A DNA stretch of 64,000 nucleotides from the NCBI RefSeq assembly GCF_963921235.1, contig NC_086097.1, positions 154,630,001 to 154,694,000 of the forward strand, written 5' to 3'. The position numbers were made by a program, and so were the translations under genes. The DNA comes from Mobula hypostoma. Its lineage: Eukaryota. Shown here one piece after another: positions 1 to 64,000 of the stretch; positions within the stretch are counted from its first letter, which is position 1; every line of letters begins with the position of its first letter. The notes beneath the pieces are model-generated. The model was given only the letters and a program-made list of their open reading frames with translations, ran no database searches and had not been told where the DNA came from.

Positions 1-627
1 CATCCATATCGTATCTCCTTGACATGTTAGATATGTCCGCCACCATGAAGACCAATGCAAAATAGCATTCCATTCTGATTCTGATTCTGAAAAAAAAAGT
101 TAGCATGAATAAAGATGAACAGAGTAGCCCAGCAGATGGAAAAGGGAGAGGCTGAAAAATGTCTGGTGAAGCAAACACTGAAATACTGGAAGAACTGAAC
201 CAGTCAAGCAGCCTCTGATGGAAGAGAAACTGGTCCATGCTTCAGATGAGGGATCTTTCCTCAGGGTTGGAGAAAGAGTGGAGGGGTTACAGTTTTCAAC
301 ACAGACTGGGGGGGGGGGGAAATGAAGTGCAAAACAAAATACTATATGGAAATTAGTTAAAACAGATCAGGTGATAAGGAGCATGAATTCTGACTGCAAG
401 ACAGGCATTTTATAATATCGTAGTTCTGATGAAGGATCCCTCACCCAAAATATTACTTGTTTTCACTTTCCCTAGATTCTTCACTGGAACAGTTCTGCCA
501 CCATCTTTTTTTTGCTATTATTTCAGTTGCCGGCATTGCACTTTTATTTGTTTTCCATATCTGCTGAGGCTTTGGTGTAGTTTGGATAAGGTCATGCTGG
601 GAGAACTTTCAATGATCTGCCAAAAGG

Positions 628-1000
628 TTGAGAGGGGACTTGATAGAGGTGTTTAAAATTATGAGGGGGATTGATAGAGTTGATATGGATAGGCTTTTTT
701 CATTGAGAGTGGGGGAGATTCAAACAAGAGGACATGAGTTGAGAGTTAAAGGGCAAAAGTTTAGGGGTAACATGAGGAGGAACTTCTTTACTCAGAGAGT
801 GGTAGCTGTGTGGAACGAGCTTCCAGCAGAAGTGGTTGAGGCAGGTTTGATGTTGTTGTTTAAAGTTAAATTGGACAGCTATATGGACAGGAAAGGAATG
901 GAGGGTTATGGGCTGAGTGCAGGTCGGTGGGACTAGGTGAGAGTAAGAGTTCGGCACGGACTAGAAGGGCCTGTTTCTGTGCTGTAATTGTCATATGGTT
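628..1000 (+). mobile_element. CR1 LINE 3' fragment
   Basis: ORF RGDLIEVFKIMRGIDRVD...RRNFFTQRVVAVWNELP, the CR1 ORF2 C-terminus. Confidence 0.85.
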
Positions 1001-1678
1001 AAAAATAAATTTGAATATGTCAGGATATGTTTGTTGAAGTTCAGCTGTGGAACATTTTAAAGAGCAAATGATTATGAGACCATTGAAAAGAATGCCCAGT
1101 ACCTTTTTAAGCATCCTGGTAAGCTGATTAAGCTATCTGAAGAGGAACTGGAAAGTTATTTGGGATATTAAAGACTGAGTTAAAAAGTAGAAAATATTAA
1201 ATTTAGGCAGAAATCAAAAAATCTACCATCTGAATTTTTAAATTTTCAAATTCTAGACATTTACAATTTAAGAGGCTTGGTGAAGACACAGTTAACCATG
1301 CTATGATTTACTTCTACTGACCTCTCTGAGCCAATATAACTTTGACCGATGTGCACAAACTGACAATTTTGCTAAACGTACAGAGAATGACAACTGTTTT
1401 ATTTTGGTTACATCTGTGAAGATGAGATGTCTTGGACTTGCAATGAATATATTAGATCCAAACATTATCAGTGAAGCTATTGCATTTAGTTACTTAATTT
1501 GATCAGTTTGCATATTTTGTAATTTGTCAGTGGGATCACTGGAGGTGGGAGGTTCAGTTAATCACTAGTTTATCTACCCTATTGATCAGCTTCAATAGGA
1601 ATGAGATTGGAGGATACCCATCAATTAGAATTGAACAGAGAATTCTCAAATATAGGATAAAGATAACTTGCCAGACAA

Positions 1679-1920
1679 TTATATTTTTGTATGTAATTGC
1701 TTTATTCTTCTATTTTGTACAATTTAGCTGAAACGATCTTTGTTCTGTTCCTCAGTGTACTGTATCATATCCTCCAGGATCTCCCGGACTGCCTAGTTAT
1801 ATTTTTGTATTTAAGTGCAGTATTCTTGAAGTTTTGTGCAATTTTACTAAAAAGAATCTTTGTTCTGTTCCTCAGTGTCCATTACCATGTCCTGCAGGTC
1901 CTCCTGGATCTCCCAGGCTG
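1679..1920 (+). repeat. Degenerate ~120 bp tandem duplication including the acceptor and part of the NC3 exon
   Basis: atctttgttctgttcctcagtgt at 1736 and 1856; ttatatttttgtat at 1679 and 1797; outer boundaries approximate. Confidence 0.75.
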
Positions 1921-1930
1921 CCAGGATAAG
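1876..1930 (+). pseudogene. Collagen exon A (NC3/COL2 junction) CPLPCPAGPPGSPRLPG*; 55 bp instead of 57
   Basis: ctcag|TGTCCATTACCATGTCCT...GGATAAG|gtaaac; CPxxCP motif of collagen IX NC3; Gly>Arg (AGG) and TAA at 1927-1929. Confidence 0.8.
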
Positions 1931-2993
1931 GTAAACAGTAGTTATTTATACTGTTCTATTCCTGTTTATTGAGAACTGAATCCTGTCCTACAAGAAACCA
2001 TGGTTGAGAACTCAATCAAAGAAACTGATTTTGATTTTTTTTATTACCTATTTTAGTTTGAAGAAAGGTTCTATTTATTTGGCAAGGCCGGTGGACAGAC
2101 ATGTTGGATAGGACAGAGAGATCCCAATCCTCTTTAATTGTGCTGTACAGTCTTTTACAGTGGTAGCCTAAGTTATTTGCACAAATTCTAGATTAAATGT
2201 TCGATACCCAACCTGCTGATTCACAGAGGAGGGTAATGATATCTGAACCAAGCTACCACATAAGGTAAAGGCCTACCTCACTGTTGCCTTTATTTTTGCT
2301 TTGTTGGTGACGACATTTTCCACTTGTGTCAGGGCTTAGACAGATAAATACTCCTGTGATTTGGCAGCATGCAGCTCTGTCACTGCACAATCCACCACTG
2401 TGCTTGAGTGGTCATTGGTTCCACAGACTCTCAGAATCACACAGCAGAGAATCAGGCCATTTGCCCCACCAGGTCTGTGTTGACCATCAAGCACCTTTTC
2501 ACTTTATCAAATTTTATTCTCCTCACATTTCCGTCGACTCCCCCAGCCCCTGCCCTGATGCTACCCCTCACCTGCAGAGTAAGGACAATTTAAAGTTGTC
2601 AATTAGCCTACCAACGCACACAGCTTGGGGATAGAGGAAGTTACTGGAGGAAATTACCCAGAGGAAATCCTTATGGTCAGAGAGAGAATGTGCAAACTCC
2701 ACATAAACACTAGAGGCTTGGATCACTGGAGAATTGAAGAATCTGCTCTTCCAACAGTGCCACTGTCATTCCAGAATCTTTCATTTCTGCCCATAATTTT
2801 GCAACACTTCAGAGTGACAAGGCGTGATTCCAGTTCTCTCTTGTTTAGTGTGTACCCTCAGTGAACCATGATTGACTTTAGTTGAGACCAGCATGTTTTT
2901 CAGTATTTCATGATGTTGCATTTTAATTCACTACACAACTGCACAAACCTGTTTCGTACTGATACTGAAAATTAACCACCTTTTCTCTTCTAG

Positions 2994-3047
2994 GGACAGA
3001 AAGGCCAAAAAGGTGTTGCTGGAGCAGTGGGCAAGGAGGGTCTGAAG
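2994..3047 (+). CDS. Collagen exon, 54 bp, GQKGQKGVAGAVGKEGLK
   Basis: ttctag|...|gtatat; 6 Gly-X-Y triplets. Confidence 0.9.
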
Positions 3048-4352
3048 GTATATGAACAGAGCCAAATTTCCTCTTAGTATATTTCTCAAGTTCTGTGAGA
3101 ATTGTTATGCTTTTGGAATAGGCCATTCATCCCATGAAGTCAAAGTCAAAGAGCAGTGCAGCTCAGAAACAGGCCATTTGGCCCATCTAGTCTCTGCCAA
3201 GCTATTATTTTGCATAGTCTCATTGACCTCGACCTGGACCTTAGCCTTCCATGTACCTCCCATCGATGTACTTATCCTAATTTATCATAAATATTAAAAT
3301 CAAACACACATCCATCACTTCCACTGGCAGCCTGTTGCACACTCTTACCAGCCTCTGAATGAAGAAGTTCCTCCTCAAGTTTCCCTTAAATATTTCACCT
3401 TTCACCCTTAACTTAGAACGTCTGGTTTTAGTCTCACCCAAAGGTTTTGACTTTGGCAGGACTCAAACCGAGACCCTTTGATTCACTTCAACCATGAGAA
3501 ATTCAATGTGCTATCCATTGTGCCATGAGCAACCCATTAGATCCTCTTCCAGCTCCTAATTCCTGCCTTCCTCCTCCCATAGACCCGCAAATAGTGTGCC
3601 TTTAACATTCTCACATATTTCCCTTTAATGGACTCTACCTTTGCCCCACCTTTACTGTCAGTGAATTCCAACCATAATCACTCCTGGTTTAAGAAAGTTT
3701 TCCATATTTCCTTGTTTTTTTTTACACCTATGTTTTGGATCTTCTCTGCTCCTCTAATTATCCATAATGGGAACAAGGAAACTGAGAAACTTTGAAAAAC
3801 AGGAACATAGGTAGCCCATAGGATCCTTTGATATTACTCCACCATTTATTATGATTATGATGGCTGTCTGTCTCCACACTATATTCTCATTCTTTCCTCA
3901 GGTTCTTCAATACTTTTTGCATCTAGAGATTTTTTTATTATAAATTTTCTGAAGACAATGAGCAACTTGACCACTATATCCCTCTGTGGTAATAAGCTAC
4001 ACAGGTTCACCAACCTCAGATGAGAAGAAGTTTGTCCATGCAGTGTCTTGAATGTCCTCCCCATAACCCAAAACACTGATCCTTCAGTACAGCTTCGCCA
4101 GAGGAAACATCATCCTCAAATCAAATTTGTCCAGCTCTGTTATAATTTTGTTAGTTTTTATGAGATCCCCTTTCCTCTATACTCTAGTTACTAGACATTT
4201 AATTGGTTGAATATTGCAACCAAAAAAAAATCTGGTGGACTATTGCTGTACTCACTCGCTGCCAAGCATATTCTTTCTTGAAAATGTAAGCCAAACTCCT
4301 ATGGGTATGATGTTATCACCAAAGGCCTGTACATCTGAACTAAGCCACCCTT

Positions 4353-4922
4353 CAAAGAATGTGTGTATATAAATAAATAAGGGATGGGGTACGAGGGGGA
4401 GGTGGGGCATTAGCGGAAGTTAGACAAGTCAATGTTCATGCCATCAGGTTGGAGGCTACCTGAGTTGGAGCCAACTTCCGCTAATGCCCCACCTCCCCCT
4501 CGTACCCCATCTGTTATTTATTTATATACACACATTCATTCTTTCTCTCTCTCTCTCTCCTTTTTCTCCCTCTATTCCTCTGACTATACCCCTTGCCCAT
4601 TCTCTGGGTTTTCCCCCTCCCCCTTTTCCTTCTCCCTGGGCCTCCTGTCCCATGATCCTCTCGTGTCCCTTTTGCCAATCACCTGTCCAGCTCTTGGCTC
4701 CATCCCTCCCCCTCCTGTCTTCTCCTATCATTTTGGATCTCCCCCTCCCCCTCCCACTTTCAAATCTCTTACTAGCTCTTCCTTCAGTTAGTCCTGATGA
4801 AGGGTCTCGGCCCGAAACGTCGACTGTACCTCTTCTGAGAGATGCTGCCTGGCCTGCTGCGTTCACCAGCAACTTTGATGTGTGTTGCTTGAATTTCCAG
4901 CATCTGCAGAATTCCTTGTGTT
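4353..4922 (+). mobile_element. Penelope-like element terminal repeat (pLTR) with short inverted 5' segment
   Basis: Highly similar to arms at 12018 and 13245; 4357-4422 is the inverse of 4473-4537; flanking taagcca(c/t)cctt duplication at 4341-4352 and 4923-4934. Confidence 0.75.
4789..4826 (+). ncRNA. Minimal type I hammerhead ribozyme motif (Penelope-associated)
   Basis: agtc-CTGATGA-a-gggt ctcg gccc-GAAA-c-GTC-gact; stem I agtc/gact, palindromic ACGT stem III. Confidence 0.7.
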
Positions 4923-7832
4923 TAAGCCATCCTTGCTCCTTTCCTAAAATTCTCTTGCTATGAAGATTAATGTACCATTTGGCAACTTAACTGCTTCCTT
5001 AACTCATATGTTTGCTTTCTGTATCTAATGTATATCAATACATATTTTTGTAAAACAATTGGAATAACATGCTTTTATCTTGTTTTTCCTAACATAGTGG
5101 ATAACTTCATACTTATCCACATTGTGCTGCATCTGCCAGGTTTTTGACTGTTCATGCAATTTGATGGCCAACTTGAAGCCTCTTAAACCCTCTTCCAGAA
5201 TCCCACAGTGTTGTTGGCCATCCAGGTCATTAAATCACTAATCTCTCCACTATCCCACTGTTACCATTTGCACCTCAGATGACCCATTTATTACTACTTT
5301 CTGTTTTTGACTCTCAACTATTTTTTAGTTTACGCCACTATATTGATTCCAACTTGATACAGGTATAACAAAGAAAGCTAATGAAGGGATTGTCTAAAGT
5401 TATTTATAATTAATCTAAAATCCAGTCACAGCGTAGATAAGAAGTCATCTCAAAGTCCCTAAGTATAGTTCGGAACATGTTTCCTCAGTAAAGATGTTGT
5501 TTAATTTTGCATACTGAACTTTTATTTAGGAATTTATCAACATCTTTCTGAAAATGCACTGTTTCTCACTTGTCTATTCTACCAATTACATGCTCAGAGT
5601 TCTAATGTCAAACATTATTTGCCTTCCACACATCCATGTTGATTTTGGCTAATCCCATGATGATTTCAAATGCACCATTATCTCAACCTTCATGTTAGAC
5701 TCCAGCTCCTTTCCCTCTACTAATGTTAGGATAACTAGCCTAGTGTCCTGTTTTATCCCTTACTCCTTCCAGAGTAGGTTCCCTCGATTTGTCATCATTG
5801 GAGCCGTCCTGAATTCCTCGACCAATTCTCCCATCAACATTATTATGATTGTGAAAGAGAATAATTCCAGACTCCTCAGAGTCATAGAGCATTACAGCAT
5901 AGAAACAGGCTCTTCAGCCCATCTAGCCTTTGCCAGCCTGGGTTTACTCCTTAGTCCTATCTAGCTGCATACCGACCATAGCCCTCCGTGTCTTTCTCAT
6001 TCATGTACCAAACTAAACTTTACTTAAATGTTACAATTGAACTTGCAACTGTCACTTCCCATTGACCCACACTTGTACCACCGCTGAGTGAAGATGTTCC
6101 CCCTCATATTCCCCTTAAACTGTTTCATCATTCACCCTCAGTATAGTTCCTGAAGGGAAAACTCCTGCATACGTTCACCCTCTCTATACCCCTCATAAAT
6201 TTTCTATACTTCTATAAGATCTCTCCTCATTCTGCTGCACTCATGGGAATAAAATCATGGTCTATTCAACCTTCCCCTGTAACTTAGATCAAGTTCCAAC
6301 AGCATCAGCATAAATTTTCTCTGCACTATTTCAGACTTATTGATATCTTTCCTACACGTGGGAAAATCTTCCCTGTATGCCCAATTGAACACTATAGTTG
6401 GAATTCTACCTCCTTGGAAAATAGCATACTTTTTCTAATCCTCTTACGCTTCAATGTTCTACAGAAAGTCTAATATACAGAATTGTGTACGGTACTCCAT
6501 TTGGATTAACACTGTGTTTTATAGAGCTTCAACAGAACCTCGCTCCTTTTACATACAAATTAGGAGAAGGAAAACCTTACTTGATCCTTCAAGTCTCCTC
6601 CACCATTTGTTAAGTTTTCTTTACAGTTACTAACCGATCTCTCAATATATCCTGACACAATTTCCACGAATGTAAACCATAGTCTCTTTGTTTCCATACT
6701 ACCTTCAGAAATATGGCATCTGAGCCACTTATTCCCCCCTTGTTCTTTATGCCAACGTGTATCAGTTCACATTTGTCTGTCTTCCCATTCTGTCAGTCTA
6801 TTGTGTTTACTTGTTATTAACTTTCCTTGTCACCATATACCATATCCTCATTTTTATTTCATCTGCAAACGTTGATATGTTAGCATGCACACCTATATCC
6901 AGGCAAACTGCTAGGAACCTCTAAGGAGGAACATTGTCAACTGTACTTAGCAACATTAACATGATCACATGATTTCTTATCTACTGTGTGAATGATGCCT
7001 ATATTCACAGACTTGCCTCCTTTAACCTGAAAAATAATTATAAATAACTTTAGAGAAACTTTTCTTTAGGCTTTCTCAGCCAGAAACGTTGACTGTTTAT
7101 TCTTTTCCATAGATGCTGCTTGGCCTGCTGAGTTCCTCCAGCATTTTGTGTGTATTGCTTTCATTAGCTTTCTTTGTTACTTAATCAGAAAGTTCAATCT
7201 GATTAGTCAAATATATTGTATTTCTAACAAATCCATGTGTCCCTTCTTTTATTAATCCAAATCCCTTAAAGTGTCAATTATTTCTAACTATTTGCCACCA
7301 CATTAATCCAAGATTAAATAAATCAACCGGTCAGCAGTTACCACGTATGCCCTTGCACCCCATTTCATATTGCTAATCTAGTGATTTATGGATTATTTCC
7401 TCTTGTGGATACCTTGGAAAATTTGAATGTTAAATATTGTCTAGTGTGGGATAATATCAAACATCCAAGCATTGACATTATGGAAGAGCCTGAATCTACT
7501 TTCACTAATGTACTGTAGATGTGCAGTTTCTTGCAATCACCTTTTGATACTCTGTTCTACACAAATGTGCAACAATAGAAGTCATTATTGCCAAGAGCTT
7601 TTTTCTTGGGAAACATTGACACAGAGAAATGAACAAAACTGGAAGCTTTCTGATCTAAGTTGAAAAGCACCGTCCAAAGGAGCTTTGGAAGCTCAGATTT
7701 CTGAAAGACTTTTCTGTCTTCAGAGTGAGGGGATTCACTGCTCAGCAATTAACACTTCTCAGTAATGGTGCTTTGTTTTGCAAAGTTGGATTATTCTGTA
7801 AAATGTATTCTTTTGTCATTGTTAAAATACAG

Positions 7833-7886
7833 GGCAATCGTGGCTCTCCTGGGCCACAAGGTATCAGAGGTCTCCCTGGATCTGAG
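7833..7886 (+). CDS. Collagen exon, 54 bp, GNRGSPGPQGIRGLPGSE
   Basis: atacag|...|gtatat; 6 triplets. Confidence 0.9.
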
Positions 7887-8821
7887 GTATATATGTGATA
7901 TCATTCAATTAAAGTAAATATTTTCTAAATGCATACATATTTTCTGAGTATATTTCAGTTTTCATAATTCACATAAATACCATCTGTGATGTTTTGACAA
8001 CTGAATAAGCATAGAAACTTACAGCACATTACAGGCTCTTCAGCCCATAATGTTGTGCTGACCATGTAACCAAAATAGTTAACCAGTTTGCTATAACTCG
8101 GCTGATGTCTCTATTAAGCACTTGATACAGATATGTTAAATATTTATTATGACCATCTCCTATCTCCTCATTAGTAATTTCATTCATATTAAAAGTGGAT
8201 TTCCCACCAGAGTGTAAACAGTAGGTGCTTACCTTCCATCCTTCAGATGTTAAATTTAACTGTCTAAATTTCCCTCCATGTTAAGTCTTATAAAAACAAA
8301 AGTTCTAAAGTCTAATGTAAGACTCAATATGTTATCACTGCCTAATTTATGATTGTGTTTATTACAGTATTTCCAGGCTTTTTCTCAACAATTTTATTTA
8401 GATAATCAGTAAGAAAGATTAGTTTAGGTGAAGCGTCTTTGTCACTGCTAAACAGTGGAATTGATAGAAAATGGAAGAGGAATGCACTTGTATCATTTCT
8501 CTTAGAGAGCTCATGAACAGTTCTGTAAGTTCTCCATAAGAAAGTCTTTCTTCTAATCAATATATCCTGTGTCTTGTTCCCTCAGTCATTTTCAGCTTAA
8601 TGTCAGCATCTGTCTGTCCCCACTTGTCAGCAGGAATCCATCCCAATTGTCCAACATCATCACATCATTAAATTTCAGATGCAACTATCAAAAATATTAA
8701 AATTATTTTGTTTCCAGAAATTAGGACTAGTTTCCCATCACAACGTCAGCACTGCAGCGGTAAACACAGAGTCACAGGCTCTTTGATTTAGTTTAACCTA
8801 TTATTAGTTATTTTACTCTAG

Positions 8822-8875
8822 GGTTCTCATGGACGTAGAGGTTTTCCTGGTGCATCAGGAAATAAAGGGAGCAAA
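8822..8875 (+). CDS. Collagen exon, 54 bp, GSHGRRGFPGASGNKGSK
   Basis: ctctag|...|gtgagt; 6 triplets. Confidence 0.9.
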
Positions 8876-9876
8876 GTGAGTACTATATTAAAAATATTTT
8901 CCATGAGGATGTACAATATATTATAACTTTCAGTCAATTTGTTATCAGTTAAGCTTGCAAAGAAAGAATTATTGCTCTTCTCATCTACAATGCCTATATT
9001 AATATTTTTGAAACAGATACAATTATTTTACTTAATATTCTGTATTTGTGTTATTTTTCCCAAGCCAATTTCCTCTGCAATTCTTGTGCTACCTCCAACC
9101 TAATTTTAACACATCATGTTCCTTCAATACTTGTTCTCTCCATTGCCACAGCAAAGTTCTCTTTGCTCCTGTTGTTTTGCCTCAGCACATTTAATACACT
9201 TCCTCATTGCTTTACTGTAATTTCTATCCAGAGTCCTAAAAATTATACCTTAAGATGTCATCCCATTTTCTTTGTGCCTATTACAGTTCCTCTTTAATGG
9301 CATCATTCTGGAAGATTACTTTCACATTAATACACATGGTAATGGAACTCAAGTTATATTTTTGAAATTACCTTTCAGATTTCCACTATGCCATAATAAA
9401 TAATAAAATAATGTGAGATAGCAAATCTCAAGGTTGTATAACTTATACATTCTTTGATAATAAATGAATCTTGAATCTTGATAATTAATATAAGCAATAT
9501 TAATAAATAAAGTTTTGATATTGACTCTCACTAGACATCATGAGCATTTGGATGAACTGCAGAATAACTGAGATTTAGAGAAGGAATTTCAGCTCTTACT
9601 TTCTGTCAATCAATATTTCTGGAATTAAACTTAATTTTGTTTTGCAGTTTAACATTTATTATTAGAATTTTTCTTTTCTAATAGTTCAGTTTAACAAAAA
9701 TTCCCTTTTCTACCTCTGGCATATATGTAAATGAGGCCTCTTGGTTGTGCTTGCCAATGTGGATAGTGAGATGTCTCCTTGACATTGCACAACTGTAGAT
9801 CTACGTGGCACTAACATAAACTTTAGATCTGAAGTCAGACCTGTTAGCAGATGCAAGATCAAAGGTATTGTGAAAG

Positions 9877-11145
9877 GACGAATCTCATAGAATTTTTTGA
9901 GGATGTAACTAGTAGAGTGGATAGGGGAGAACCAGTGGATGTGGTATATTTGGATTTTCAAAAGGCTTTTGACAAGGTCCCACACAGGAGATTAGTGTGC
10001 AAACTTAAAGCACACGGTATTGGGGGTAAGGTATTGGTGTGGGTGGAGAATTGGTTAGCAGACAGGAAGCAAAGAGTGGGAATAAACGGGACCTTTTCAG
10101 AATGGCAGGCGGTGACTAGTGGGGTACCGCAAGGCTCAGTGCTGGGACCCCAGTTGTTTACAATATATATTAATGACTTGGATGAGGGAATTAAATGCAG
10201 CATCTCCAAGTTTGCGGATGACACAAAGCTGGGTGGCAGTGTTAGCTGTGAGGAGGATGCTAAGAGGATGCAGGGTGACTTGGATAGGTTGGGTGAGTGG
10301 GCAAACTCATGGCAGATGCAATTTAATGTGGATAAATGTGAAGTTATCCACTTTGGTGGCAAAAATAGGAAAACAGATTATTATCTGAATGGTGGCCGAT
10401 TAGGAAAAGGGGAGGTGCAACGAGACCTGGGTGTCATTATACACCAGTCATTGAAAGTGGGCATGCAGGTACAGCAGGCGGTGAAAAAGGCGAACGGTAT
10501 GCTGGCATTTATAGCGAGAGGATTCGAGTACAGGAGCAGGGAGGTACTACTGCAGTTGTACAAGGCCTTGGTGAGACCACACCTGGAGTATTGTGTGCAG
10601 TTTTGGTCCCCTAATCTGAGGAAAGACATCTTTGCCATAGAGGGAGTACAAAGAAGGTTCACCAGATTGATTCCTGGGATGGCAGGTCTTTCATATGAAG
10701 AAAGACTGGATGAACTGGGCTTGTACTCGTTGGAATTTAGAAGATTGAGGGGGGATCTGATTGAAACGTATAAGATCCTAAAGGGATTGGACAGGCTAGA
10801 TGCGGGAAGATTGTTCCCGATGTTGGGGAGGTCTAGAACGAGGGGTCACAGTTTGAGGATAGAGGGGAAGCCTTTTAGGACCGAGGTTAGGAAAAACTTC
10901 TTCACACAGAGAGTGGTGAATCTGTGGAATTCTCTGCCACAGCAAACTGTTGAGGCCAGTTCATTAGCTATGTTTAAAAGGAAGTTAGATATGGCCCTTG
11001 TGGCTACAGGGGTCAGGGGGTATGGAGGGAAGGCTGGGTTCTGAGTTGGATGATCAGCCATGATCATAATAAATGGCGGTGCAGGCTCGAAGGGCCGAAT
11101 GGCCTACTCCTGCACCTATTTTCTATGTTTTCTATGTTTCTATGT
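9877..11145 (+). mobile_element. Young 5'-truncated CR1 LINE (RT domain to 3' tail)
   Basis: Uninterrupted ORF with YLDFQKAFDKV, GVPQGSVLGP, KFADD; (TTTCTATG)n tail. Confidence 0.95.
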
Positions 11146-11605
11146 ATGTGTTGATGTAGAATTATTCAGAGCTACTAATTGCCCTGAACTAATAAAAGAT
11201 TTTTTGAACTTTTTCTTAATTCAATACTATTATTTAGTTGTAAAATCCTACAGTCGGTCCAAGGATAATTCAGGAACATTTAAACTTTGGCTGCATGTGA
11301 TTAGTAACCAGTGTTAGGCACCCTGCTGTTGGTTAGCATCAAGGTGGAGAATACTGCACTGAACCAGTATGAATTTTGTAGCTTTCAAATTCTAATACAG
11401 CCTTCATACACCCTTTTACAGGTTTCTGCCTCACAGCTTCATTCCTGAAATAGCATCCTTTTTGTTGCACTTCATAAAGAACAGATAAAATTGAAGTTTC
11501 ATTTCACAATAAGAAGTTTCCAGCTATTTTTTGAAGCATTTTTTTTAAAGCAGGAAATATAAAGTCTGAAGCTTATCAATTCTAAACGTTTTCTTTTCCT
11601 TCCAG

Positions 11606-11659
11606 GGAACTCCAGGATATAATGGCTTGCCGGGGCCCCCAGGCCCACCTGGACCTACT
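11606..11659 (+). pseudogene. Collagen exon, 54 bp, GTPGYNGLPGPPGPPGPT; splice donor mutated
   Basis: ttccag|...|ttaagt (expected gtaagt). Confidence 0.85.
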
Positions 11660-12017
11660 TTAAGTGTCCAGTGATTTTTACTGTAGTTAATTTCAAGGTG
11701 CATGATAGATTTTGTTCAGGTAGGTTAGACAGCAGGACCACTGACCAATACAAAAATGCTGATTTCTATCCCCTGACTACAGACCTGTTGCTGGAAGATT
11801 GGGGGTCAGTGGTGCCCTTTTACAACAGTCACAGACACACTTTCCACTTTCTGCATTAAAAATTATCTAACTGATTTGATTGAATAAAGCACTCTGCGGT
11901 TATAACCTGTTTTGTTTTCAAATATGAAGTATTGGTGCACTGTAGACTGTTAGGTGAAAGCACTAGAGCACAAAACAAACTGCACTGTCGACGTAACTGG
12001 GTAGTTCACAATTTGTG

Positions 12018-13835
12018 CAACATACATCAAAGTTGCTGGTGAACGCAGCAGGCCAAGCAGCATCTGTAGGAAGAGGTGCAGTCGATGTTTCAGGCCGAGA
12101 CCCTTCGTCCGGACTAACTGAAGGAAGAGTGAGTAAGGGATTTGAAAACTGGAGGGGGAGGGGGAGATGCAAAATGATAGGAGAAGACAGGAGGGGGAGG
12201 GATAGAGCCGAGAGCTGGACAGGTGATAGGCAAAAGGGGATACGAGAGGATCATGGGACAGGAGGTCCGGGAAGAAAGACAAGGGGGGGGTGACCCAGAG
12301 GATGGGCAAGAGGTATATTCAGAGGGACAGAGGGAGAAAAAGGAGAGTGAGAGAAAGAATGTGTGCATAAAAATGAGTAACAGATGGGGTACGAGGGGGA
12401 GGTGGGGCCTTAGCGGAAGTTAGAGAAGTCGATGTTCATGCCATCAGGTTGGAGGCTACCCAGACGGAATATAAGGTGTTGTTCCTCCAACGTGAGTGTG
12501 GCTTCATCTTTACAGTAGAGGAGGCCATGGATAGACATGTCAGAATGGGAATGGGATGAGGAATTAAAATGTGTGGCCGCTGGGAGATCCTGCTTTCTCT
12601 GGCGGACAGAGCGTAGATGTTCAGCAAAGCGGTCTCCCAGTCTGCGTCAGGTCTCGCCAATATATAAAAGGCCACATCGGGAGCACCGGACGCAGTATAT
12701 CACCCCAGTCGACTCACAGGTGAAGTGATGCCTCACCTGGAAGGACTGTTTGGGGCCCTGAATGGTGGTAAGGGAGGAAGTGTAAGGGCATGCGTAGCAC
12801 TTGTTCCGCTTACACGGATAAGTGCCAGGAGGGAGATCAGTGGGGAGGGATGGGGGGGACGAATGGACAAGGGAGTTGTGTAGGGAGCGATCCCTGTGGA
12901 ATGCAGAGAGAGTGGGGGAGGGAAAGATGTGCTTAGTGGTGGGATCCCATTGGAGGTGGCGGAAGTTACGGAGAATAATATGTTGGACCCGGAGGCTGGT
13001 GGGGTGGTAGGTGAGGACCAGGGGAACCCTATTCCTAGTGGGGTGGTGGGAGGATGGAGTGAGAGCAGATGTACGTGAAATGGGGGAGATGCGTTTAAGA
13101 GCAGAGTTGATAGTGGAGGAAGGGAAGCCCCTTTCTTTAAAAAAGGAAGACATCTCCCTCGTCCTAGAATGAAAAGCCTCATCCTGAGAGCAGATGCGGC
13201 GGAGACGGAGGAATTGCGAGAAGGGGATGGCGTTTTTGCAAGAGACATTTTAATTCCACATCCCATTCCCATTCTGACATGTCTATCCATGGCCTCCTCT
13301 ACTGTAAAGATGAAGCCACACTCAGGCTGGAGGAAAACCTTATATTCCGTCTGGGTAGCCTCCAACCTGATGGCATGAACATCGACTTCTCTAACTTCCG
13401 CTAAGGCCCCACTTCCCCCTCGTACCCCATCTGTTACTCATTTTTATGCACACATTCTTTCTCTCACTCTCCTTTTTCTCCCTCTGTCCCTCTGAATATA
13501 CCTCTTGCCCATCCTCTGGGTCACCCCCCCCTCTTGTCTTTCTTCCTGGACCTCCTGTCCCATGATCCTCTCGTATCCCCTTTTGCCTATCACCTGTCCA
13601 GCTCTCGGCTCTATCCCTCCCCCTCCTGTCTTCTCCTATCATTTTGGATCTCCCCCTCCCCCTCCAACTTTCAAATCCCTTACTCACTCTTCCTTCAGTT
13701 AGTCCTGACGAAGGGTCTCGGCCTGAAACGTCGACTGCACCTCTTCCTACAGATGCTGCTTGGCCTGCTGCGTTCACCAGCAACTTTGATGTATGTTGCT
13801 TGAATTTCCAGCATCTGCAGAATTCCTTTTGTTTG
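12018..13835 (-). mobile_element. Penelope-like retroelement, truncated, with inverted pLTRs
   Basis: Minus ORF 12647-13153 with Cys-rich linker and GVIY...YIGET (GIY-YIG endonuclease); ~555 bp inverted arms; 15-bp TSD agttcacaatttgtg at 12003-12017 and 13836-13850. Confidence 0.9.
13700..13737 (+). ncRNA. Minimal hammerhead ribozyme motif (Penelope pLTR)
   Basis: agtc-CTGACGA-agggtctcggcct-GAAA-c-GTC-gact. Confidence 0.65.
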
Positions 13836-14610
13836 AGTTCACAATTTGTGTTGAGATCCTTCATCAGTCCAGATGAAGGGTCACAACCCGAAACGTGACT
13901 ATCCAATTTCCTCCACAGATGCCGCCTAGTCCACTGAGCTCCTCCAACTGTTGCATTTTGCTTTATATCTGTACTTGCTAGTGATACTGGTAAAAAGCAT
14001 GAACTGAATCAGAACACCAGGCAATGATGGCTTGTGATCATTGAATAGGCAGAATGAATGGCCTCTTCTTGGTTTCACTGGGAGTTTCATTTGATTCATA
14101 CAGGATGTACAAAGCCTTGGTGTCTTACTTTACAATTGTAACATTCATCTGAATATACATCATAGTTTAGTCAGTTAGTGGGATAATAAAATTGATTAGA
14201 ATTTAAAGTCCATCAAAAAGATGTAACTTCTGAAAACGCTGCATATACTTGTCAACATAGTTTACTGAAATCCTAATGTTGGGGAATGAGGCAAACTAAC
14301 ACTCTGGAGCAATTTGACTCCGAGATGACTAAATAAATTGAATAACCTACCTCTGCAACTATACTGATATGGGTTTCTCTTTTTTTTTACTTTTAACTCT
14401 GTTCACTGATCCTTGCACATGCGCAGATAATCTTTCAGAGGAATCGGTGGCAAAAAAAAATGCTGCAGAATAAACAGAGGCAATATTCATATTTGTTACA
14501 CTGTATCAAAATGTTTGAAGGAAAGCAACCAATGTATAACCAGTATTGCTCAGATGTGATTAACTGGATGTGATGAAAAGAATATTATGAATAAATCTTC
14601 TGCATTCTAG

Positions 14611-14664
14611 GGCCCTGAAGGTGCGCATGGTAGAAATGGAGAACCAGGCATCAATGGCGCCAAA
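14611..14664 (+). CDS. Collagen exon, 54 bp, GPEGAHGRNGEPGINGAK
   Basis: ttctag|...|gtaatt. Confidence 0.9.
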
Positions 14665-15140
14665 GTAATTATTTTGTCTTTTTCATATTGCTTACGTACA
14701 ATTTGTGTTATTCTTTGTATGATTCATTGCTTATCAGGGTCTTTTTGTTTATAAATGATGAACATATGTGACAATGACGCAGTAATCTAATTGAAATTTT
14801 GTATAAAACATAAACAGGTGATTTAAGGGAACAAAACTTTTCATTTGCAAACTTTTTCATGTGTATACATCCCATTACAGCATCCCCTGACCTTCTAGAT
14901 TTTAGAATTATTATTATAGTTGAGCACAGTTTTATTGTTCTCCAACATCCAGATTCCAGAGCAACCAGTAATTAGCAAGACTTGACAGTCTTGGTGAATT
15001 TGCTACTCCATGAATTAAAACAAAGAGGAGATAGCTCCCACAGAAAAGAACTAACTTCATGGAAAATGATAAACCAAATCCTCTGATTGTGACAGGATTC
15101 TGTGCATCAAAGGCTTTAACAGTGATTTGTTTCTCTCCAG

Positions 15141-15194
15141 GGTCCAGAGGGACCTCAAGGACAGCATGGTGCTCCAGGACCTAAAGGCGAACCT
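15141..15194 (+). CDS. Collagen exon, 54 bp, GPEGPQGQHGAPGPKGEP
   Basis: ctccag|...|gtaagt. Confidence 0.9.
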
Positions 15195-16699
15195 GTAAGT
15201 ATTTATTTCTATGCTAACTACAATACTGAAATAAATATACCATTAAAAGTGATACATAATTTTCTTGTTTTTCGTAACGTGTGCTTGAAGATGCTTTGTT
15301 TTCTTTCCCTTTCTACACATACAACTTTCTAAATGAAACATATATTTCTTTCCAACACATGAGGCTGGAGCTGCTATAGGCCACTCACCCGCAGAAGTCT
15401 GCTTCACCGTTCAATAAGGTCAAGACTGATCTGATTGCAACCTTATTTCCACATTCCCATCTGCCTGTGGTAACCTTGACACTTTATTTCTTGTATATCT
15501 ATATACCTTGGCTTAAGGTATATAGATATACAATATGCAGACTCTGCTTTGAATCCCTTTAAAGAAGACACTTGAATTGAATTAAATTTGAATTTATTAC
15601 TTACATCCTTCATATACATGAGGAGTAAAAATCTTTATGTTACGTCTCTGTCTAAATGTGCAATGTGCAACTTATAATAGTTTATAATAAATAGTATGTA
15701 CAACAGGACAGTAAATATAACATAGAAATACTATTGTATCAGCATGAATTAATGCATATATTTCTGACCCATTGAGTTATTTTGAAACAATAACCTTACT
15801 TCTAGATTCTCCATGTTCCTGAGGACCTTGGATTTGTAAATTTCTGAAGCATCCCCTGCCACGTATTGACTACTACAGCATTTGTCTGAGTGGTGAAGAG
15901 GAAAATTTTGATCATGAGCCAAAAGCAGGAGGTTGTGTAAATGACTGCTTTTAGATACTCCAGTTCTGTGGAGATGTTCCACCAAAGTCCCTTTGGAGCT
16001 TACACATTAAAGAAATTTACCTTCTAACCATTAAACTCTAAGGAGATAAAGTTTGGAAAGGCGGTGAGAAATTTGAGGTTAGGGTTTTCTCTGGCACAAG
16101 TGAAGATGAATTTCTGTCCTTCTGGGCCAAGGCTCTGACATGCTCAGTGGATTACCTCATAACACACAGCCTGCCATTTCAGACAATGGAAACATGGTGA
16201 CATGCAGAACCTTAAAGAGCAGTAGCTGCTTTAAAGAGGCAAATGTGCCCAGATGGATGTTTTAGCCAACTAAATAAAGGGCTGTATGAGGCACTTAAAG
16301 TGAAAGTAGAGGACTGATGGGCACATTAAGCACCCAAAGGCAAATTTTCAGACTACTTTCATGTACCTTACTTTGGTCACTGTTGTAAGTGGCAGTAGGG
16401 ATGGAAATTGCCTGTATCTCCATGCTATTTACATACAAAAATCAGGCTTATGCCATCTGGTTTGAATAGATCATGCTATGGCAGAAAATGCTAGCATTGA
16501 GAGTTGTAATTTATTTCAAGGGCAAGCTACCAAAGAGAGGCTAGTGTTTGAAATGTGTACAAGACAGAAGCACTGAAATAACTATACAAAATTGTTTTCT
16601 GAGTGTGTGTTATATGGTGAGGTCGTGTTCTTTATTAATTTTTAATGACTCAAATGGCTGTGGTAGTGGCATTTGATATCACATATCCCGTTATCTACC

Positions 16700-17012
16700 T
16701 TTACTGCCCCTCCTCCTTCCCTTCCTCCTATGTTCTACTGTACTATCCTTTCAGATTTCTTCATCTCCAGCCCTTTATCTTTCCTCCCACCTGGCTTCAT
16801 TTGTCACCTTCCAGCTATCCCTCTCCTCCTCTCCCCCCCCATCTTTTTTATTCTGGCATCTCCCCCCTTCCTTTCCAGTCCTGAAGAAGGGCCTCCACCA
16901 GAAACATTGACTCTTGTTCATTTCCATGAATGCTGCCTGACCTGCTGAGTTCCTCCAGCATTTTGTGTATGTTGCTTTGGATTTCCAACATCCATAGAAT
17001 TCCTTGTGTTTA
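16700..17012 (+). mobile_element. Older Penelope-derived pLTR/SINE-like remnant with degenerate hammerhead motif
   Basis: Pyrimidine-rich body, agtcCTGAAGAagg...GAAAcattgact, tail tgctgcctgacctgctgagttcctccagc; boundaries approximate. Confidence 0.55.
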
Positions 17013-17877
17013 GAATTTGATTTTTTTTAGAAATCCAATAAGGAACAAAAAGGAAGATTAGGGCAAACCAGAATAGATGGAGATTAACATTAATGAATTT
17101 ACTGTTGTTTTGTGGTGTTTTATTGATTCAACTTTCACACATTGTCATGTCTCTAATCTCCATGCTATCATTACCAATAGGAACATCATAGTAGTATACC
17201 TCTCAAATGATTGGTTCATCCTCAAACGAGTTATAACTAAACCAGAACCTGCCCGCTTGCCTCTGGAAGAAAGCAAGAAATGCTTTCTCTCTCTCTCCCC
17301 ATACATGCATTTGTTTAACAAAGTTCTTGATTAATTTAACTGATTGGCTACCTTCCAGTGATTTTGCAAGTGATACTGACATATGGTACCATCAATGCTG
17401 GTTAATTAAACCAAAGAAATTTGAATATTTTGTCTAAAAATCAAACTTCTGCATGTGCTGTGAGCTGTTTGATTCAAGCAAGATGTTACACCATGGAACA
17501 AATAAAAATGCTCAAACCACAGAATTTCCAGTCCAAAGAATGGAAACAGTAGAGGGTTGGAGGAAGTGGGGTAAAGAGTTTACACACCATATTGAGCTGA
17601 TTATGCAAGATAAACCAGAACAGATGAAAATAAAGTTGCTGTTATGTCTTATTATCTCATTAACCTAAGGCAGAGAAATGAACTGTAGCATAAAGCCTTT
17701 CAAATTTTACTCTAGAAATGTTTTTTGATATGCCGTTAGCTCATTTCAATTCACCTATGAATGAAACTGTGGATCTTCACTATTTTTATTCTTGCTTTCA
17801 AGAACACGAACAAACTTCTGATACTTAACAAGAGTCCAAACTGATAAAAGACCATTTCAAGCTTTGCAACTTTGTAG

Positions 17878-20800
17878 GATTCAAAGTACAAAGTAAAATT
17901 TATTATCAGTGTACATACATGTCACTAGGTACAACACTGATATTCTTTTTCTGCGGCCATACTTAGCAAATCTATCTATAGAATACATAACTGTAAACTT
18001 TAAACATCAGGAACTATAAACTGTAAACAAACTGTGCAAATCCAAATATAAATTATAACATAAAAAACAATGTAATAGAGCTCTTAAATGAATGTAGTTA
18101 TCTCCTTTTGTTGAAGAACCGGATAGTTGAAGAGTAGTAAAAATTCCTGAAACTGGTTTTGCGAGTCCTAAGGCACCTATACCTTCTACCTGATGGCAGC
18201 AGCAAGAAAAGAGGATGGCCTGGATGGTGAGGATCTTTGATGATGGATGCGGCTTTTCTACAGCAATGTTTCAAGTAGATGTGCTCAATGGTTGGGTGAG
18301 TTTTCCCATGATGTAATAGGCCAAATCCACTACCTTTTGTAGGAATTTTCGCTCAAAGGCATTGGTGCTCCCATAGCAGGCTGTGATGCAGCCAGTCAGC
18401 ATATTTTCCACCACACACCGACAGAGTTTGCCAAGGTTTTTGATGACATGCCAAACCTTCTGAGGAAGTAGAGGTGTTGTGTGCTTTATTCGCAATGTGT
18501 CCAGGATAGGTCCTCTGAGATAGTAACACCCAGGAGTTTAAAGTTACTGTCCCACTCCACCTCTGATTCTGTGATGATTACTAGCTCATGGACCTCTGGT
18601 TTCTCTCTGCTGAGGTCTACAATCCGTTCCCTGGTCGTATTGACATTAAGTAAGAGGTTGTTATTACACCACTCAGCCAAGTTTTCAATCTCCCTTCTAT
18701 ATACTAATTCATCACCCCTTTTGATACAGCCCACAACAGTGGTGTCATCAGCAAACTTGTATATGGTGTTGGAGCTATACTTAGCCACACAGTCAGAGGT
18801 GTAAAGTCTGTAGTGTAGGGGGTTAAGCACACATCCCTGCAGTCCTCCTGTGCTGATGGAGGTTGTGGAGGAGATATTTCTGCCAAACCAAATTGACTGG
18901 GGTATACAACTGAGGAAATCCAGGATCGAATTGCACAATGGGATATTGAGGCGCAGGTCTAGGAGTTTACTGAGTTGTTTTGAGGGGATGATAGTGTTAA
19001 ATGCCGAGCTGTAATCAATAAAGAGCATCCTGATGTATGCATATCTTTGCTGGCCAGATGTTCCAGAGTTGTGTGAAGAGCCAATGAGATAGCATCTGTT
19101 GTAGGCCTGTTGCTTTGGGGGGGGGCTAATTGGAGTGGATCCAAGTCACCATTCAGACAGGAACAGCTATGCTTCAACACCAGCTTCTCAAAAACACTTC
19201 ATCACTGTGGATGTAAATGCCACTGGGCAATAGGCGTTTAGACAGGTTACCATGCTCTTCTTGGGCACTGGTATGCTTGTGCAGCTTGGTACCACTTCCT
19301 TCAGGAGCAAGAGGATGAAGATATCTATCAATACACCGGCCAGTTGGTTAGCACAGGTCTTCAGAACTTGGCCAGGTACTGGGTGCTCTCCTGGAGTTCA
19401 CTCTCATGAAGGCAGTCCACACGTCATCTTCAGATACTGATACCAAGGGATCATCAGGAGACATGGGTGTGTGCAATGGTTTCTCCCTGTTCAGGTGGTC
19501 AACGTGAGCATAGAAGGCATTGAGCTCATCTGGAAGCGAAGCTCTGCTGTTTCTATGTTGCAAGATTTAACTTTGTAGATGTTTATGGCATTCAAACCCT
19601 GAGACAGCTGTCGATCGTCCCTCATTGGTTCCAGTCTAGTCCAGAATCTATATTTTGCCCAAGAGATGGCTTTCCGGAGATCATACCTGCACCTCTTGGG
19701 GCATTCTTGATCTCCAGACTTGAATGCTTCTGATCTGGATCTCAGCAGATTCTGGATTTCATTGTTCATCCAGGGCTTCTGACTGGAGAAATCCCTGAAT
19801 GATTTTGTGGGGGACACACTCATCCACAGTTGTTTTAATGAAGTCTGTAATGACCCTGGTGTAGTCATTCAGGTCCTCAGATGAGTTCTTGAGCACGGCC
19901 CAGTCTATTGACTCAAGGCGATCCTGTTACCATTCCTCCACCTCCTAAGGCCACCCTTAGTTAACTTGACCTCTGGAGCTTTGCTGTTTAGGCTCTCTCT
20001 ATATGCAGGTAGCAGGAGTACAGCCAAATGATCTGACTTACCAAAATACAGTCTTGGGAAGGAATGATAGGCACTTCTTATTGTAGTGTAGCAGTGGTCT
20101 AGTGTGTTAGGAACATTGGAGCAATAGATTCTGTGCTGGTGATAATTGGGCAGGATTTTCTTCAAACAGGGCTGGTTAAAGTTGCTGAGTATAATTTGAA
20201 ATGCATCGGGATGGGCCGTTTCTTTCTTTTTTAAATTTTATTTAATTTTTTAAAGAAGAAATATAAGGATTCAATTAATACAACAATTAATACATATTGA
20301 AAAAAAATAATTCAAATATATTAATAAGTCAGAGAGAAAATAAAACACCTATCCCAACACCATCTCCCCGCATTTAGGAAAAAGGAGGGAGAAAAAAAAA
20401 ACATAAAAGACAGAGGAAAGAAAGGAGAGAAGAAAAAAGAAAAGAGAAAAAAAAAGAAAAAAAGAAGAGTAGGCATCCAGCTCTCGGAGTCAGTTTAAAA
20501 TACAAATTAAAGAAACTAGCTTATAATAAGGGATATATTAATTTTTAAAAATTAAAATAAATAAATTAAACCATCTGGGCATTTAAGTAATCGAAATACG
20601 GTTGCCAAACCTCAATAAACACAGTGTATCCATTCCTAAGGGTATAAGTAATCCTCTCAAGGGGTATACAACTTTGCATTTCTTTATTCCAACGATCAAT
20701 ATGTACAAGGGAATCGGATTTCCATGTTACCACTATGCATTTCCTGGCCGCTGACAACGCAATTTTAATAAATTTGGATTTATTCCTGGGAAGGTTAACT

Positions 20801-23800
20801 TTCAAAATTGCTAAGTTCCCCAGAAGAAATAATTCTGGGTCTAGAGGGAAATCCATCGCCAGAATCTTTCCCAGTACCTCCTCCAGATCTATCCAAAAAG
20901 ATCTCAGTTTCGTGCATAGCCAGGTGGAATGCAAAAAGGTACCAACATCTATGCCACACCTGAAACACTTGTAAGAAATTTCTGGTTTATTTTTATGTAT
21001 TTTTCAGGTGTGAGATACAACTGACGTAAAAAATTAAAATGTATCATTCCGTATCTAGAGTTGATAAGAGTGGTAACACTATCCAAACATAGATGTGACC
21101 AACATTGATGATCAATTACAATGCCCAAGTCCGACTCCCATCTCTCCCTCGATCTGTATATACCAAGCTTTGGGCATTGGTCCTGGAATAAAGAATACAT
21201 ATTAGAAATAAATTTAGTTGTATTCCCCTTTCGAATTTGAATCTCCATGTCTAAGCAACTTGGTAGGGCCAGTGATGGACCCAATCAGTCCCTCAAAAAA
21301 GATCGTAATTGGAGATAGCAGAAGAATGGGTTATTAGATAAATTATATTTATTTTTAAGTCCCTCAAAAGACATAAATTGTTTCTGCTGATTATAACAAT
21401 CTTCAATGCACCTGATACCATGTTGATACCAGGTGACTAGAAATTTATTACCCAGAGTCATGGGTATTAATCTATTCTGAGATAGAGGCGTCTTTGAGGA
21501 TATTTCTTTTTTTAGACCCATAAATTGTTTAATTTTTTTCCCAGATATAAATTACATGTCTCAGTAGAGGATTGTTTGTTTTCTTTTTAATTAAATTTGA
21601 AGTCCCATTTATATATAAATTCTTCTGCCATCTCTTCTCCTACCATATGTAAGCCAATTGTAACCCAAGAAGGAACAGTTGTCTCATCAAAAAAAAGCAA
21701 TAAAACGTGCTTGTGCAGCTAAATAATATTTTTTTAAATCTGGTAATTTTAACCCTCCCAATTTATAGTCCCAGGTCAATTTTTCCATGGAGATTCTAGA
21801 TATTTTACCCGACCATAAAAATAGACGAATATGTCCATTGAAGATCTTTAAAAAATTATTCAATAATGGGATAGGTAAAGACCGAAAAAATTACTGAAGT
21901 CTTGGCATTATCTTCATTTTTATACAGTTTACCCTGCCCATCAGTGTGATGGGAAGGTTTATCCACCTACGTAGGTCCTCCTCGACATTCCGCAGCAAGG
22001 GGAGATAATTAAGTTTATAAAGGTCATCTAAATTACGATTAAACTTAATCCTCAGATATTTCATGTTGAATTTAACCCATCTAAACTGAGTACCATATTG
22101 ATATTGGGCATAGTCTCCTCTACCTAAAGGTAAAATTTCACTTTTATTCCAATTTATTTTATATCCCGAGACTATACCATAATTGTCCAGCAAGGCCCTA
22201 TGTCTTACCAAAGAGCTGGCCAGGTCAGCCAAATATATTAAAATGTCATCAGCAAATAAATTTATTTTATATTCTTCCTGGGCCACCTTAAACCCCTTTA
22301 TGTCTGGATCCCATCTAACAGCCTCAGCCAATGGCTCTATTGCCAGAACAAATAGAGCTGGAGAGAGTGGGCAACCTTGTTTACTAGATCTATGTAGAGA
22401 GAAAACTGGTGAAATCTGCCCGTTCGTAATTATTTTGGCCTTAGACTGATGGTAAAGTGCTCTTATCCAATTTATGAATATTCGGCCTAGACCAAATTTT
22501 CCCATTGTTTTAAATAAAAAATCCCATTCAAGTCTATCAAAGGCCTTTTCAGCACCTAAAACTACTGCTACAGTCGGGTCCACCTTCATCCTAGCTAAAT
22601 GTAATATAGTCAATAGTCTGCCAATATTATCAGATAATTGTCTATTTTTAATAAATCCTGTTTGATCAGATTTAATCAATTTTGGCATATAGAGAGCTAA
22701 TCTATTAGCCAATGCCTTTGCTATAATTTTATAGTCCACATTTAAAAGTGAGAGAAGTATATAAGATGCTGGTTTTAGCGGATCCTTATCCTTCTTAAAA
22801 ATTAACGTAATAATTGCTGTTGAAAAGGATTCCAGTAGAGTATGGGTCTCCTCAGCCTGAGTCACAACCCTCATAAAAAGGGGCATTAATTGATCCTTAA
22901 ATTCTCTATAAAATTCAGGGGGAAAACCATCATCTCCCAACGATTTATTAACCTGCAATAAGCCTAGGGCTCTTTCAATTTCATCCCTAGAAAAGGGGCA
23001 TTCAATTCTTCCTGATCTTGTTGACTCAATTTGGGAAGTTGTAAATTAGACAAGGAATCATCAATTTTAAGTTAGTCACCCACTGATTCTGATTTATATA
23101 ATTCTGAATAGAACTGCTTAAAAGTATCATTTATTTCTTTTGGCTTGTATGAAATCTTACCTTCCCCTGTTTGAATCGCATTTATTGTTCTGGAGGTTTC
23201 TTCCACCCTCAATTGCCAAGATAGTACTTTATGGATTCTCTCTCCTAATTCATAATATTGTTGTTTTGATTTTAGTATCATTTTTCTATTCTATAGGTTT
23301 GTTTTGTGTTATACTCTAATTTTTTATTTATTAATTTTTTATAAATTTCCTCTGTTGTTAAATTCCGACAATCTTTTTCTAATTGTGTTATTTCTTTCTC
23401 CAATTCATTTAATTCTGTTACATATTTATTTTTTATACCCTTAACATATCCAATTATCTGTCTCTTAAGTATGCTTTTAATGTGTCCCATAATAAGAAAT
23501 TATTGGCAGTAGAGGGTGAGTTCATCTCACAGGACAATTCTACTTGAGCTCTAATAAAACTACAAACTCTGGTCTTTTCAACAGCAAAGGATTAAAATGC
23601 CATCTATATAATGTTTTTAGTTTATCGGGCATTTCAATTGATAAAATTAAAGGTGAATGGTCCGATAGTAGTCCAGCAGCATGTTCTGTTTGAATGATCT
23701 TACTTTCTAATTTAGCTGATATTAGAAATAAGTCAATTCTAGAGTAGGAATCATATTGTTTTGAATAGAAAGAGTAGTCTCTTTCCCTGGGATGCTGCCA

Positions 23801-26800
23801 TCTCCAAGCATCTATTATATTCAAGTCCTTCATGAAGGCCAGGGTGGTTTTTGCTGCCCTGACCTTCACAACTTTTTTAACTGATCTATCTAAAATTGGA
23901 TCCAGACAAAAATTGAAATCCCCTCCAATTAAGATATTTTCATATCGTTGAACAACTTCCAAAAAAATATATTGGATAAATTGCTCGTCGTCATAATTGG
24001 GGCATATAAATTCAAAAATGTCCAGGATTCTGAATATATTTGTCAATTGACCATAACAAATCTCCTGGCCGGATCTATGATAGTACCCTCCACCCTCACT
24101 GGCAAATTCTTCCCCATCAATACTGCCACTCCTCTGGCTTTAGAATTAAAGCAGGACACTATTACTTGATCAACTTATCCTCTCTTTAATTTGTTATGTT
24201 CTGTCACTGTAAGATGAGTTTCTTGAAGAAAGGTAATATCAACAATGATTTTTTTTTAAAGATATGCTAGGACCTTTTTCCTATTTTGTTGGTCCATTTA
24301 TCCCATTAACATTAAGACTTAAAAATTTAATTCATAGTTATCAGATTTTATTGATTGATAAATCCTGTCCACAAAAAAAAGTATAAATTAATCCCACTTC
24401 CTTGAGTGACTCTGAGATATTTGGTGCCATTCTCAATAGAGTATAGAAAATAGAAAGGAAACGAAGGAGGAAAGAAAATAAAAGAAAAAAATTTTTAAAA
24501 AAGAAAAAGAAAGGGAGAAAAACCCTCCCAACTGGCGCTCCAAGACCACAGCGCCTTAACCCCTCTTACTGTGGGGTCCGATAAACATCGCACTAAAGAT
24601 GGACATTCTTTAACATATAACATAATTAATCTTCTTTTTAAAAAAAGATGAAAAAATTGTCCACTCCCCCAATAACTCCTTAATTAAACATCTGTAAAAA
24701 AATTTATATTCCACACCCATTATTACTAAATATCTAACTTAATCTATAATATTGAAAGTAAATATCATTAATATAGCAATATATCTGAATAAAGAATAGA
24801 ATTCAAAGAAACTTACTAAACATAACCTAAATATTATAATATTATAATATAATATTATATTATCCAGCATACCAAAAGTCAAACATATCAAAAGATAACT
24901 ACATAATCAAAACTATTCATACCAGTTGTAACAAAATTAGATGAACTATATACTGTAGTTCCTAAGTAGTATAATTCAAAAAGACCATCAATAATCAATA
25001 TTTTAAATCATAATAGTCTTCATCCATAGTCATAAATTCAAGATTATAGTTGTTAAAATTAATCTACATTTTAACATTTTTATTAATTATTATTGAAAAT
25101 TGACAACAAAAATATATTAAAATAATCATCTATATATCAATATGTATAATAAGAGTCAAACTATTAACCAAGCTAAACAGTATATCAATAATAATAATTT
25201 AAAAAAACAAAATGTTAAAGATATTTTATTTTTCTCCTCCCTCCATCCGACAGAGTAATTCTCTGCTTTGCTGGATATAATAAAGAATATTGAAGACCTT
25301 TATTCTTTAAGAACACCCTTGTTAAGTCAAAGTCTTTCCTTTTTCTTAACAAGGCCACACTAATATCTGAAAAGAAGAATATCTTTCCCCCTTCAAACTC
25401 TAGTAGGCTATTTCTCTCTCTGGCCTCTACTGTTGCAGCTCGTAATACTTTTTGTTTATCTTGATACTTCAAAAAGCATATAAGTATAGAGTGCGGCCTT
25501 TGCTCTGGAGGTGGCCGGGGGATTAAAGTCCTCTGGGCTCTTTCTATTATTAATTCTTTGTCAAAATGCTTTTTCCCCAGAACTTCGGGGATCCATTCTT
25601 GAAAGAAAGTTACTGCGTCTCATCCTTCCAATCCCTCTTTTAAACCCACTATTTTGATATTATTTCTTCTGCTATAGTTTTCAAAGGAGTCCAGTTTATC
25701 CATTATTTTTACTTTCTCAGTTCTTCAGGAATCTTTTTCTTTTTCCAGGCTTTGTAATCTATTCACAACATCCTTCATATTATTTTCTAAATCCTGGGTT
25801 CGCAAATTTAAAGATTCCAAAGTCTGCTTCATTTCCTTAGATTCTTGCATGATAAGGTCTAAATGTCTCTCGAATTTGTCCATCCTGCCGGTTAAAGTCC
25901 GGACTGCATTGGCCAAGTTGTGAATCGCAGCCGCGAGGCCAACACCCAAGCCGCTGCCATCCCCGGACTCTCCGCAGGCTCAGAGGAACCATCCGACGAG
26001 CAGGCCTCACCACCATTGCTCCCGTGTCCCTCAACTCCAGATGTTCCCGGGAGTGCAAGGTCGGCAGCGATAACACCGGTAGGATTTCCACGATTTTTCC
26101 TTTTAACCATTGCTTTTATTAAAGTTATATGAGAAACTTATAAACCGGTTGTAAAGAAGTTTTTGTAGGAGTTACTCAGGGAAGCGCCCGATCAATGGCA
26201 CGACATCACGTGACCTGGTTGGGCCATTTCTTGTTTACAGACAACATTGTGCAGTTTCATGAGTGCTTGCTTATAACCGACTGCTGGTGGTATGTAAACT
26301 GCGGTCAGGATCTTGGATGAGAACTCTCGAGGCAAATAGAATGGTCTACATCTAATCGTTAGTCATTCTACTTCAGAGGAACAAGACGTCGACATAACCC
26401 CAATGTCTGTGCACCAGTGAGAATTGACTAAAAAATGTACTCCACCACCTTTTTCCTTATCAGAATTTGCAGTTTGATCTATTCTGACAATCGTAAAACC
26501 TTCTGGTCACCTAGCTGCATCCGGTATATTCACCGTTAACCAAGTCCGAGTGCAACTAACAATTGAGATCAGCCTCATCTGCCTCTGATACAGCAGCCTT
26601 GCCCTGAGGTTGTCATTCTTATTTTCAAGTGACTGTACATTCGCCAACAATATGCTCAGAAGAGGAGGCCTCAATTACGCTGTGCTTCAGCCTGGTTTGA
26701 ATCCCGCCTCTCCTGCCGCATTTTCAGCCCTGGCCGTGGCATTGTCCACGTTTAACCATCGAACGTGAGATTGGAAGATCACTGATGTAGTTTCATAGCC

Positions 26801-26920
26801 TGTTAAGAAGAAACTTACATGCTGCGGATTGCAGTGTGAAAGTAGTATATTTAAGCGGAAAACTGGTACAATTTCCTGCAGCCCACAGAGAGTCGCTGAT
26901 ATACACTAGTGCCATCTTGT
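17878..26920 (-). mobile_element. Rex1/Babar LINE, near full length and degenerate, split by an L1 (pieces 17878-20224 and 26220-26920)
   Basis: FIDYSSAFNTI, QGCVL, KFADDTTVVG (RT); TLDHCY, FGKSDHLAV (APE); 5' end aagatggc at ~26918. Confidence 0.85.
20225..26219 (-). mobile_element. Full-length (~6 kb) L1-clade LINE, degenerate ORF1 (~26110-25215) and ORF2 (~24335-20566)
   Basis: ORF1 motif FEGGKIFFFSDIS...YSLLYPAK; ORF2 FLSLNVNG, GGDFN, SRIDLF, LSDH, AEKAFDR, QGCPLSP, LFADD; A-rich tail; 13-bp TSD tgggcc(g/a)tttctt at 20212-20224 and 26220-26232. Confidence 0.92.
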
Positions 26921-28474
26921 CACCAAGGATTCATTTGTCACAGATAAGTTGTAAAATGCAGGGCCCCAGCCTGAAGAAACAGCTATTCTGAAATTGAGTT
27001 AATTTTCAAAAAGTGATTATGAACATGCAAAGACATGCCAGGTTATGGCAAATTGTCCTGTGTTGCTAGTGTGTTGCTGGGCAGTGCAGCTCGTTGGGCT
27101 GGGAGTGTCTGTTCTGCTCTGTATCGTGGAATAAACAAAATGGCTAACAGAAGGAAGTCCATGTGTTGAAACACAAAAGAATGAAGAGGGAGCACAACCA
27201 AAGTGGCATAGATGTTGGTGAAGAAATGCTCTGTATATGGGAAAAGGTCTTTGTGCTATGGACTGGAAAGTATTTTCTACAAACGTGATTCTACAAAACA
27301 AAATGATGTTCTGTAACATCATTACAACATAATGAAGTGCTTTTTGAAATCCATGATTCAGATAAGCTGGGCGGAGGAGTGTTAGATTCAGAGTACCTTG
27401 TCCCAAAAGAGGTACATCGTGTTGAAGTAGCTATAATATATAATTACCTGAAGTAGTAATGTATTCTAAATGTTGGTACAAGGGAAAACAGTGACATTTT
27501 AACTTGACTTGGGAGCAACACATAATATCTACTAAAGCAAGCCATTAGTCTCCAAGCGTGGTTATTAAAATTAATGTATCATGTACTGTCACAAATCAAC
27601 TAGGTACATGCTGTCGATGGGCAAGAGCACAGATTGTGAGATTGAGAGATGTTCTAAGAAGTAGCAGAAGAGGTGAACCCAAAGAATCAAGTGAGTTTGG
27701 GCTTGGATTTTGTCACATTAAGGTTGAAAGATGCTACATGTATAGTTGGTTACACTGCAATCAAGTGGATGGGCTGATAAAGATGGTGGCAGGATCCTGG
27801 AAACAGCAAAAATAAACATTGCCACCACATATATACCAAAGAACTGTTACTGAGATCTGCTATGGCAGAACATAGCAGTGACTCAACACGAGCCATACAC
27901 CAGATCCCAAGGGTTCATGACAGAGAAGAGCCAGATTGGGGGAACAGACATAAGGACAAGTCTGAAAGAATACTCTATCAAAGTAAATATCTGAATAACT
28001 TTATGCCAAAATGCACAGAGAATAAAATAGAAGTAGAAAGTGTGGAAAATATTCAGCAGATCAAGCAACATCAGATGAATCAGAAAGAAACTTAACATTT
28101 CAGGATGATGGCCCATTGTAACAACAGTTATTTTGGATGCTTGTTCTTTCACCTAACATTTCAAAGAATGTCAGATCTGGTTAACTGCTCTTTACACACA
28201 CACACCGTAACAATGTTTAGGGAGAAGCATCCAGAAGATTTTGCCCTACAATGGAGATGTTTATTTGACTCTTGGAAACATATAGAAAACAATACCATCT
28301 CCTTGTAAATGCATTTGCTTAACAAATTACTTGTTGACTGTCTTGTGTAGAGAAAGACACTATGTCCTGGGAATGTGTCAGCAATTTGAGAAGGCAAAAT
28401 GTTGCAAAGTGAACATTTTGAAAGGAAAAAAATAAGCAATGGTCTCACAATTGACATTATCTTTTCCATTTTAG

Positions 28475-28528
28475 GGTGCTCCTGGGCCTGTTGGTCGAGA
28501 TGGGACTCCTGGAGCTAAAGGCATAAAG
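28475..28528 (+). CDS. Collagen exon, 54 bp, GAPGPVGRDGTPGAKGIK
   Basis: ttttag|...|gtaaca. Confidence 0.9.
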
Positions 28529-29850
28529 GTAACAAGAATTGAAGCTACTGTATGTGCCCCAATAAATTGCCAGTATGTTAGATTGGTCCTTTATTTGCAA
28601 TGAAAGTAACCTTGAAACTTCTGGTTTGTGCTCATTGACAAGTCAGATCAGATGCTCTAAATGCAGGATACACTTTTCTGTCCCTGGCTTTCAGAAAACA
28701 TCATGGCTCATCACTGAGTGCGAAGAATGGCTCAAGATTGTTTTCATGTGATCGATATGAACTAACGTCAACAGGTGTTCATTTTAATGCAAGTTCCTTT
28801 TAACAATGACCAAATAGTCTCACCGACTCTGAAAATTATCATTATAGGCAATAAATCTTATTTCTGCTGGTTCTGTTTGTTGTTACAGATATTAAAGATA
28901 TACAAATTATTTTTCCACTTTTCACACACCTCACTCTTTCTTAACTCCAATCTTTCTTTCCGGTCCTCCTTTCACTTTTTATAGATGACTTGACATTGAC
29001 TTCAATGTAAATAGCATAACTCTTCAACCTCAGTGGTATAGGAGAGATGCACATCACCTTCCTGGAAAGCAAAGAAGAAATCAGCTCATACTTTCAGAAA
29101 TACAATTAAGGATGCCATCATGGGAATGTGCCAGTCTTTGCCCTGCTGCAGCAAATTATATTTTATTATTGGAAGGGAAACAGAATATGTTTGTAGAGGA
29201 TTGAGGCAGCCTCTTCCGTAATGTCAAAAAGGTGATATTAAGATTCTTTGCTGGCCTTCCAATGGCTCCCTCTACTCATTTTATGATCCCATCAATGTTC
29301 TTTTCATGACTGAGTCATTGCAGAGATTTTGATATGCTCAGACCCACCCATCAACACCCGCCGCTAATTGCTGGTCATTTGATGCCATCAAACACATATT
29401 TAACTGATTTCTATAGTGTGCTAGTACTTGGTAATTCCTCCTTGGCGACTGTCTTCCTCCAAAATATCATGTGATACAGGATGCTGGTGACCTGAAGACC
29501 TGAGAAGATGGAGGAAAAAAAGATCAAGGATAGATAAGTGTGTTCACTCTGCTTGGGTCTTTGATCTCCAGGACATTATTAGGGAAAGAAGCTAGGAACA
29601 TTTCTCAAGGCATTGATTTTCTGTCTCATTGTGTCCTGTTTATTCTTACAGCCAGAGATGTTGCTGGTAAGATCATGACTGTTGAAATGATAAGGAGAGA
29701 TGTGGTGCACATGTGGTGTGACAGATATGTTGAGAAGATCAGATGATGCTGGATAGAAAGAGATAAAAATAAGACTAAATTTAAGCTGTACGTAGAATTT
29801 GAAGTGAGGGACAAGTAGAGTTCAGTGGAGTCGGAAAAGGAGTGCTATGA

Positions 29851-32314
29851 ATAGAAACATAGAAACATAGAAAATAGGTGCAGGAGTAGGCCATTCGGCC
29901 CTTCGAGCCTGCACCGCCATTTATTATGATCATGGCTGATCATCCAACTCAGAACCCCGCCCCAGCCTTCCCTCCATACCCCCTGACCCCCGTAGGCACA
30001 AGGGCCATATCTAACTCCCTCTTAAACACAGCCAATGAACTGGCCTCAATTGTTTCCTGTGGCAGAGAATTCCACAGATTCACCACTCTCTGTGTGAAGA
30101 AGTTTTTCCTAATCTCGGTCCTAAAAGGCTTCCCCTCTATCCTCAAACTGTGGCCCCTCGTTCTGGACTTCCCCAACATCGGGAACAATCTTCCTGCATC
30201 TAGCCTGTCCAATCCCTTTAGGATTTTATACGTTTCAATCAGATCCCCCCTCAATCTTCTAAATTCCAACGAGTACAAGCCCAGTTCATCCAGTCTTTCT
30301 TCATATGAAAGTCCTGCCATCCCAGGAATCAATCTGGTGAACCTTCTTTGTACTCCCTCTATGACAAGGATGCCTTTCCTCAGATTAGGGGACCAAAACT
30401 GCACACAATACTCCAGGTGTGGTCTCACCAAGGCCTTGTACAACTGCAGTAGTACCTCCCTGCTCCTGTACTCGAATCTTCTCGCTATAAATGCCAGCAT
30501 ACCATTCGCCTTTTTCACCGCCTGCTGTACCTGCATGCCCACTTTCAATGACTGGTGTAGAATGACACCCAGGTCTCGTTGCACCTCCCCTTTTCCTAAT
30601 CAGCCACCATTCAGATAATAATCTGTTTTCCTATTTTTGCCACCAAAGTGGATAACTTCACATTTATCCACATTAAATTGCATCTGCCATGAATTTGCCC
30701 ACTCACCCAACCTATCCAAGTCACCCTGCATCCTCTTAGCATCCTCCTCACAGCTAACACTGCCACCCAGCTTCGTGTCATCTGCAAACTTGGAGATGCT
30801 GAATTTAATTCCCTCATCCAAGTCATTAATACATATTGTAAACAACTGGGGTCCCAGCACTGAGCCTTGCGGTACCCCACTAGTCACCGCCTGCCATTCT
30901 GAAAAGGTCCCGTTTATTTCCACTCTTTGCTTCCTGTCTGCTAACCAATTCTCCACCCACACCAATACCTTACCCCCAATACCGTGTGCTTTAAGTTTGC
31001 ACACTAATCTCCTGTGTGGGACCTTGTCAAAAGCCTTTTGAAAATCCAAATATACCACATCCACTGGTTCTCCCCTATCCACTCTACTAGTTACATCCTC
31101 AAAAAATTCTATGAGATTCGTCAGACATGATTTTCCTTTCACAAATCCATGCTGACTTTGTCCGATCATTTCACCGCTTTCCAAATGTGCTGTTATCACA
31201 TCCTTAATAACTGACTCCAGCAGTTTCCCCACCACTGACGTTAGGCTAACTGGTCTATAATTCCCCGGTTTCTCTCTCCCTCCTTTTTTAAAAAGTGGGG
31301 TTACATTAGCCACCCTCCAATCCTCAGGAACTAGTCCAGAATCTAACGAGTTTTGAAAAATTATCACTAATGCATCCACTATTTCTTGGGCTACTTCCTT
31401 AAGTACTCTAGGATGCAGACCATCTGGCCCTGGGGATTTATCTGCCTTCAATCCCTTCAATTTACCTAACACCACTTCCCTACTAACCTATATTTCACTC
31501 AGTTCCTCCATCTCACTGGACCCTCTGTCCCCTACTATTTCTGGAAGATTATTTATGTCCTCCTTAGTGAAGACAGAACCAAAGTAATTATTCAATTGGT
31601 CTGCCATGTCCTTGCTCCCCATAATCAATTCACCTGTTTCTGTCTGTAGGGGACCTACATTTGTCTTTACCAGTCTTTTCCTTTTTACATATCTATAAAA
31701 GCTTTTACAGTCCGTTTTTATGTTCCCTGCCAGTTTTCTCTCATAATCTTTTTTCCCCTTCCTAATTAAGCCCTTTGTCCTCCTCTGCTGAAATCTGAAT
31801 TTCTCCCAGTCCTCAGGTGAGCCACTTTCTCTGGCTAATTTGTATGCTTCTTCTTTGGAATTGATACTATCCCTAATTTCTCTTGTCAGCCACGGATGCA
31901 CTACCTTCCTTGATTTATTCTTTTGCCAAACTGGGATGAACAATTGTTGTAGTTCATCCATGCAACCTTTAAATGCTTGCCATTGCATATCCACCGTCAA
32001 TTCTTTAAGTGTCATTTGCCAGTCTATCTTAGCTAATTCACGTCTCATACCTTCAAAGTTACCCCTCTTTAAGTTCAGAACCTTTGTTTCTGAATTAATT
32101 ATGTCACTCTCCATCTTAATGAAGAATTCCACCATATTATGGTCACTCTTACCCAAGGGGCCTCTCACGACAAGATCGCTAATTAACCCTTCCTCATTGC
32201 TCAAAACCCAGTCCAGAATAGCCTGCTCTCTAGTTGGTTCCTCGACATGTTGGTTCAAAAAACCATCCTGCATACACTCCAAGAAATCCTCTTCCTCAGC
32301 ACCTTTACCAATTT
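29851..32314 (-). mobile_element. Young 5'-truncated CR1 LINE (end of APE, RT, tail)
   Basis: ORFs 31488-32282, 30600-31475, 29949-30584 (SDH, KSPGPDG, NYRPVSLTS, FADD); (catagaaa)n tail. Confidence 0.95.
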
Positions 32315-32592
32315 ATCCAATAGGTAATGGATTTTGACCAATAAGTGTATGACAAGATTGTTGAGTGTATATGAGGCAGAGACGATAGGTTCTTGATTGG
32401 TCATTGCATCAAAGGGTACGGGGAGAAGGCCTGGAAATGGGGTTGAGGAGGGGGGAGAAAAGGATCAGCCATGATTGAATGGCAGAGTGGACTCGATGGG
32501 CCAAATGGCCTAATTCTGCTCTTATGTCTTATAGTCTAAGAAGTGAGTTAATATGTTGCAATGAACGGTGAGTTTGATAGAATGAGAAAATC

Positions 32593-33306
32593 TGTAACAG
32601 TTTGTTAGGTGATTAAAGCAAGGGAATTGTTAGAAATGTTTAGGGGTTTCTTTTGTGTTACTGCTAAGGCTAATAAAATGGCTTCCCTGTACTGTTAACT
32701 GCTGAAACAGTGGTTAACGGTAGCAGCTTGTTTGGGTTATAATTACTGATAATGAGAATTGTATTCATTTGCTAACCAATTGGGATAGATGTTATTCTTT
32801 CTTGTGTGTCTGTAAGCTATTGTTTTCGCGGGCTTTGGGCAGAAGTCGCGACAGAGAGAGGAGACGCGATGCCGTAAGCTGGGTGACGGAATGGACCCCG
32901 AGCAGAAGTCCGAGGCCCAGGGTTTTCGACGAGGACAGACTCATGTGAAGCGTTTGGTCGACCGCCAAGGGTGGTCCCATTCGAGAGTTGGCGGAGTACG
33001 GAGGACATCGACTGGAGGAAAGGGAGACCCGGCTCTGTAAGACCTCCAATAAATTATTTGTGCACAGAACTGATAGAGTTACTGGCTTAGTGCCTTTATC
33101 GTATTTGTTTCTACTAACCTATCACCAAGAAATACTTATAAAGTGCAGTTATTTAATTGCATATGGTGCTCTGTCTGTTATTTGGCCTGGTGGGGTACAT
33201 CACACAGCGTCTACACCAACTTGATTACTCAGTTTGCTGGGGCCAAAGGCTGCTCCTCCGAGACGAAAGCGAGCTGAGTGAGCCTGAGGCTTACCAGGAG
33301 GCGACA
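32593..33306. mobile_element. Probable solo LTR (left boundary uncertain)
   Basis: ~700 bp block with CpG-rich core, AATAAA and a CA end; no clean TSD found. Confidence 0.4.
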
Positions 33307-33956
33307 AATGCTATCAAAAAATTGACTGAATTTCTCTGAAAAGGTAAGTAATTAGGAGTGATAAATTTGTCTTTTATTTGCAGCTCTAACTATGAACAAC
33401 ACTCTTGACTGACACCTCCACAGGCTGAGTTGTATTGACTTCTGTGAACCAAAAATGCAATACAGTGAAGAGTCATTACACTCATTTGGATTTTCCTCCA
33501 TGGATCAAAGGGGAACTTGCCTCCAGTGTTTTCCTTTCTCCTTGGGCACGAACATCACTTGGAAAAGCCAAAATTCATTGGCTGTTCCCACTGTTGTAGA
33601 AAAAATGATGGAGGAATTTACACCTCAATCCAGATTGCCTCACTTTGCCCTTTCAACTTCTGTAAACTGTTGTCTTCTCTTTTCCCTCACCTCCGGTAGA
33701 ACATCAGAGAATATTGGAGCAGCTGTTCTACTCATTCCAGTGCTAAAATATATTTTCCAATTGTCTGTACCAGTTTAAAAGCAATTTAAACACAGGAAAT
33801 GTAGTGGGGAGTGAGGTCGACTCCTGATTTGTGTTGGGAATCACAGTGGAAATGATCCACCAATACCATCAACAAATTTAAAACTGATCAATCCTGCTGG
33901 GATACAAGACATTAAATGTTCGCACAAATCCTTATGATTTTATGTTTTCTACGTAG

Positions 33957-34010
33957 AGTGAAGCTGGAATACCAGGCTGAATGGGGGAAGCTGGAGTTCG
34001 TGGTTTACCT
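33957..34010 (+). pseudogene. Collagen exon, 54 bp, SEAGIPG*MGEAGVRGLP; Gly>Ser and in-frame TGA
   Basis: acgtag|AGT...TGA(33978-33980)...CCT|gtaagt. Confidence 0.88.
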
Positions 34011-34817
34011 GTAAGTATTTTCAGCTGCAATATAAAAAAAATCCCTGGGGCAAAATCTAAAAATTTTATTTACGCCACAAAAACAATTTCCTGTATAAGT
34101 CTCTGGTTTCCCTAGAACCAATAGCTGCACCTATGAACCAATTAATTCTCTGAAACATGTTTACAATATATTTGAGGGAGATGATTAAATATATGTTGAT
34201 CACTGAAATTTTAGAAAACTGCATAATTATGATAAGTAATTGAAGGGATGTGACCATTTCTAAGTTACAGGCAGTTAAAAATACTGAAAATGTTGTTTGA
34301 ATTTTAAGAGCAACTTTTTCCTTCCAAATTTCCTGCAAAACATAAGCGTTAATAGTGACTTCACAAATCGCAGGACTTGAAGTTCAGCAATGAATGGTGC
34401 AGTATAATTGTTCATTGCCAGATTATTAGTTGCAGGATAACACTGATAGTTATCACCCTATAACCATTAGGCTCCTGAACCGATGTAGATAACTTCATTC
34501 ACTAATACTCTGAACTGATTCTACAATCTACAGACTCATTTTCAAGGACGTTGTAACGCATTCTCAGTATTATTTGTATTTACATAGTTTGTCTTTCTTT
34601 TGCATATTGGTTGTTTATCAGTCTTTGTTAATGTATAGTTTTTCATAAAATCCTATGGTATTTTTCTCCTTTATATGCCTGCAACAAAATGAATTTCAAG
34701 ATAGCATATGGTGACATATACATACATCTATAATAAAATTACTTCTAACTTTTGAACTTTGATTACATTAGTTTATCAGGGGGGATAGTTGGTAACATCT
34801 AGTATGTTTTTTCTAAG

Positions 34818-34862
34818 GGTTTACATGGATCACCAGGATAAAAAGGACCCACTGGGGAAAAG
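34818..34862 (+). pseudogene. Collagen exon, 45 bp, GLHGSPG*KGPTGEK; in-frame TAA
   Basis: tctaag|GGT...TAA(34839-34841)...AAG|gtaatt. Confidence 0.88.
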
Positions 34863-35849
34863 GTAATTGGTTAACTTTTTCACTGTGAGAAATAACATAA
34901 AGGTTGTTCTAATATAACTTCCCAAAAATATTTACAGCCCCGGAGTAAGGAACAACAAAATAACAAACCTTTCAGATTTTTGAGAAATCAAAAACAAAAG
35001 TTCTGAATCTGGCAATGTGTCCAGAATATTCCAGGAACATCTGGTACAAAACTGGTGCAAACAACCATTTCTGACAAGAGATAGCGAAGAGTTTTGACAC
35101 TTAATATTGGCACTGGGAGGCCCAATGTAAATGTTGTTTCATGTGGGCATATGAGGCTAAGATGTAGAATTGTTAGAAAAAGCATGAAACGATGTATATT
35201 GTGCCCTAACATTCAGAAAGTGAGTATACATGTGATCCAGGCCAAGACCGGGTATAAAATTGTCTTGGTGGGAGATGGCCATGGAGGGTTGCTATTCAGC
35301 TGGGAAGTGTGTATTGAGTGAAGGCGAAAACTGCAAACATACTTTGATAATAAAAGTACTTTGAACCTTGCACCTTGATGAGCAGCAGGAATCGATGCCA
35401 GGTTCTTTACTGTCCCTGTGAGGAAGAAAGGCAAGGATGGCGAGGTTAATGTGACGAGAGGCCGAGGCCAAGATGGAAAGGAGCCAAATGCTGGAATATA
35501 TGAGATGAGAATCGAGAGACAATTTTGAGACTGAGACAAGAATGGGGTTCTTGACTAGATGCTAGACAAGAACCTGACCAGGCTAGATGAGAATCCAAAC
35601 GAGACAGAAATCCTCAATGCAATCCTGGACTGAACCAAAGTTGAGCTGACGACTGAGCTCCAAACCTATGTCCAGGTGCTCTTTAAATGTCCTAATCTTA
35701 GTGCCAAAGCATGGCTGCCAAATTAGCAGAGCAGGCCAGAATCTTTAGAGGGACCGTGCCAGCTGTACATACTGTGGAGAACTGGAGCATCTAAACCCTG
35801 GAGGCTGGCACGGTCAGGTGCATACTGGAACGTCGGGTGACGGGAGTGT

Positions 35850-37915
35850 TTTAAATTCAGTCAAGAAGGAAAAGGAAGCATGTGTAATGTTTAGGAAGCT
35901 GAAATCAGAAAAGGGAATGTGAAGAAGAAGAAAAAGAATTAAAAATAAAACAATTAAGAGGGCCTGCAGAGAGAGGAAGTGGGTAAGATACTAAATTAGT
36001 ATGTTGCATCAGATGGACATTGGGGATGGTGAGATCAGAAAGGTGTATGATGAAATTATGTTAAGTGAATGTTGATGACAAGAAAGAGGAGCCGTTGAGC
36101 CTCTTAAAGAAAATGAGAGTAGATCATTCACCAGGGCCTGGCAGGATCTATTTAGATTGTTGAGAGATCCAAGAAGGGAAATTACTGGGGCTTAAACGGA
36201 TCTTTATACTCTTGTTAGCCACAGGTGAGGGTTGTGAGGACAGGAGAATAGCCAATGTTGTTCCTTGGTTTAAGAAGTGCAGTAGAGACAAACCAGGAAA
36301 TTATAGGCCAGGGAGCTTTACTTCAGTGAGAGGGAAATTATTGGCAAAGAAATTATTTACTCACATCTAGAAAGCCTTTGACTTTTCAGATATCGCCAGC
36401 ATGGTTTTGTGCACGGGAGGTCACGTCATACAAAATTGACTGAGGTTTTTGAGGAGATGATAAAGACGTTTGAGAGAATGGCAGTGAATATTGTCTGCAT
36501 GGATTTTAGCAAAGGATTTGGCACAGCTCCTTATGGTAAGCTGGGAGCCAGAGGATTAAGGCATATGAAATTTTTGAAGAATTGGTAGATTGAATTCAAA
36601 AATGAAAGAAAGAGGGTAACGGTGGAGGGGTGTTATTCTGACCGGTGACCTGTGATCACCAGTGTTCTTCAGGGATCAGGGCTGGAACATTTGATTTGGT
36701 TATTTTTATATATTTATTTAAAATATACCACCTATTTTATACCAAAAATATTGGTGGGTTGATTTTAAGTTTGCAGATGATACGAAAAGTTGTGGATAAT
36801 GAGGAAGGTTGTCAAAAGATAGAACAGGATATAGGTCATTTGGAAATGTGACTGGTATAATTTAATCTGGAAAAATGTGTTGTGTTGCACTTTGGGAGAT
36901 CAATCCGAAGAGGAACATATAGAGTAAATGGCAAAAGCCTTGGATGTATTAATGTATAGAGTGATCCATAGTTCCCTGAAAGTGGCAATGCAATTAAACA
37001 GGGGGGTAAAGAAGGTGCATGATACACATCTGTCATTGGTCAGGGCATTGAATATTAAAGTTGGGAAGTCAAGTGGCAGGTTCATAAAACTTCGGTTCGG
37101 CCACATTTGGAGAACTGTGTGCAGATCTGGACAGCACATTACAGAAAAGATGAGGAGGCTTTGGAGGAGGTGCAGAAAGGGTTCACTAGAAGAGATACAC
37201 TCAAAAACTTCTATAGGTGTATTGTGGAGAGCATTCTGACAGGCTGATTAGATTTACAATGTTCCTAAATGGACATCGAATTTTTGGACACCACCTCACT
37301 TTTTAAAAAATATACAGTATTCTGTTTTTTCACTTCTTTAAAATCCATTCAATATACGTAATTGATTTACTTGTTTATTTATTAATTTTTTTCTCTCTCT
37401 GCTAGATTATGTGTTGCATTGAACTGCTGCTGCTAAGTTAACAAATTTCACATCACATGCTGGTGATAATAAACCTGATTCTTATTCTGAGATGCTTGGA
37501 TTGGAGAATTTTACCTATAAGGAGAGTTTGACCAAAGTTGGATTGTCCTCTCTGGAATGTCAGGGGCTAAGGGCCAACCTGATTGAAGTAAATAATATTA
37601 TGAGAGGCGTAAATAGGGAAGATAGTTGGAGTCATTTTCCCAAGGTGGAAATGTCAATTACGAGAGGGCATAGTTTTAAGGTGAGGTGAGGAGGGGAAAG
37701 TTTAAGGGAGAATAATAAAGCAAGCTCTTTTTTTTACAGAGATTGCTAGCTGCCTGGAAAGCACTGTCAGGAGAGGGGGTTGAAGCAGGTACAATAGCAA
37801 TGTTTAAAAAGCTTCAGACAGTCACATGACCAGACAAGGAATAGTGCATTATAGATCACTTGCAGGCAAATGAGGCAGATATGCAGTTTAAATTGGCACC
37901 ATGGCTTGCACAGAT
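35850..37915 (+). mobile_element. Old degenerate CR1 LINE interrupted (~37190-37490) by the 3' end of another LINE
   Basis: Decayed NYRP.SLTS, QHGF, FADD and C-terminal motifs; aataaacctgattcttattctga tail at ~37470-37490; boundaries approximate. Confidence 0.7.
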
Positions 37916-37957
37916 AGGGGCCTAATAAATTTACGTGTGTGTTCATATATAATAGTA

Positions 37958-38360
37958 CAGTACTGTGTAAAAGTCTTAAGCATGTGAAATAATTCTTTAA
38001 GGTAACGATGCTTTCAGAAATAATTAAATGAAAAGTTTCTAAGTATCAACAAATATTGTTATGTACAGCAGTAAACAGTAAAAATCTATATCTAATCAAT
38101 ATTTGGTGTCACTACCCTTTGCATTTAAGACTGCATCCATTCTCTTAGATACATTATTATGCAGTTTTATAAGAAAATCAGTTGGTAGATTGTTCCAAGC
38201 ATCTTGAATAATCATCACAGTTCTTCTGCAGACTTTGGCTATCTTGTTTGCTTCTGTCTTTCCAGGTAATCCTGCCTCAATGATGGTGCGATCAGCTATC
38301 TGTGGAGGCCACAGCATCTGAAACCGTATAACAAAAATTAGGGTGCCTAAGACTTTTGTA
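37958..38360 (-). mobile_element. Tc1/mariner internally deleted element
   Basis: TA-cagtactgtgtaaaagtcttaagca ... gtgcctaagacttttgta TIRs; ORF ends DAWNNL...RMDAVLNAKGSDTKY (Tc1 C-terminus). Confidence 0.8.
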
Positions 38361-38389
38361 TGATGATATATACAAACACAACCACAAAT

Positions 38390-39110
38390 TTGAAAGGGAT
38401 TTGTAGTATAGTGGATAGTGTAGAAGGTTATCTAAGGTTTAAACAAGATTTAGATGAACTGGGAAAGTGGAGAAGGTGATTGCTGATTGAATTTAACTGA
38501 AGTAGTGCAAAGTGTTGTATTTTGGGAAGCCAAACGGACTGGTGAGTTAATAACAGGAAACAAAGAACTAGAAGAAATATTGAATCAATTTTTTGCAACA
38601 GTCTTCACAGTGGAGGACACTGAAAATACACAAGATAAAATATGGGCTAATTTCAAATAGTACTGAGTAAAGTAGAAGTTCTTGTCACCAGGGGTTTTGG
38701 CCTTTATTGCAAAAGGGTTGAAATTTAAGAAGAGGGAAGTTTTGGTACAGTTGCACGGGGTTTTGGTAAAGCCATCCCTGGAATACTGTGTTCCTGTTTG
38801 GTCCCCTGAAAACAAACAATGTAGTAGCATTGGAGGCAAATCAAAGGAGATTCTCCAGGCTAATTTATGGAATGAAAAGTTGCTCTCTTTAGAGAGGCTT
38901 GACAGTTTCTGCCTTTATTCCTCAGAGTTTCTAACAATGAAGGGTGACCTTATTCAGGCATTTAAGACCCTAAGGGGGTTTGACAGGGCGGATGTTATTT
39001 GAAAGATTGAGGAATTGAGGATTATGAGGAACTGACAAAGAAGTAGAGTTGAGACTGGCATTGATCAGCCTTGATCACATTGAATGGCAGGGCAGGCTTG
39101 AGGGCTTTGG
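38390..39110 (+). mobile_element. Degenerate CR1 fragments
   Basis: LAFIAKG..KKREVLVQL...LEYCVPVWSP; boundaries approximate. Confidence 0.65.
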
Positions 39111-39197
39111 AGAACTACTGCTGCTACCATTGCTATTGTTTCTTTGTATTTTTGTGTTATCTTTAATGTCTTTAAAGTTACTGTTGCCTAATTTCAG

Positions 39198-39251
39198 GGT
39201 GATATTGGTGAGATGGGACTGATGGGTCCTCCTGGAATCCCAGGGCAGCCT
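39198..39251 (+). CDS. Collagen exon, 54 bp, GDIGEMGLMGPPGIPGQP
   Basis: tttcag|...|gtaagt. Confidence 0.9.
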
Positions 39252-39889
39252 GTAAGTAACAAATGATTTCCATCTAGACACTTGTGTAGCCTTTGTGACA
39301 TTGATGTTCAAATACGTTTTTCTCATTTGTGTTCAGGCAACATTTTCCACAACTCAAAAAGTTTTACTTTATTGCCACTTAGCTCCTGCAAATAAGCTTT
39401 TATGAGGTGTCTTCCAATCAGTAAAAAAAATGATAGAAAAAGAAAGGGAATGCCTTTGATTTTGTGGGAGAAATTACAGTATTTCTCTGCACTTTTGCTA
39501 ATACTTCTTTGCATAATTCTCAGCAACTGAGGGATTTCCTTATGAGCATTGATAGTCAAATCTGTAAGCAAGTGTTGGCAACAGTTCTGCTGACCACACT
39601 CCAATGTTGTGGAAGTCCCCAACACGAATGCTGAACACCTGCGCCAGTGTTCCCCATTCATTCATGAGAGGAAAACTCCTGTAAGAGACCAAGACAAGTC
39701 ATGTACTTCTGGAATTTTTAATTTATTTTAGCTTATTAAAGTCTTTCAGGTATTTCAAATATTTAATATTTTTTACTATTTTACTATTTTTAAAGCCATT
39801 TAATATTTTATAAATCATTTATCTTAAAAAAAATCCTATTGTTTTTTATAGTCTAAACAGGGAAATTCCTAGATTTTTTTAAACATCCT

Positions 39890-41400
39890 TTGCTGTCCGT
39901 TAAGACAGTACAGATAGCATTCAAAGATTTCTTTCTACAACCAAAAGTCTTGATATGATTTTTTGAACCTTGGCTTCAGCTCAAAGTCATTTTGTAGCGA
40001 GATCAGTCTTCCCCCATCCTTCCTGTTAATTCCTCTCTGCAAGTGTTCTGGAATTTGGATCAAGAGAAGATCCTGAAATCTCTTTGACCGAGACTTTGTC
40101 CAGCTTGTCCAGGTGGGCACAGTATACTTAAAGATCATCATCTAGTATTTTTTCTTTCTCTTCCAACTCAGAAATTGGAAAAGGTCCTGATAGCCAATGT
40201 TGCACTTAAATAGGGTTAACTTGGACAGAACTGTAGAAACAACTGATTTGACTTTGATAAGCTTCAAATCATTCCCTTGCATTTGAAAATTGAGTTCATT
40301 AAACTTCACAAATAATTATGACATATAAGCAATGTCAAGCTAATATTCTTAAGCTGATTACTGAATAAAGTAGTCGAGTCTTCAAACAATTTTATTATAG
40401 TTTCAAGAAGCATATAAAAGTGTCTCAGACTGTTTCCTTTTGAGAACCAGCTGACTTCTGTTTGCAAAAGCAAGCATCAAACTGTTCATCATTCTTAATA
40501 CAAAGCTCTTGAAATAGTCAAGAATTGAGAACATGACACTTGATTATATTTACTGCTGTGATAACAGTACTTAATGACTTGTGCAGCCAATCACAGGTTT
40601 TTTGTGACAAGATGTTGTCTGTGAATTACACAGTGAATGGTAAATATGTTAGGTACAGTTTTTTTCAAGAAAATTATAACCCTTCAGTGGCATCCTGTCA
40701 TCTGGCACCCAGAGCCCCATCTGTTACACATGCAAGAATGTTGGTGAGCAGAATGTTCTTCTCTGAAAAATTGCACAAAAAGCTGAAATATTGACTCTCA
40801 CTTTGTATCTGTTTCTAGTTCCCTTGCGAATAACAACTTTTGAACCATGCTTTTATCTTTCCTGAAGCGAACATGACCAAGAAGCAAAGATTCATTGCCT
40901 GGCAAAGCTGACTCATCTGACTGCAGAGTAAATTCTGTTGTCCTAAACTTGTTGCATAATGTATCTTCCATCTTCTCAGACATTTCATTTATTTTCCTTT
41001 GAACAGAGTTGTCACTGAGAAGAATCTCTTTTAGTTATTTAGTCTGGTTCCTTGTGCAACACCATACTCAGAACGTCCTTTACTGCTGGTAGAATTAGTT
41101 CTTCTTCAATTGTTTGGGGCTTTCCAGATTTAGCAAGGAGCAATGAAATAATGTATGAAGCACACAAACCATCATTGTTTTGGTTTGAAATGTTGTCTGT
41201 TTCTGAAGTTATTCACAAAGTGACTAAAGATAAACCAAGTTCTTGTTTGCTTTATCAGTGCATGTATTCTCTTCAAGTGTTCAAGGAAAGCAAATGATTT
41301 AATTGCCTCATTTGAAAAAAATCTTTTCATGCAAAAGACACATTGGGTGTGGTTGCTTGCTTGATGCTGGTATAAATCTGTGTTTAATTTCAGAAGATAC
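39890..41400 (-). mobile_element. hAT (Buster/Charlie-like) transposase remnant
   Basis: QCVFC...FSNEAIK...LEHLKRIH (BED-finger-like); FTLQSDES (F.LQLDES motif); fragmented; boundaries approximate. Confidence 0.7.
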
Positions 41401-41790
41401 CAAAGCTCTTTCCTGATTTTACAAGTAGATGAAAGGAAAAGGTTTATTGGACAAATGCAGACAAGTGGAACTAGACATCTTGGATGGATGAGTTGGGCCA
41501 AAGGGCCTGTTTCCACGTTGCATTACTCTGTGAGTCTACATTTATGATATGGAACTAGCAACACAGAGTTCATTGACTTAAATTCCACAAGCTTTTGGTT
41601 TCACTTCAAGAATCTGGTAACAGTTGAGACAATTCTTCCTGCTGTCTCAGGAGCCTCTGGCTTATATGTGATTCCAATTTTGAATTAAGTGATTGGATTC
41701 TTCATACACATGACATTGATACTCATTGATCACTTATAATATTCTTATAAAGTTTGTCATGATAATTTAATGAAGGTTTTTATTCCTAAG

Positions 41791-41844
41791 GGTAACCCAG
41801 GAACACCAGGACAAAGAGGACCTCAAGGACAACATGGCCCTCCT
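41791..41844 (+). CDS. Collagen exon, 54 bp, GNPGTPGQRGPQGQHGPP
   Basis: cctaag|...|gtaagt. Confidence 0.9.
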
Positions 41845-43939
41845 GTAAGTACAGCAATTGCCATTCCATGGTTAGTGTTTTGCAGTTGTTCCATGAGTAC
41901 AGACTGAGATGAAAAAAGTACACTATTATTATCCCGGTACAATGGACAGAATACTTACCAGAGATTGAATTTTTAGTGTTAATTTGCCCTTTTTAGACTG
42001 TGCTAAAGGGATCAGATCTTGGAGTTATTCTCGCCAGGTCAGTGACAGATAAGCGATGTTTGGTCTAAGAAATTGGAGCAGGGGGAGTCCACTTGGCGAA
42101 TTGATCCTGCTCTGCCATTCAGTGATCTGGCAGTGAACTCAGGATTACCTATCAGCCTTTTCTCCATGACCCTTGATTCCCCTGCTGTACAAATATGTAC
42201 TTAACTGTGCCTTAAATGTATTTAATGAGGCAGCCTCTATTGCTTCCATGGGCTGAGAATTACCCAGAAGAACTATGCTCTGGGAAAGCAGCTTCTCCTC
42301 ATCTCCATCCTAAATTTCCCTGAATCTTCAGGTCACATCCCTTAGTTCTAACTTATAATCAGTGACTTATTCTGGAAACTCAAGACACAGGGCAGCAGGA
42401 CAAATAATGCTTGGCCTTGATACCTCCATGTGCACCCCAGCTTTTGATAATAGTTTTACCAAAAAAAAGCAGCAATTAATCAAGGTGAGACAGATCATAT
42501 ATCAATGAGCCAGTCTTCATCTAAAGTGGCCATGTTTATGGTGTGGCTATCTATCTTACACCATCTACACTGTGTCAGGCCACGAGCTGGAATGCTCTGT
42601 GATGATAACATTTGAATTTATTTATTATACTAGTTGTGTAAACTACTGATACAAAGAGGCAATAAAAGTGAAATATTTTATCTGATCTAAGATTATATAA
42701 TTCTGTTTTTACAGTTTCAAAGATCTTGTGTGCATCAAGTTACCTTACCCTATTTTCCATTTTTTAGACCTGCTAACATTTCGTGATAATGTTGGCTATA
42801 TGGTGAGATACAGATGATTACTGACTGTGGTATGGATAAGCAGAAACCTGCTGACAGTGAGATCTGAAATTAAGCATTTACAAACCTGGCGTTTATTTTC
42901 TTTGGTGAAATAAGTCCGGTAAAATATATTTCATAGCATCTACTAATGAGAACTCTTATCAAAAATAGTTGAACTAATAACGGGCATAAAATATCTCCAA
43001 AAATGTGTTAATTGTTCAAATTCTCAGCTTTATTCTCTCATCCTCTAATTAGTTTTTTTTTTCTAAGGGGGCAGAAGAAAGATGGACTATCCACATTTAT
43101 ACTCTTGTCCTTCTACGAAAGTGAAGTACAATGTATGACAACATGTTGCAAACTGCATGGTATGGAAAATGTAATGCGGCAATGGGTAGTCAAACTGCCC
43201 AACACATCACAGGCACCTGCCTACCTGCCACCAAGGACATGTATACAGAAAGGTGCTGGAAGGGGGCCAGTAAGATCATGAAGGATCACACCCTCTCTCC
43301 TCATTGACTTTTTATCCCATTCCTATCACATAGCATACACACCAGGACCACCAGAATCAAAAACAGTTACTTTCCCAACCAGAAACCTCCACCCACTAAC
43401 CCACCCTCCCACACCCCCCACCACCACTACTTTATCATTTCCTGTCACAGTTACCTTATGTACTCCTGTGCCTAGAATCACTTTATGGACATTCAATCAA
43501 TCTATGTATACAAGCTATCTAATATAATTATATTTATTGTTCTTTTAAAACTATTGTGTCTTTATCTTTTGTGGTTTTCTTTTTCTGTTTTTCTGTGCTG
43601 CATCGGATCTAGAGTAACAGTTATTTCCTTCTCCTTTATACTTGCATCTTGGACATTAAGCAATCTTGTATCTTGAGTCTTGTTTGGTTAAGTCAAGCAT
43701 TTTAAATAACAGACTGTTAAAATGTTAAATAAATTACTGCAAGGAACGTACATTTAAATAGCAACCCTCAATCTTTCCAAATTCCCTTTGGTGTTTGCAG
43801 TCAATTAAGTACTTTAGAAATGTAGTTGCTGTGATTACATACCAAATCAAAACAGCACTTAGCAAGATTTTGCAAATAGTTTTGAGGTAAGTTTGATGGA
43901 GGTATAGATATTGTTGAGAACTACTTTCATTTTCTTTGA

Positions 43940-44370
43940 CTGTGTATTGGAATTGGTTTAGTATTGTCACATGTACCAACATACAGTGAAAAGCTTGTCT
44001 TATATACTGTTTATGTAGATCAAAGTGCATTGAAATAGAAGAAGGTAAAACAATAACTGCACAGAATAAAGTGTAACAGCTACACAGAAAGTGCAGTGCA
44101 GGTAAACAATAAAGTGCAAGATCATAATGAAGTACAAACGTAGATTGTGAGACATAAGTCCATTGTATCGTATAGGAGGTCTGTTCAAGAGTCTGATAAC
44201 ATTAGGATAGAAGCTGACCTTGATCCTGGTAGTATGTGTTTTCAGGCTTTTATATCTTCTGCCTGATGGGAGAGGGGAGAAGGGAGAATGCCCAGGGTGG
44301 GAGGGGTTTTTGATTATGCTGGCTGCTTTAATGAGGCAGTGAGAAGTGGAGACAGAATCCACAGTTGAGT
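43940..44370 (-). mobile_element. Rex/Babar LINE 3' fragment
   Basis: KAASIIKNPSHPGH..FSPLPSGRRYKSLKTHTTR..SFYP..IRLLN. Confidence 0.75.
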
Positions 44371-45550
44371 GTTCACGGCTGTCTGAAGTTTCTTGTGGTC
44401 ACATATATTCTTTATCCGGAAGTTAAGACAGAGGTAAAATATCAGTTCTGATCTTGTAGAGTGGTGGACTGTTTACTAACTGCTCAGAAGTAAGAAACAT
44501 TTGATTGCAGTACTGATTTTGTCTAAGCCTAAATTATGCTCAAATTATTAAAATAAGATGTACAGTATGTTTGCAATCAACTGACTTAAAGCCAAAAGTG
44601 ACTATTAATGTTAACAGTAGTTACTCACATGGGTAAAGGAGAATGCAGTGGTACAACGTTGTGAAGTGTTATTAACACAGTCAGAAGCTCAACTGATCGA
44701 CTCAACAGTCTGAAACAGGGTTAAACCCAAGTTCCTAAGAACATAAACTATTGCAACAGAATGGACAAGTGTAAATTAAATCCAGTCTGAGTTACTTTGA
44801 ATAATTCATCATAGTTCCCCGTACAAATTAGATTTTGGTAACGCTCATCTGATGAAGAGGAAAATAGTATTCTGGTGAAATTTAAAGGGGAACAAAGGGA
44901 ATTATCCCTGTAAGGGGATAAAATGTTAGCCAGCTTTAGGAGAGATTTAAATTATATCTAAACTTTTCTGAATGCTGTAATGGCAGAGGATTAAAAGTGC
45001 TGGAGGCAACAAAGGTGAAGCAAACATTAAATTCAACAACCAGGAGCAACTATCGCTGATTTGAAAGTACACATCCTTGGGCTTACAGAGATCTTGATGT
45101 GTGGCCAGGAAGTATGAATATCTGCTTAATTACAGAAGGAACATTCACAGCAAGTTGACCTTGAGTCATTTTAGGATACAGTCTCCAGTTACTAGTATTG
45201 ATATAAACAACTTACATTTATATTTTGTATAGCACCTTCAATTACATAATAGAAAAAAAAGGAGCTCCTGTAGATTATTTCATTAAATTACTTGAGACTC
45301 TGGATTAGTTTTACCCTACTGATGATGTGTTGTTATAATAGTAATCCTGCTCAGTATGAGAGGAACTATAGGTTTGGATACTTGGTATGTCTTGGCTGAG
45401 GAGGCAAGGGTGTGAAGCTACCATCTGGGGGATTCTGACTGAATGGTTTTAAATCAGAATCCTCCCGAAACATTATAAATCAATGTATCAATCAAAGAAG
45501 AATGGATGTCTTCAATTAGCATTAGTGTTAATTAAGACCATCCAGGTAAG

Positions 45551-46390
45551 GAATTGAATTGTATTGACTTTATTTCTTACATCCTTTACCTAGATGAGCA
45601 GTAAAAACCTTTACATTACGTCTCTGTCTAAATGTGCAATGTGCAATCATAGTAATTTATAATAATTTTTAATAAATAGAATGGTCAATCTAATATATAA
45701 ATACACCCAAATCAGCATGAATCAATCAGTCTGATGACCTGGTGGAAGAAGCTGTCCCGGAGCCTGTTGGTCCTGGCTTTTATGCTGTGGTACCGTTTCC
45801 CAGATGGTAACAGCTGGAATGCATTGTGGTTGGGGTGACTCGGATCCCCAGTGATCCTACAGGCCCTTTTTACACCTGTCTTTGTTAATGTCCTGAATCA
45901 TGGGAAGTTCACAACTACAGATGCGCTGGGCTGTCTGCACCACTCTCTGCAGAGTCCTGCGATTAAGGGAGGTACAGTTTCCATACCAGGCAGTGATGCA
46001 GCCAGTCAGGATGCTCTCAGTTGTGCCACTGTAGAAAGCTCTTAGGATTTGGGGGCCCATACCAAACTTCCTCAACCATCTGAGGTGAAAGAGGCGCTGT
46101 TGTGTCTTTTTCACCACACAGCTGGGTGTGTACAGACCACGTGAGGTGCTTGGTGATGTGGATGCCAAGGAACTTAAAGCTGTTTACTCTATCAACCCCA
46201 GATCAATTGATGTCAATAGGGGTTAGCCCGTCTCCATTCCTCCTATAATCCACAACCAGCTCCTTTGTTTTCGCAGCATTGAGGAAGATGTTGTTTTCTT
46301 AATACCACTGTGTCAGAGAGATGACTTCTTCCCTGTAGGCCACTTCATTATTGTTTGAGATAAGGCCAATCAATGTAGTGTTATCGGCAA
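45551..46390 (-). mobile_element. Rex1/Babar LINE 3' fragment
   Basis: KKTQQRLFHLRWLRKFG...ESILTGCITAWYGN; same 3' end recurs at ~15573-15750. Confidence 0.8.
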
Positions 46391-46416
46391 CACTGCCTTT
46401 CTTTAAAACCTACAGA

Positions 46417-47594
46417 ATAGAAACATAGAAACATAGAAAATAGGTGCAGGAGTAGGCCATTCGGCCCTTCGAGCCTGCACCGCCATTTATTATGATCATG
46501 GCTGATCATCCAACTCAGAACCCCGCCCCAGCCTTCCCTCCATACCCCCTGACCCCCGTAGCCACAAGGGCCATATCTAACTCCCTCTTAAATATAGCCA
46601 ATGAACTGGCCTCAACTGTTTCCTGTGGCAGAGAATTCCACAGATTCACCACTCTGTGTGAAGAAGTTTTTCCTAATCTCGGTCCTAAAAGGCTTCCCCT
46701 CTATCCTCAAACTGTGGCCCCTCGTTCTGGACTTCCCCAACATCGGAAACAATCTTCCTGCATCTAGCCTGTCCAATCCCTTTAGGATCTTATACGTTTC
46801 AATCAGATCCCCCCTCAATCTTCTAAATTCCAACGAGTACAAGCCCAGTTCATCCAGTCTTTCTTCATACGAAAGTCCTGCCATCCCAGGAATCAATCTG
46901 GTGAACCTTCTTTGTACTCCCTCTGAGGCAAAGATGTCTTTCCTCAGATTAGGGGACCAAAACTGCACACAATACTCCAGGTGTGGTCTCACCAAGGCCT
47001 TGTACAACTGCAGTAGTACCTCCCTGCTCCTGTACTCGAATCCTCTCGCTATAAATGCCAGCATACCATTCGCCTTTTTCACCGCCTGCTGTACCTGCAT
47101 GCCCACTTTCAATGACTGGTGTATAATGACACCCAGGTCTCGTTGCACCTCCCCTTTTCCTAATCGGCCACCATTCAGATAATAATCTGTTTTCCTATTT
47201 TTGCCACCAAAGTGGATAACTTCACATTTATCCACATTAAATTGCATCTGCCATGAATTTGCCCACTCACCCAACCTATCCAAGTCACCCTGCATCCTCT
47301 TAGCATCCTCCTCACAGCTAACACTGCCACCCAGCTTCGTGTCATCCGCAAACTTGGAGATGCTGCATTTAATTCCCTCATCCAAGTCATTAATATATAT
47401 TGTAAACAACTGGGGTCCCAGCACTGAGCCTTGCGGTACCCCACTAGTCACCGCCTGCCATTCTGAAAAGGTCCCGTTTATTCCCACTCTTTGCTTCCTG
47501 TCTGCTAACCAGTTCTCCACCCACACCAATACCTTACCCCCAATACCGTGTGCTTTAAGTTTGCACATTAATCTCCTGTGTGGGACCTTGTCAA
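46417..47594 (-). mobile_element. Young 5'-truncated CR1 LINE
   Basis: ORF 46612-47568 nearly identical to the 9877 copy; (catagaaa)n tail. Confidence 0.95.
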
Positions 47595-47880
47595 TCTATT
47601 CCGTAACTCACTTAAGTTTACAACATCATTGTATAAACATTTTTGAGGCCGTGTTGATGGTTGTCCACCTATTTAAGATGAGTTGAGCACATATAATTTT
47701 TTGAAGACTTGAGTCCTGCTTTCTCCAGAAAAAAAATTGAGAACAAAATCAGCATTCATGTTCCAGACTTGATCATTACCTCTTAAGATATAGCTAGTTT
47801 TGTACAATACTGAAGCCTTCCAACTTATACCTTGTATTTTACAGTTTAAAACATTTAATGCAATATTTTTTTTATTTCAG

Positions 47881-47934
47881 GGAATTTCTGGAGAGCCAGG
47901 ACTCATTGGACCTCCTGGTTTACCAGGTCCTAGT
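47881..47934 (+). CDS. Collagen exon, 54 bp, GISGEPGLIGPPGLPGPS
   Basis: tttcag|...|gtgagt. Confidence 0.9.
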
Positions 47935-48239
47935 GTGAGTAAAATCAGGCCTTAACTGAATTATTAACTAGTATATATTAAGTGAAGTTAAAGAGAAAAC
48001 TTACCCATTTATTGTATCATCATGAACTATTCATTCATAATTTTCCACTGAAAACATTCTGAAATAGACTTGAATCTATTTGAATATGGTGCGACATTGT
48101 TTGTGAAAATTTTCACCAACTTCTTTTTACATATTAAGGTACACCAAACCATTGCCTCTTAAGTTCTTTTTGATAAGGCAGTTTATCCGTTTGACTTATG
48201 ATAATTCCAGATTTCTACTGGCTAACCATACTTGTAAGG

Positions 48240-49825
48240 TTCCCTTCCACCACTACCTTCCTCCGTCTGTCAGAATTAGTCTTCACCCTCCACAAGTTTT
48301 TCTCCAGCTCCTCCACCTTTCTCCAGACTCGAGGTTTAGCCATGGGCACCTACATGAGTCCTAGCTATGCCTGCCCATTTGTTGGCTATGTAGAACAGTC
48401 CATGTTCCAAACCTTCCCCGGTAATGCTTTCCAACTGTTTCTTCACTACATCGATGATTGCATTGGTCCTGCTTCATACACCCATGCTGAGCTAGTCAAT
48501 ATCATCAAGTTTGCCTCTAACTTTCACCATGCCCTTAAATTAACTTGGTCCATTTCTGACAGCTCCCTCCCCTTTCTCAATCTCTCTGTCACCATCTCTG
48601 GAGACAAACTGTCACCTGACATCTTTTATAATCCTAGCAATTCCCACAGTTGACTGTACCTCCTCCCACCCTTTCTCCTGTAAAAATGCTTTTCCCATTT
48701 CTCAGTTCCTTTGTCTCAGCCACATCTGTTCTTACATTGCGGCTTTCCTTTCCAGTATATCAGACATATCCTCCTCCTTCAAAGAAGAGGGTTTCCCTTC
48801 CTCCACCATTGATGCTGCCTCACCTGCATCTCCTCCACTTCCTGAACATCTGCACTCAGCCCAGTTCCCACCGCCTTACCAGTGATAAGAGTTCCTCCTG
48901 TCCCTACCTACCATTCCATGAAGCTCAGCATTCAGCACATCATTCTCCACAATGTCTGCCACCTGCAGACACCTCCCTCCCTCTGTGATTCCCTCATCCA
49001 TTCATTCCTCCCCACTAACTACCTTCCCAGCACTTACCTCTACAAGCAGCCAAAGTGTTACACCTGCTCATTCCTCTCCTCCCTCACCTCCATTCATGGT
49101 CTCAAACAGTCCTTCCAAGTGAGGCAACACTTCACTTGTGAATCTGCTGGGGTCGTCTCTTGTGTCCGGTGCTCCTGAAGCAGCCTCTTCTACATTGGTA
49201 AGACCCGTCATAACTTGGGGGACTGCTTCATTGAGTACCTCTCTCCATCCACCCAAAATAGAACTTCCTGATGGTCAAACATTTTCATTCTGATTTCCAT
49301 TCCTATTCCAACATGTCTTGTGCTAAGATGAGGCCACCATCAGATTGGAGAAGCAACACCTTGTATTCCATTTGGGTAGCCTCCAACCTGATGGCATGAA
49401 TATTCATTTCTCCATGTTTAAAAAAAAATCCCTTTCCCTCCCCTCTTCTTCTATTCCACACCCTAGCCTCTTACCTCTCTTCTGCCTATCACTTCCCCCT
49501 GGCTCTCCTCCTCCTTCCCTTTATCTTATGGTGAACTCTCCTTTCCTATCATGTTCCTTCTTCTCAGCCCTTTACCTTTCTTACCCACCAGGCTTCAGCT
49601 ATCACCTTCTGGCTATCTGCCTTCCTCTCCCTCTATCTTCTTATTCTGGCACCTTAAACCCTTCCTGTCTGGTCCTCAGGAAGAATCCTGGACCAAAATG
49701 TTGACTTGGGGGACTGCTTCATTGAGCACCTCTGCAACTTCGCTGCCTGACCTACTGAGTTCCTCTCTAATTTTGTGTGTGTTGCTTTGGATTTCCAGCA
49801 TCTGCAGAATTTTTCATTGCTTTGA
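48240..49825 (+). mobile_element. Degenerate Penelope-like element (RT, GIY-YIG, pLTR)
   Basis: LQTRGLAMG...SPSYAC, YIDD; FQVRQHFTCES..VV.CVRC; boundaries approximate. Confidence 0.85.
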
Positions 49826-49897
49826 TTATATCTCTGACCTGTAGGTTGAAAGAGCTGATTTGATTTTTTTAATTAGCTGCTGTTTTCTGGTTAATAG

Positions 49898-49969
49898 GGA
49901 ATGAAAGGTGACTGTGGTCATCCTGGGCTTCCGGGCCCTCATGGGTTTCCTGGAGGGAGAGGTGATAAG
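49898..49969 (+). CDS. Collagen exon, 72 bp, GMKGDCGHPGLPGPHGFPGGRGDK
   Basis: taatag|...|gtatga; 8 triplets. Confidence 0.9.
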
Positions 49970-50517
49970 GTATGATATTACTTGAATAGCTATAAATTAT
50001 CTGTTATTTGTACTTGTAAAGGACTAATGTAGGAAAATTATGTAGTGAAACTTGTTAAGTTACTGTGCTTGGAAATTTGCTGGTACCAGTGTCATTTTTT
50101 TAAACTATTATTACAAAGAGATACAATAAATTTTCTAGCGAGTTTCAAAGTAATATGGGAAAAGAGCCACCACTGAGTTTCAAGGAAACGAGGGAAAGAG
50201 GGGCCTGCTGAGTTCAAAAGGAGTACAGGAAATATCAAAGCTAGCTAGATGCCAAAGGGTCTGTCTAATTGAAAGAGCAGATTATCAGCGATTTATCATA
50301 CATCAGATTCAAGATAGGGCAAAATTGTCTGAACTATGAATGTAAACTATCATCATTGGAATTGGGTTCTACTGATCCAATTGTCACAGAAAACTACTTC
50401 AAATCCATGTAGTGAGTTCCTCTACTAACTGATTCATTCCAGGAAGTGAGGACTACCTTAGACTGATTCCACTGATTTATTGAAATGTTCTAAGTCATAT
50501 TCTTTTCATCCTTTCAG

Positions 50518-50553
50518 GGCTCTTCTGGTATTCCTGGTCTTAAAGGATGTGAG
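50518..50553 (+). CDS. Collagen exon, 36 bp, GSSGIPGLKGCE
   Basis: tttcag|...|gtaaaa; 4 triplets. Confidence 0.85.
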
Positions 50554-51278
50554 GTAAAATAATGTAAGGGTTGATTGAACTTTTAGAATTCTCACTAATG
50601 AATCCATCCATGACATTTCCATTTCCTAAGTTTGTAACATCGTCCAGCTCTACAACCACACAATTGTCAGCATCAGCTTGGGCCTCTTCACATCTCTTTT
50701 CCTGAAACTGTTATTTGTAATCATTCTTTCAGCTGCCAAATCACAACCCTTTGGCTTTCTCTCCTTAAATTCCTCTTGACCCCCATCTCACTCTTGATTT
50801 TAACACATTTCTTTGACTGTTTTCGGATATACCTCTCAATATCCCCTTTGACTCCTAAATGATGTTTTGTAATATCTCAGTGAAGCACTTTGTGATTTAT
50901 TACCATAAGGGTACTGTAAATATGGTTCTTCTTAAATAATGAAAGTTTTGCATTTATGTGGTCTTGTTCATAGTTTCCAATCCATCCAAAATTCTTCCCC
51001 ACCAACAAAATATCTTTGAAATAGTTTCAATTGCAATCTTCAAATTAGTTCATTATTTTATTTTTGTTATAGGAAATTTTTTTTACTAAAGTACTGATCA
51101 GGCAGCATAGCAACAATCTGAATGACACTCAGAGGTTACTCAGAAATTATAGTTGGGAATTCTGAGAGGGGCGTATTCAAAAAATACCATTGACATACAA
51201 TTAATTGCAACAGTTCTTTATTAGGACCCCATTAAATTGGAGTGCTATTTTAATGTCTTTTGATTATTAATTTGAAAG

Positions 51279-51323
51279 GGAAAGCAAGGTCTGAAAGGTA
51301 AAGCTGGACAAAAGGGTGAGCAG
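51279..51323 (+). CDS. Collagen exon, 45 bp, GKQGLKGKAGQKGEQ
   Basis: tgaaag|...|gtaagt; 5 triplets. Confidence 0.88.
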
Positions 51324-51870
51324 GTAAGTCATGATAAATATATAAAGTCCTATACATTAAGATTTTGTGGTTCAAAGGCTCTTGCTTCACACGTTGGCTG
51401 ATGAAATACCTCAAGCTAAGTCTGGATCAGCTGGAGGAGAATATTTAGTAATCATTGAGTGTTTAGGGAAGAACCTTTTCTCACTGATTTTAAAGAATCT
51501 GAAAATTGATCTACTTTGCCCTTCATGTATTATCCATAATGGTTTCTGAAATTATCATATTGTTGGAAGATGGCTTGGCATGAATTGTACTGTTTTTCCA
51601 AGTAAGAAATAGCTTTCGTGCATATTTGAATGCAGATATTGACAATCTTCCAAAGTATGACACGGCAACAGAACTAGCCAGGTCTCTTTAGAAGGAGTAG
51701 AATGGAGCTGAATTGGAAATCATGAAATTTTTCAAAGGGATTTGTCCTTCCAGATTATTAATACATGCAGAGGAAGATGAGCGAGATCCCCACTGCTTTA
51801 TTGGAAAATGAATATTGGTCATTCTTAAGCATAGTTCTTTTATAAAAAATTATGTATTTATATTTTACCG

Positions 51871-51903
51871 GGGATTCCTGGTCTTCAAGGCAAGAAAGGA
51901 GAG
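51871..51903 (+). pseudogene. Collagen exon, 33 bp, GIPGLQGKKGE; splice acceptor mutated
   Basis: tattttaccg|GGG... (expected ...tacag); donor gtacat; 33-bp split-triplet exon typical of collagen IX. Confidence 0.8.
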
Positions 51904-53569
51904 GTACATATAAGCTTTATAAGGAAATTTCATTTTACCAGTGAAGCTTGCTTTGAGAATGGTGGTCACCTAAATTAGTTAATGATTGGGTATAAGGTAA
52001 TTTTTTAATTAATCCCATCAGCTTTCTTTCTGCTTTGAAGAAAAGGCAAAAGGTAATAATGAGGTGATTTCTATGTTATGGGTGTTAGAAGGAAGAGGAA
52101 ACGGAAAGAATTTCAGATAACATCAAATACGACCAGAATGAGGCATAAGAGAATGTCGATTCTGGAATCTGAAGCAACAGCCAGCTGGAAGAACTTAGTC
52201 TTTGAGCAGCATCTGTGGGAGGAAGGGAATTGTTGATGTTTTAGATTCAAACTACATCAGGATAGCAGCCCGATTGATGAAATTCTGTCCTTTGAGTGAG
52301 AAGTTAAATTAAAGCCCCATATTCTCTCAGCTGGACTCAAAAATTTCATAGCAGTATTACTGAATTCATGCCGATGTTTTGGTTAACATTTATCCATCAG
52401 TCACTATCACCAAAAATGAGATTATCTGGTCATTAGATTGATGTTTTATTGGTACTTGTTGGGTATATTTTGGCAGCTGTAATTTCTACATCACAACACT
52501 GATAACAGTTCAGATAAGCCTTTTGGCCTATAGAGAAATACGGGCTGAGGTTAGGCAAGAACCTGCATCAGTACAAGTATTTTTTTAATGCATGACTGAG
52601 AGAAGGGAATAGCGCGCAACACTGAAGGAGAATTTTCTACTCAGTGGAAATCAGAAAAAGAAATATCAAACTTGAATGCATCAATAAAATATAAAGAGAT
52701 GAACAAATGCACTGGAGAAAGTAAAAGATATAGGAGCAAAAGCATTTTTCAAATAAGGTTTTGCCTTAGAAAGTACTATATTAGAAGTATTAATAATCTT
52801 AAGTACAATTGCAAAGAACCTCAAATACCTAGCAAATCAATTTACATCTGCAAGGTACAAAAATGGATTTGATTATTGAGCATAAACCTCTATCATAAAT
52901 AGAATCTTGAAGATACACGATCTTTTAGCAGAATTGAACAAAGCAACAATGGAGAAATGAGTTGCATATCCTAATATTCCCCTTATATACAAATGTAAAG
53001 CAGTTAAACCACTACATGACTGTATGGGGATTACTTTAGTGAATATTCCATTTAATCCTGCCTGGAACTATTTGATTTATTATGTCTTCTGGAAGAACCA
53101 GCTCATACATGAGACATGTATTCAATTCCTAACCTGGACAGGAATATCAATTCAGTGCAAATGAAGACCTGTAAATTGAAAGCAGAATATTAATGCTAAA
53201 TCAGCAAAAGTAAGTCATGGTTACACAGAGATTGAGAATTAATTGGCAGAAGAAATTTGTGCAGTTCACAAACACATTCCAATGTGTTGATTTAGTCTAT
53301 CAAAGTAATAGAACACTACGGCACAGAAACAGGCCCTTCAGCCCATCTAGTCTGTGCCAAACCATTAATCTACCTAGTCCCATTGACCTGAACCCAGACC
53401 GTAGCCCTCTATGCCTCTCTCATCTATGTACCTAACCAAATTTTTCTTAAATGCTGAAATTTAACCCGCTCCCACCACTTCTGCTGGCAGCTTGTTCCAC
53501 ACTGTCAAAACCCTGAGTGAAGAAGATCACCCTCCTGTTCCCGGTAAAGATTCCACCTTTCACCCTTAA

Positions 53570-54197
53570 TGTTAGCATTCATTTCAAGAGGTCTGGAATA
53601 CAAGAGCAGGGATGTGATAAGGCATTGGTGAGGCCTCACCTTGAGTATTGTGAACAGTTTTGGGCCCTTCATCTAAGAAAAGATGTGCTGGCATTGGAGA
53701 GGGTCCAGAGGAGGTTCACAAGGGTGATTTCGGGAATAAAAGGGTTATCATATGAGGAATACTTGATAGCTCTGGCTCTGTACTCGCTGGAATTTAGAAG
53801 GATGAGGAGAGATCTCCTTAAAACCTTACAAATGTTAAAAGGGCAAAACAAAGTAGATGTGGAAAGGATATTTCTCATGATGGGGGAGCCTTGGACAAGA
53901 GGGCTCAGCCTTATGATAGAGGTGTGCTTATTTAAAACAGAGATGCGGAGAAATTTCTTTAGCCAGTGGTGAATTTGTGGAATTTATTACAACAGGCAGC
54001 TGTGGAAGCCAGGTCATTGGGTGTATTTAAGGCAGAGTTTGATAGATTCTTGATTGGACACCCATCAAAGATTATTGTGAGAAGGCCGGGAAGTGTGGTT
54101 GAAGGGGGCGGGGGGAGAGAAGGGATTAGCTGTGATTGAATGGCAGAGCAGACTCCATGGCCAAATAGCCTAATTCTGTTCCTATGTCTCATAATCT
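53570..54197 (+). mobile_element. CR1 3' fragment nested in the older CR1
   Basis: ALVRPHLEYC..FW...LERVQRRFTR...MRRNFFSQ. Confidence 0.85.
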
Positions 54198-55052
54198 TAA
54201 TCGATGACCTCTAGTACTAGTATCACCCAACCTCAGTGGAGAAATCCTGCTTACATTTACCCTATTTATACCCCTCGTAATTTTGTGTTTCCCTATCAAA
54301 TCTACCTTCATTCTCCTACACTTGAGGGAATAAACCTATTCAACATTTCCCTAACTTAGGTTTTCAAGTCCTGACAACAAACTTCTAAATTTTCTCATCA
54401 CTCTTTCAATCTTATTTGCATCCTTCCTGTAAGTAGGTGACCAACATCTTGCACAACTTCAAAATAATATCACAACTCCTGTGCTCAGTACTTTGATCTC
54501 TGAAGGCCAATGTGCCAAAAGCTTACTTAATGACTGTATCTACTTGTGACACTACTTTCAAGGAATTATAGATCTATATTCCCAGATCCCTCTGTTCTAC
54601 TTCACTCCTCAGCGCCCTACTTATCTCTATGTAGGTCCTACCCTGGTTGTTCCCCCAAAGTGCAGCACATCAGACATAAATTTCAGCTGGCAATTAAATT
54701 CCATCTGGCAATTTTCAACCAATTTTTCCAGTTGGTCCAGATTCCCCTGCAAGCTTTAATAGACTTTCTTGCTGTCCACTACACTTCCAGTCTTGGTGTC
54801 ATTGGCAAATTTGCTGATCCAGTTTACTGCATTGTCATCCAGATTGTGGATATGGTTGATAAACAGCAAAGGGCCCAGTACTGGTCTCTGCAACATACCA
54901 CTAGTCACAGGCCACCCGTCAGAGAGGCAACTATCACTATCTGACTTCTCCTGTGATGCCAATGCCTAATCCAGTTTACTATCTCATGGAATGTCAAGCA
55001 ACTGAACCTTCTTAACCACCTTCCATGTGTGATTGTGCCAAAGTCCATGTAG

Positions 55053-58000
55053 CATGTGAAGACAGACTCTGGCGGATTGAGCGGACGAGACCAATGGAAG
55101 GTCCAACGGTCAAGAAGGCGGTCTCAACTCTTGTCTTGTCACTGGATCCAGATAGGAATTAGGAAGAGAGAGTGAGGCTGATGCTGCGCAACTCTCCCTC
55201 ACTTCAATCCAAATCAAGCGCTAGTCTCGACATCATCATCATCTTCACCCTCAAACTTTGAAGTCCTGTGGCGATGGGCGAGTGATGAAGCAGCAGGTGT
55301 GGATACACTGGGAGCTGTAGTCACGGACCTGCACACAGGCAGCTCAGGTCTAATAGTCACTTTTCACTGACCGAAGCAGCAGTGAAACTCAGCATCTACC
55401 TGGGCGACTGAACAGCCCTCTTTAGGAACGCACTGCTCACCCCCGTAGTATGAGGAAGGGGCTAGAAAAGGTGCCCTAAACTTTGCCTGCTTCATTACAC
55501 CCTGGCCAGTTTACCGCAGCTGGCAGAGATCCTATCTTGGCGGTCGAACAAACACAACAAAACGCAAGGTGACACCACTCACCATTGGCAGTTGGAACAT
55601 GTGCACGCTATTCGACAACCCTACAGTAAACAGACCAGAGAGAAGAACAGCCTTAGTTGCCAGAGAGCTTGCAAGATACAACATTGACATAGCAGCCCTG
55701 CATGAGACTCGTCTTGCCCACGGAGGTCAGCTGACTGAAACTGGAGATGGATACACCTTTTTCTGGAGCGGTCGCAGCGGCGATGAGCGTCGTGATGCTG
55801 GAGTTGGATTCGCCGTCAGGAGTCACCTTGTTCGGAAACGTTCCAGTCTCCCCAAGGGTGTGAATGACCGGCTCATGACACTACAGCTTCCGCTACAGAA
55901 CAGAAGTCAAGCCATCCTGATCAGCGCCTATGCCCCCACAATGACCAACCCGGATGAGACGAAAGACGGGTTCTATGAAGAACTAGACGCCCTACTATCA
56001 GCAGTGAGCAGCACCGACAAGCTGATTTGGCTCGGCAACTTCAATGCAAGAGTAGGGCATGACTCTGCAGCCTGGCAGGGAGTCACTGGGAGACATGGAG
56101 TGGGCAAATGTAACAGTAACGGCCTATTCTTGCTGAAGACCTGTGAAGCACACGGCCTGCTCATCACCAACACAACTTTCCACCTGCCTACCCGTAACAA
56201 GACCTCCCAGATGCACCCCCGCTTTAAGAATTGGCATCTTGTCGACTATGTCATTGTCAGGAGAAAAGACAGGCAGGATGTCAGAGTGACAAAGGCGATA
56301 TGTGGTGCTGAATGCTGGACAGATCACAGGCTCATTGTCTCCAAAATGAAGCTCCGCATCAGACCCAAGAGGTGACCACAAGGAAGCAAGGCTATGAAAA
56401 GATTCAATGTGGCCAGGCTGAAGAACTCCAGCATAGCTTCAGCACTGGCTGAAGATTTAGAAACCAAGGTTGCTGACCTACCCCTTGCAGGCAGCACTGT
56501 GGACGACTGGGATCGCTTCAGCGATGCTGTCCATTCACCTGCACTAAAGGGCTCTCTACCCACAAGAAGCATGGCTGGTTCAATGAGAATGATGAGGAGA
56601 TACAGGCTCTACTCGTTGAAAAGCACCACCTTCATTGTGCCCATCAGAACGACCAATCATCAGCTGCCAAGAAAAATGCCTTTACCAGTGCTTGCAGGAT
56701 AGTTCAGAATAAACTGTGTAAAATGCAAGATGCCTGGCTGAGCGCCAAGGCAGATGAACTACAGGGATGCGCTGACAGAAATGACTTGAAACGATTCTAT
56801 GAAGCCCTCAACACTCTCTATAGACCTCAGTCTCTTGGGAGCTCCCCCCTCCTGAGTACAGATGGTACTGTTACGTACCCCGTAACTGGGTTGCCAAACC
56901 AGCAGAAATGGATCACTCAGTTGCAGTCTGGATTACTGGAACTAAGAGAGTTTTATTAAAGAAACAAGCAACACAGTACTCTAATCAAAAGGATAATAAA
57001 TGCAACAGTTCAGCAATGATAAACACACATGGTACACAAAATTAGGATAACAGGATCAATCAAGCTCTATCGTCGTCTAGGGGTAAATGACCAGTTTCAA
57101 AGTGACGCAAAGTTCAGTTCAGTTCACAGTAATCACTGCCGTGGCGATGGACAGTGGGGGGGATGGAGAGAGAGAGCAAAAACGAATGAATATTCAAACG
57201 GCTTCCACACAGACCTTCGATACTCTTCACAGTCAGCTTTTGGGCGAGCCCTTTGTGATGTCATCTGAGGTCACCGACTGTGACCCCCCCCCCCCCCCGT
57301 TTCCAGATACGATCGTTTCTCTGCGGTGAAACCTGGCACCCAGGCAAGGGCGGACACACACCAGGTTCCCGCCGATCGTACCTTTCCACCCTGTGCGTCT
57401 ATGGCTTGGTCCCGCGACCAGCCCTCCAAAACCTCCCACCAACTTGTGGGAGACGCACCGCTTCCAGGGTCTCGTTACCTCGGGGTGTTGTGTGTGTCTT
57501 GCCTTAGCGAACCTGTCCCTTTTTATCCCCCTGCTGGGGTATCGCCTGTCCATCACTTCAAACAGTTCAGGGTTCAAAGGGGGGGCCGATCTTGACAGCT
57601 CTCCTTCTGTCCCTTAATTAACATCTCCAAATGCTGCTCCATTGTTTTCCTTATCTCTCTTTCTCCTGAAGACAGGTGGCAGACCAACTGCTGATCCCAC
57701 TGGTGCCAGCACAGGACAGTTAACACCTTAATCTATGTGTACTCTCGTCACAGTACAACTCTCATTACAGAGCAGGCTCAGATCCTGCAGAGATGGGCTG
57801 AACACTTTGAAGCCATCCTTAACCGACCATCATATATTAACGATGAGGCGATAGACAGGATTCCCCAGGTCGACATCAACAGCGTCATGGATGACCCACC
57901 GGTAGTAGCCGAAGTTACGGAAGCTGTCAGCAGCTATCCAGTAACAAAATCCCAGGGGCAGACGCCATACCTGCAGAGATCTACAAAACCGGTGGTCCTG

Positions 58001-59688
58001 TACTTATAGAGAAGCTCACTGAGTTGTTCCAGTCTTTTTGGAAGCAAGGATCCATTCCTCAGGAACTTAAAGATGCATCCATCGTACACCTCTACAAGAG
58101 GAAGGGCAATTGAAAAGTATGCGACAACCACCAAGGAATCTTGCAGCTCTCCATAGCAGGAAAAACCCTTGCAAGAGTCCTGCTAAATTGTTTGGTCACT
58201 CACCTGGAGCTGGGCTTGCTGCCAGAGTCAGTGTGGCGTTCGCAAAGGTCGTGGGACTATTGACATGATTTTTTTAGTGGGTCAACTTCAGGAGAAGTGT
58301 CAGGAGCAGAATCGCGAACTCTACACAACTTTTGTTGACCTCACGAAAGACTTCGACACTGTCTGCCGACAAGGCCTGTGGAGGATCATGTCAAAGTTCG
58401 GCTGCCCCGCCAAATTCATTCAGATGGTACACCAGTTCCATGATGGCATGATGGCCGGAGTGCTGGACGGTGGAGAATCCTCTGAGGCATTCCCAGTCAC
58501 CAATGGCGTCAAGCAGGGCTGTGTGCTCGCACCCACACTGTTCAGCATGATGTTTTTTGCCATGCTGAATGATGCCTTCCAGGACAGTGATGCTGGAATC
58601 AGCCTCAAGTATAGAGTGGATGGGAAGCTCTTCAACCTGAGGAGACTTCAAGCTATCACCAAAGTGAAGAAGACTGTTCTGAGAGACATCCTCTTTGCCG
58701 GTGACTGCGCCCTGTATGCTGGCTCAGAGCTAGAGATGCAAGACAATACTGATAAACTCTCCACGGCTTGTGACAACTTTGGACTCACCATCAACATCAA
58801 AAAGACCGAAGTCATGCACCAGCCTACCCCTCCTGCACCGTACACAGAACCCAAAATCACAATCAAAGGACAGAAACTACATGCAGTGGACCAGTTCACT
58901 TACCTTGGCAGCAACCCTCTCCTGAGCAGTGGCTATTGATACAGAAGTTAACTGCAGAATAGCAAAGGCAAGTTCTGCTTTCAGTAGACTGTGCTCCACT
59001 GTATGGGAATGCCGAGGAATCAGTCCAGCAACAAAACTGAAGGTCTACAGAGCTGTGGTACTCACTACCCTCCCGTATGCCTGCGAAACATGAACTGTGT
59101 ATCGAAGGCATACAAGACAGCTCAACCACATGACTTGTCTTCGCAGAATATTAGGCATCAGATGGCAAAATAAAGTACCAGACACTGAAGTTCTCTCTAG
59201 ATCAAGTCTGCCATCAGTCCACACACTGGTGATGAGAGCACAGACCTGGTGAGCAGGTCATGTCATCGGCATGCCAGACGAGCGCATACCCAAGCAGCTC
59301 CTTTTTGGGGAACTCTCTGCTAGAAGATGCTCGGATGGAGGACAGAAGAAACATTACAAAGACACATTAAAGGCCTCCCTGAAGTCACCTGACATAGACA
59401 CAACCACCTGGGAAACGCTGGCACAAAACCGCCCTACCTGGCGCAGCCTCATCCACAAGGGCTGTCAAGCTTACGAAGCAAGGCGCATTGCTGAAGCACA
59501 ACATAAGCACAAGCTGCACAAGTCCAGAGACACCAGCGCAACAACTGCAGTGCCTACACGTCTGCCCAACACGTGCCAGGACATTCCGTGCCCGAATTGG
59601 CCTGACCAGTCACCTTCAGACACACTGTATCCAGTCTCAAAGTGACTAATGGTGTCGAGGTCTTCATCGACAATGATGGATGAACCAT
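55053..59688 (+). mobile_element. RTE-clade LINE, near full length and degenerate
   Basis: APE ORF 55569-56375 (PERRTALVARELARYNIDIAAL.ETR, SAYAPT, TDH); RT 58265-58939 (FVDLTKDFDTV, GVKQGCVLAP); C-terminus MPDERIPKQLLFGEL; atgtag duplicated at 55047-55052 and 59689-59694. Confidence 0.92.
56869..57752. mobile_element. Solo LTR (TG...CA) inserted in the RTE ORF
   Basis: tgttacgtacccc...cgtcaca; 4-bp TSD GTAC on both sides. Confidence 0.85.
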
Positions 59689-60042
59689 ATGTAGACAACA
59701 TCCATTGCCTTGTCTTCATCAACTTTCCTGGTAACTTCCTCAAATAAAACTCTGTAAGAATGTATGGACACAACCTACCACACATAACGCCATGTTGATT
59801 ATGTCTGGTTCCTTAGAATACCTTCCAATAACTTAACAACTACTGTATTCTTTAGAGCCTTTTTTAAACAATGGAACAACATTAGCTAGCCTCCAATCCT
59901 CCAGCACTTCACCTGTTACTAAGGACATTTTAAATATCTCTGCTAGGACTTCTGCAATTTCTGCATCAGCCTCCCAGAAGGTATGAGGGAACACCTTGTC
60001 AGGCTGTGGGGATTTATCAATCCTAATTTGACTCAAGACAAC

Positions 60043-60867
60043 TGTTACGTACCCCGTAACTGGGTTGCCAAACCAGCAGAAATGGACCACTTAGTTGGAG
60101 TCTGGTTTAACAGAAGCTAATAAAGTTTTATTAAAGAAATAAGTAACACAGTACTCTAATCGTAAGGATATAAATGCAACAGGTTAGCAATAATAAAACA
60201 CACGTAAACAGAACTAGGGTAATAGGAATCAATCAGGCTCTATCGCAGTCTAGGGGTAAAATGATCAGTCTCAAGTGATGCAGAGTTCAGTTCAGCTTAG
60301 TACAGTTCGCAGTAATCACTGTTGTGCCGTTGGAGAGAGAGAGAGAATGCAAATTTTGATTCAGACCTTTGATGTTCTTCACAGTTGGCTTTCGGGCGAA
60401 CCCTTTTATGTCTTCTGTGGTCACCAACTGTGACCCCTCTGTTCCGGATACGACCATTCTTCCGCGGTGAACCCGGCACCCAGGCAAGGGCGGACACACA
60501 CACCAGGTTCCCACCGATCGTACCCTTTCACCCTGTCAGTCTATGGTCGGTTCCCTCGAACCAGACCTCCAGCTCCCACCAACTAGTGGGGGCACACCGC
60601 TCTTCCAGGGTCTCATTATCTCGTGATCTCGTGGTGTGTGTCGTGCCTTAGCGAACCTGTTCTTTTTATCCCCCTGCTGGGGTATCACCTGTCCATCAAA
60701 CTTCAAACAGTTCAGGTTCAAAGCAACCGGTCTGTCAATATTCTGAAATGTGTTTCTTTCTTGTTAATCTCTCTCTTCTCTCTTATTAGCATTTTGAATG
60801 TTTCTCCATTGTCTCACTTATCTCTCTCATCAGCATCAATCTTCTGATAACTTGGTTTGTCGTCACA
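60043..60867. mobile_element. Solo LTR of the same family, inserted in the old CR1
   Basis: Same termini; 4-bp TSD CAAC on both sides. Confidence 0.85.
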
Positions 60868-61158
60868 CAACAATCACCACCTCTTCTGTAATCTGTGTTT
60901 ACTGGGCACAGACTCTATAGAAATGAGGCAAAACCGTGGGGAGTTAATGGATCATACACAGGTACAAGGAGAGCTAGCTAATTGGATATATAATTAGCTT
61001 GATGACAGAAAGCAGAGCGTGATGATGAAAGTTTCCTCTTCAAGTTGGAAGGCCTTTATTAATGCTGTCCTCTTGAGTAAATACAAGTAGAATAAAGACA
61101 ACTGCCAGAGTTGAGTATTTTGTCTTCATGTGTTGTTATACATGTTTTGCCTTCATAG

Positions 61159-61286
61159 GCTGGGATGTCTGGTGGAATGGACCTCCTGGACGGCCTGGTC
61201 TTCAGGGACCACCAGGTCCAGTTGGTTCTCAAGGAATGGAAGGAGTACAAGGAGCTCCTGGGCTTCCTGGTTCACCAGGTAAACAG
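61159..61286 (+). pseudogene. Collagen exon, 128 bp, AGMSGG/frameshift/[36 protein letters not shown]
   Basis: tcatag|GCT...CAG|gtgagt; first codon completes the GE-A triplet of the 33-bp exon; length not a multiple of 3. Confidence 0.85.
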
Positions 61287-61479
61287 GTGAGTATCTAAGA
61301 GGAGATTTTCACTGTTTAATATGGGGAAGATGTTACAAATATGGTATCAAACTGCAAAGCCCATTGCTTCTCAAATACTGCATGTAGTTATATTACAATG
61401 AGACAGCTCAGACCCACACTGTGAATTCAGCTCATTCAAAGAAGTTCAGGATTACGTACAATAACCTTCTCAAGGATAA

Positions 61480-63310
61480 CTAGCAACATTCATAAATAAG
61501 AATTTTAGAGAAGTAACCAAGAAAGTCAATGATGGCAGAGCAATATATGTGTTTTTTTTTAATGAACTTCAGTTAGGTCTTTCATAAGGTTCCACATGGT
61601 AAGCCACTAAGGAAAATTGGATCATCTGGGATCCAGGGATACTAGCATAGATAGAGCATTGGCTGATAGGCAGGAGGCAAACAATACTGGGAATAAAGGG
61701 AGTCTTTTCTGTTTGCTGCCAGTGACTAGTGGTGTTCCACAGGGGTCAGTATTGGGACAGCTTCTTATCACTCTGTTAGAGGGAATAAAGGTATAGATTA
61801 TTTTCTAAATGGAGAACAAATCTAAAATCAGTACAAAGGGACTTGGGAGTCCGTGTGCAGAATTCTGTAAAGGTTAACTTGCAGGTTGAGTTAGGAAAAT
61901 ACAATGTTAGCATTCATTGTGAGAAGACTAGAAAATAGAAGCACGGTTGTCATGCGGAGGCTTTATAAGGCATTGGTCATATGAGGAGTGTCTGAATGGT
62001 TCTGGGCCTGTACTTGCTGGAATTTAGAAGAATAAGGGGGAATATCATTGAAACCTATTAAATATTGAAAGGTCTAGACAGAATGGATGCGGAAAGGATG
62101 ATTCCTATAGTGGGTGAGGCTAGGACCAGAGGGCACAGCCTCAGAATTGAGACATCCATTTAGTACAGAGATAAGAAGGAATTTCTTTTGCCAGGGGGTG
62201 GTGGATCTGGGGAATTCATTGTCATGGACGGCTGTGGAAGCCAAGTCATTGAGTATATTTAAAGCGGAAGTTGATAAATTCTATATAGCTCAGGCCAGCA
62301 AAGGTTACGGGGAGGAGACAGGAGAATGGGGTTGAGAGGGATAATAGATCAGCAATGAGGGAATGGCAGAATAGGCTTGACAGGCCGGGTGGCCTAATTC
62401 TGATCTTACAGTAGTGTAAATGATTTAGATTAGAATGTACGAGGCATGATTAATAAGTCTACAGTTGACACTAAAATAGGAGGTGGTGTTAACATGAATA
62501 TGTTTATCTGAATTTACAGAAGGGAACTTGATCTGCTGGGGAAGTAGGCCAAGGAATGGAAAAAATGTTTACTTCAGATAAGTGGAGAGCTTTGCATTTT
62601 GGGAAGACAACTGATTTTACAGTGAATAGTAAGGCCCTAAGGAGTGTTGTAGGACAGAAGGATTGAGAAATGCAAGTACATGGTTCAGTGGAAGTGGCAT
62701 CACGGGTGGGGTGACGGCCTTCATCAGTCAGCTCATGGAGTACATGAGTCAGGATGTTCTGTTGCAGTTGTACAAGGCACTGGTAAGGCTACATTTGAAA
62801 TTCTATGTTCCGTTTTAGTCCCCTAATACATCAAGTTGGAGCAGATAAGGATAAGATTTATGAGAATGTTGCTGGGACTAAAGGGACTGAGTTATAAAAA
62901 AAAGATTGAGCAAATTGGGACTTTTATTAGCAAGTAGAATGGGGACTGATCTATAAATGGGGACTGATCTATAAAATAATGAAGTTCATAGATAGAGTGA
63001 ATGTGCACTGCCTTTTCCCCAGGGTGGGGAATCAAGAGCTGGAGGACATAGGAATGTGGTGAAAGGAGGCAAATTTAATAGAAAACTGAGGGGTAACTTT
63101 TGCACCCAAAAGGTGGTCAGATTGCCAGAGGAACTGGTTGAGGCGGCTAGATTAACAAGAATTAAAAGACACTTGGACACCATTGATAAGAATGGTGTAC
63201 AGGGATATGGACCAAATGCAGGAAAATAGACTAGCTTTGTTGTAACTGTTGGTCAGCATGAACCAGTTTAGCTAACTAGTCTGTTTCCATGCTATACAAC
63301 TCTACAAAAC
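61480..63310 (+). mobile_element. Two degenerate CR1 remnants
   Basis: gtgactagtggtgttccacaggggtcagt (VTSGVPQGSV); EIRRNFFCQ; second decayed copy ~62420-63310; boundaries approximate. Confidence 0.65.
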
Positions 63311-64000
63311 GGCAACTTTAATAGCAATGATCACCTATAAATGGAGTCCATTTTTAAGAACTGCAAGAGTATGCTCTGCATCTACAAAGATTGACTGCTT
63401 TATTAACAGGATCATAATTCAAAGATGCCATGTCATTTTGACATGCAATCATATTTCACCTTTCATGGTATGTTAATTACCTTGATGTAATATAGTTGTC
63501 TGTGTTTTTATAAAAAAAACTTTGTTCCTTTTACCGAGACAATATTAATATGTCATAGCTGCAGATTTAATGAAACATTGTCCATTAATTATTCAAAGGG
63601 TTCTTATTTCCCATAAGGTTTGAAGTTACTGCCAAAAATGATATATGATCATCATTGAGGTTAATTTTATTTGTCTTTGAGGTGAAATAGTCATTTGCTA
63701 AATTTAAGGAAAGCATATTTTTAGCATTCCAACCAATAACTCTAGAGAAGGCAGTGCTTGAGGTGATGGCAAGTAGGGATTGATGGTCTTATGCGCATTT
63801 CCCTCTTCTAATCTAGGCAATAAAAGTTTTTGTCTTTTTTTGCATACCTTTCAACAGAGGAAAATCTCCTTAATAAATTTATGCCTAATACCATGGTAGC
63901 TTGGTGCTCCAAAACTACTACTCAAATTGTGACATGATGTCCTGCATGTAGCCACTTTATCAGGTACACCTGAATGTAAATACAAGTATCTAATTAGCCA

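Follow-up and report, generated by a model that had tools for sequence, protein, structure and literature searches.

Collagen IX is recognised by two cysteine hallmarks, a pair in the NC3 domain and Cys-x4-Cys at the COL1/NC1 junction, and the COL2 exons of COL9A genes follow a series of sizes: 57, 54x8, 45, 54x3, 72, 36, 45, 33, 147, then 55 base pairs, the NC3 exon measuring 57. The second group of genes that matters here is that of the actinodins, which besides col9a1c are the known genes of fin fibres, and which were reportedly found by Zhang et al. in 2010 to be lost in tetrapods. This loss is also cited in three other papers (PMC13120675, PMC4764851, PMC13573005). The protein of the zebrafish gene col9a1c (prp locus; LC546948) localises to actinotrichia, the fibres of the fin, and aligns them (PMC10119692); the title of a cited paper credits the mutant gene with a vascular role as well. 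In batoids, ceratotrichia are absent distal to the pectoral radials (PMC13543312).

We analyse a stretch of 64,000 nucleotides of a ray genome, called the window in what follows. The animal is a batoid, probably a myliobatiform, and a stingray provides the nearest homologue that bears a name. The gene found there shares with col9a1c the layout of a collagen IX alpha-1 chain with an NC4 domain. Its NC4 identities and tree place it in the same clade, by way of teleost matches that carry a primer-encoded N-terminal peptide, the zebrafish protein itself being outside the alignment. Unlike col9a1c, the ray locus is a pseudogene, and it belongs to an elasmobranch.

Results

Structure of the locus

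The window (1..64000, + strand) lies wholly inside the pseudogene, and covers its middle part. From NC4 to NC1, the pseudogene spans about 131 kb, starting near G000:C1:154569640 and ending at 154700777: beyond the 18 exons listed in Table 1, it continues for about 60 kb on the upstream side and 9.5 kb on the downstream side. An earlier note on this DNA had reported these 18 collinear Gly-X-Y exons, a COL9A-type series of sizes, and six lesions (the 55-bp exon with its TAA, a TT donor, a TGA, another TAA, a CG acceptor and a frameshift). The exons are indeed all on one strand and in order, the six lesions are present as described, and the sizes 55, 54x8, 45, 54x3, 72, 36, 45, 33, 128 fit the COL2 series apart from two exons that lesions have shortened. 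The strict pattern AG-(Gly-X-Y)n-GT has 14 matches on the + strand, none on the - strand, and none in block shuffles of the sequence (0 in 200/200).

Table 1. Exons of the collagen pseudogene within the window
Feature	Position	Strand	Size (bp)	State
NC3 exon (Cys-Pro-x-x-Cys-Pro)	1876..1930	+	55	TAA at 1927; Gly to Arg at 1915
COL2 exon	2994..3047	+	54	intact
COL2 exon	7833..7886	+	54	intact
COL2 exon	8822..8875	+	54	intact
COL2 exon	11606..11659	+	54	donor TT at 11660
COL2 exon	14611..14664	+	54	intact
COL2 exon	15141..15194	+	54	intact
COL2 exon	28475..28528	+	54	intact
COL2 exon	33957..34010	+	54	first Gly to Ser (33957), TGA at 33978; both in read-derived contigs
COL2 exon	34818..34862	+	45	TAA at 34839, in read-derived contigs
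COL2 exon	39198..39251	+	54	intact
COL2 exon	41791..41844	+	54	intact
COL2 exon	47881..47934	+	54	intact
COL2 exon	49898..49969	+	72	intact
COL2 exon	50518..50553	+	36	intact
COL2 exon	51279..51323	+	45	intact
COL2 exon	51871..51903	+	33	acceptor CG at 51869-51870
Last COL2 exon	61159..61286	+	128	frame break near 61178

Upstream of the window lie a signal exon, four open NC4 exons and seven exons of the COL3 region, with a TAG at 154600673; downstream lie the NC2 exon, with a TAA at 154696197, two COL1 exons and the last exon. The complete table of 33 exons describes three Gly-X-Y domains with short NC3 and NC2 domains between them, and NC1 at the end. Both cysteine hallmarks are present, the NC3 pair in exon 1876 and Cys-x4-Cys in the last exon, and the exon series, the cysteines and the three-domain layout all agree with the collagen IX (FACIT) identity that had been proposed. 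The N-terminal TSPN/LamG domain of NC4 scores above the cut-off of Pfam PF02210, and is 50% identical to the NC4 of chimpanzee. A stop at the junction between the signal exon and the next was dismissed, as an upstream acceptor preserves the frame. Two exons of the COL3/NC3 region of sharks were not found in an ungapped scan of the locus. A search with the NC3 cysteine pattern gave 78 matches, mostly due to chance: the window gene was among them, as was a site lying upstream of the last COL9A2-like exon, but the genes of contig C2 were missed.

The neighbouring gene, which we take to be COL22A1, has a VWA-TSPN-collagen layout and no internal stop in 22 exons; an atlas search with its last exon returned generic collagen matches only. 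The window also contains the open CR1 frame noticed before (9848-11044), 398 codons long from stop to stop, which encodes a reverse transcriptase.

Lesions and their age

Over the whole gene, we count 5 stops in 842 codons, 4 changes at 159 scored Gly positions, 2 frame breaks and 2 to 3 splice lesions; the catshark protein P0002 predicts 49 codons for the last COL2 exon, which is 19 bp shorter. As it retains its introns and has been disabled by several independent lesions, the locus is a unitary, unprocessed pseudogene. It is single-copy: DNA, last-exon and NC4 queries of the genome, whose assembly may be incomplete, each gave a single close match. The lesion counts (a dozen over 95 kb) place the death of the gene at about 2% neutral divergence, or 2.3%, and its inactivation is thus recent, in line with the earlier claim of a recently killed, non-processed gene in a cartilaginous fish.

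Such lesions might be errors of the assembly, or mark a single null haplotype where the gene is still segregating. Over 33690-34535 and 34696-35354, contigs of sequencing run X1 show 0 differences from the assembly, so that the lesions at 33957, 33978 and 34839 exist in reads. This comparison took in those three sites, the others being read from the assembly, and used contigs that drop rare variants and possibly come from the assembly's own sample, all of which leaves room for error or segregation. However, most lesions are substitutions, the genes alongside are clean, and the divergence that the lesions represent is more than half the 1.3% distance to organism B. We thus side with the earlier view that this is not assembly noise, and hold error or segregation to be very improbable.

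No stop interrupts the signal exon or the four NC4 exons, their splice sites are usable, and most collagen exons are symmetrical, which would allow skipping in frame: could a secreted NC4-only product, or an exon-skipped one, retain some function? The lesions speak against it, as they are spread across COL3, NC3, COL2 and NC2, and at least seven exons would need to be skipped. Moreover, 12 of the 116 conserved NC4 columns are altered, several of them radically. We give this explanation hardly any credence.

Which collagen IX gene was lost

The earlier note implied the loss of a collagen IX chain of cartilage. Three facts would suit the loss of the true COL9A1 from an animal whose skeleton is cartilage: the shark orthologue bears the NCBI name collagen alpha-1(IX), the window gene is the genome's best NC4 match to chimpanzee COL9A1, and we found no other COL9A1-type NC4 in this genome. 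The implication nevertheless fails, since separate COL9A1-, COL9A2- and COL9A3-like genes exist elsewhere in the genome, intact in the exons inspected. The COL9A1-like gene, at C2:96.45-96.48 Mb, has no stop in its last eight exons, and its exons of 36, 45, 147 and 55 bp match the same COL2 series. Its C-terminus is 59% identical to that of tuatara COL9A1 (the window gene reaches 41%), and it joins tetrapod COL9A1 in the C-terminal tree (92/99). Approximately unbiased (AU) tests on the C-terminus reject a grouping of the window gene with the C2 gene (p-AU 5.6e-8), as well as a position of the window gene inside the COL9A1 clade (p 0.028). Loss of the cartilage gene itself is, consequently, most unlikely.

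The window gene does resemble canonical COL9A1 (tetrapod proteins P0021-P0023, and the ray gene at C2:96.45 Mb) in its exon sizes, its NC3 and NC1 cysteine pairs, its NC4 domain, and its tail-to-tail position beside another TSPN collagen. It differs in forming a separate clade and in being broken, the canonical gene being unbroken in the exons seen. The neighbours also differ: the one beside the window gene is a VWA-bearing collagen, and that at C2 is a TSPN collagen without a VWA hit nearby.

Its affinities point to fishes. The 16 matches of the NC4 exon include sharks at 81-82% identity, sturgeon, paddlefish and coelacanth at 63-64%, and teleost-type proteins at 55-61%; no tetrapod is among those named (0/16, with 2/16 unnamed, in word-limited searches). 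The whole NC4 is 46-54% identical to tetrapod COL9A1. The NC4 tree, for which there is no reliable root, splits two groups (100/100) and puts the window gene with the col9a1c-type proteins of fishes, the tetrapod COL9A1 proteins forming the other group; the test on NC4 alone does not reject joining it to tetrapod COL9A1 (p 0.15). Rooting on distant TSPN exons of the genome produced long-branch warnings and no root. The C-terminal tree does not positively unite the window gene with teleost col9a1c, the identities being 42-43% to teleosts versus 36-41% to tetrapod COL9A1. Both trees are built without any zebrafish protein, and the teleost members are tied to zebrafish col9a1c through its published primers (PMC10119692): translated by eye, these encode the peptides LDLNRLD and GDTVCP, which co-occur in the turbot and Prochilodus matches. 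The primer-encoded C-terminal end of col9a1c was dropped as a marker, since tuatara COL9A1 ends alike.

Orthologues from Carcharodon (P0001) and Scyliorhinus torazame (P0002), whose database models contain some mispredictions in the collagen region, are 79-82% identical to the ray gene in NC4 and 71% from NC2 to NC1, with the same exon order. Unlike that of the ray, the shark NC4 is strongly conserved (96% between P0001 and P0002), and the NC4 branch of the window gene is about 11 times longer than those of the sharks (0.22-0.23 vs 0.02). On these comparisons, the window gene is probably a fish-type paralogue of collagen IX alpha-1, orthologous to zebrafish col9a1c, a reading that we hold jointly with the cause proposed in the Discussion. 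The gene annotated collagen alpha-1(IX) in shark would then be the col9a1c paralogue.

Actinodin genes

Actinodins contain the repeat motif C(N/D)PxxDPxC (PMC4764851). A search for this motif gave 45 hits genome-wide, 17 of them at C9 and 2 at C67:51.159 Mb, in genes homologous to named actinodins: And1/2 at C9 and And3 at C67, each single-copy, with one locus per search. Compared with the stingray protein P0024, the assembly sequence of And3 (C67:51159205-51159995) shows a frameshift of 1 bp and a TAG in place of a Gln codon. An intron was ruled out as the cause of the break, the stingray and Narcine proteins continuing through the site. And1/2 (C9:73664650-73667150), also as read from the assembly, has one premature TAA before an 85-codon tail that is conserved in the bamboo shark protein P0029. 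With no frameshift in 833 codons, and 1 stop against an expectation of about 2.5 for the age of the collagen, And1/2 may still be functional as a truncated protein; an atlas search with it gave no matches. Full-length And3 proteins are on record under that name for Hemitrygon, Narcine and Leucoraja: three other batoids thus keep the gene, and the batoid-wide loss of pectoral ceratotrichia is insufficient to explain its loss.

Stops occur in all three fin-fibre-specific genes examined, the col9a1c-type collagen, And3 and And1/2. By contrast, there are none in 22 exons of the neighbouring collagen or in the last eight exons of COL9A1. This contrast weighs against a redundant collagen IX paralogue lost by drift, unrelated to fin fibres, with the actinodin lesions separate or tolerated. 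So does the conservation of NC4 between sharks, which means that the gene is not dispensable in them. Drift draws some strength from the three further collagen IX genes of the genome, from the single and late stop of And1/2, from the And3 genes of the other batoids, and from the long NC4 branch, which is consistent with long weak selection. Weighing both sides, we consider it unlikely.

Discussion

We think it probable that the actinotrichia/ceratotrichia programme is decaying in one ray lineage, in parallel to the loss of actinodins in tetrapods. The intact FACIT chain would lie on the fin-fold collagen fibres (actinotrichia, or ceratotrichia in sharks) and align them, its role in elasmobranchs being extrapolated from zebrafish. 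If the need for fin fibres ended in this ray lineage, selection would have relaxed, and the collagen gene would then have gathered stops, splice losses and frameshifts; the same release may have hit the two actinodin genes. Since translation would meet its first stop 29.3 kb before the window begins, any transcript would yield at most NC4 and a short broken helix, lacking the COL2, NC2 and NC1 domains needed for trimer assembly. Collagen IX of cartilage would be supplied by the separate COL9A1, A2 and A3 genes.

As in tetrapods, genes specific to fin-fold fibres would go where the fibres are unused, and both ancestral actinodin groups are affected. Unlike the tetrapod loss, the ray loss would be independent and recent, with pseudogenes that can still be read, and it includes a FACIT collagen; the ray, moreover, has kept its fins. 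A stronger claim is that the whole fin-fibre set (col9a1c, And3/4 and And1/2) was recently and independently dismantled in one ray lineage, converging on the tetrapod state, with col9a1c a previously unlisted gene lost with actinotrichia: to this we give about an even chance. Our literature search found no report of fin-fibre gene decay in a ray, and passages of PMC10161429 and of the preprint 10.64898/2026.02.08.704681 contained nothing on the subject.

The loss of actinodins and actinotrichia is a leading genetic idea for the fin-to-limb transition, and it rests on one ancient event of which no pseudogenes remain. A ray lineage with a recent loss of the same genes would be a second, datable replicate. 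It opens tests of the order of loss, and the use of co-decayed genes as a screen for unknown fin-fibre genes; it also allows a test of the recent prediction that collagen fibres become perpendicular without actinodins (PMC13573005). If canonical COL9A1 is truly without NC4 here, this ray has no NC4-bearing collagen IX whatever; and, if the whole fin-fibre set was dismantled, embryos of this lineage would build their fin fold without actinotrichia.

The gene and its lesions

The earlier note had described 18 collinear Gly-X-Y exons carrying six lesions. Six-frame and DNA-level scans recover all 18, on the + strand, with sizes from their edges of 55, 54 (eight times), 45, 54 (three times), 72, 36, 45, 33 and 128 bp, and all six lesions are found: TAA at 1927 in a short exon, a TT donor at 11660, TGA at 33978, TAA at 34839, a CG acceptor at 51869-51870 and a frame break near 61178. 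A strict exon pattern matches 14 times on the + strand of the window, never on the - strand, and never across 200 two-base-block shuffles. The window lies at G000:C1:154630001-154694000, and the gene continues into both flanks, examined over 100 kb on each side (see the table). A 34-bp unit is present in three additional copies within its first COL3 exon, and two exons predicted from sharks did not turn up when sought. DNA, last-exon and NC4 queries of the 3.48 Gb genome each returned this locus as the sole close match. Just ahead of the real NC3 exon, at 1679-1788, its acceptor and first codons recur as a degenerate tandem duplicate with 80% identity.

As an assembly control we took the tail-to-tail neighbour, a - strand gene running from 108956 with a VWA exon and TSPN exons, presumably COL22A1: its 22 examined exons hold no internal stop. 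Read-derived contigs, compared for 4 of 24 runs over 32600-45500, bear on the same question. Those of run X1 at 33690-34535 and 34696-35354 show 0 differences, so that the TGA, the TAA and a Gly-to-Ser change there are present in reads, with the provisos that X1 may be the source sample, that contigs drop rare variants, and that the check spans these three lesions. The gene is almost certainly a pseudogene.

Features of the window gene and related loci (flank positions continue the window numbering on the same strand, i.e. genome position minus 154630000; retroelement class names, all but RT, are our assumption)
Feature	Position	Strand	Remark
Signal-peptide exon	about -60360	+	upstream flank
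Four NC4 exons (84, 130, 397, 81 bp)	-57110 to -47628	+	upstream flank
Seven COL3-region exons	-33366 to -5996	+	upstream flank
Stop TAG	-29327	+	upstream flank
Gly substitutions	-25207 and 67092	+	flanks
Young CR1 piece	9848-11044	+	intronic
Penelope-like piece	12647-13249	-	intronic
Decayed L1-like element	20566-25619	-	intronic; RT confirmed at 21891-23045
Young CR1 piece	29949-32312	-	intronic
Young CR1 piece	46612-47595	-	intronic
RTE-like element	55449-59645	+	intronic
NC2 exon	66146-66200	+	downstream flank
Stop TAA	66197	+	downstream flank, NC2 exon
Two COL1 exons	starts 66982 and 68552	+	downstream flank
GC donor	3' of exon starting 66982	+	downstream flank
Last exon	70566-70777	+	downstream flank
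COL9A1-like last exon	C2:96.45 Mb		same genome, apart from window gene
COL9A2-like last exon	C76:5.18 Mb		same genome
COL9A3-like last exon	C2:166.52 Mb		same genome
Actinodin3	L041:1705-2495 = G000:C67:51159205-51159995	+	repeat scan and protein matches
Actinodin1/2 main exon	L040:249-2750 = G000:C9:73664650-73667150	-	repeat scan and protein matches

Which collagen IX

The NC4 exon matched 16 proteins among 135 candidates: sharks at 81-82%, sturgeon, paddlefish and coelacanth at 63-64%, and teleost-type proteins at 55-61%; none of the 16 bears a tetrapod name, two having no name at all. A teleost query gave 15 matches, three of them tetrapod COL9A1 at 48-53%. In an NC4 tree of 14 rows the fish group separates from tetrapod COL9A1 at 100/100, the window gene standing beside two sharks; a grouping of just the window gene and the tetrapods is not rejected (p 0.15). 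Translated by eye, the zebrafish col9a1c primers (PMC10119692) read LDLNRLD and GDTVCP, and the peptide they encode is exact in turbot and Prochilodus and near-exact in Coregonus and Scleropages among the NC4 matches, which ties the fish NC4 group to zebrafish col9a1c.

The earlier reading of a collagen IX-type pseudogene stands, but the loss of a cartilage COL9A1 that it implied is not supported: a separate gene on C2, at 96.45 Mb and stop-free in its last eight exons, fills that place. In a C-terminus tree this gene clusters with tetrapod COL9A1 (92/99); joining the window gene to it is rejected (p 5.6e-8), as is placing the window gene within the COL9A1 clade (p 0.028), and no pairing with teleost col9a1c is resolved. 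The C76 gene and the second C2 gene we take to be COL9A2-like and COL9A3-like. Orthology of the window gene to col9a1c is very probable.

Two protein and two pattern searches found no NC4 exon of the COL9A1-like gene at C2:96.45 Mb and upstream; a gap in the assembly or masked sequence there may account for this. An exact match to the last-NC4-exon pattern at G000:C22:45509487-45509512 (-), with no TSPN exon found nearby, is possibly due to chance. At G000:C1:126.79-126.90 Mb (+) and G000:C2:87.39-87.50 Mb (-) lie two gene pairs paralogous to each other, in both of which a short collagen gene, its TSPN domain in a single exon, precedes a gene of VWA-TSPN type; their C-termini are, we presume, unlike those of human FACITs.

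Age of inactivation

The gene carries 5 stops over 84 site-equivalents, 4 Gly changes over 318 sites and 3 splice changes, including the GC donor, over 130. The corresponding divergences are 6.0%, 1.3% and 2.3%, and the pooled neutral divergence since death is 2.3% (95% interval 1.2-3.9%). In the eight contig pieces listed per run, two related organisms, B and C, differ from the window sequence by 1.3% and 5.4%; death thus probably came before the divergence of B and falls close to that of C. The NC4 region, with 12 of 116 conserved columns altered and a branch about 11 times that of sharks, suggests that some degree of relaxation preceded the final loss. Several collagen exons are shorter than their shark counterparts by whole triplets (L002:2982-4620, L012:3960-4004), so some of this shortening may also predate death.

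Actinodin genes

Zebrafish col9a1c sits on actinotrichia and is required for their alignment (PMC10119692), a role likewise described in PMC11409509 and PMC13120675. Ceratotrichia are the cartilaginous-fish counterpart, and And1 is a fin-fold marker in catshark (PMC4778128, PMC11681717); batoids are without ceratotrichia distal to the radials (PMC13543312), and the jawed-vertebrate ancestor had just two actinodin groups, of which tetrapods keep none (PMC4764851, PMC13573005). Given the place of col9a1c on fin fibres and this batoid absence, we scanned the genome for the actinodin repeat.

The genome has 45 matches in all, among them a cluster of 17 at C9:73.665 Mb and another 2 at C67:51.159 Mb; one locus each was found for And1/2 and And3, and no second. 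The C67 gene is actinodin3, with 5 matches among 26 candidates (Hemitrygon 84%, Narcine 74%, Leucoraja 73%, two sharks 66%), a profile that puts the genome within the batoids, probably close to myliobatiform stingrays. Against the Hemitrygon protein (P0024), the assembly sequence has a 1-bp frameshift near L041:1915 and a Gln-to-TAG in-frame stop at L041:2000; farther upstream, the exon at C67:51148232 has an open frame. The gene at C9 is identified as And1/2: its top match is the bamboo shark protein P0029 (56%), followed by lungfish, gar and coelacanth And1. Its frame in the assembly runs for 747 codons to a premature TAA at L040:507-509, followed by 85 in-frame codons matching the bamboo shark tail at 56%, and the gene may still be functional. 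The main exon exceeds the bamboo shark model in length and has a much larger repeat array.

Discussion

All three fin-fibre genes examined contain stops, and none was seen in the neighbouring collagen or the last eight COL9A1-like exons. Release from selection on fin-fold fibres is the probable shared cause for col9a1c, And3 and And1/2. Cases of unitary pseudogenes accompanying the loss of a trait are already known. Against such a cause count the full-length And3 models kept in three other batoids, and the single stop of And1/2 where about 2.5 would be expected. We found no published account of col9a1c or actinodin loss in rays, supplementary gene-loss tables and subscription papers lying outside the scope; the skate genome paper has 0 mentions of actinodin, ceratotrichia or col9 in its main text (PMC10115646). 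That the ray repeats in full, and independently, the tetrapod loss of fin-fibre genes has an even chance of being right. The apparent absence of col9a1c from tetrapods comes from word-limited searches. If the COL9A1-like gene on C2 is truly without NC4, the death of the window gene would have left the ray without an NC4-bearing collagen IX chain.

What the first reader, a model, noticed from the sequence alone, without database searches (positions are those of the whole stretch)
1876..61286. Possibly a fourth collagen IX chain rather than alpha1, alpha2 or alpha3
The exon architecture is type IX, but compared from memory the X/Y residues resemble human alpha3(IX) in some exons (VGKEGLK vs VGKDGEK) and alpha1(IX) in others (GRDGTPG vs GRDGIPG), never closely. 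Inference: an extra paralog, for example from whole-genome duplication or related to teleost col9a1c, which I recall being linked to fin actinotrichia. If the host is a ray, loss might track reduced fin ceratotrichia; this is speculation.
Basis: inference. Interest (0 to 1): 0.7.

Follow-up and report, generated by a model that had tools for sequence, protein, structure and literature searches.

The report
Dead fourth collagen IX gene, col9a1c
This stretch is the middle of a broken gene for a fourth collagen IX chain, likely a ray's copy of the fish fin-fibre collagen col9a1c and likely a leftover of early vertebrate genome doubling; three of its stop codons are absent from related species, so it likely died recently.

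Summary
The window holds 18 exons of a single-copy collagen IX gene that is not alpha1, alpha2 or alpha3; those three lie elsewhere in G000 and read open in every exon recovered. Its NC4 domain groups with shark, sturgeon, coelacanth and teleost proteins (98/97); published zebrafish col9a1c primers tie the teleost members to col9a1c. It sits between a FAM135 gene and COL22A1, mirroring FAM135-COL9A1-COL19A1-like on another chromosome: likely the fourth whole-genome-duplication copy. Its shark orthologue has an alpha1-type NC4 but an alpha3-like NC2/COL1. The gene is dead: five in-frame stops, two frameshifts, two broken splice sites. All 3 stops tested are absent from the related organisms that cover them, so the loss is likely recent; a ray-wide link to reduced ceratotrichia is unsupported. 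This genome's COL9A1 shows no NC4 exons, so it may have no NC4-bearing collagen IX left. The gene is known (col9a1c; 'col9a1-like', reported absent from tetrapods). The scan noted this gene's tail on adjacent DNA before (e1-9811828).

The parts
1..64000 (+). The window lies wholly inside the gene. The gene runs from about 60 kb upstream (signal and NC4/TSPN exons at G000:C1:154569621-154582375; first collagen exons to 154624004, with a TAG at 154600673) to 6.8 kb downstream (NC2, COL1 and NC1 exons at C1:154696146-154700777, with a TAA at 154696197)
1676..1800 (+). Degenerate tandem duplicate of the acceptor and part of the next exon
1876..1930 (+). CPxxC exon (end of NC3, start of COL2); 55 nt instead of 57, frameshift with in-frame TAA at 1927-1929
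2994..3047 (+). COL2 exon, 54 nt, open
7833..7886 (+). COL2 exon, 54 nt, open
8822..8875 (+). COL2 exon, 54 nt, open
11606..11659 (+). COL2 exon, 54 nt; splice donor reads TT instead of GT
14611..14664 (+). COL2 exon, 54 nt, open
15141..15194 (+). COL2 exon, 54 nt, open
28475..28528 (+). COL2 exon, 54 nt, open
33957..34010 (+). COL2 exon, 54 nt; first Gly replaced by Ser (shared with organism B), TGA at 33978-33980 (absent from organisms B, C, D)
34818..34862 (+). COL2 exon, 45 nt; TAA at 34839-34841 (absent from organisms B and D; C not covered)
39198..39251 (+). COL2 exon, 54 nt, open
41791..41844 (+). COL2 exon, 54 nt, open
47881..47934 (+). COL2 exon, 54 nt, open
49898..49969 (+). COL2 exon, 72 nt, open
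50518..50553 (+). COL2 exon, 36 nt, open
51279..51323 (+). COL2 exon, 45 nt, open
51871..51903 (+). COL2 exon, 33 nt; splice acceptor reads CG instead of AG
61159..61286 (+). Last COL2 exon; 128 nt instead of 147, 19-nt frameshifting deletion

Best explanation
The window is the middle of a broken, single-copy collagen IX gene that is likely the ray orthologue of zebrafish col9a1c and likely the fourth copy made by the two early vertebrate genome duplications. Shown: exon layout, lesions, single copy, clade membership of NC4, the three-gene neighbourhood. Inferred: when intact it made a FACIT chain with NC4 at the front and an alpha3-like NC2/COL1, which would take the alpha3 place in a collagen IX trimer on type II collagen fibres and brace the fin fibres, as Col9a1c does on zebrafish actinotrichia (PMC10119692). 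It would be the sister of COL9A3, with NC4 ancestral and kept here; that pairing is only weakly supported. Now the first stop comes just after NC4, so no chain can be made. Constraint likely loosened before the split from organism B, and the stops came after it.
For: NC4 tree of 43 rows: window gene with two sharks 100/99, inside a 14-row clade with paddlefish, sturgeon, bichir, coelacanth and teleosts 98/97, beside a 9-row COL9A1 clade 99/98; coelacanth has a row in each (repeated on 23 rows). Zebrafish col9a1c primers (PMC10119692), translated by hand, give LDLNRLD-GDTVC, present letter for letter in P0009 and P0014 of that clade. The out-of-frame part of catshark P0001 maps onto nine window exons in order. 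Synteny: C1 FAM135(-), this gene(+), COL22A1(-; TSPN 77-78% to rodent COL22A1, 44 collagen exons, none with a stop) against C2 FAM135(+), COL9A1(-), COL19A1-like(+). The four best KCNQ-family hits lie on C1, near COL9A1, near COL9A2 and near COL9A3. COL9A1, A2 and A3 read open from the CPxxC exon to the stop. One genomic hit for window DNA. PDB: P0001 NC4 matches human alpha1(IX) NC4 (204 bits); its NC2-COL1 matches alpha3 (140 bits) over alpha2 (107) and alpha1 (93). Run X1 confirms two stops; runs X5, X9, X10 lack the stops they cover.
Against: AU tests do not cleanly reject the alternatives: ray and shark genes joined to COL9A1 without the bony-fish clade p=0.0625 on NC4; on the C-terminus p=0.053 (alpha1), 0.215 (alpha3), 0.048 (alpha2). 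The C-terminal tree does not join the ray and shark rows to teleost col9a1c with support (not rejected, p=0.27). A four-chain quartet is unresolved (8, 8 and 4 informative sites). No zebrafish Col9a1c protein was in hand; the link rests on primers. FAM135A versus B was not resolved; the TRAPPC9 and KCNQ hits on C1 lie over 40 Mb away. Only 4 exons were examined in relatives. X1 may be the sample the assembly came from.
Confidence: 0.87

Rival explanations
1. It is the col9a1c orthologue but arose by an old local duplication or a recombination (alpha1-type front, alpha3-type back), not as the fourth whole-genome copy.
For: NC4 is closest to alpha1 while NC2-COL1 is closest to alpha3; the four-chain quartet is unresolved.
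Against: Both neighbours are duplicated with it in the same order and orientation. Alpha2 and alpha3 lack NC4, so likeness to alpha1 there is by default; invertebrate relatives carry the domain.
Confidence: 0.06
2. It is the true COL9A1 of cartilaginous fishes, as the database name of the white-shark protein P0002 suggests.
For: It carries the only collagen IX NC4 found in G000; the AU test gives p=0.0625.
Against: The C2 gene groups with turtle and teleost COL9A1 (90/91), is 75% identical to teleost col9a1 in the NC2-COL1 exon and lies tail-to-tail with a COL19A1-like gene; window NC4 is 59-65% identical to most bony-fish col9a1c rows against 38-52% to COL9A1 rows.
Confidence: 0.03
3. The locus still makes a useful short product (NC4 with a few triplets).
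For: The NC4 exons are open and 81% identical to shark; they are the genome's only collagen IX NC4.
Against: The NC4 end branch is 0.21-0.22 against 0.01-0.06 for the two sharks, as expected of relaxed selection; open frames fit a recent death; an early stop with many later exons would likely trigger decay (established knowledge).
Confidence: 0.03
4. The lesions are assembly errors, or the gene is a recent duplicate of an intact copy.
For: None beyond the possibility that run X1 is the assembly's own sample.
Against: X1 contigs match the assembly with 0 differences across both stops tested; most lesions are substitutions; organism B shares the in-frame deletion and two Gly-to-Ser changes; DNA and protein searches find one copy.
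Confidence: 0.01

Closest known systems
Zebrafish col9a1c (prp gene; LC546948) and Polypterus 'col9a1-like'
   Same: Same NC4 clade (primer link); long form with NC4; fin-fibre role shown in zebrafish (PMC10119692, whole text read); a 'col9a1-like' paralogue is described as absent from tetrapod genomes and expressed in the fin-ray domain (PMC12923738, passages; that it is the same gene is my inference).
   Different: Here in a cartilaginous fish and dead; teleost NC2-COL1-NC1 has diverged enough that the C-terminal tree does not join them with support.
COL9A1
   Same: NC4/TSPN domain (about 50% identical); same exon sizes through COL2; same three-gene arrangement with a FAM135 gene and a COL19/22-type gene.
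   Different: Separate clade since before sharks and bony fish split; different chromosome; the genome has its own open COL9A1, in which no NC4 was found.
COL9A3
   Same: Best match for NC2-COL1; the NC2-COL1 exon is 183 nt in COL9A3 and would be 183 nt in organisms C and D, against 189 in COL9A1 and A2; grouped in the best C-terminal tree at 59/89.
   Different: COL9A3 has no NC4; only 24-30% identity outside glycines; separate locus at C2:166.3-166.5 Mb.

Membership tests
Collagen IX chain genes | COL3-NC3(CPxxC)-COL2-NC2-COL1-NC1(two Cys) layout with the shared exon-size series | tested here: met
   16 of 18 window exons equal in size to those of COL9A1, A2 and A3; NC2, COL1, NC1 exons downstream
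Collagen IX chain genes | Open reading frame able to make a chain | tested here: not met
   five stops in the stitched frame, two frameshifts, two broken splice sites; filed as a pseudogene
col9a1c orthologues | NC4 clade with bony-fish col9a1c | tested here: met
   98/97 and 99/98; primer-encoded peptide in P0009 and P0014
col9a1c orthologues | C-terminal clade with bony-fish col9a1c | tested here: inconclusive
   unsupported fork; not rejected, p=0.27
col9a1c orthologues | Same gene neighbours as zebrafish col9a1c | not testable with these tools
   no fish genome was available for synteny
col9a1c orthologues | Product located on fin fibres | not testable with these tools
   shown only for zebrafish (PMC10119692)
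COL9A1 orthologues | Nested in the COL9A1 clade and adjacent to COL19A1 | tested here: not met
   separate clade; neighbour is COL22A1; the C2 gene fills the COL9A1 place; AU p=0.0625 is the one soft spot
COL9A2 or COL9A3 orthologues | No NC4; nested in the alpha2 or alpha3 clade | tested here: not met
   NC4 present; separate open COL9A2 and COL9A3 loci
Whole-genome-duplication ohnologue set | Neighbouring genes duplicated in the same order on another chromosome | tested here: met
   FAM135-COL9-COL19/22 triplets on C1 and C2; KCNQ members on all four regions

The most novel reading that the evidence does not exclude
Jawed vertebrates began with four collagen IX chains. col9a1c is misnamed: it is the NC4-keeping sister of COL9A3 from the FAM135B-COL22A1 region, a fin-fibre chain lost in tetrapods. 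In cartilaginous fishes COL9A1 shed NC4 and left that domain to col9a1c, so this ray lineage, having lost col9a1c within the last 1% or so of sequence divergence, is a natural animal with no NC4-bearing collagen IX at all, with living close relatives that still have the gene for comparison of fin fibres and cartilage.
Probability: 0.3. Interest if true: 0.65.

Novelty: new member of a known kind. Interest (0 to 1): 0.42.

Why it matters
It completes the collagen IX family as a four-member set from genome doubling and pushes the fin-fibre collagen col9a1c back to the shark-bony fish ancestor. A very recent, independent loss in a ray, next to relatives whose tested exons are intact, offers a natural comparison for what this chain does in fins, parallel to its reported absence from tetrapods. 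The apparent lack of NC4 in this genome's COL9A1 makes the loss more consequential. It also warns that database entries named 'collagen alpha-1(IX)' in sharks can be col9a1c.

Tried and rejected
Segmental duplicate: one hit. Two exons expected just before 1876 were not found in the 7.9 kb searched; deleted or too decayed, not settled. LMBR1 family search gave no hit near COL9A1, TRAPPC9 one weak hit 42 Mb away: neither helps local synteny. Atlas searches of the two FAM135 exons gave no usable hit. A search for shark COL9A1 proteins returned one teleost protein, so NC4 loss could not be checked in other cartilaginous fishes. No RNA holder listed; run X21 laid 0 contigs; neither is evidence on expression. 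A test of window gene plus G000 COL9A1 alone (p=6e-5) was badly posed, since it split the gene from its shark orthologue, and is not used. In-register comparison with teleost COL2 failed because those models skip exons. A long open frame inside COL9A2 first looked like a nested collagen and proved to be a minisatellite. Paper searches with no hits; one search returned only loosely related papers; the coelacanth genome paper was not held. No fold or complex job was run: the chains needed span introns and the answer would not change the verdict.

Full report
Observation. With splice sites fixed, there are 18 exons on the + strand from 1876 to 61286. The window is G000:C1:154630001-154694000. The gene continues 60 kb upstream to a complete NC4/TSPN domain and 6.8 kb downstream to NC2, COL1 and NC1. 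Sixteen of the 18 window exons have the sizes of the matching exons in this genome's own three collagen IX genes.

The other three chains. A search with the NC2-COL1 exon of a teleost col9a1 gave 4 matches; three are collagen IX loci at C2:96.46 Mb, C2:166.51 Mb and C76:5.19 Mb. I recovered their exons from the CPxxC exon to the stop and all read open; some small 5' exons were not located. The C2:96 Mb gene groups with turtle and teleost COL9A1 (90/91); the C2:166 Mb gene groups with two unnamed proteins at 100/99. Calling that group alpha3 and the C76 gene alpha2 rests on recalled chain features. X/Y identity over COL2 from the window gene is 46/169, 35/169 and 40/169 to alpha1, alpha2, alpha3; among those three it is 37-47 of 171. 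The gene is as far from each as they are from each other, and the best match changes by exon. An 801-base piece of the window has one genomic hit.

What it is related to. The last exon found one protein among 84 candidates, catshark P0001, 78% identical. The NC4 region of P0001 pulled in white shark, paddlefish, sturgeon, bichir, coelacanth and teleost proteins (best 120 of 1932 listed). In a 43-row NC4 tree the window gene sits with the two sharks (100/99) in a 14-row clade (98/97) beside the 9-row COL9A1 clade (99/98); coelacanth has a protein in each. None of these records is named col9a1c. The link comes from PMC10119692 (whole text read): primers flanking the tag site in zebrafish col9a1c, translated by hand, give LDLNRLD-GDTVC, which stands unchanged in P0009 and P0014. 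The likelihood tests are softer than the bootstraps: forcing the ray and shark rows onto COL9A1 costs 12 log units, p=0.0625, and C-terminal tests give p=0.053, 0.048 and 0.215 for alpha1, alpha2, alpha3. The C-terminal tree leaves ray plus shark and bony-fish col9a1c unjoined at high support.

Synteny. Thirty-eight kb downstream, tail to tail, lies COL22A1: TSPN exons 77-78% identical to rodent COL22A1, 44 collagen exons found, none with a stop. The FAM135 domain PF12394 has 2 matches in G000: C1:154.17 Mb (-), upstream of this gene, and C2:96.68 Mb (+), upstream of COL9A1. COL9A1 is tail to tail with another TSPN collagen, 41-48% identical to COL22A1; calling it COL19A1 is recalled from the human map. 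So both chromosomes carry FAM135, COL9, COL19/22 in the same orientations. The four best KCNQ hits lie on C76 (1.7 Mb from COL9A2), C2 (1.4 Mb from COL9A3; 15 Mb from COL9A1) and C1 (45 Mb from the window). This is the pattern of a four-fold paralogous region. FAM135A versus B was not settled.

Why it looks partly alpha1 and partly alpha3. Against solved structures, P0001 matches human alpha1(IX) NC4 at 204 bits, while its NC2-COL1 matches alpha3 at 140 bits, alpha2 at 107 and alpha1 at 93; the isolated NC2 constructs rank alpha3 first too. The best C-terminal tree puts the col9a1c rows with alpha3 at 59/89, and a four-chain quartet prefers that pairing by only 1.5 log units. I infer a sister of COL9A3 that kept the ancestral NC4; that neighbouring gene families pair the same way is recalled, not tested.

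Dead, and recently. Lesions: TAG at C1:154600673; 2-nt deletion with TAA in the exon at 1876; TT donor at 11660; TGA at 33978; TAA at 34839; CG acceptor at 51869; 19-nt deletion in the exon at 61159; TAA at C1:154696197; in-frame deletions of 18 and 9 nt and a GC donor in COL1. Two expected exons were not found. Of 24 runs listed I laid five. X1 (same organism label, possibly the source sample) matches both window stops. X5 (organism B; 5 differences in 846 bases and 16 in about 1040) lacks all 3 stops tested but shares two Gly-to-Ser changes and the 18-nt deletion, and by its change counts the GC donor. X10 (organism D, about 6% divergent) lacks all 3 stops; X9 (organism C) covers one and lacks it; both have the glycines and the 18 nt (both difference tables were cut, at 40 rows each). 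Neutral change of 0.7-1% would give 0.6-1.0 stops over the 2625 coding bases, so three private stops fit a gene already free of constraint on this branch, with few stops earlier. Only 4 exons were seen in relatives; whether B is dead is open.

Host and ceratotrichia. Two COL21A1 exons match a devil-ray protein (P0016) letter for letter, one at 55 of 55 residues, so the host is a devil ray or close kin. A loss this recent cannot explain a trait of rays at large. No held paper has both 'col9a1' and 'ceratotrichia'.

A side result. No NC4 exons were found for this genome's COL9A1, either genome-wide (35 of 35 candidates scored) or in 100 kb without N between its first collagen exon and FAM135 (five COL9A1 queries). 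The only collagen IX NC4 found belongs to the dead gene. I could not check other cartilaginous fishes.

What is known. col9a1c is the zebrafish prp gene, needed to align actinotrichia (PMC11409509 and PMC13120675, passages) and located on them (PMC10119692). PMC12923738 (passages) calls a Polypterus 'col9a1-like' a paralogue absent from tetrapod genomes, expressed in the fin-ray domain. Nine searches found no paper that places it as the fourth ohnologue, in cartilaginous fishes, or as lost in a ray; but the two primary papers (Huang 2009, Nakagawa 2022) and the coelacanth genome paper were not seen, no supplements were read, and they may hold a tree or synteny.

Verdict. A known gene in a new lineage, dead, with two unreported-looking twists (fourth-ohnologue position with an alpha3-like tail; loss in a genome whose COL9A1 seems to lack NC4). 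Interest 0.42.

Noticed in passing
G000:C2:96451000-96680000 (L059-L077, L098-L101): The genome's COL9A1 shows no NC4/TSPN exons between its first collagen exon and FAM135; it appears to exist only as a short form.
   Followed up: partly
G000:C1:126.79 and 126.90 Mb (L044, L051); C2:87.50 and 87.39 Mb (L043, L050): Two more paralogous pairs: a TSPN collagen next to a COL21A1-type gene on each chromosome. The TSPN collagens group with amphibian and teleost proteins loosely named 'alpha-1(IX)-like'; L051 looks like a second COL21-type gene.
   Followed up: partly
G000:C1:154596634-154596909 (L015): A 35-nt unit repeated four times inside the first collagen exon of the dead gene adds 105 nt and keeps the frame.
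   Followed up: no
window 1676-1800: Degenerate tandem duplicate of the acceptor and part of the CPxxC exon.
   Followed up: yes
P0001 and P0002: The catshark model runs out of frame through COL2 and the white-shark model stops after the first COL2 exons; model errors or real damage in sharks cannot be told apart here.
   Followed up: no
G000:C76:5212199-5213760 (L092): A 21-base minisatellite of about 1.5 kb in a COL9A2 intron gives false open frames of about 500 codons; COL9A2 and COL9A3 each have an intron of 80-90 kb.
   Followed up: yes
G000:C1:154.9 Mb against 197-200 Mb: TRAPPC9 and KCNQ matches lie over 40 Mb from COL22A1 on the same contig, suggesting a rearrangement relative to the recalled human order.
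   Followed up: no
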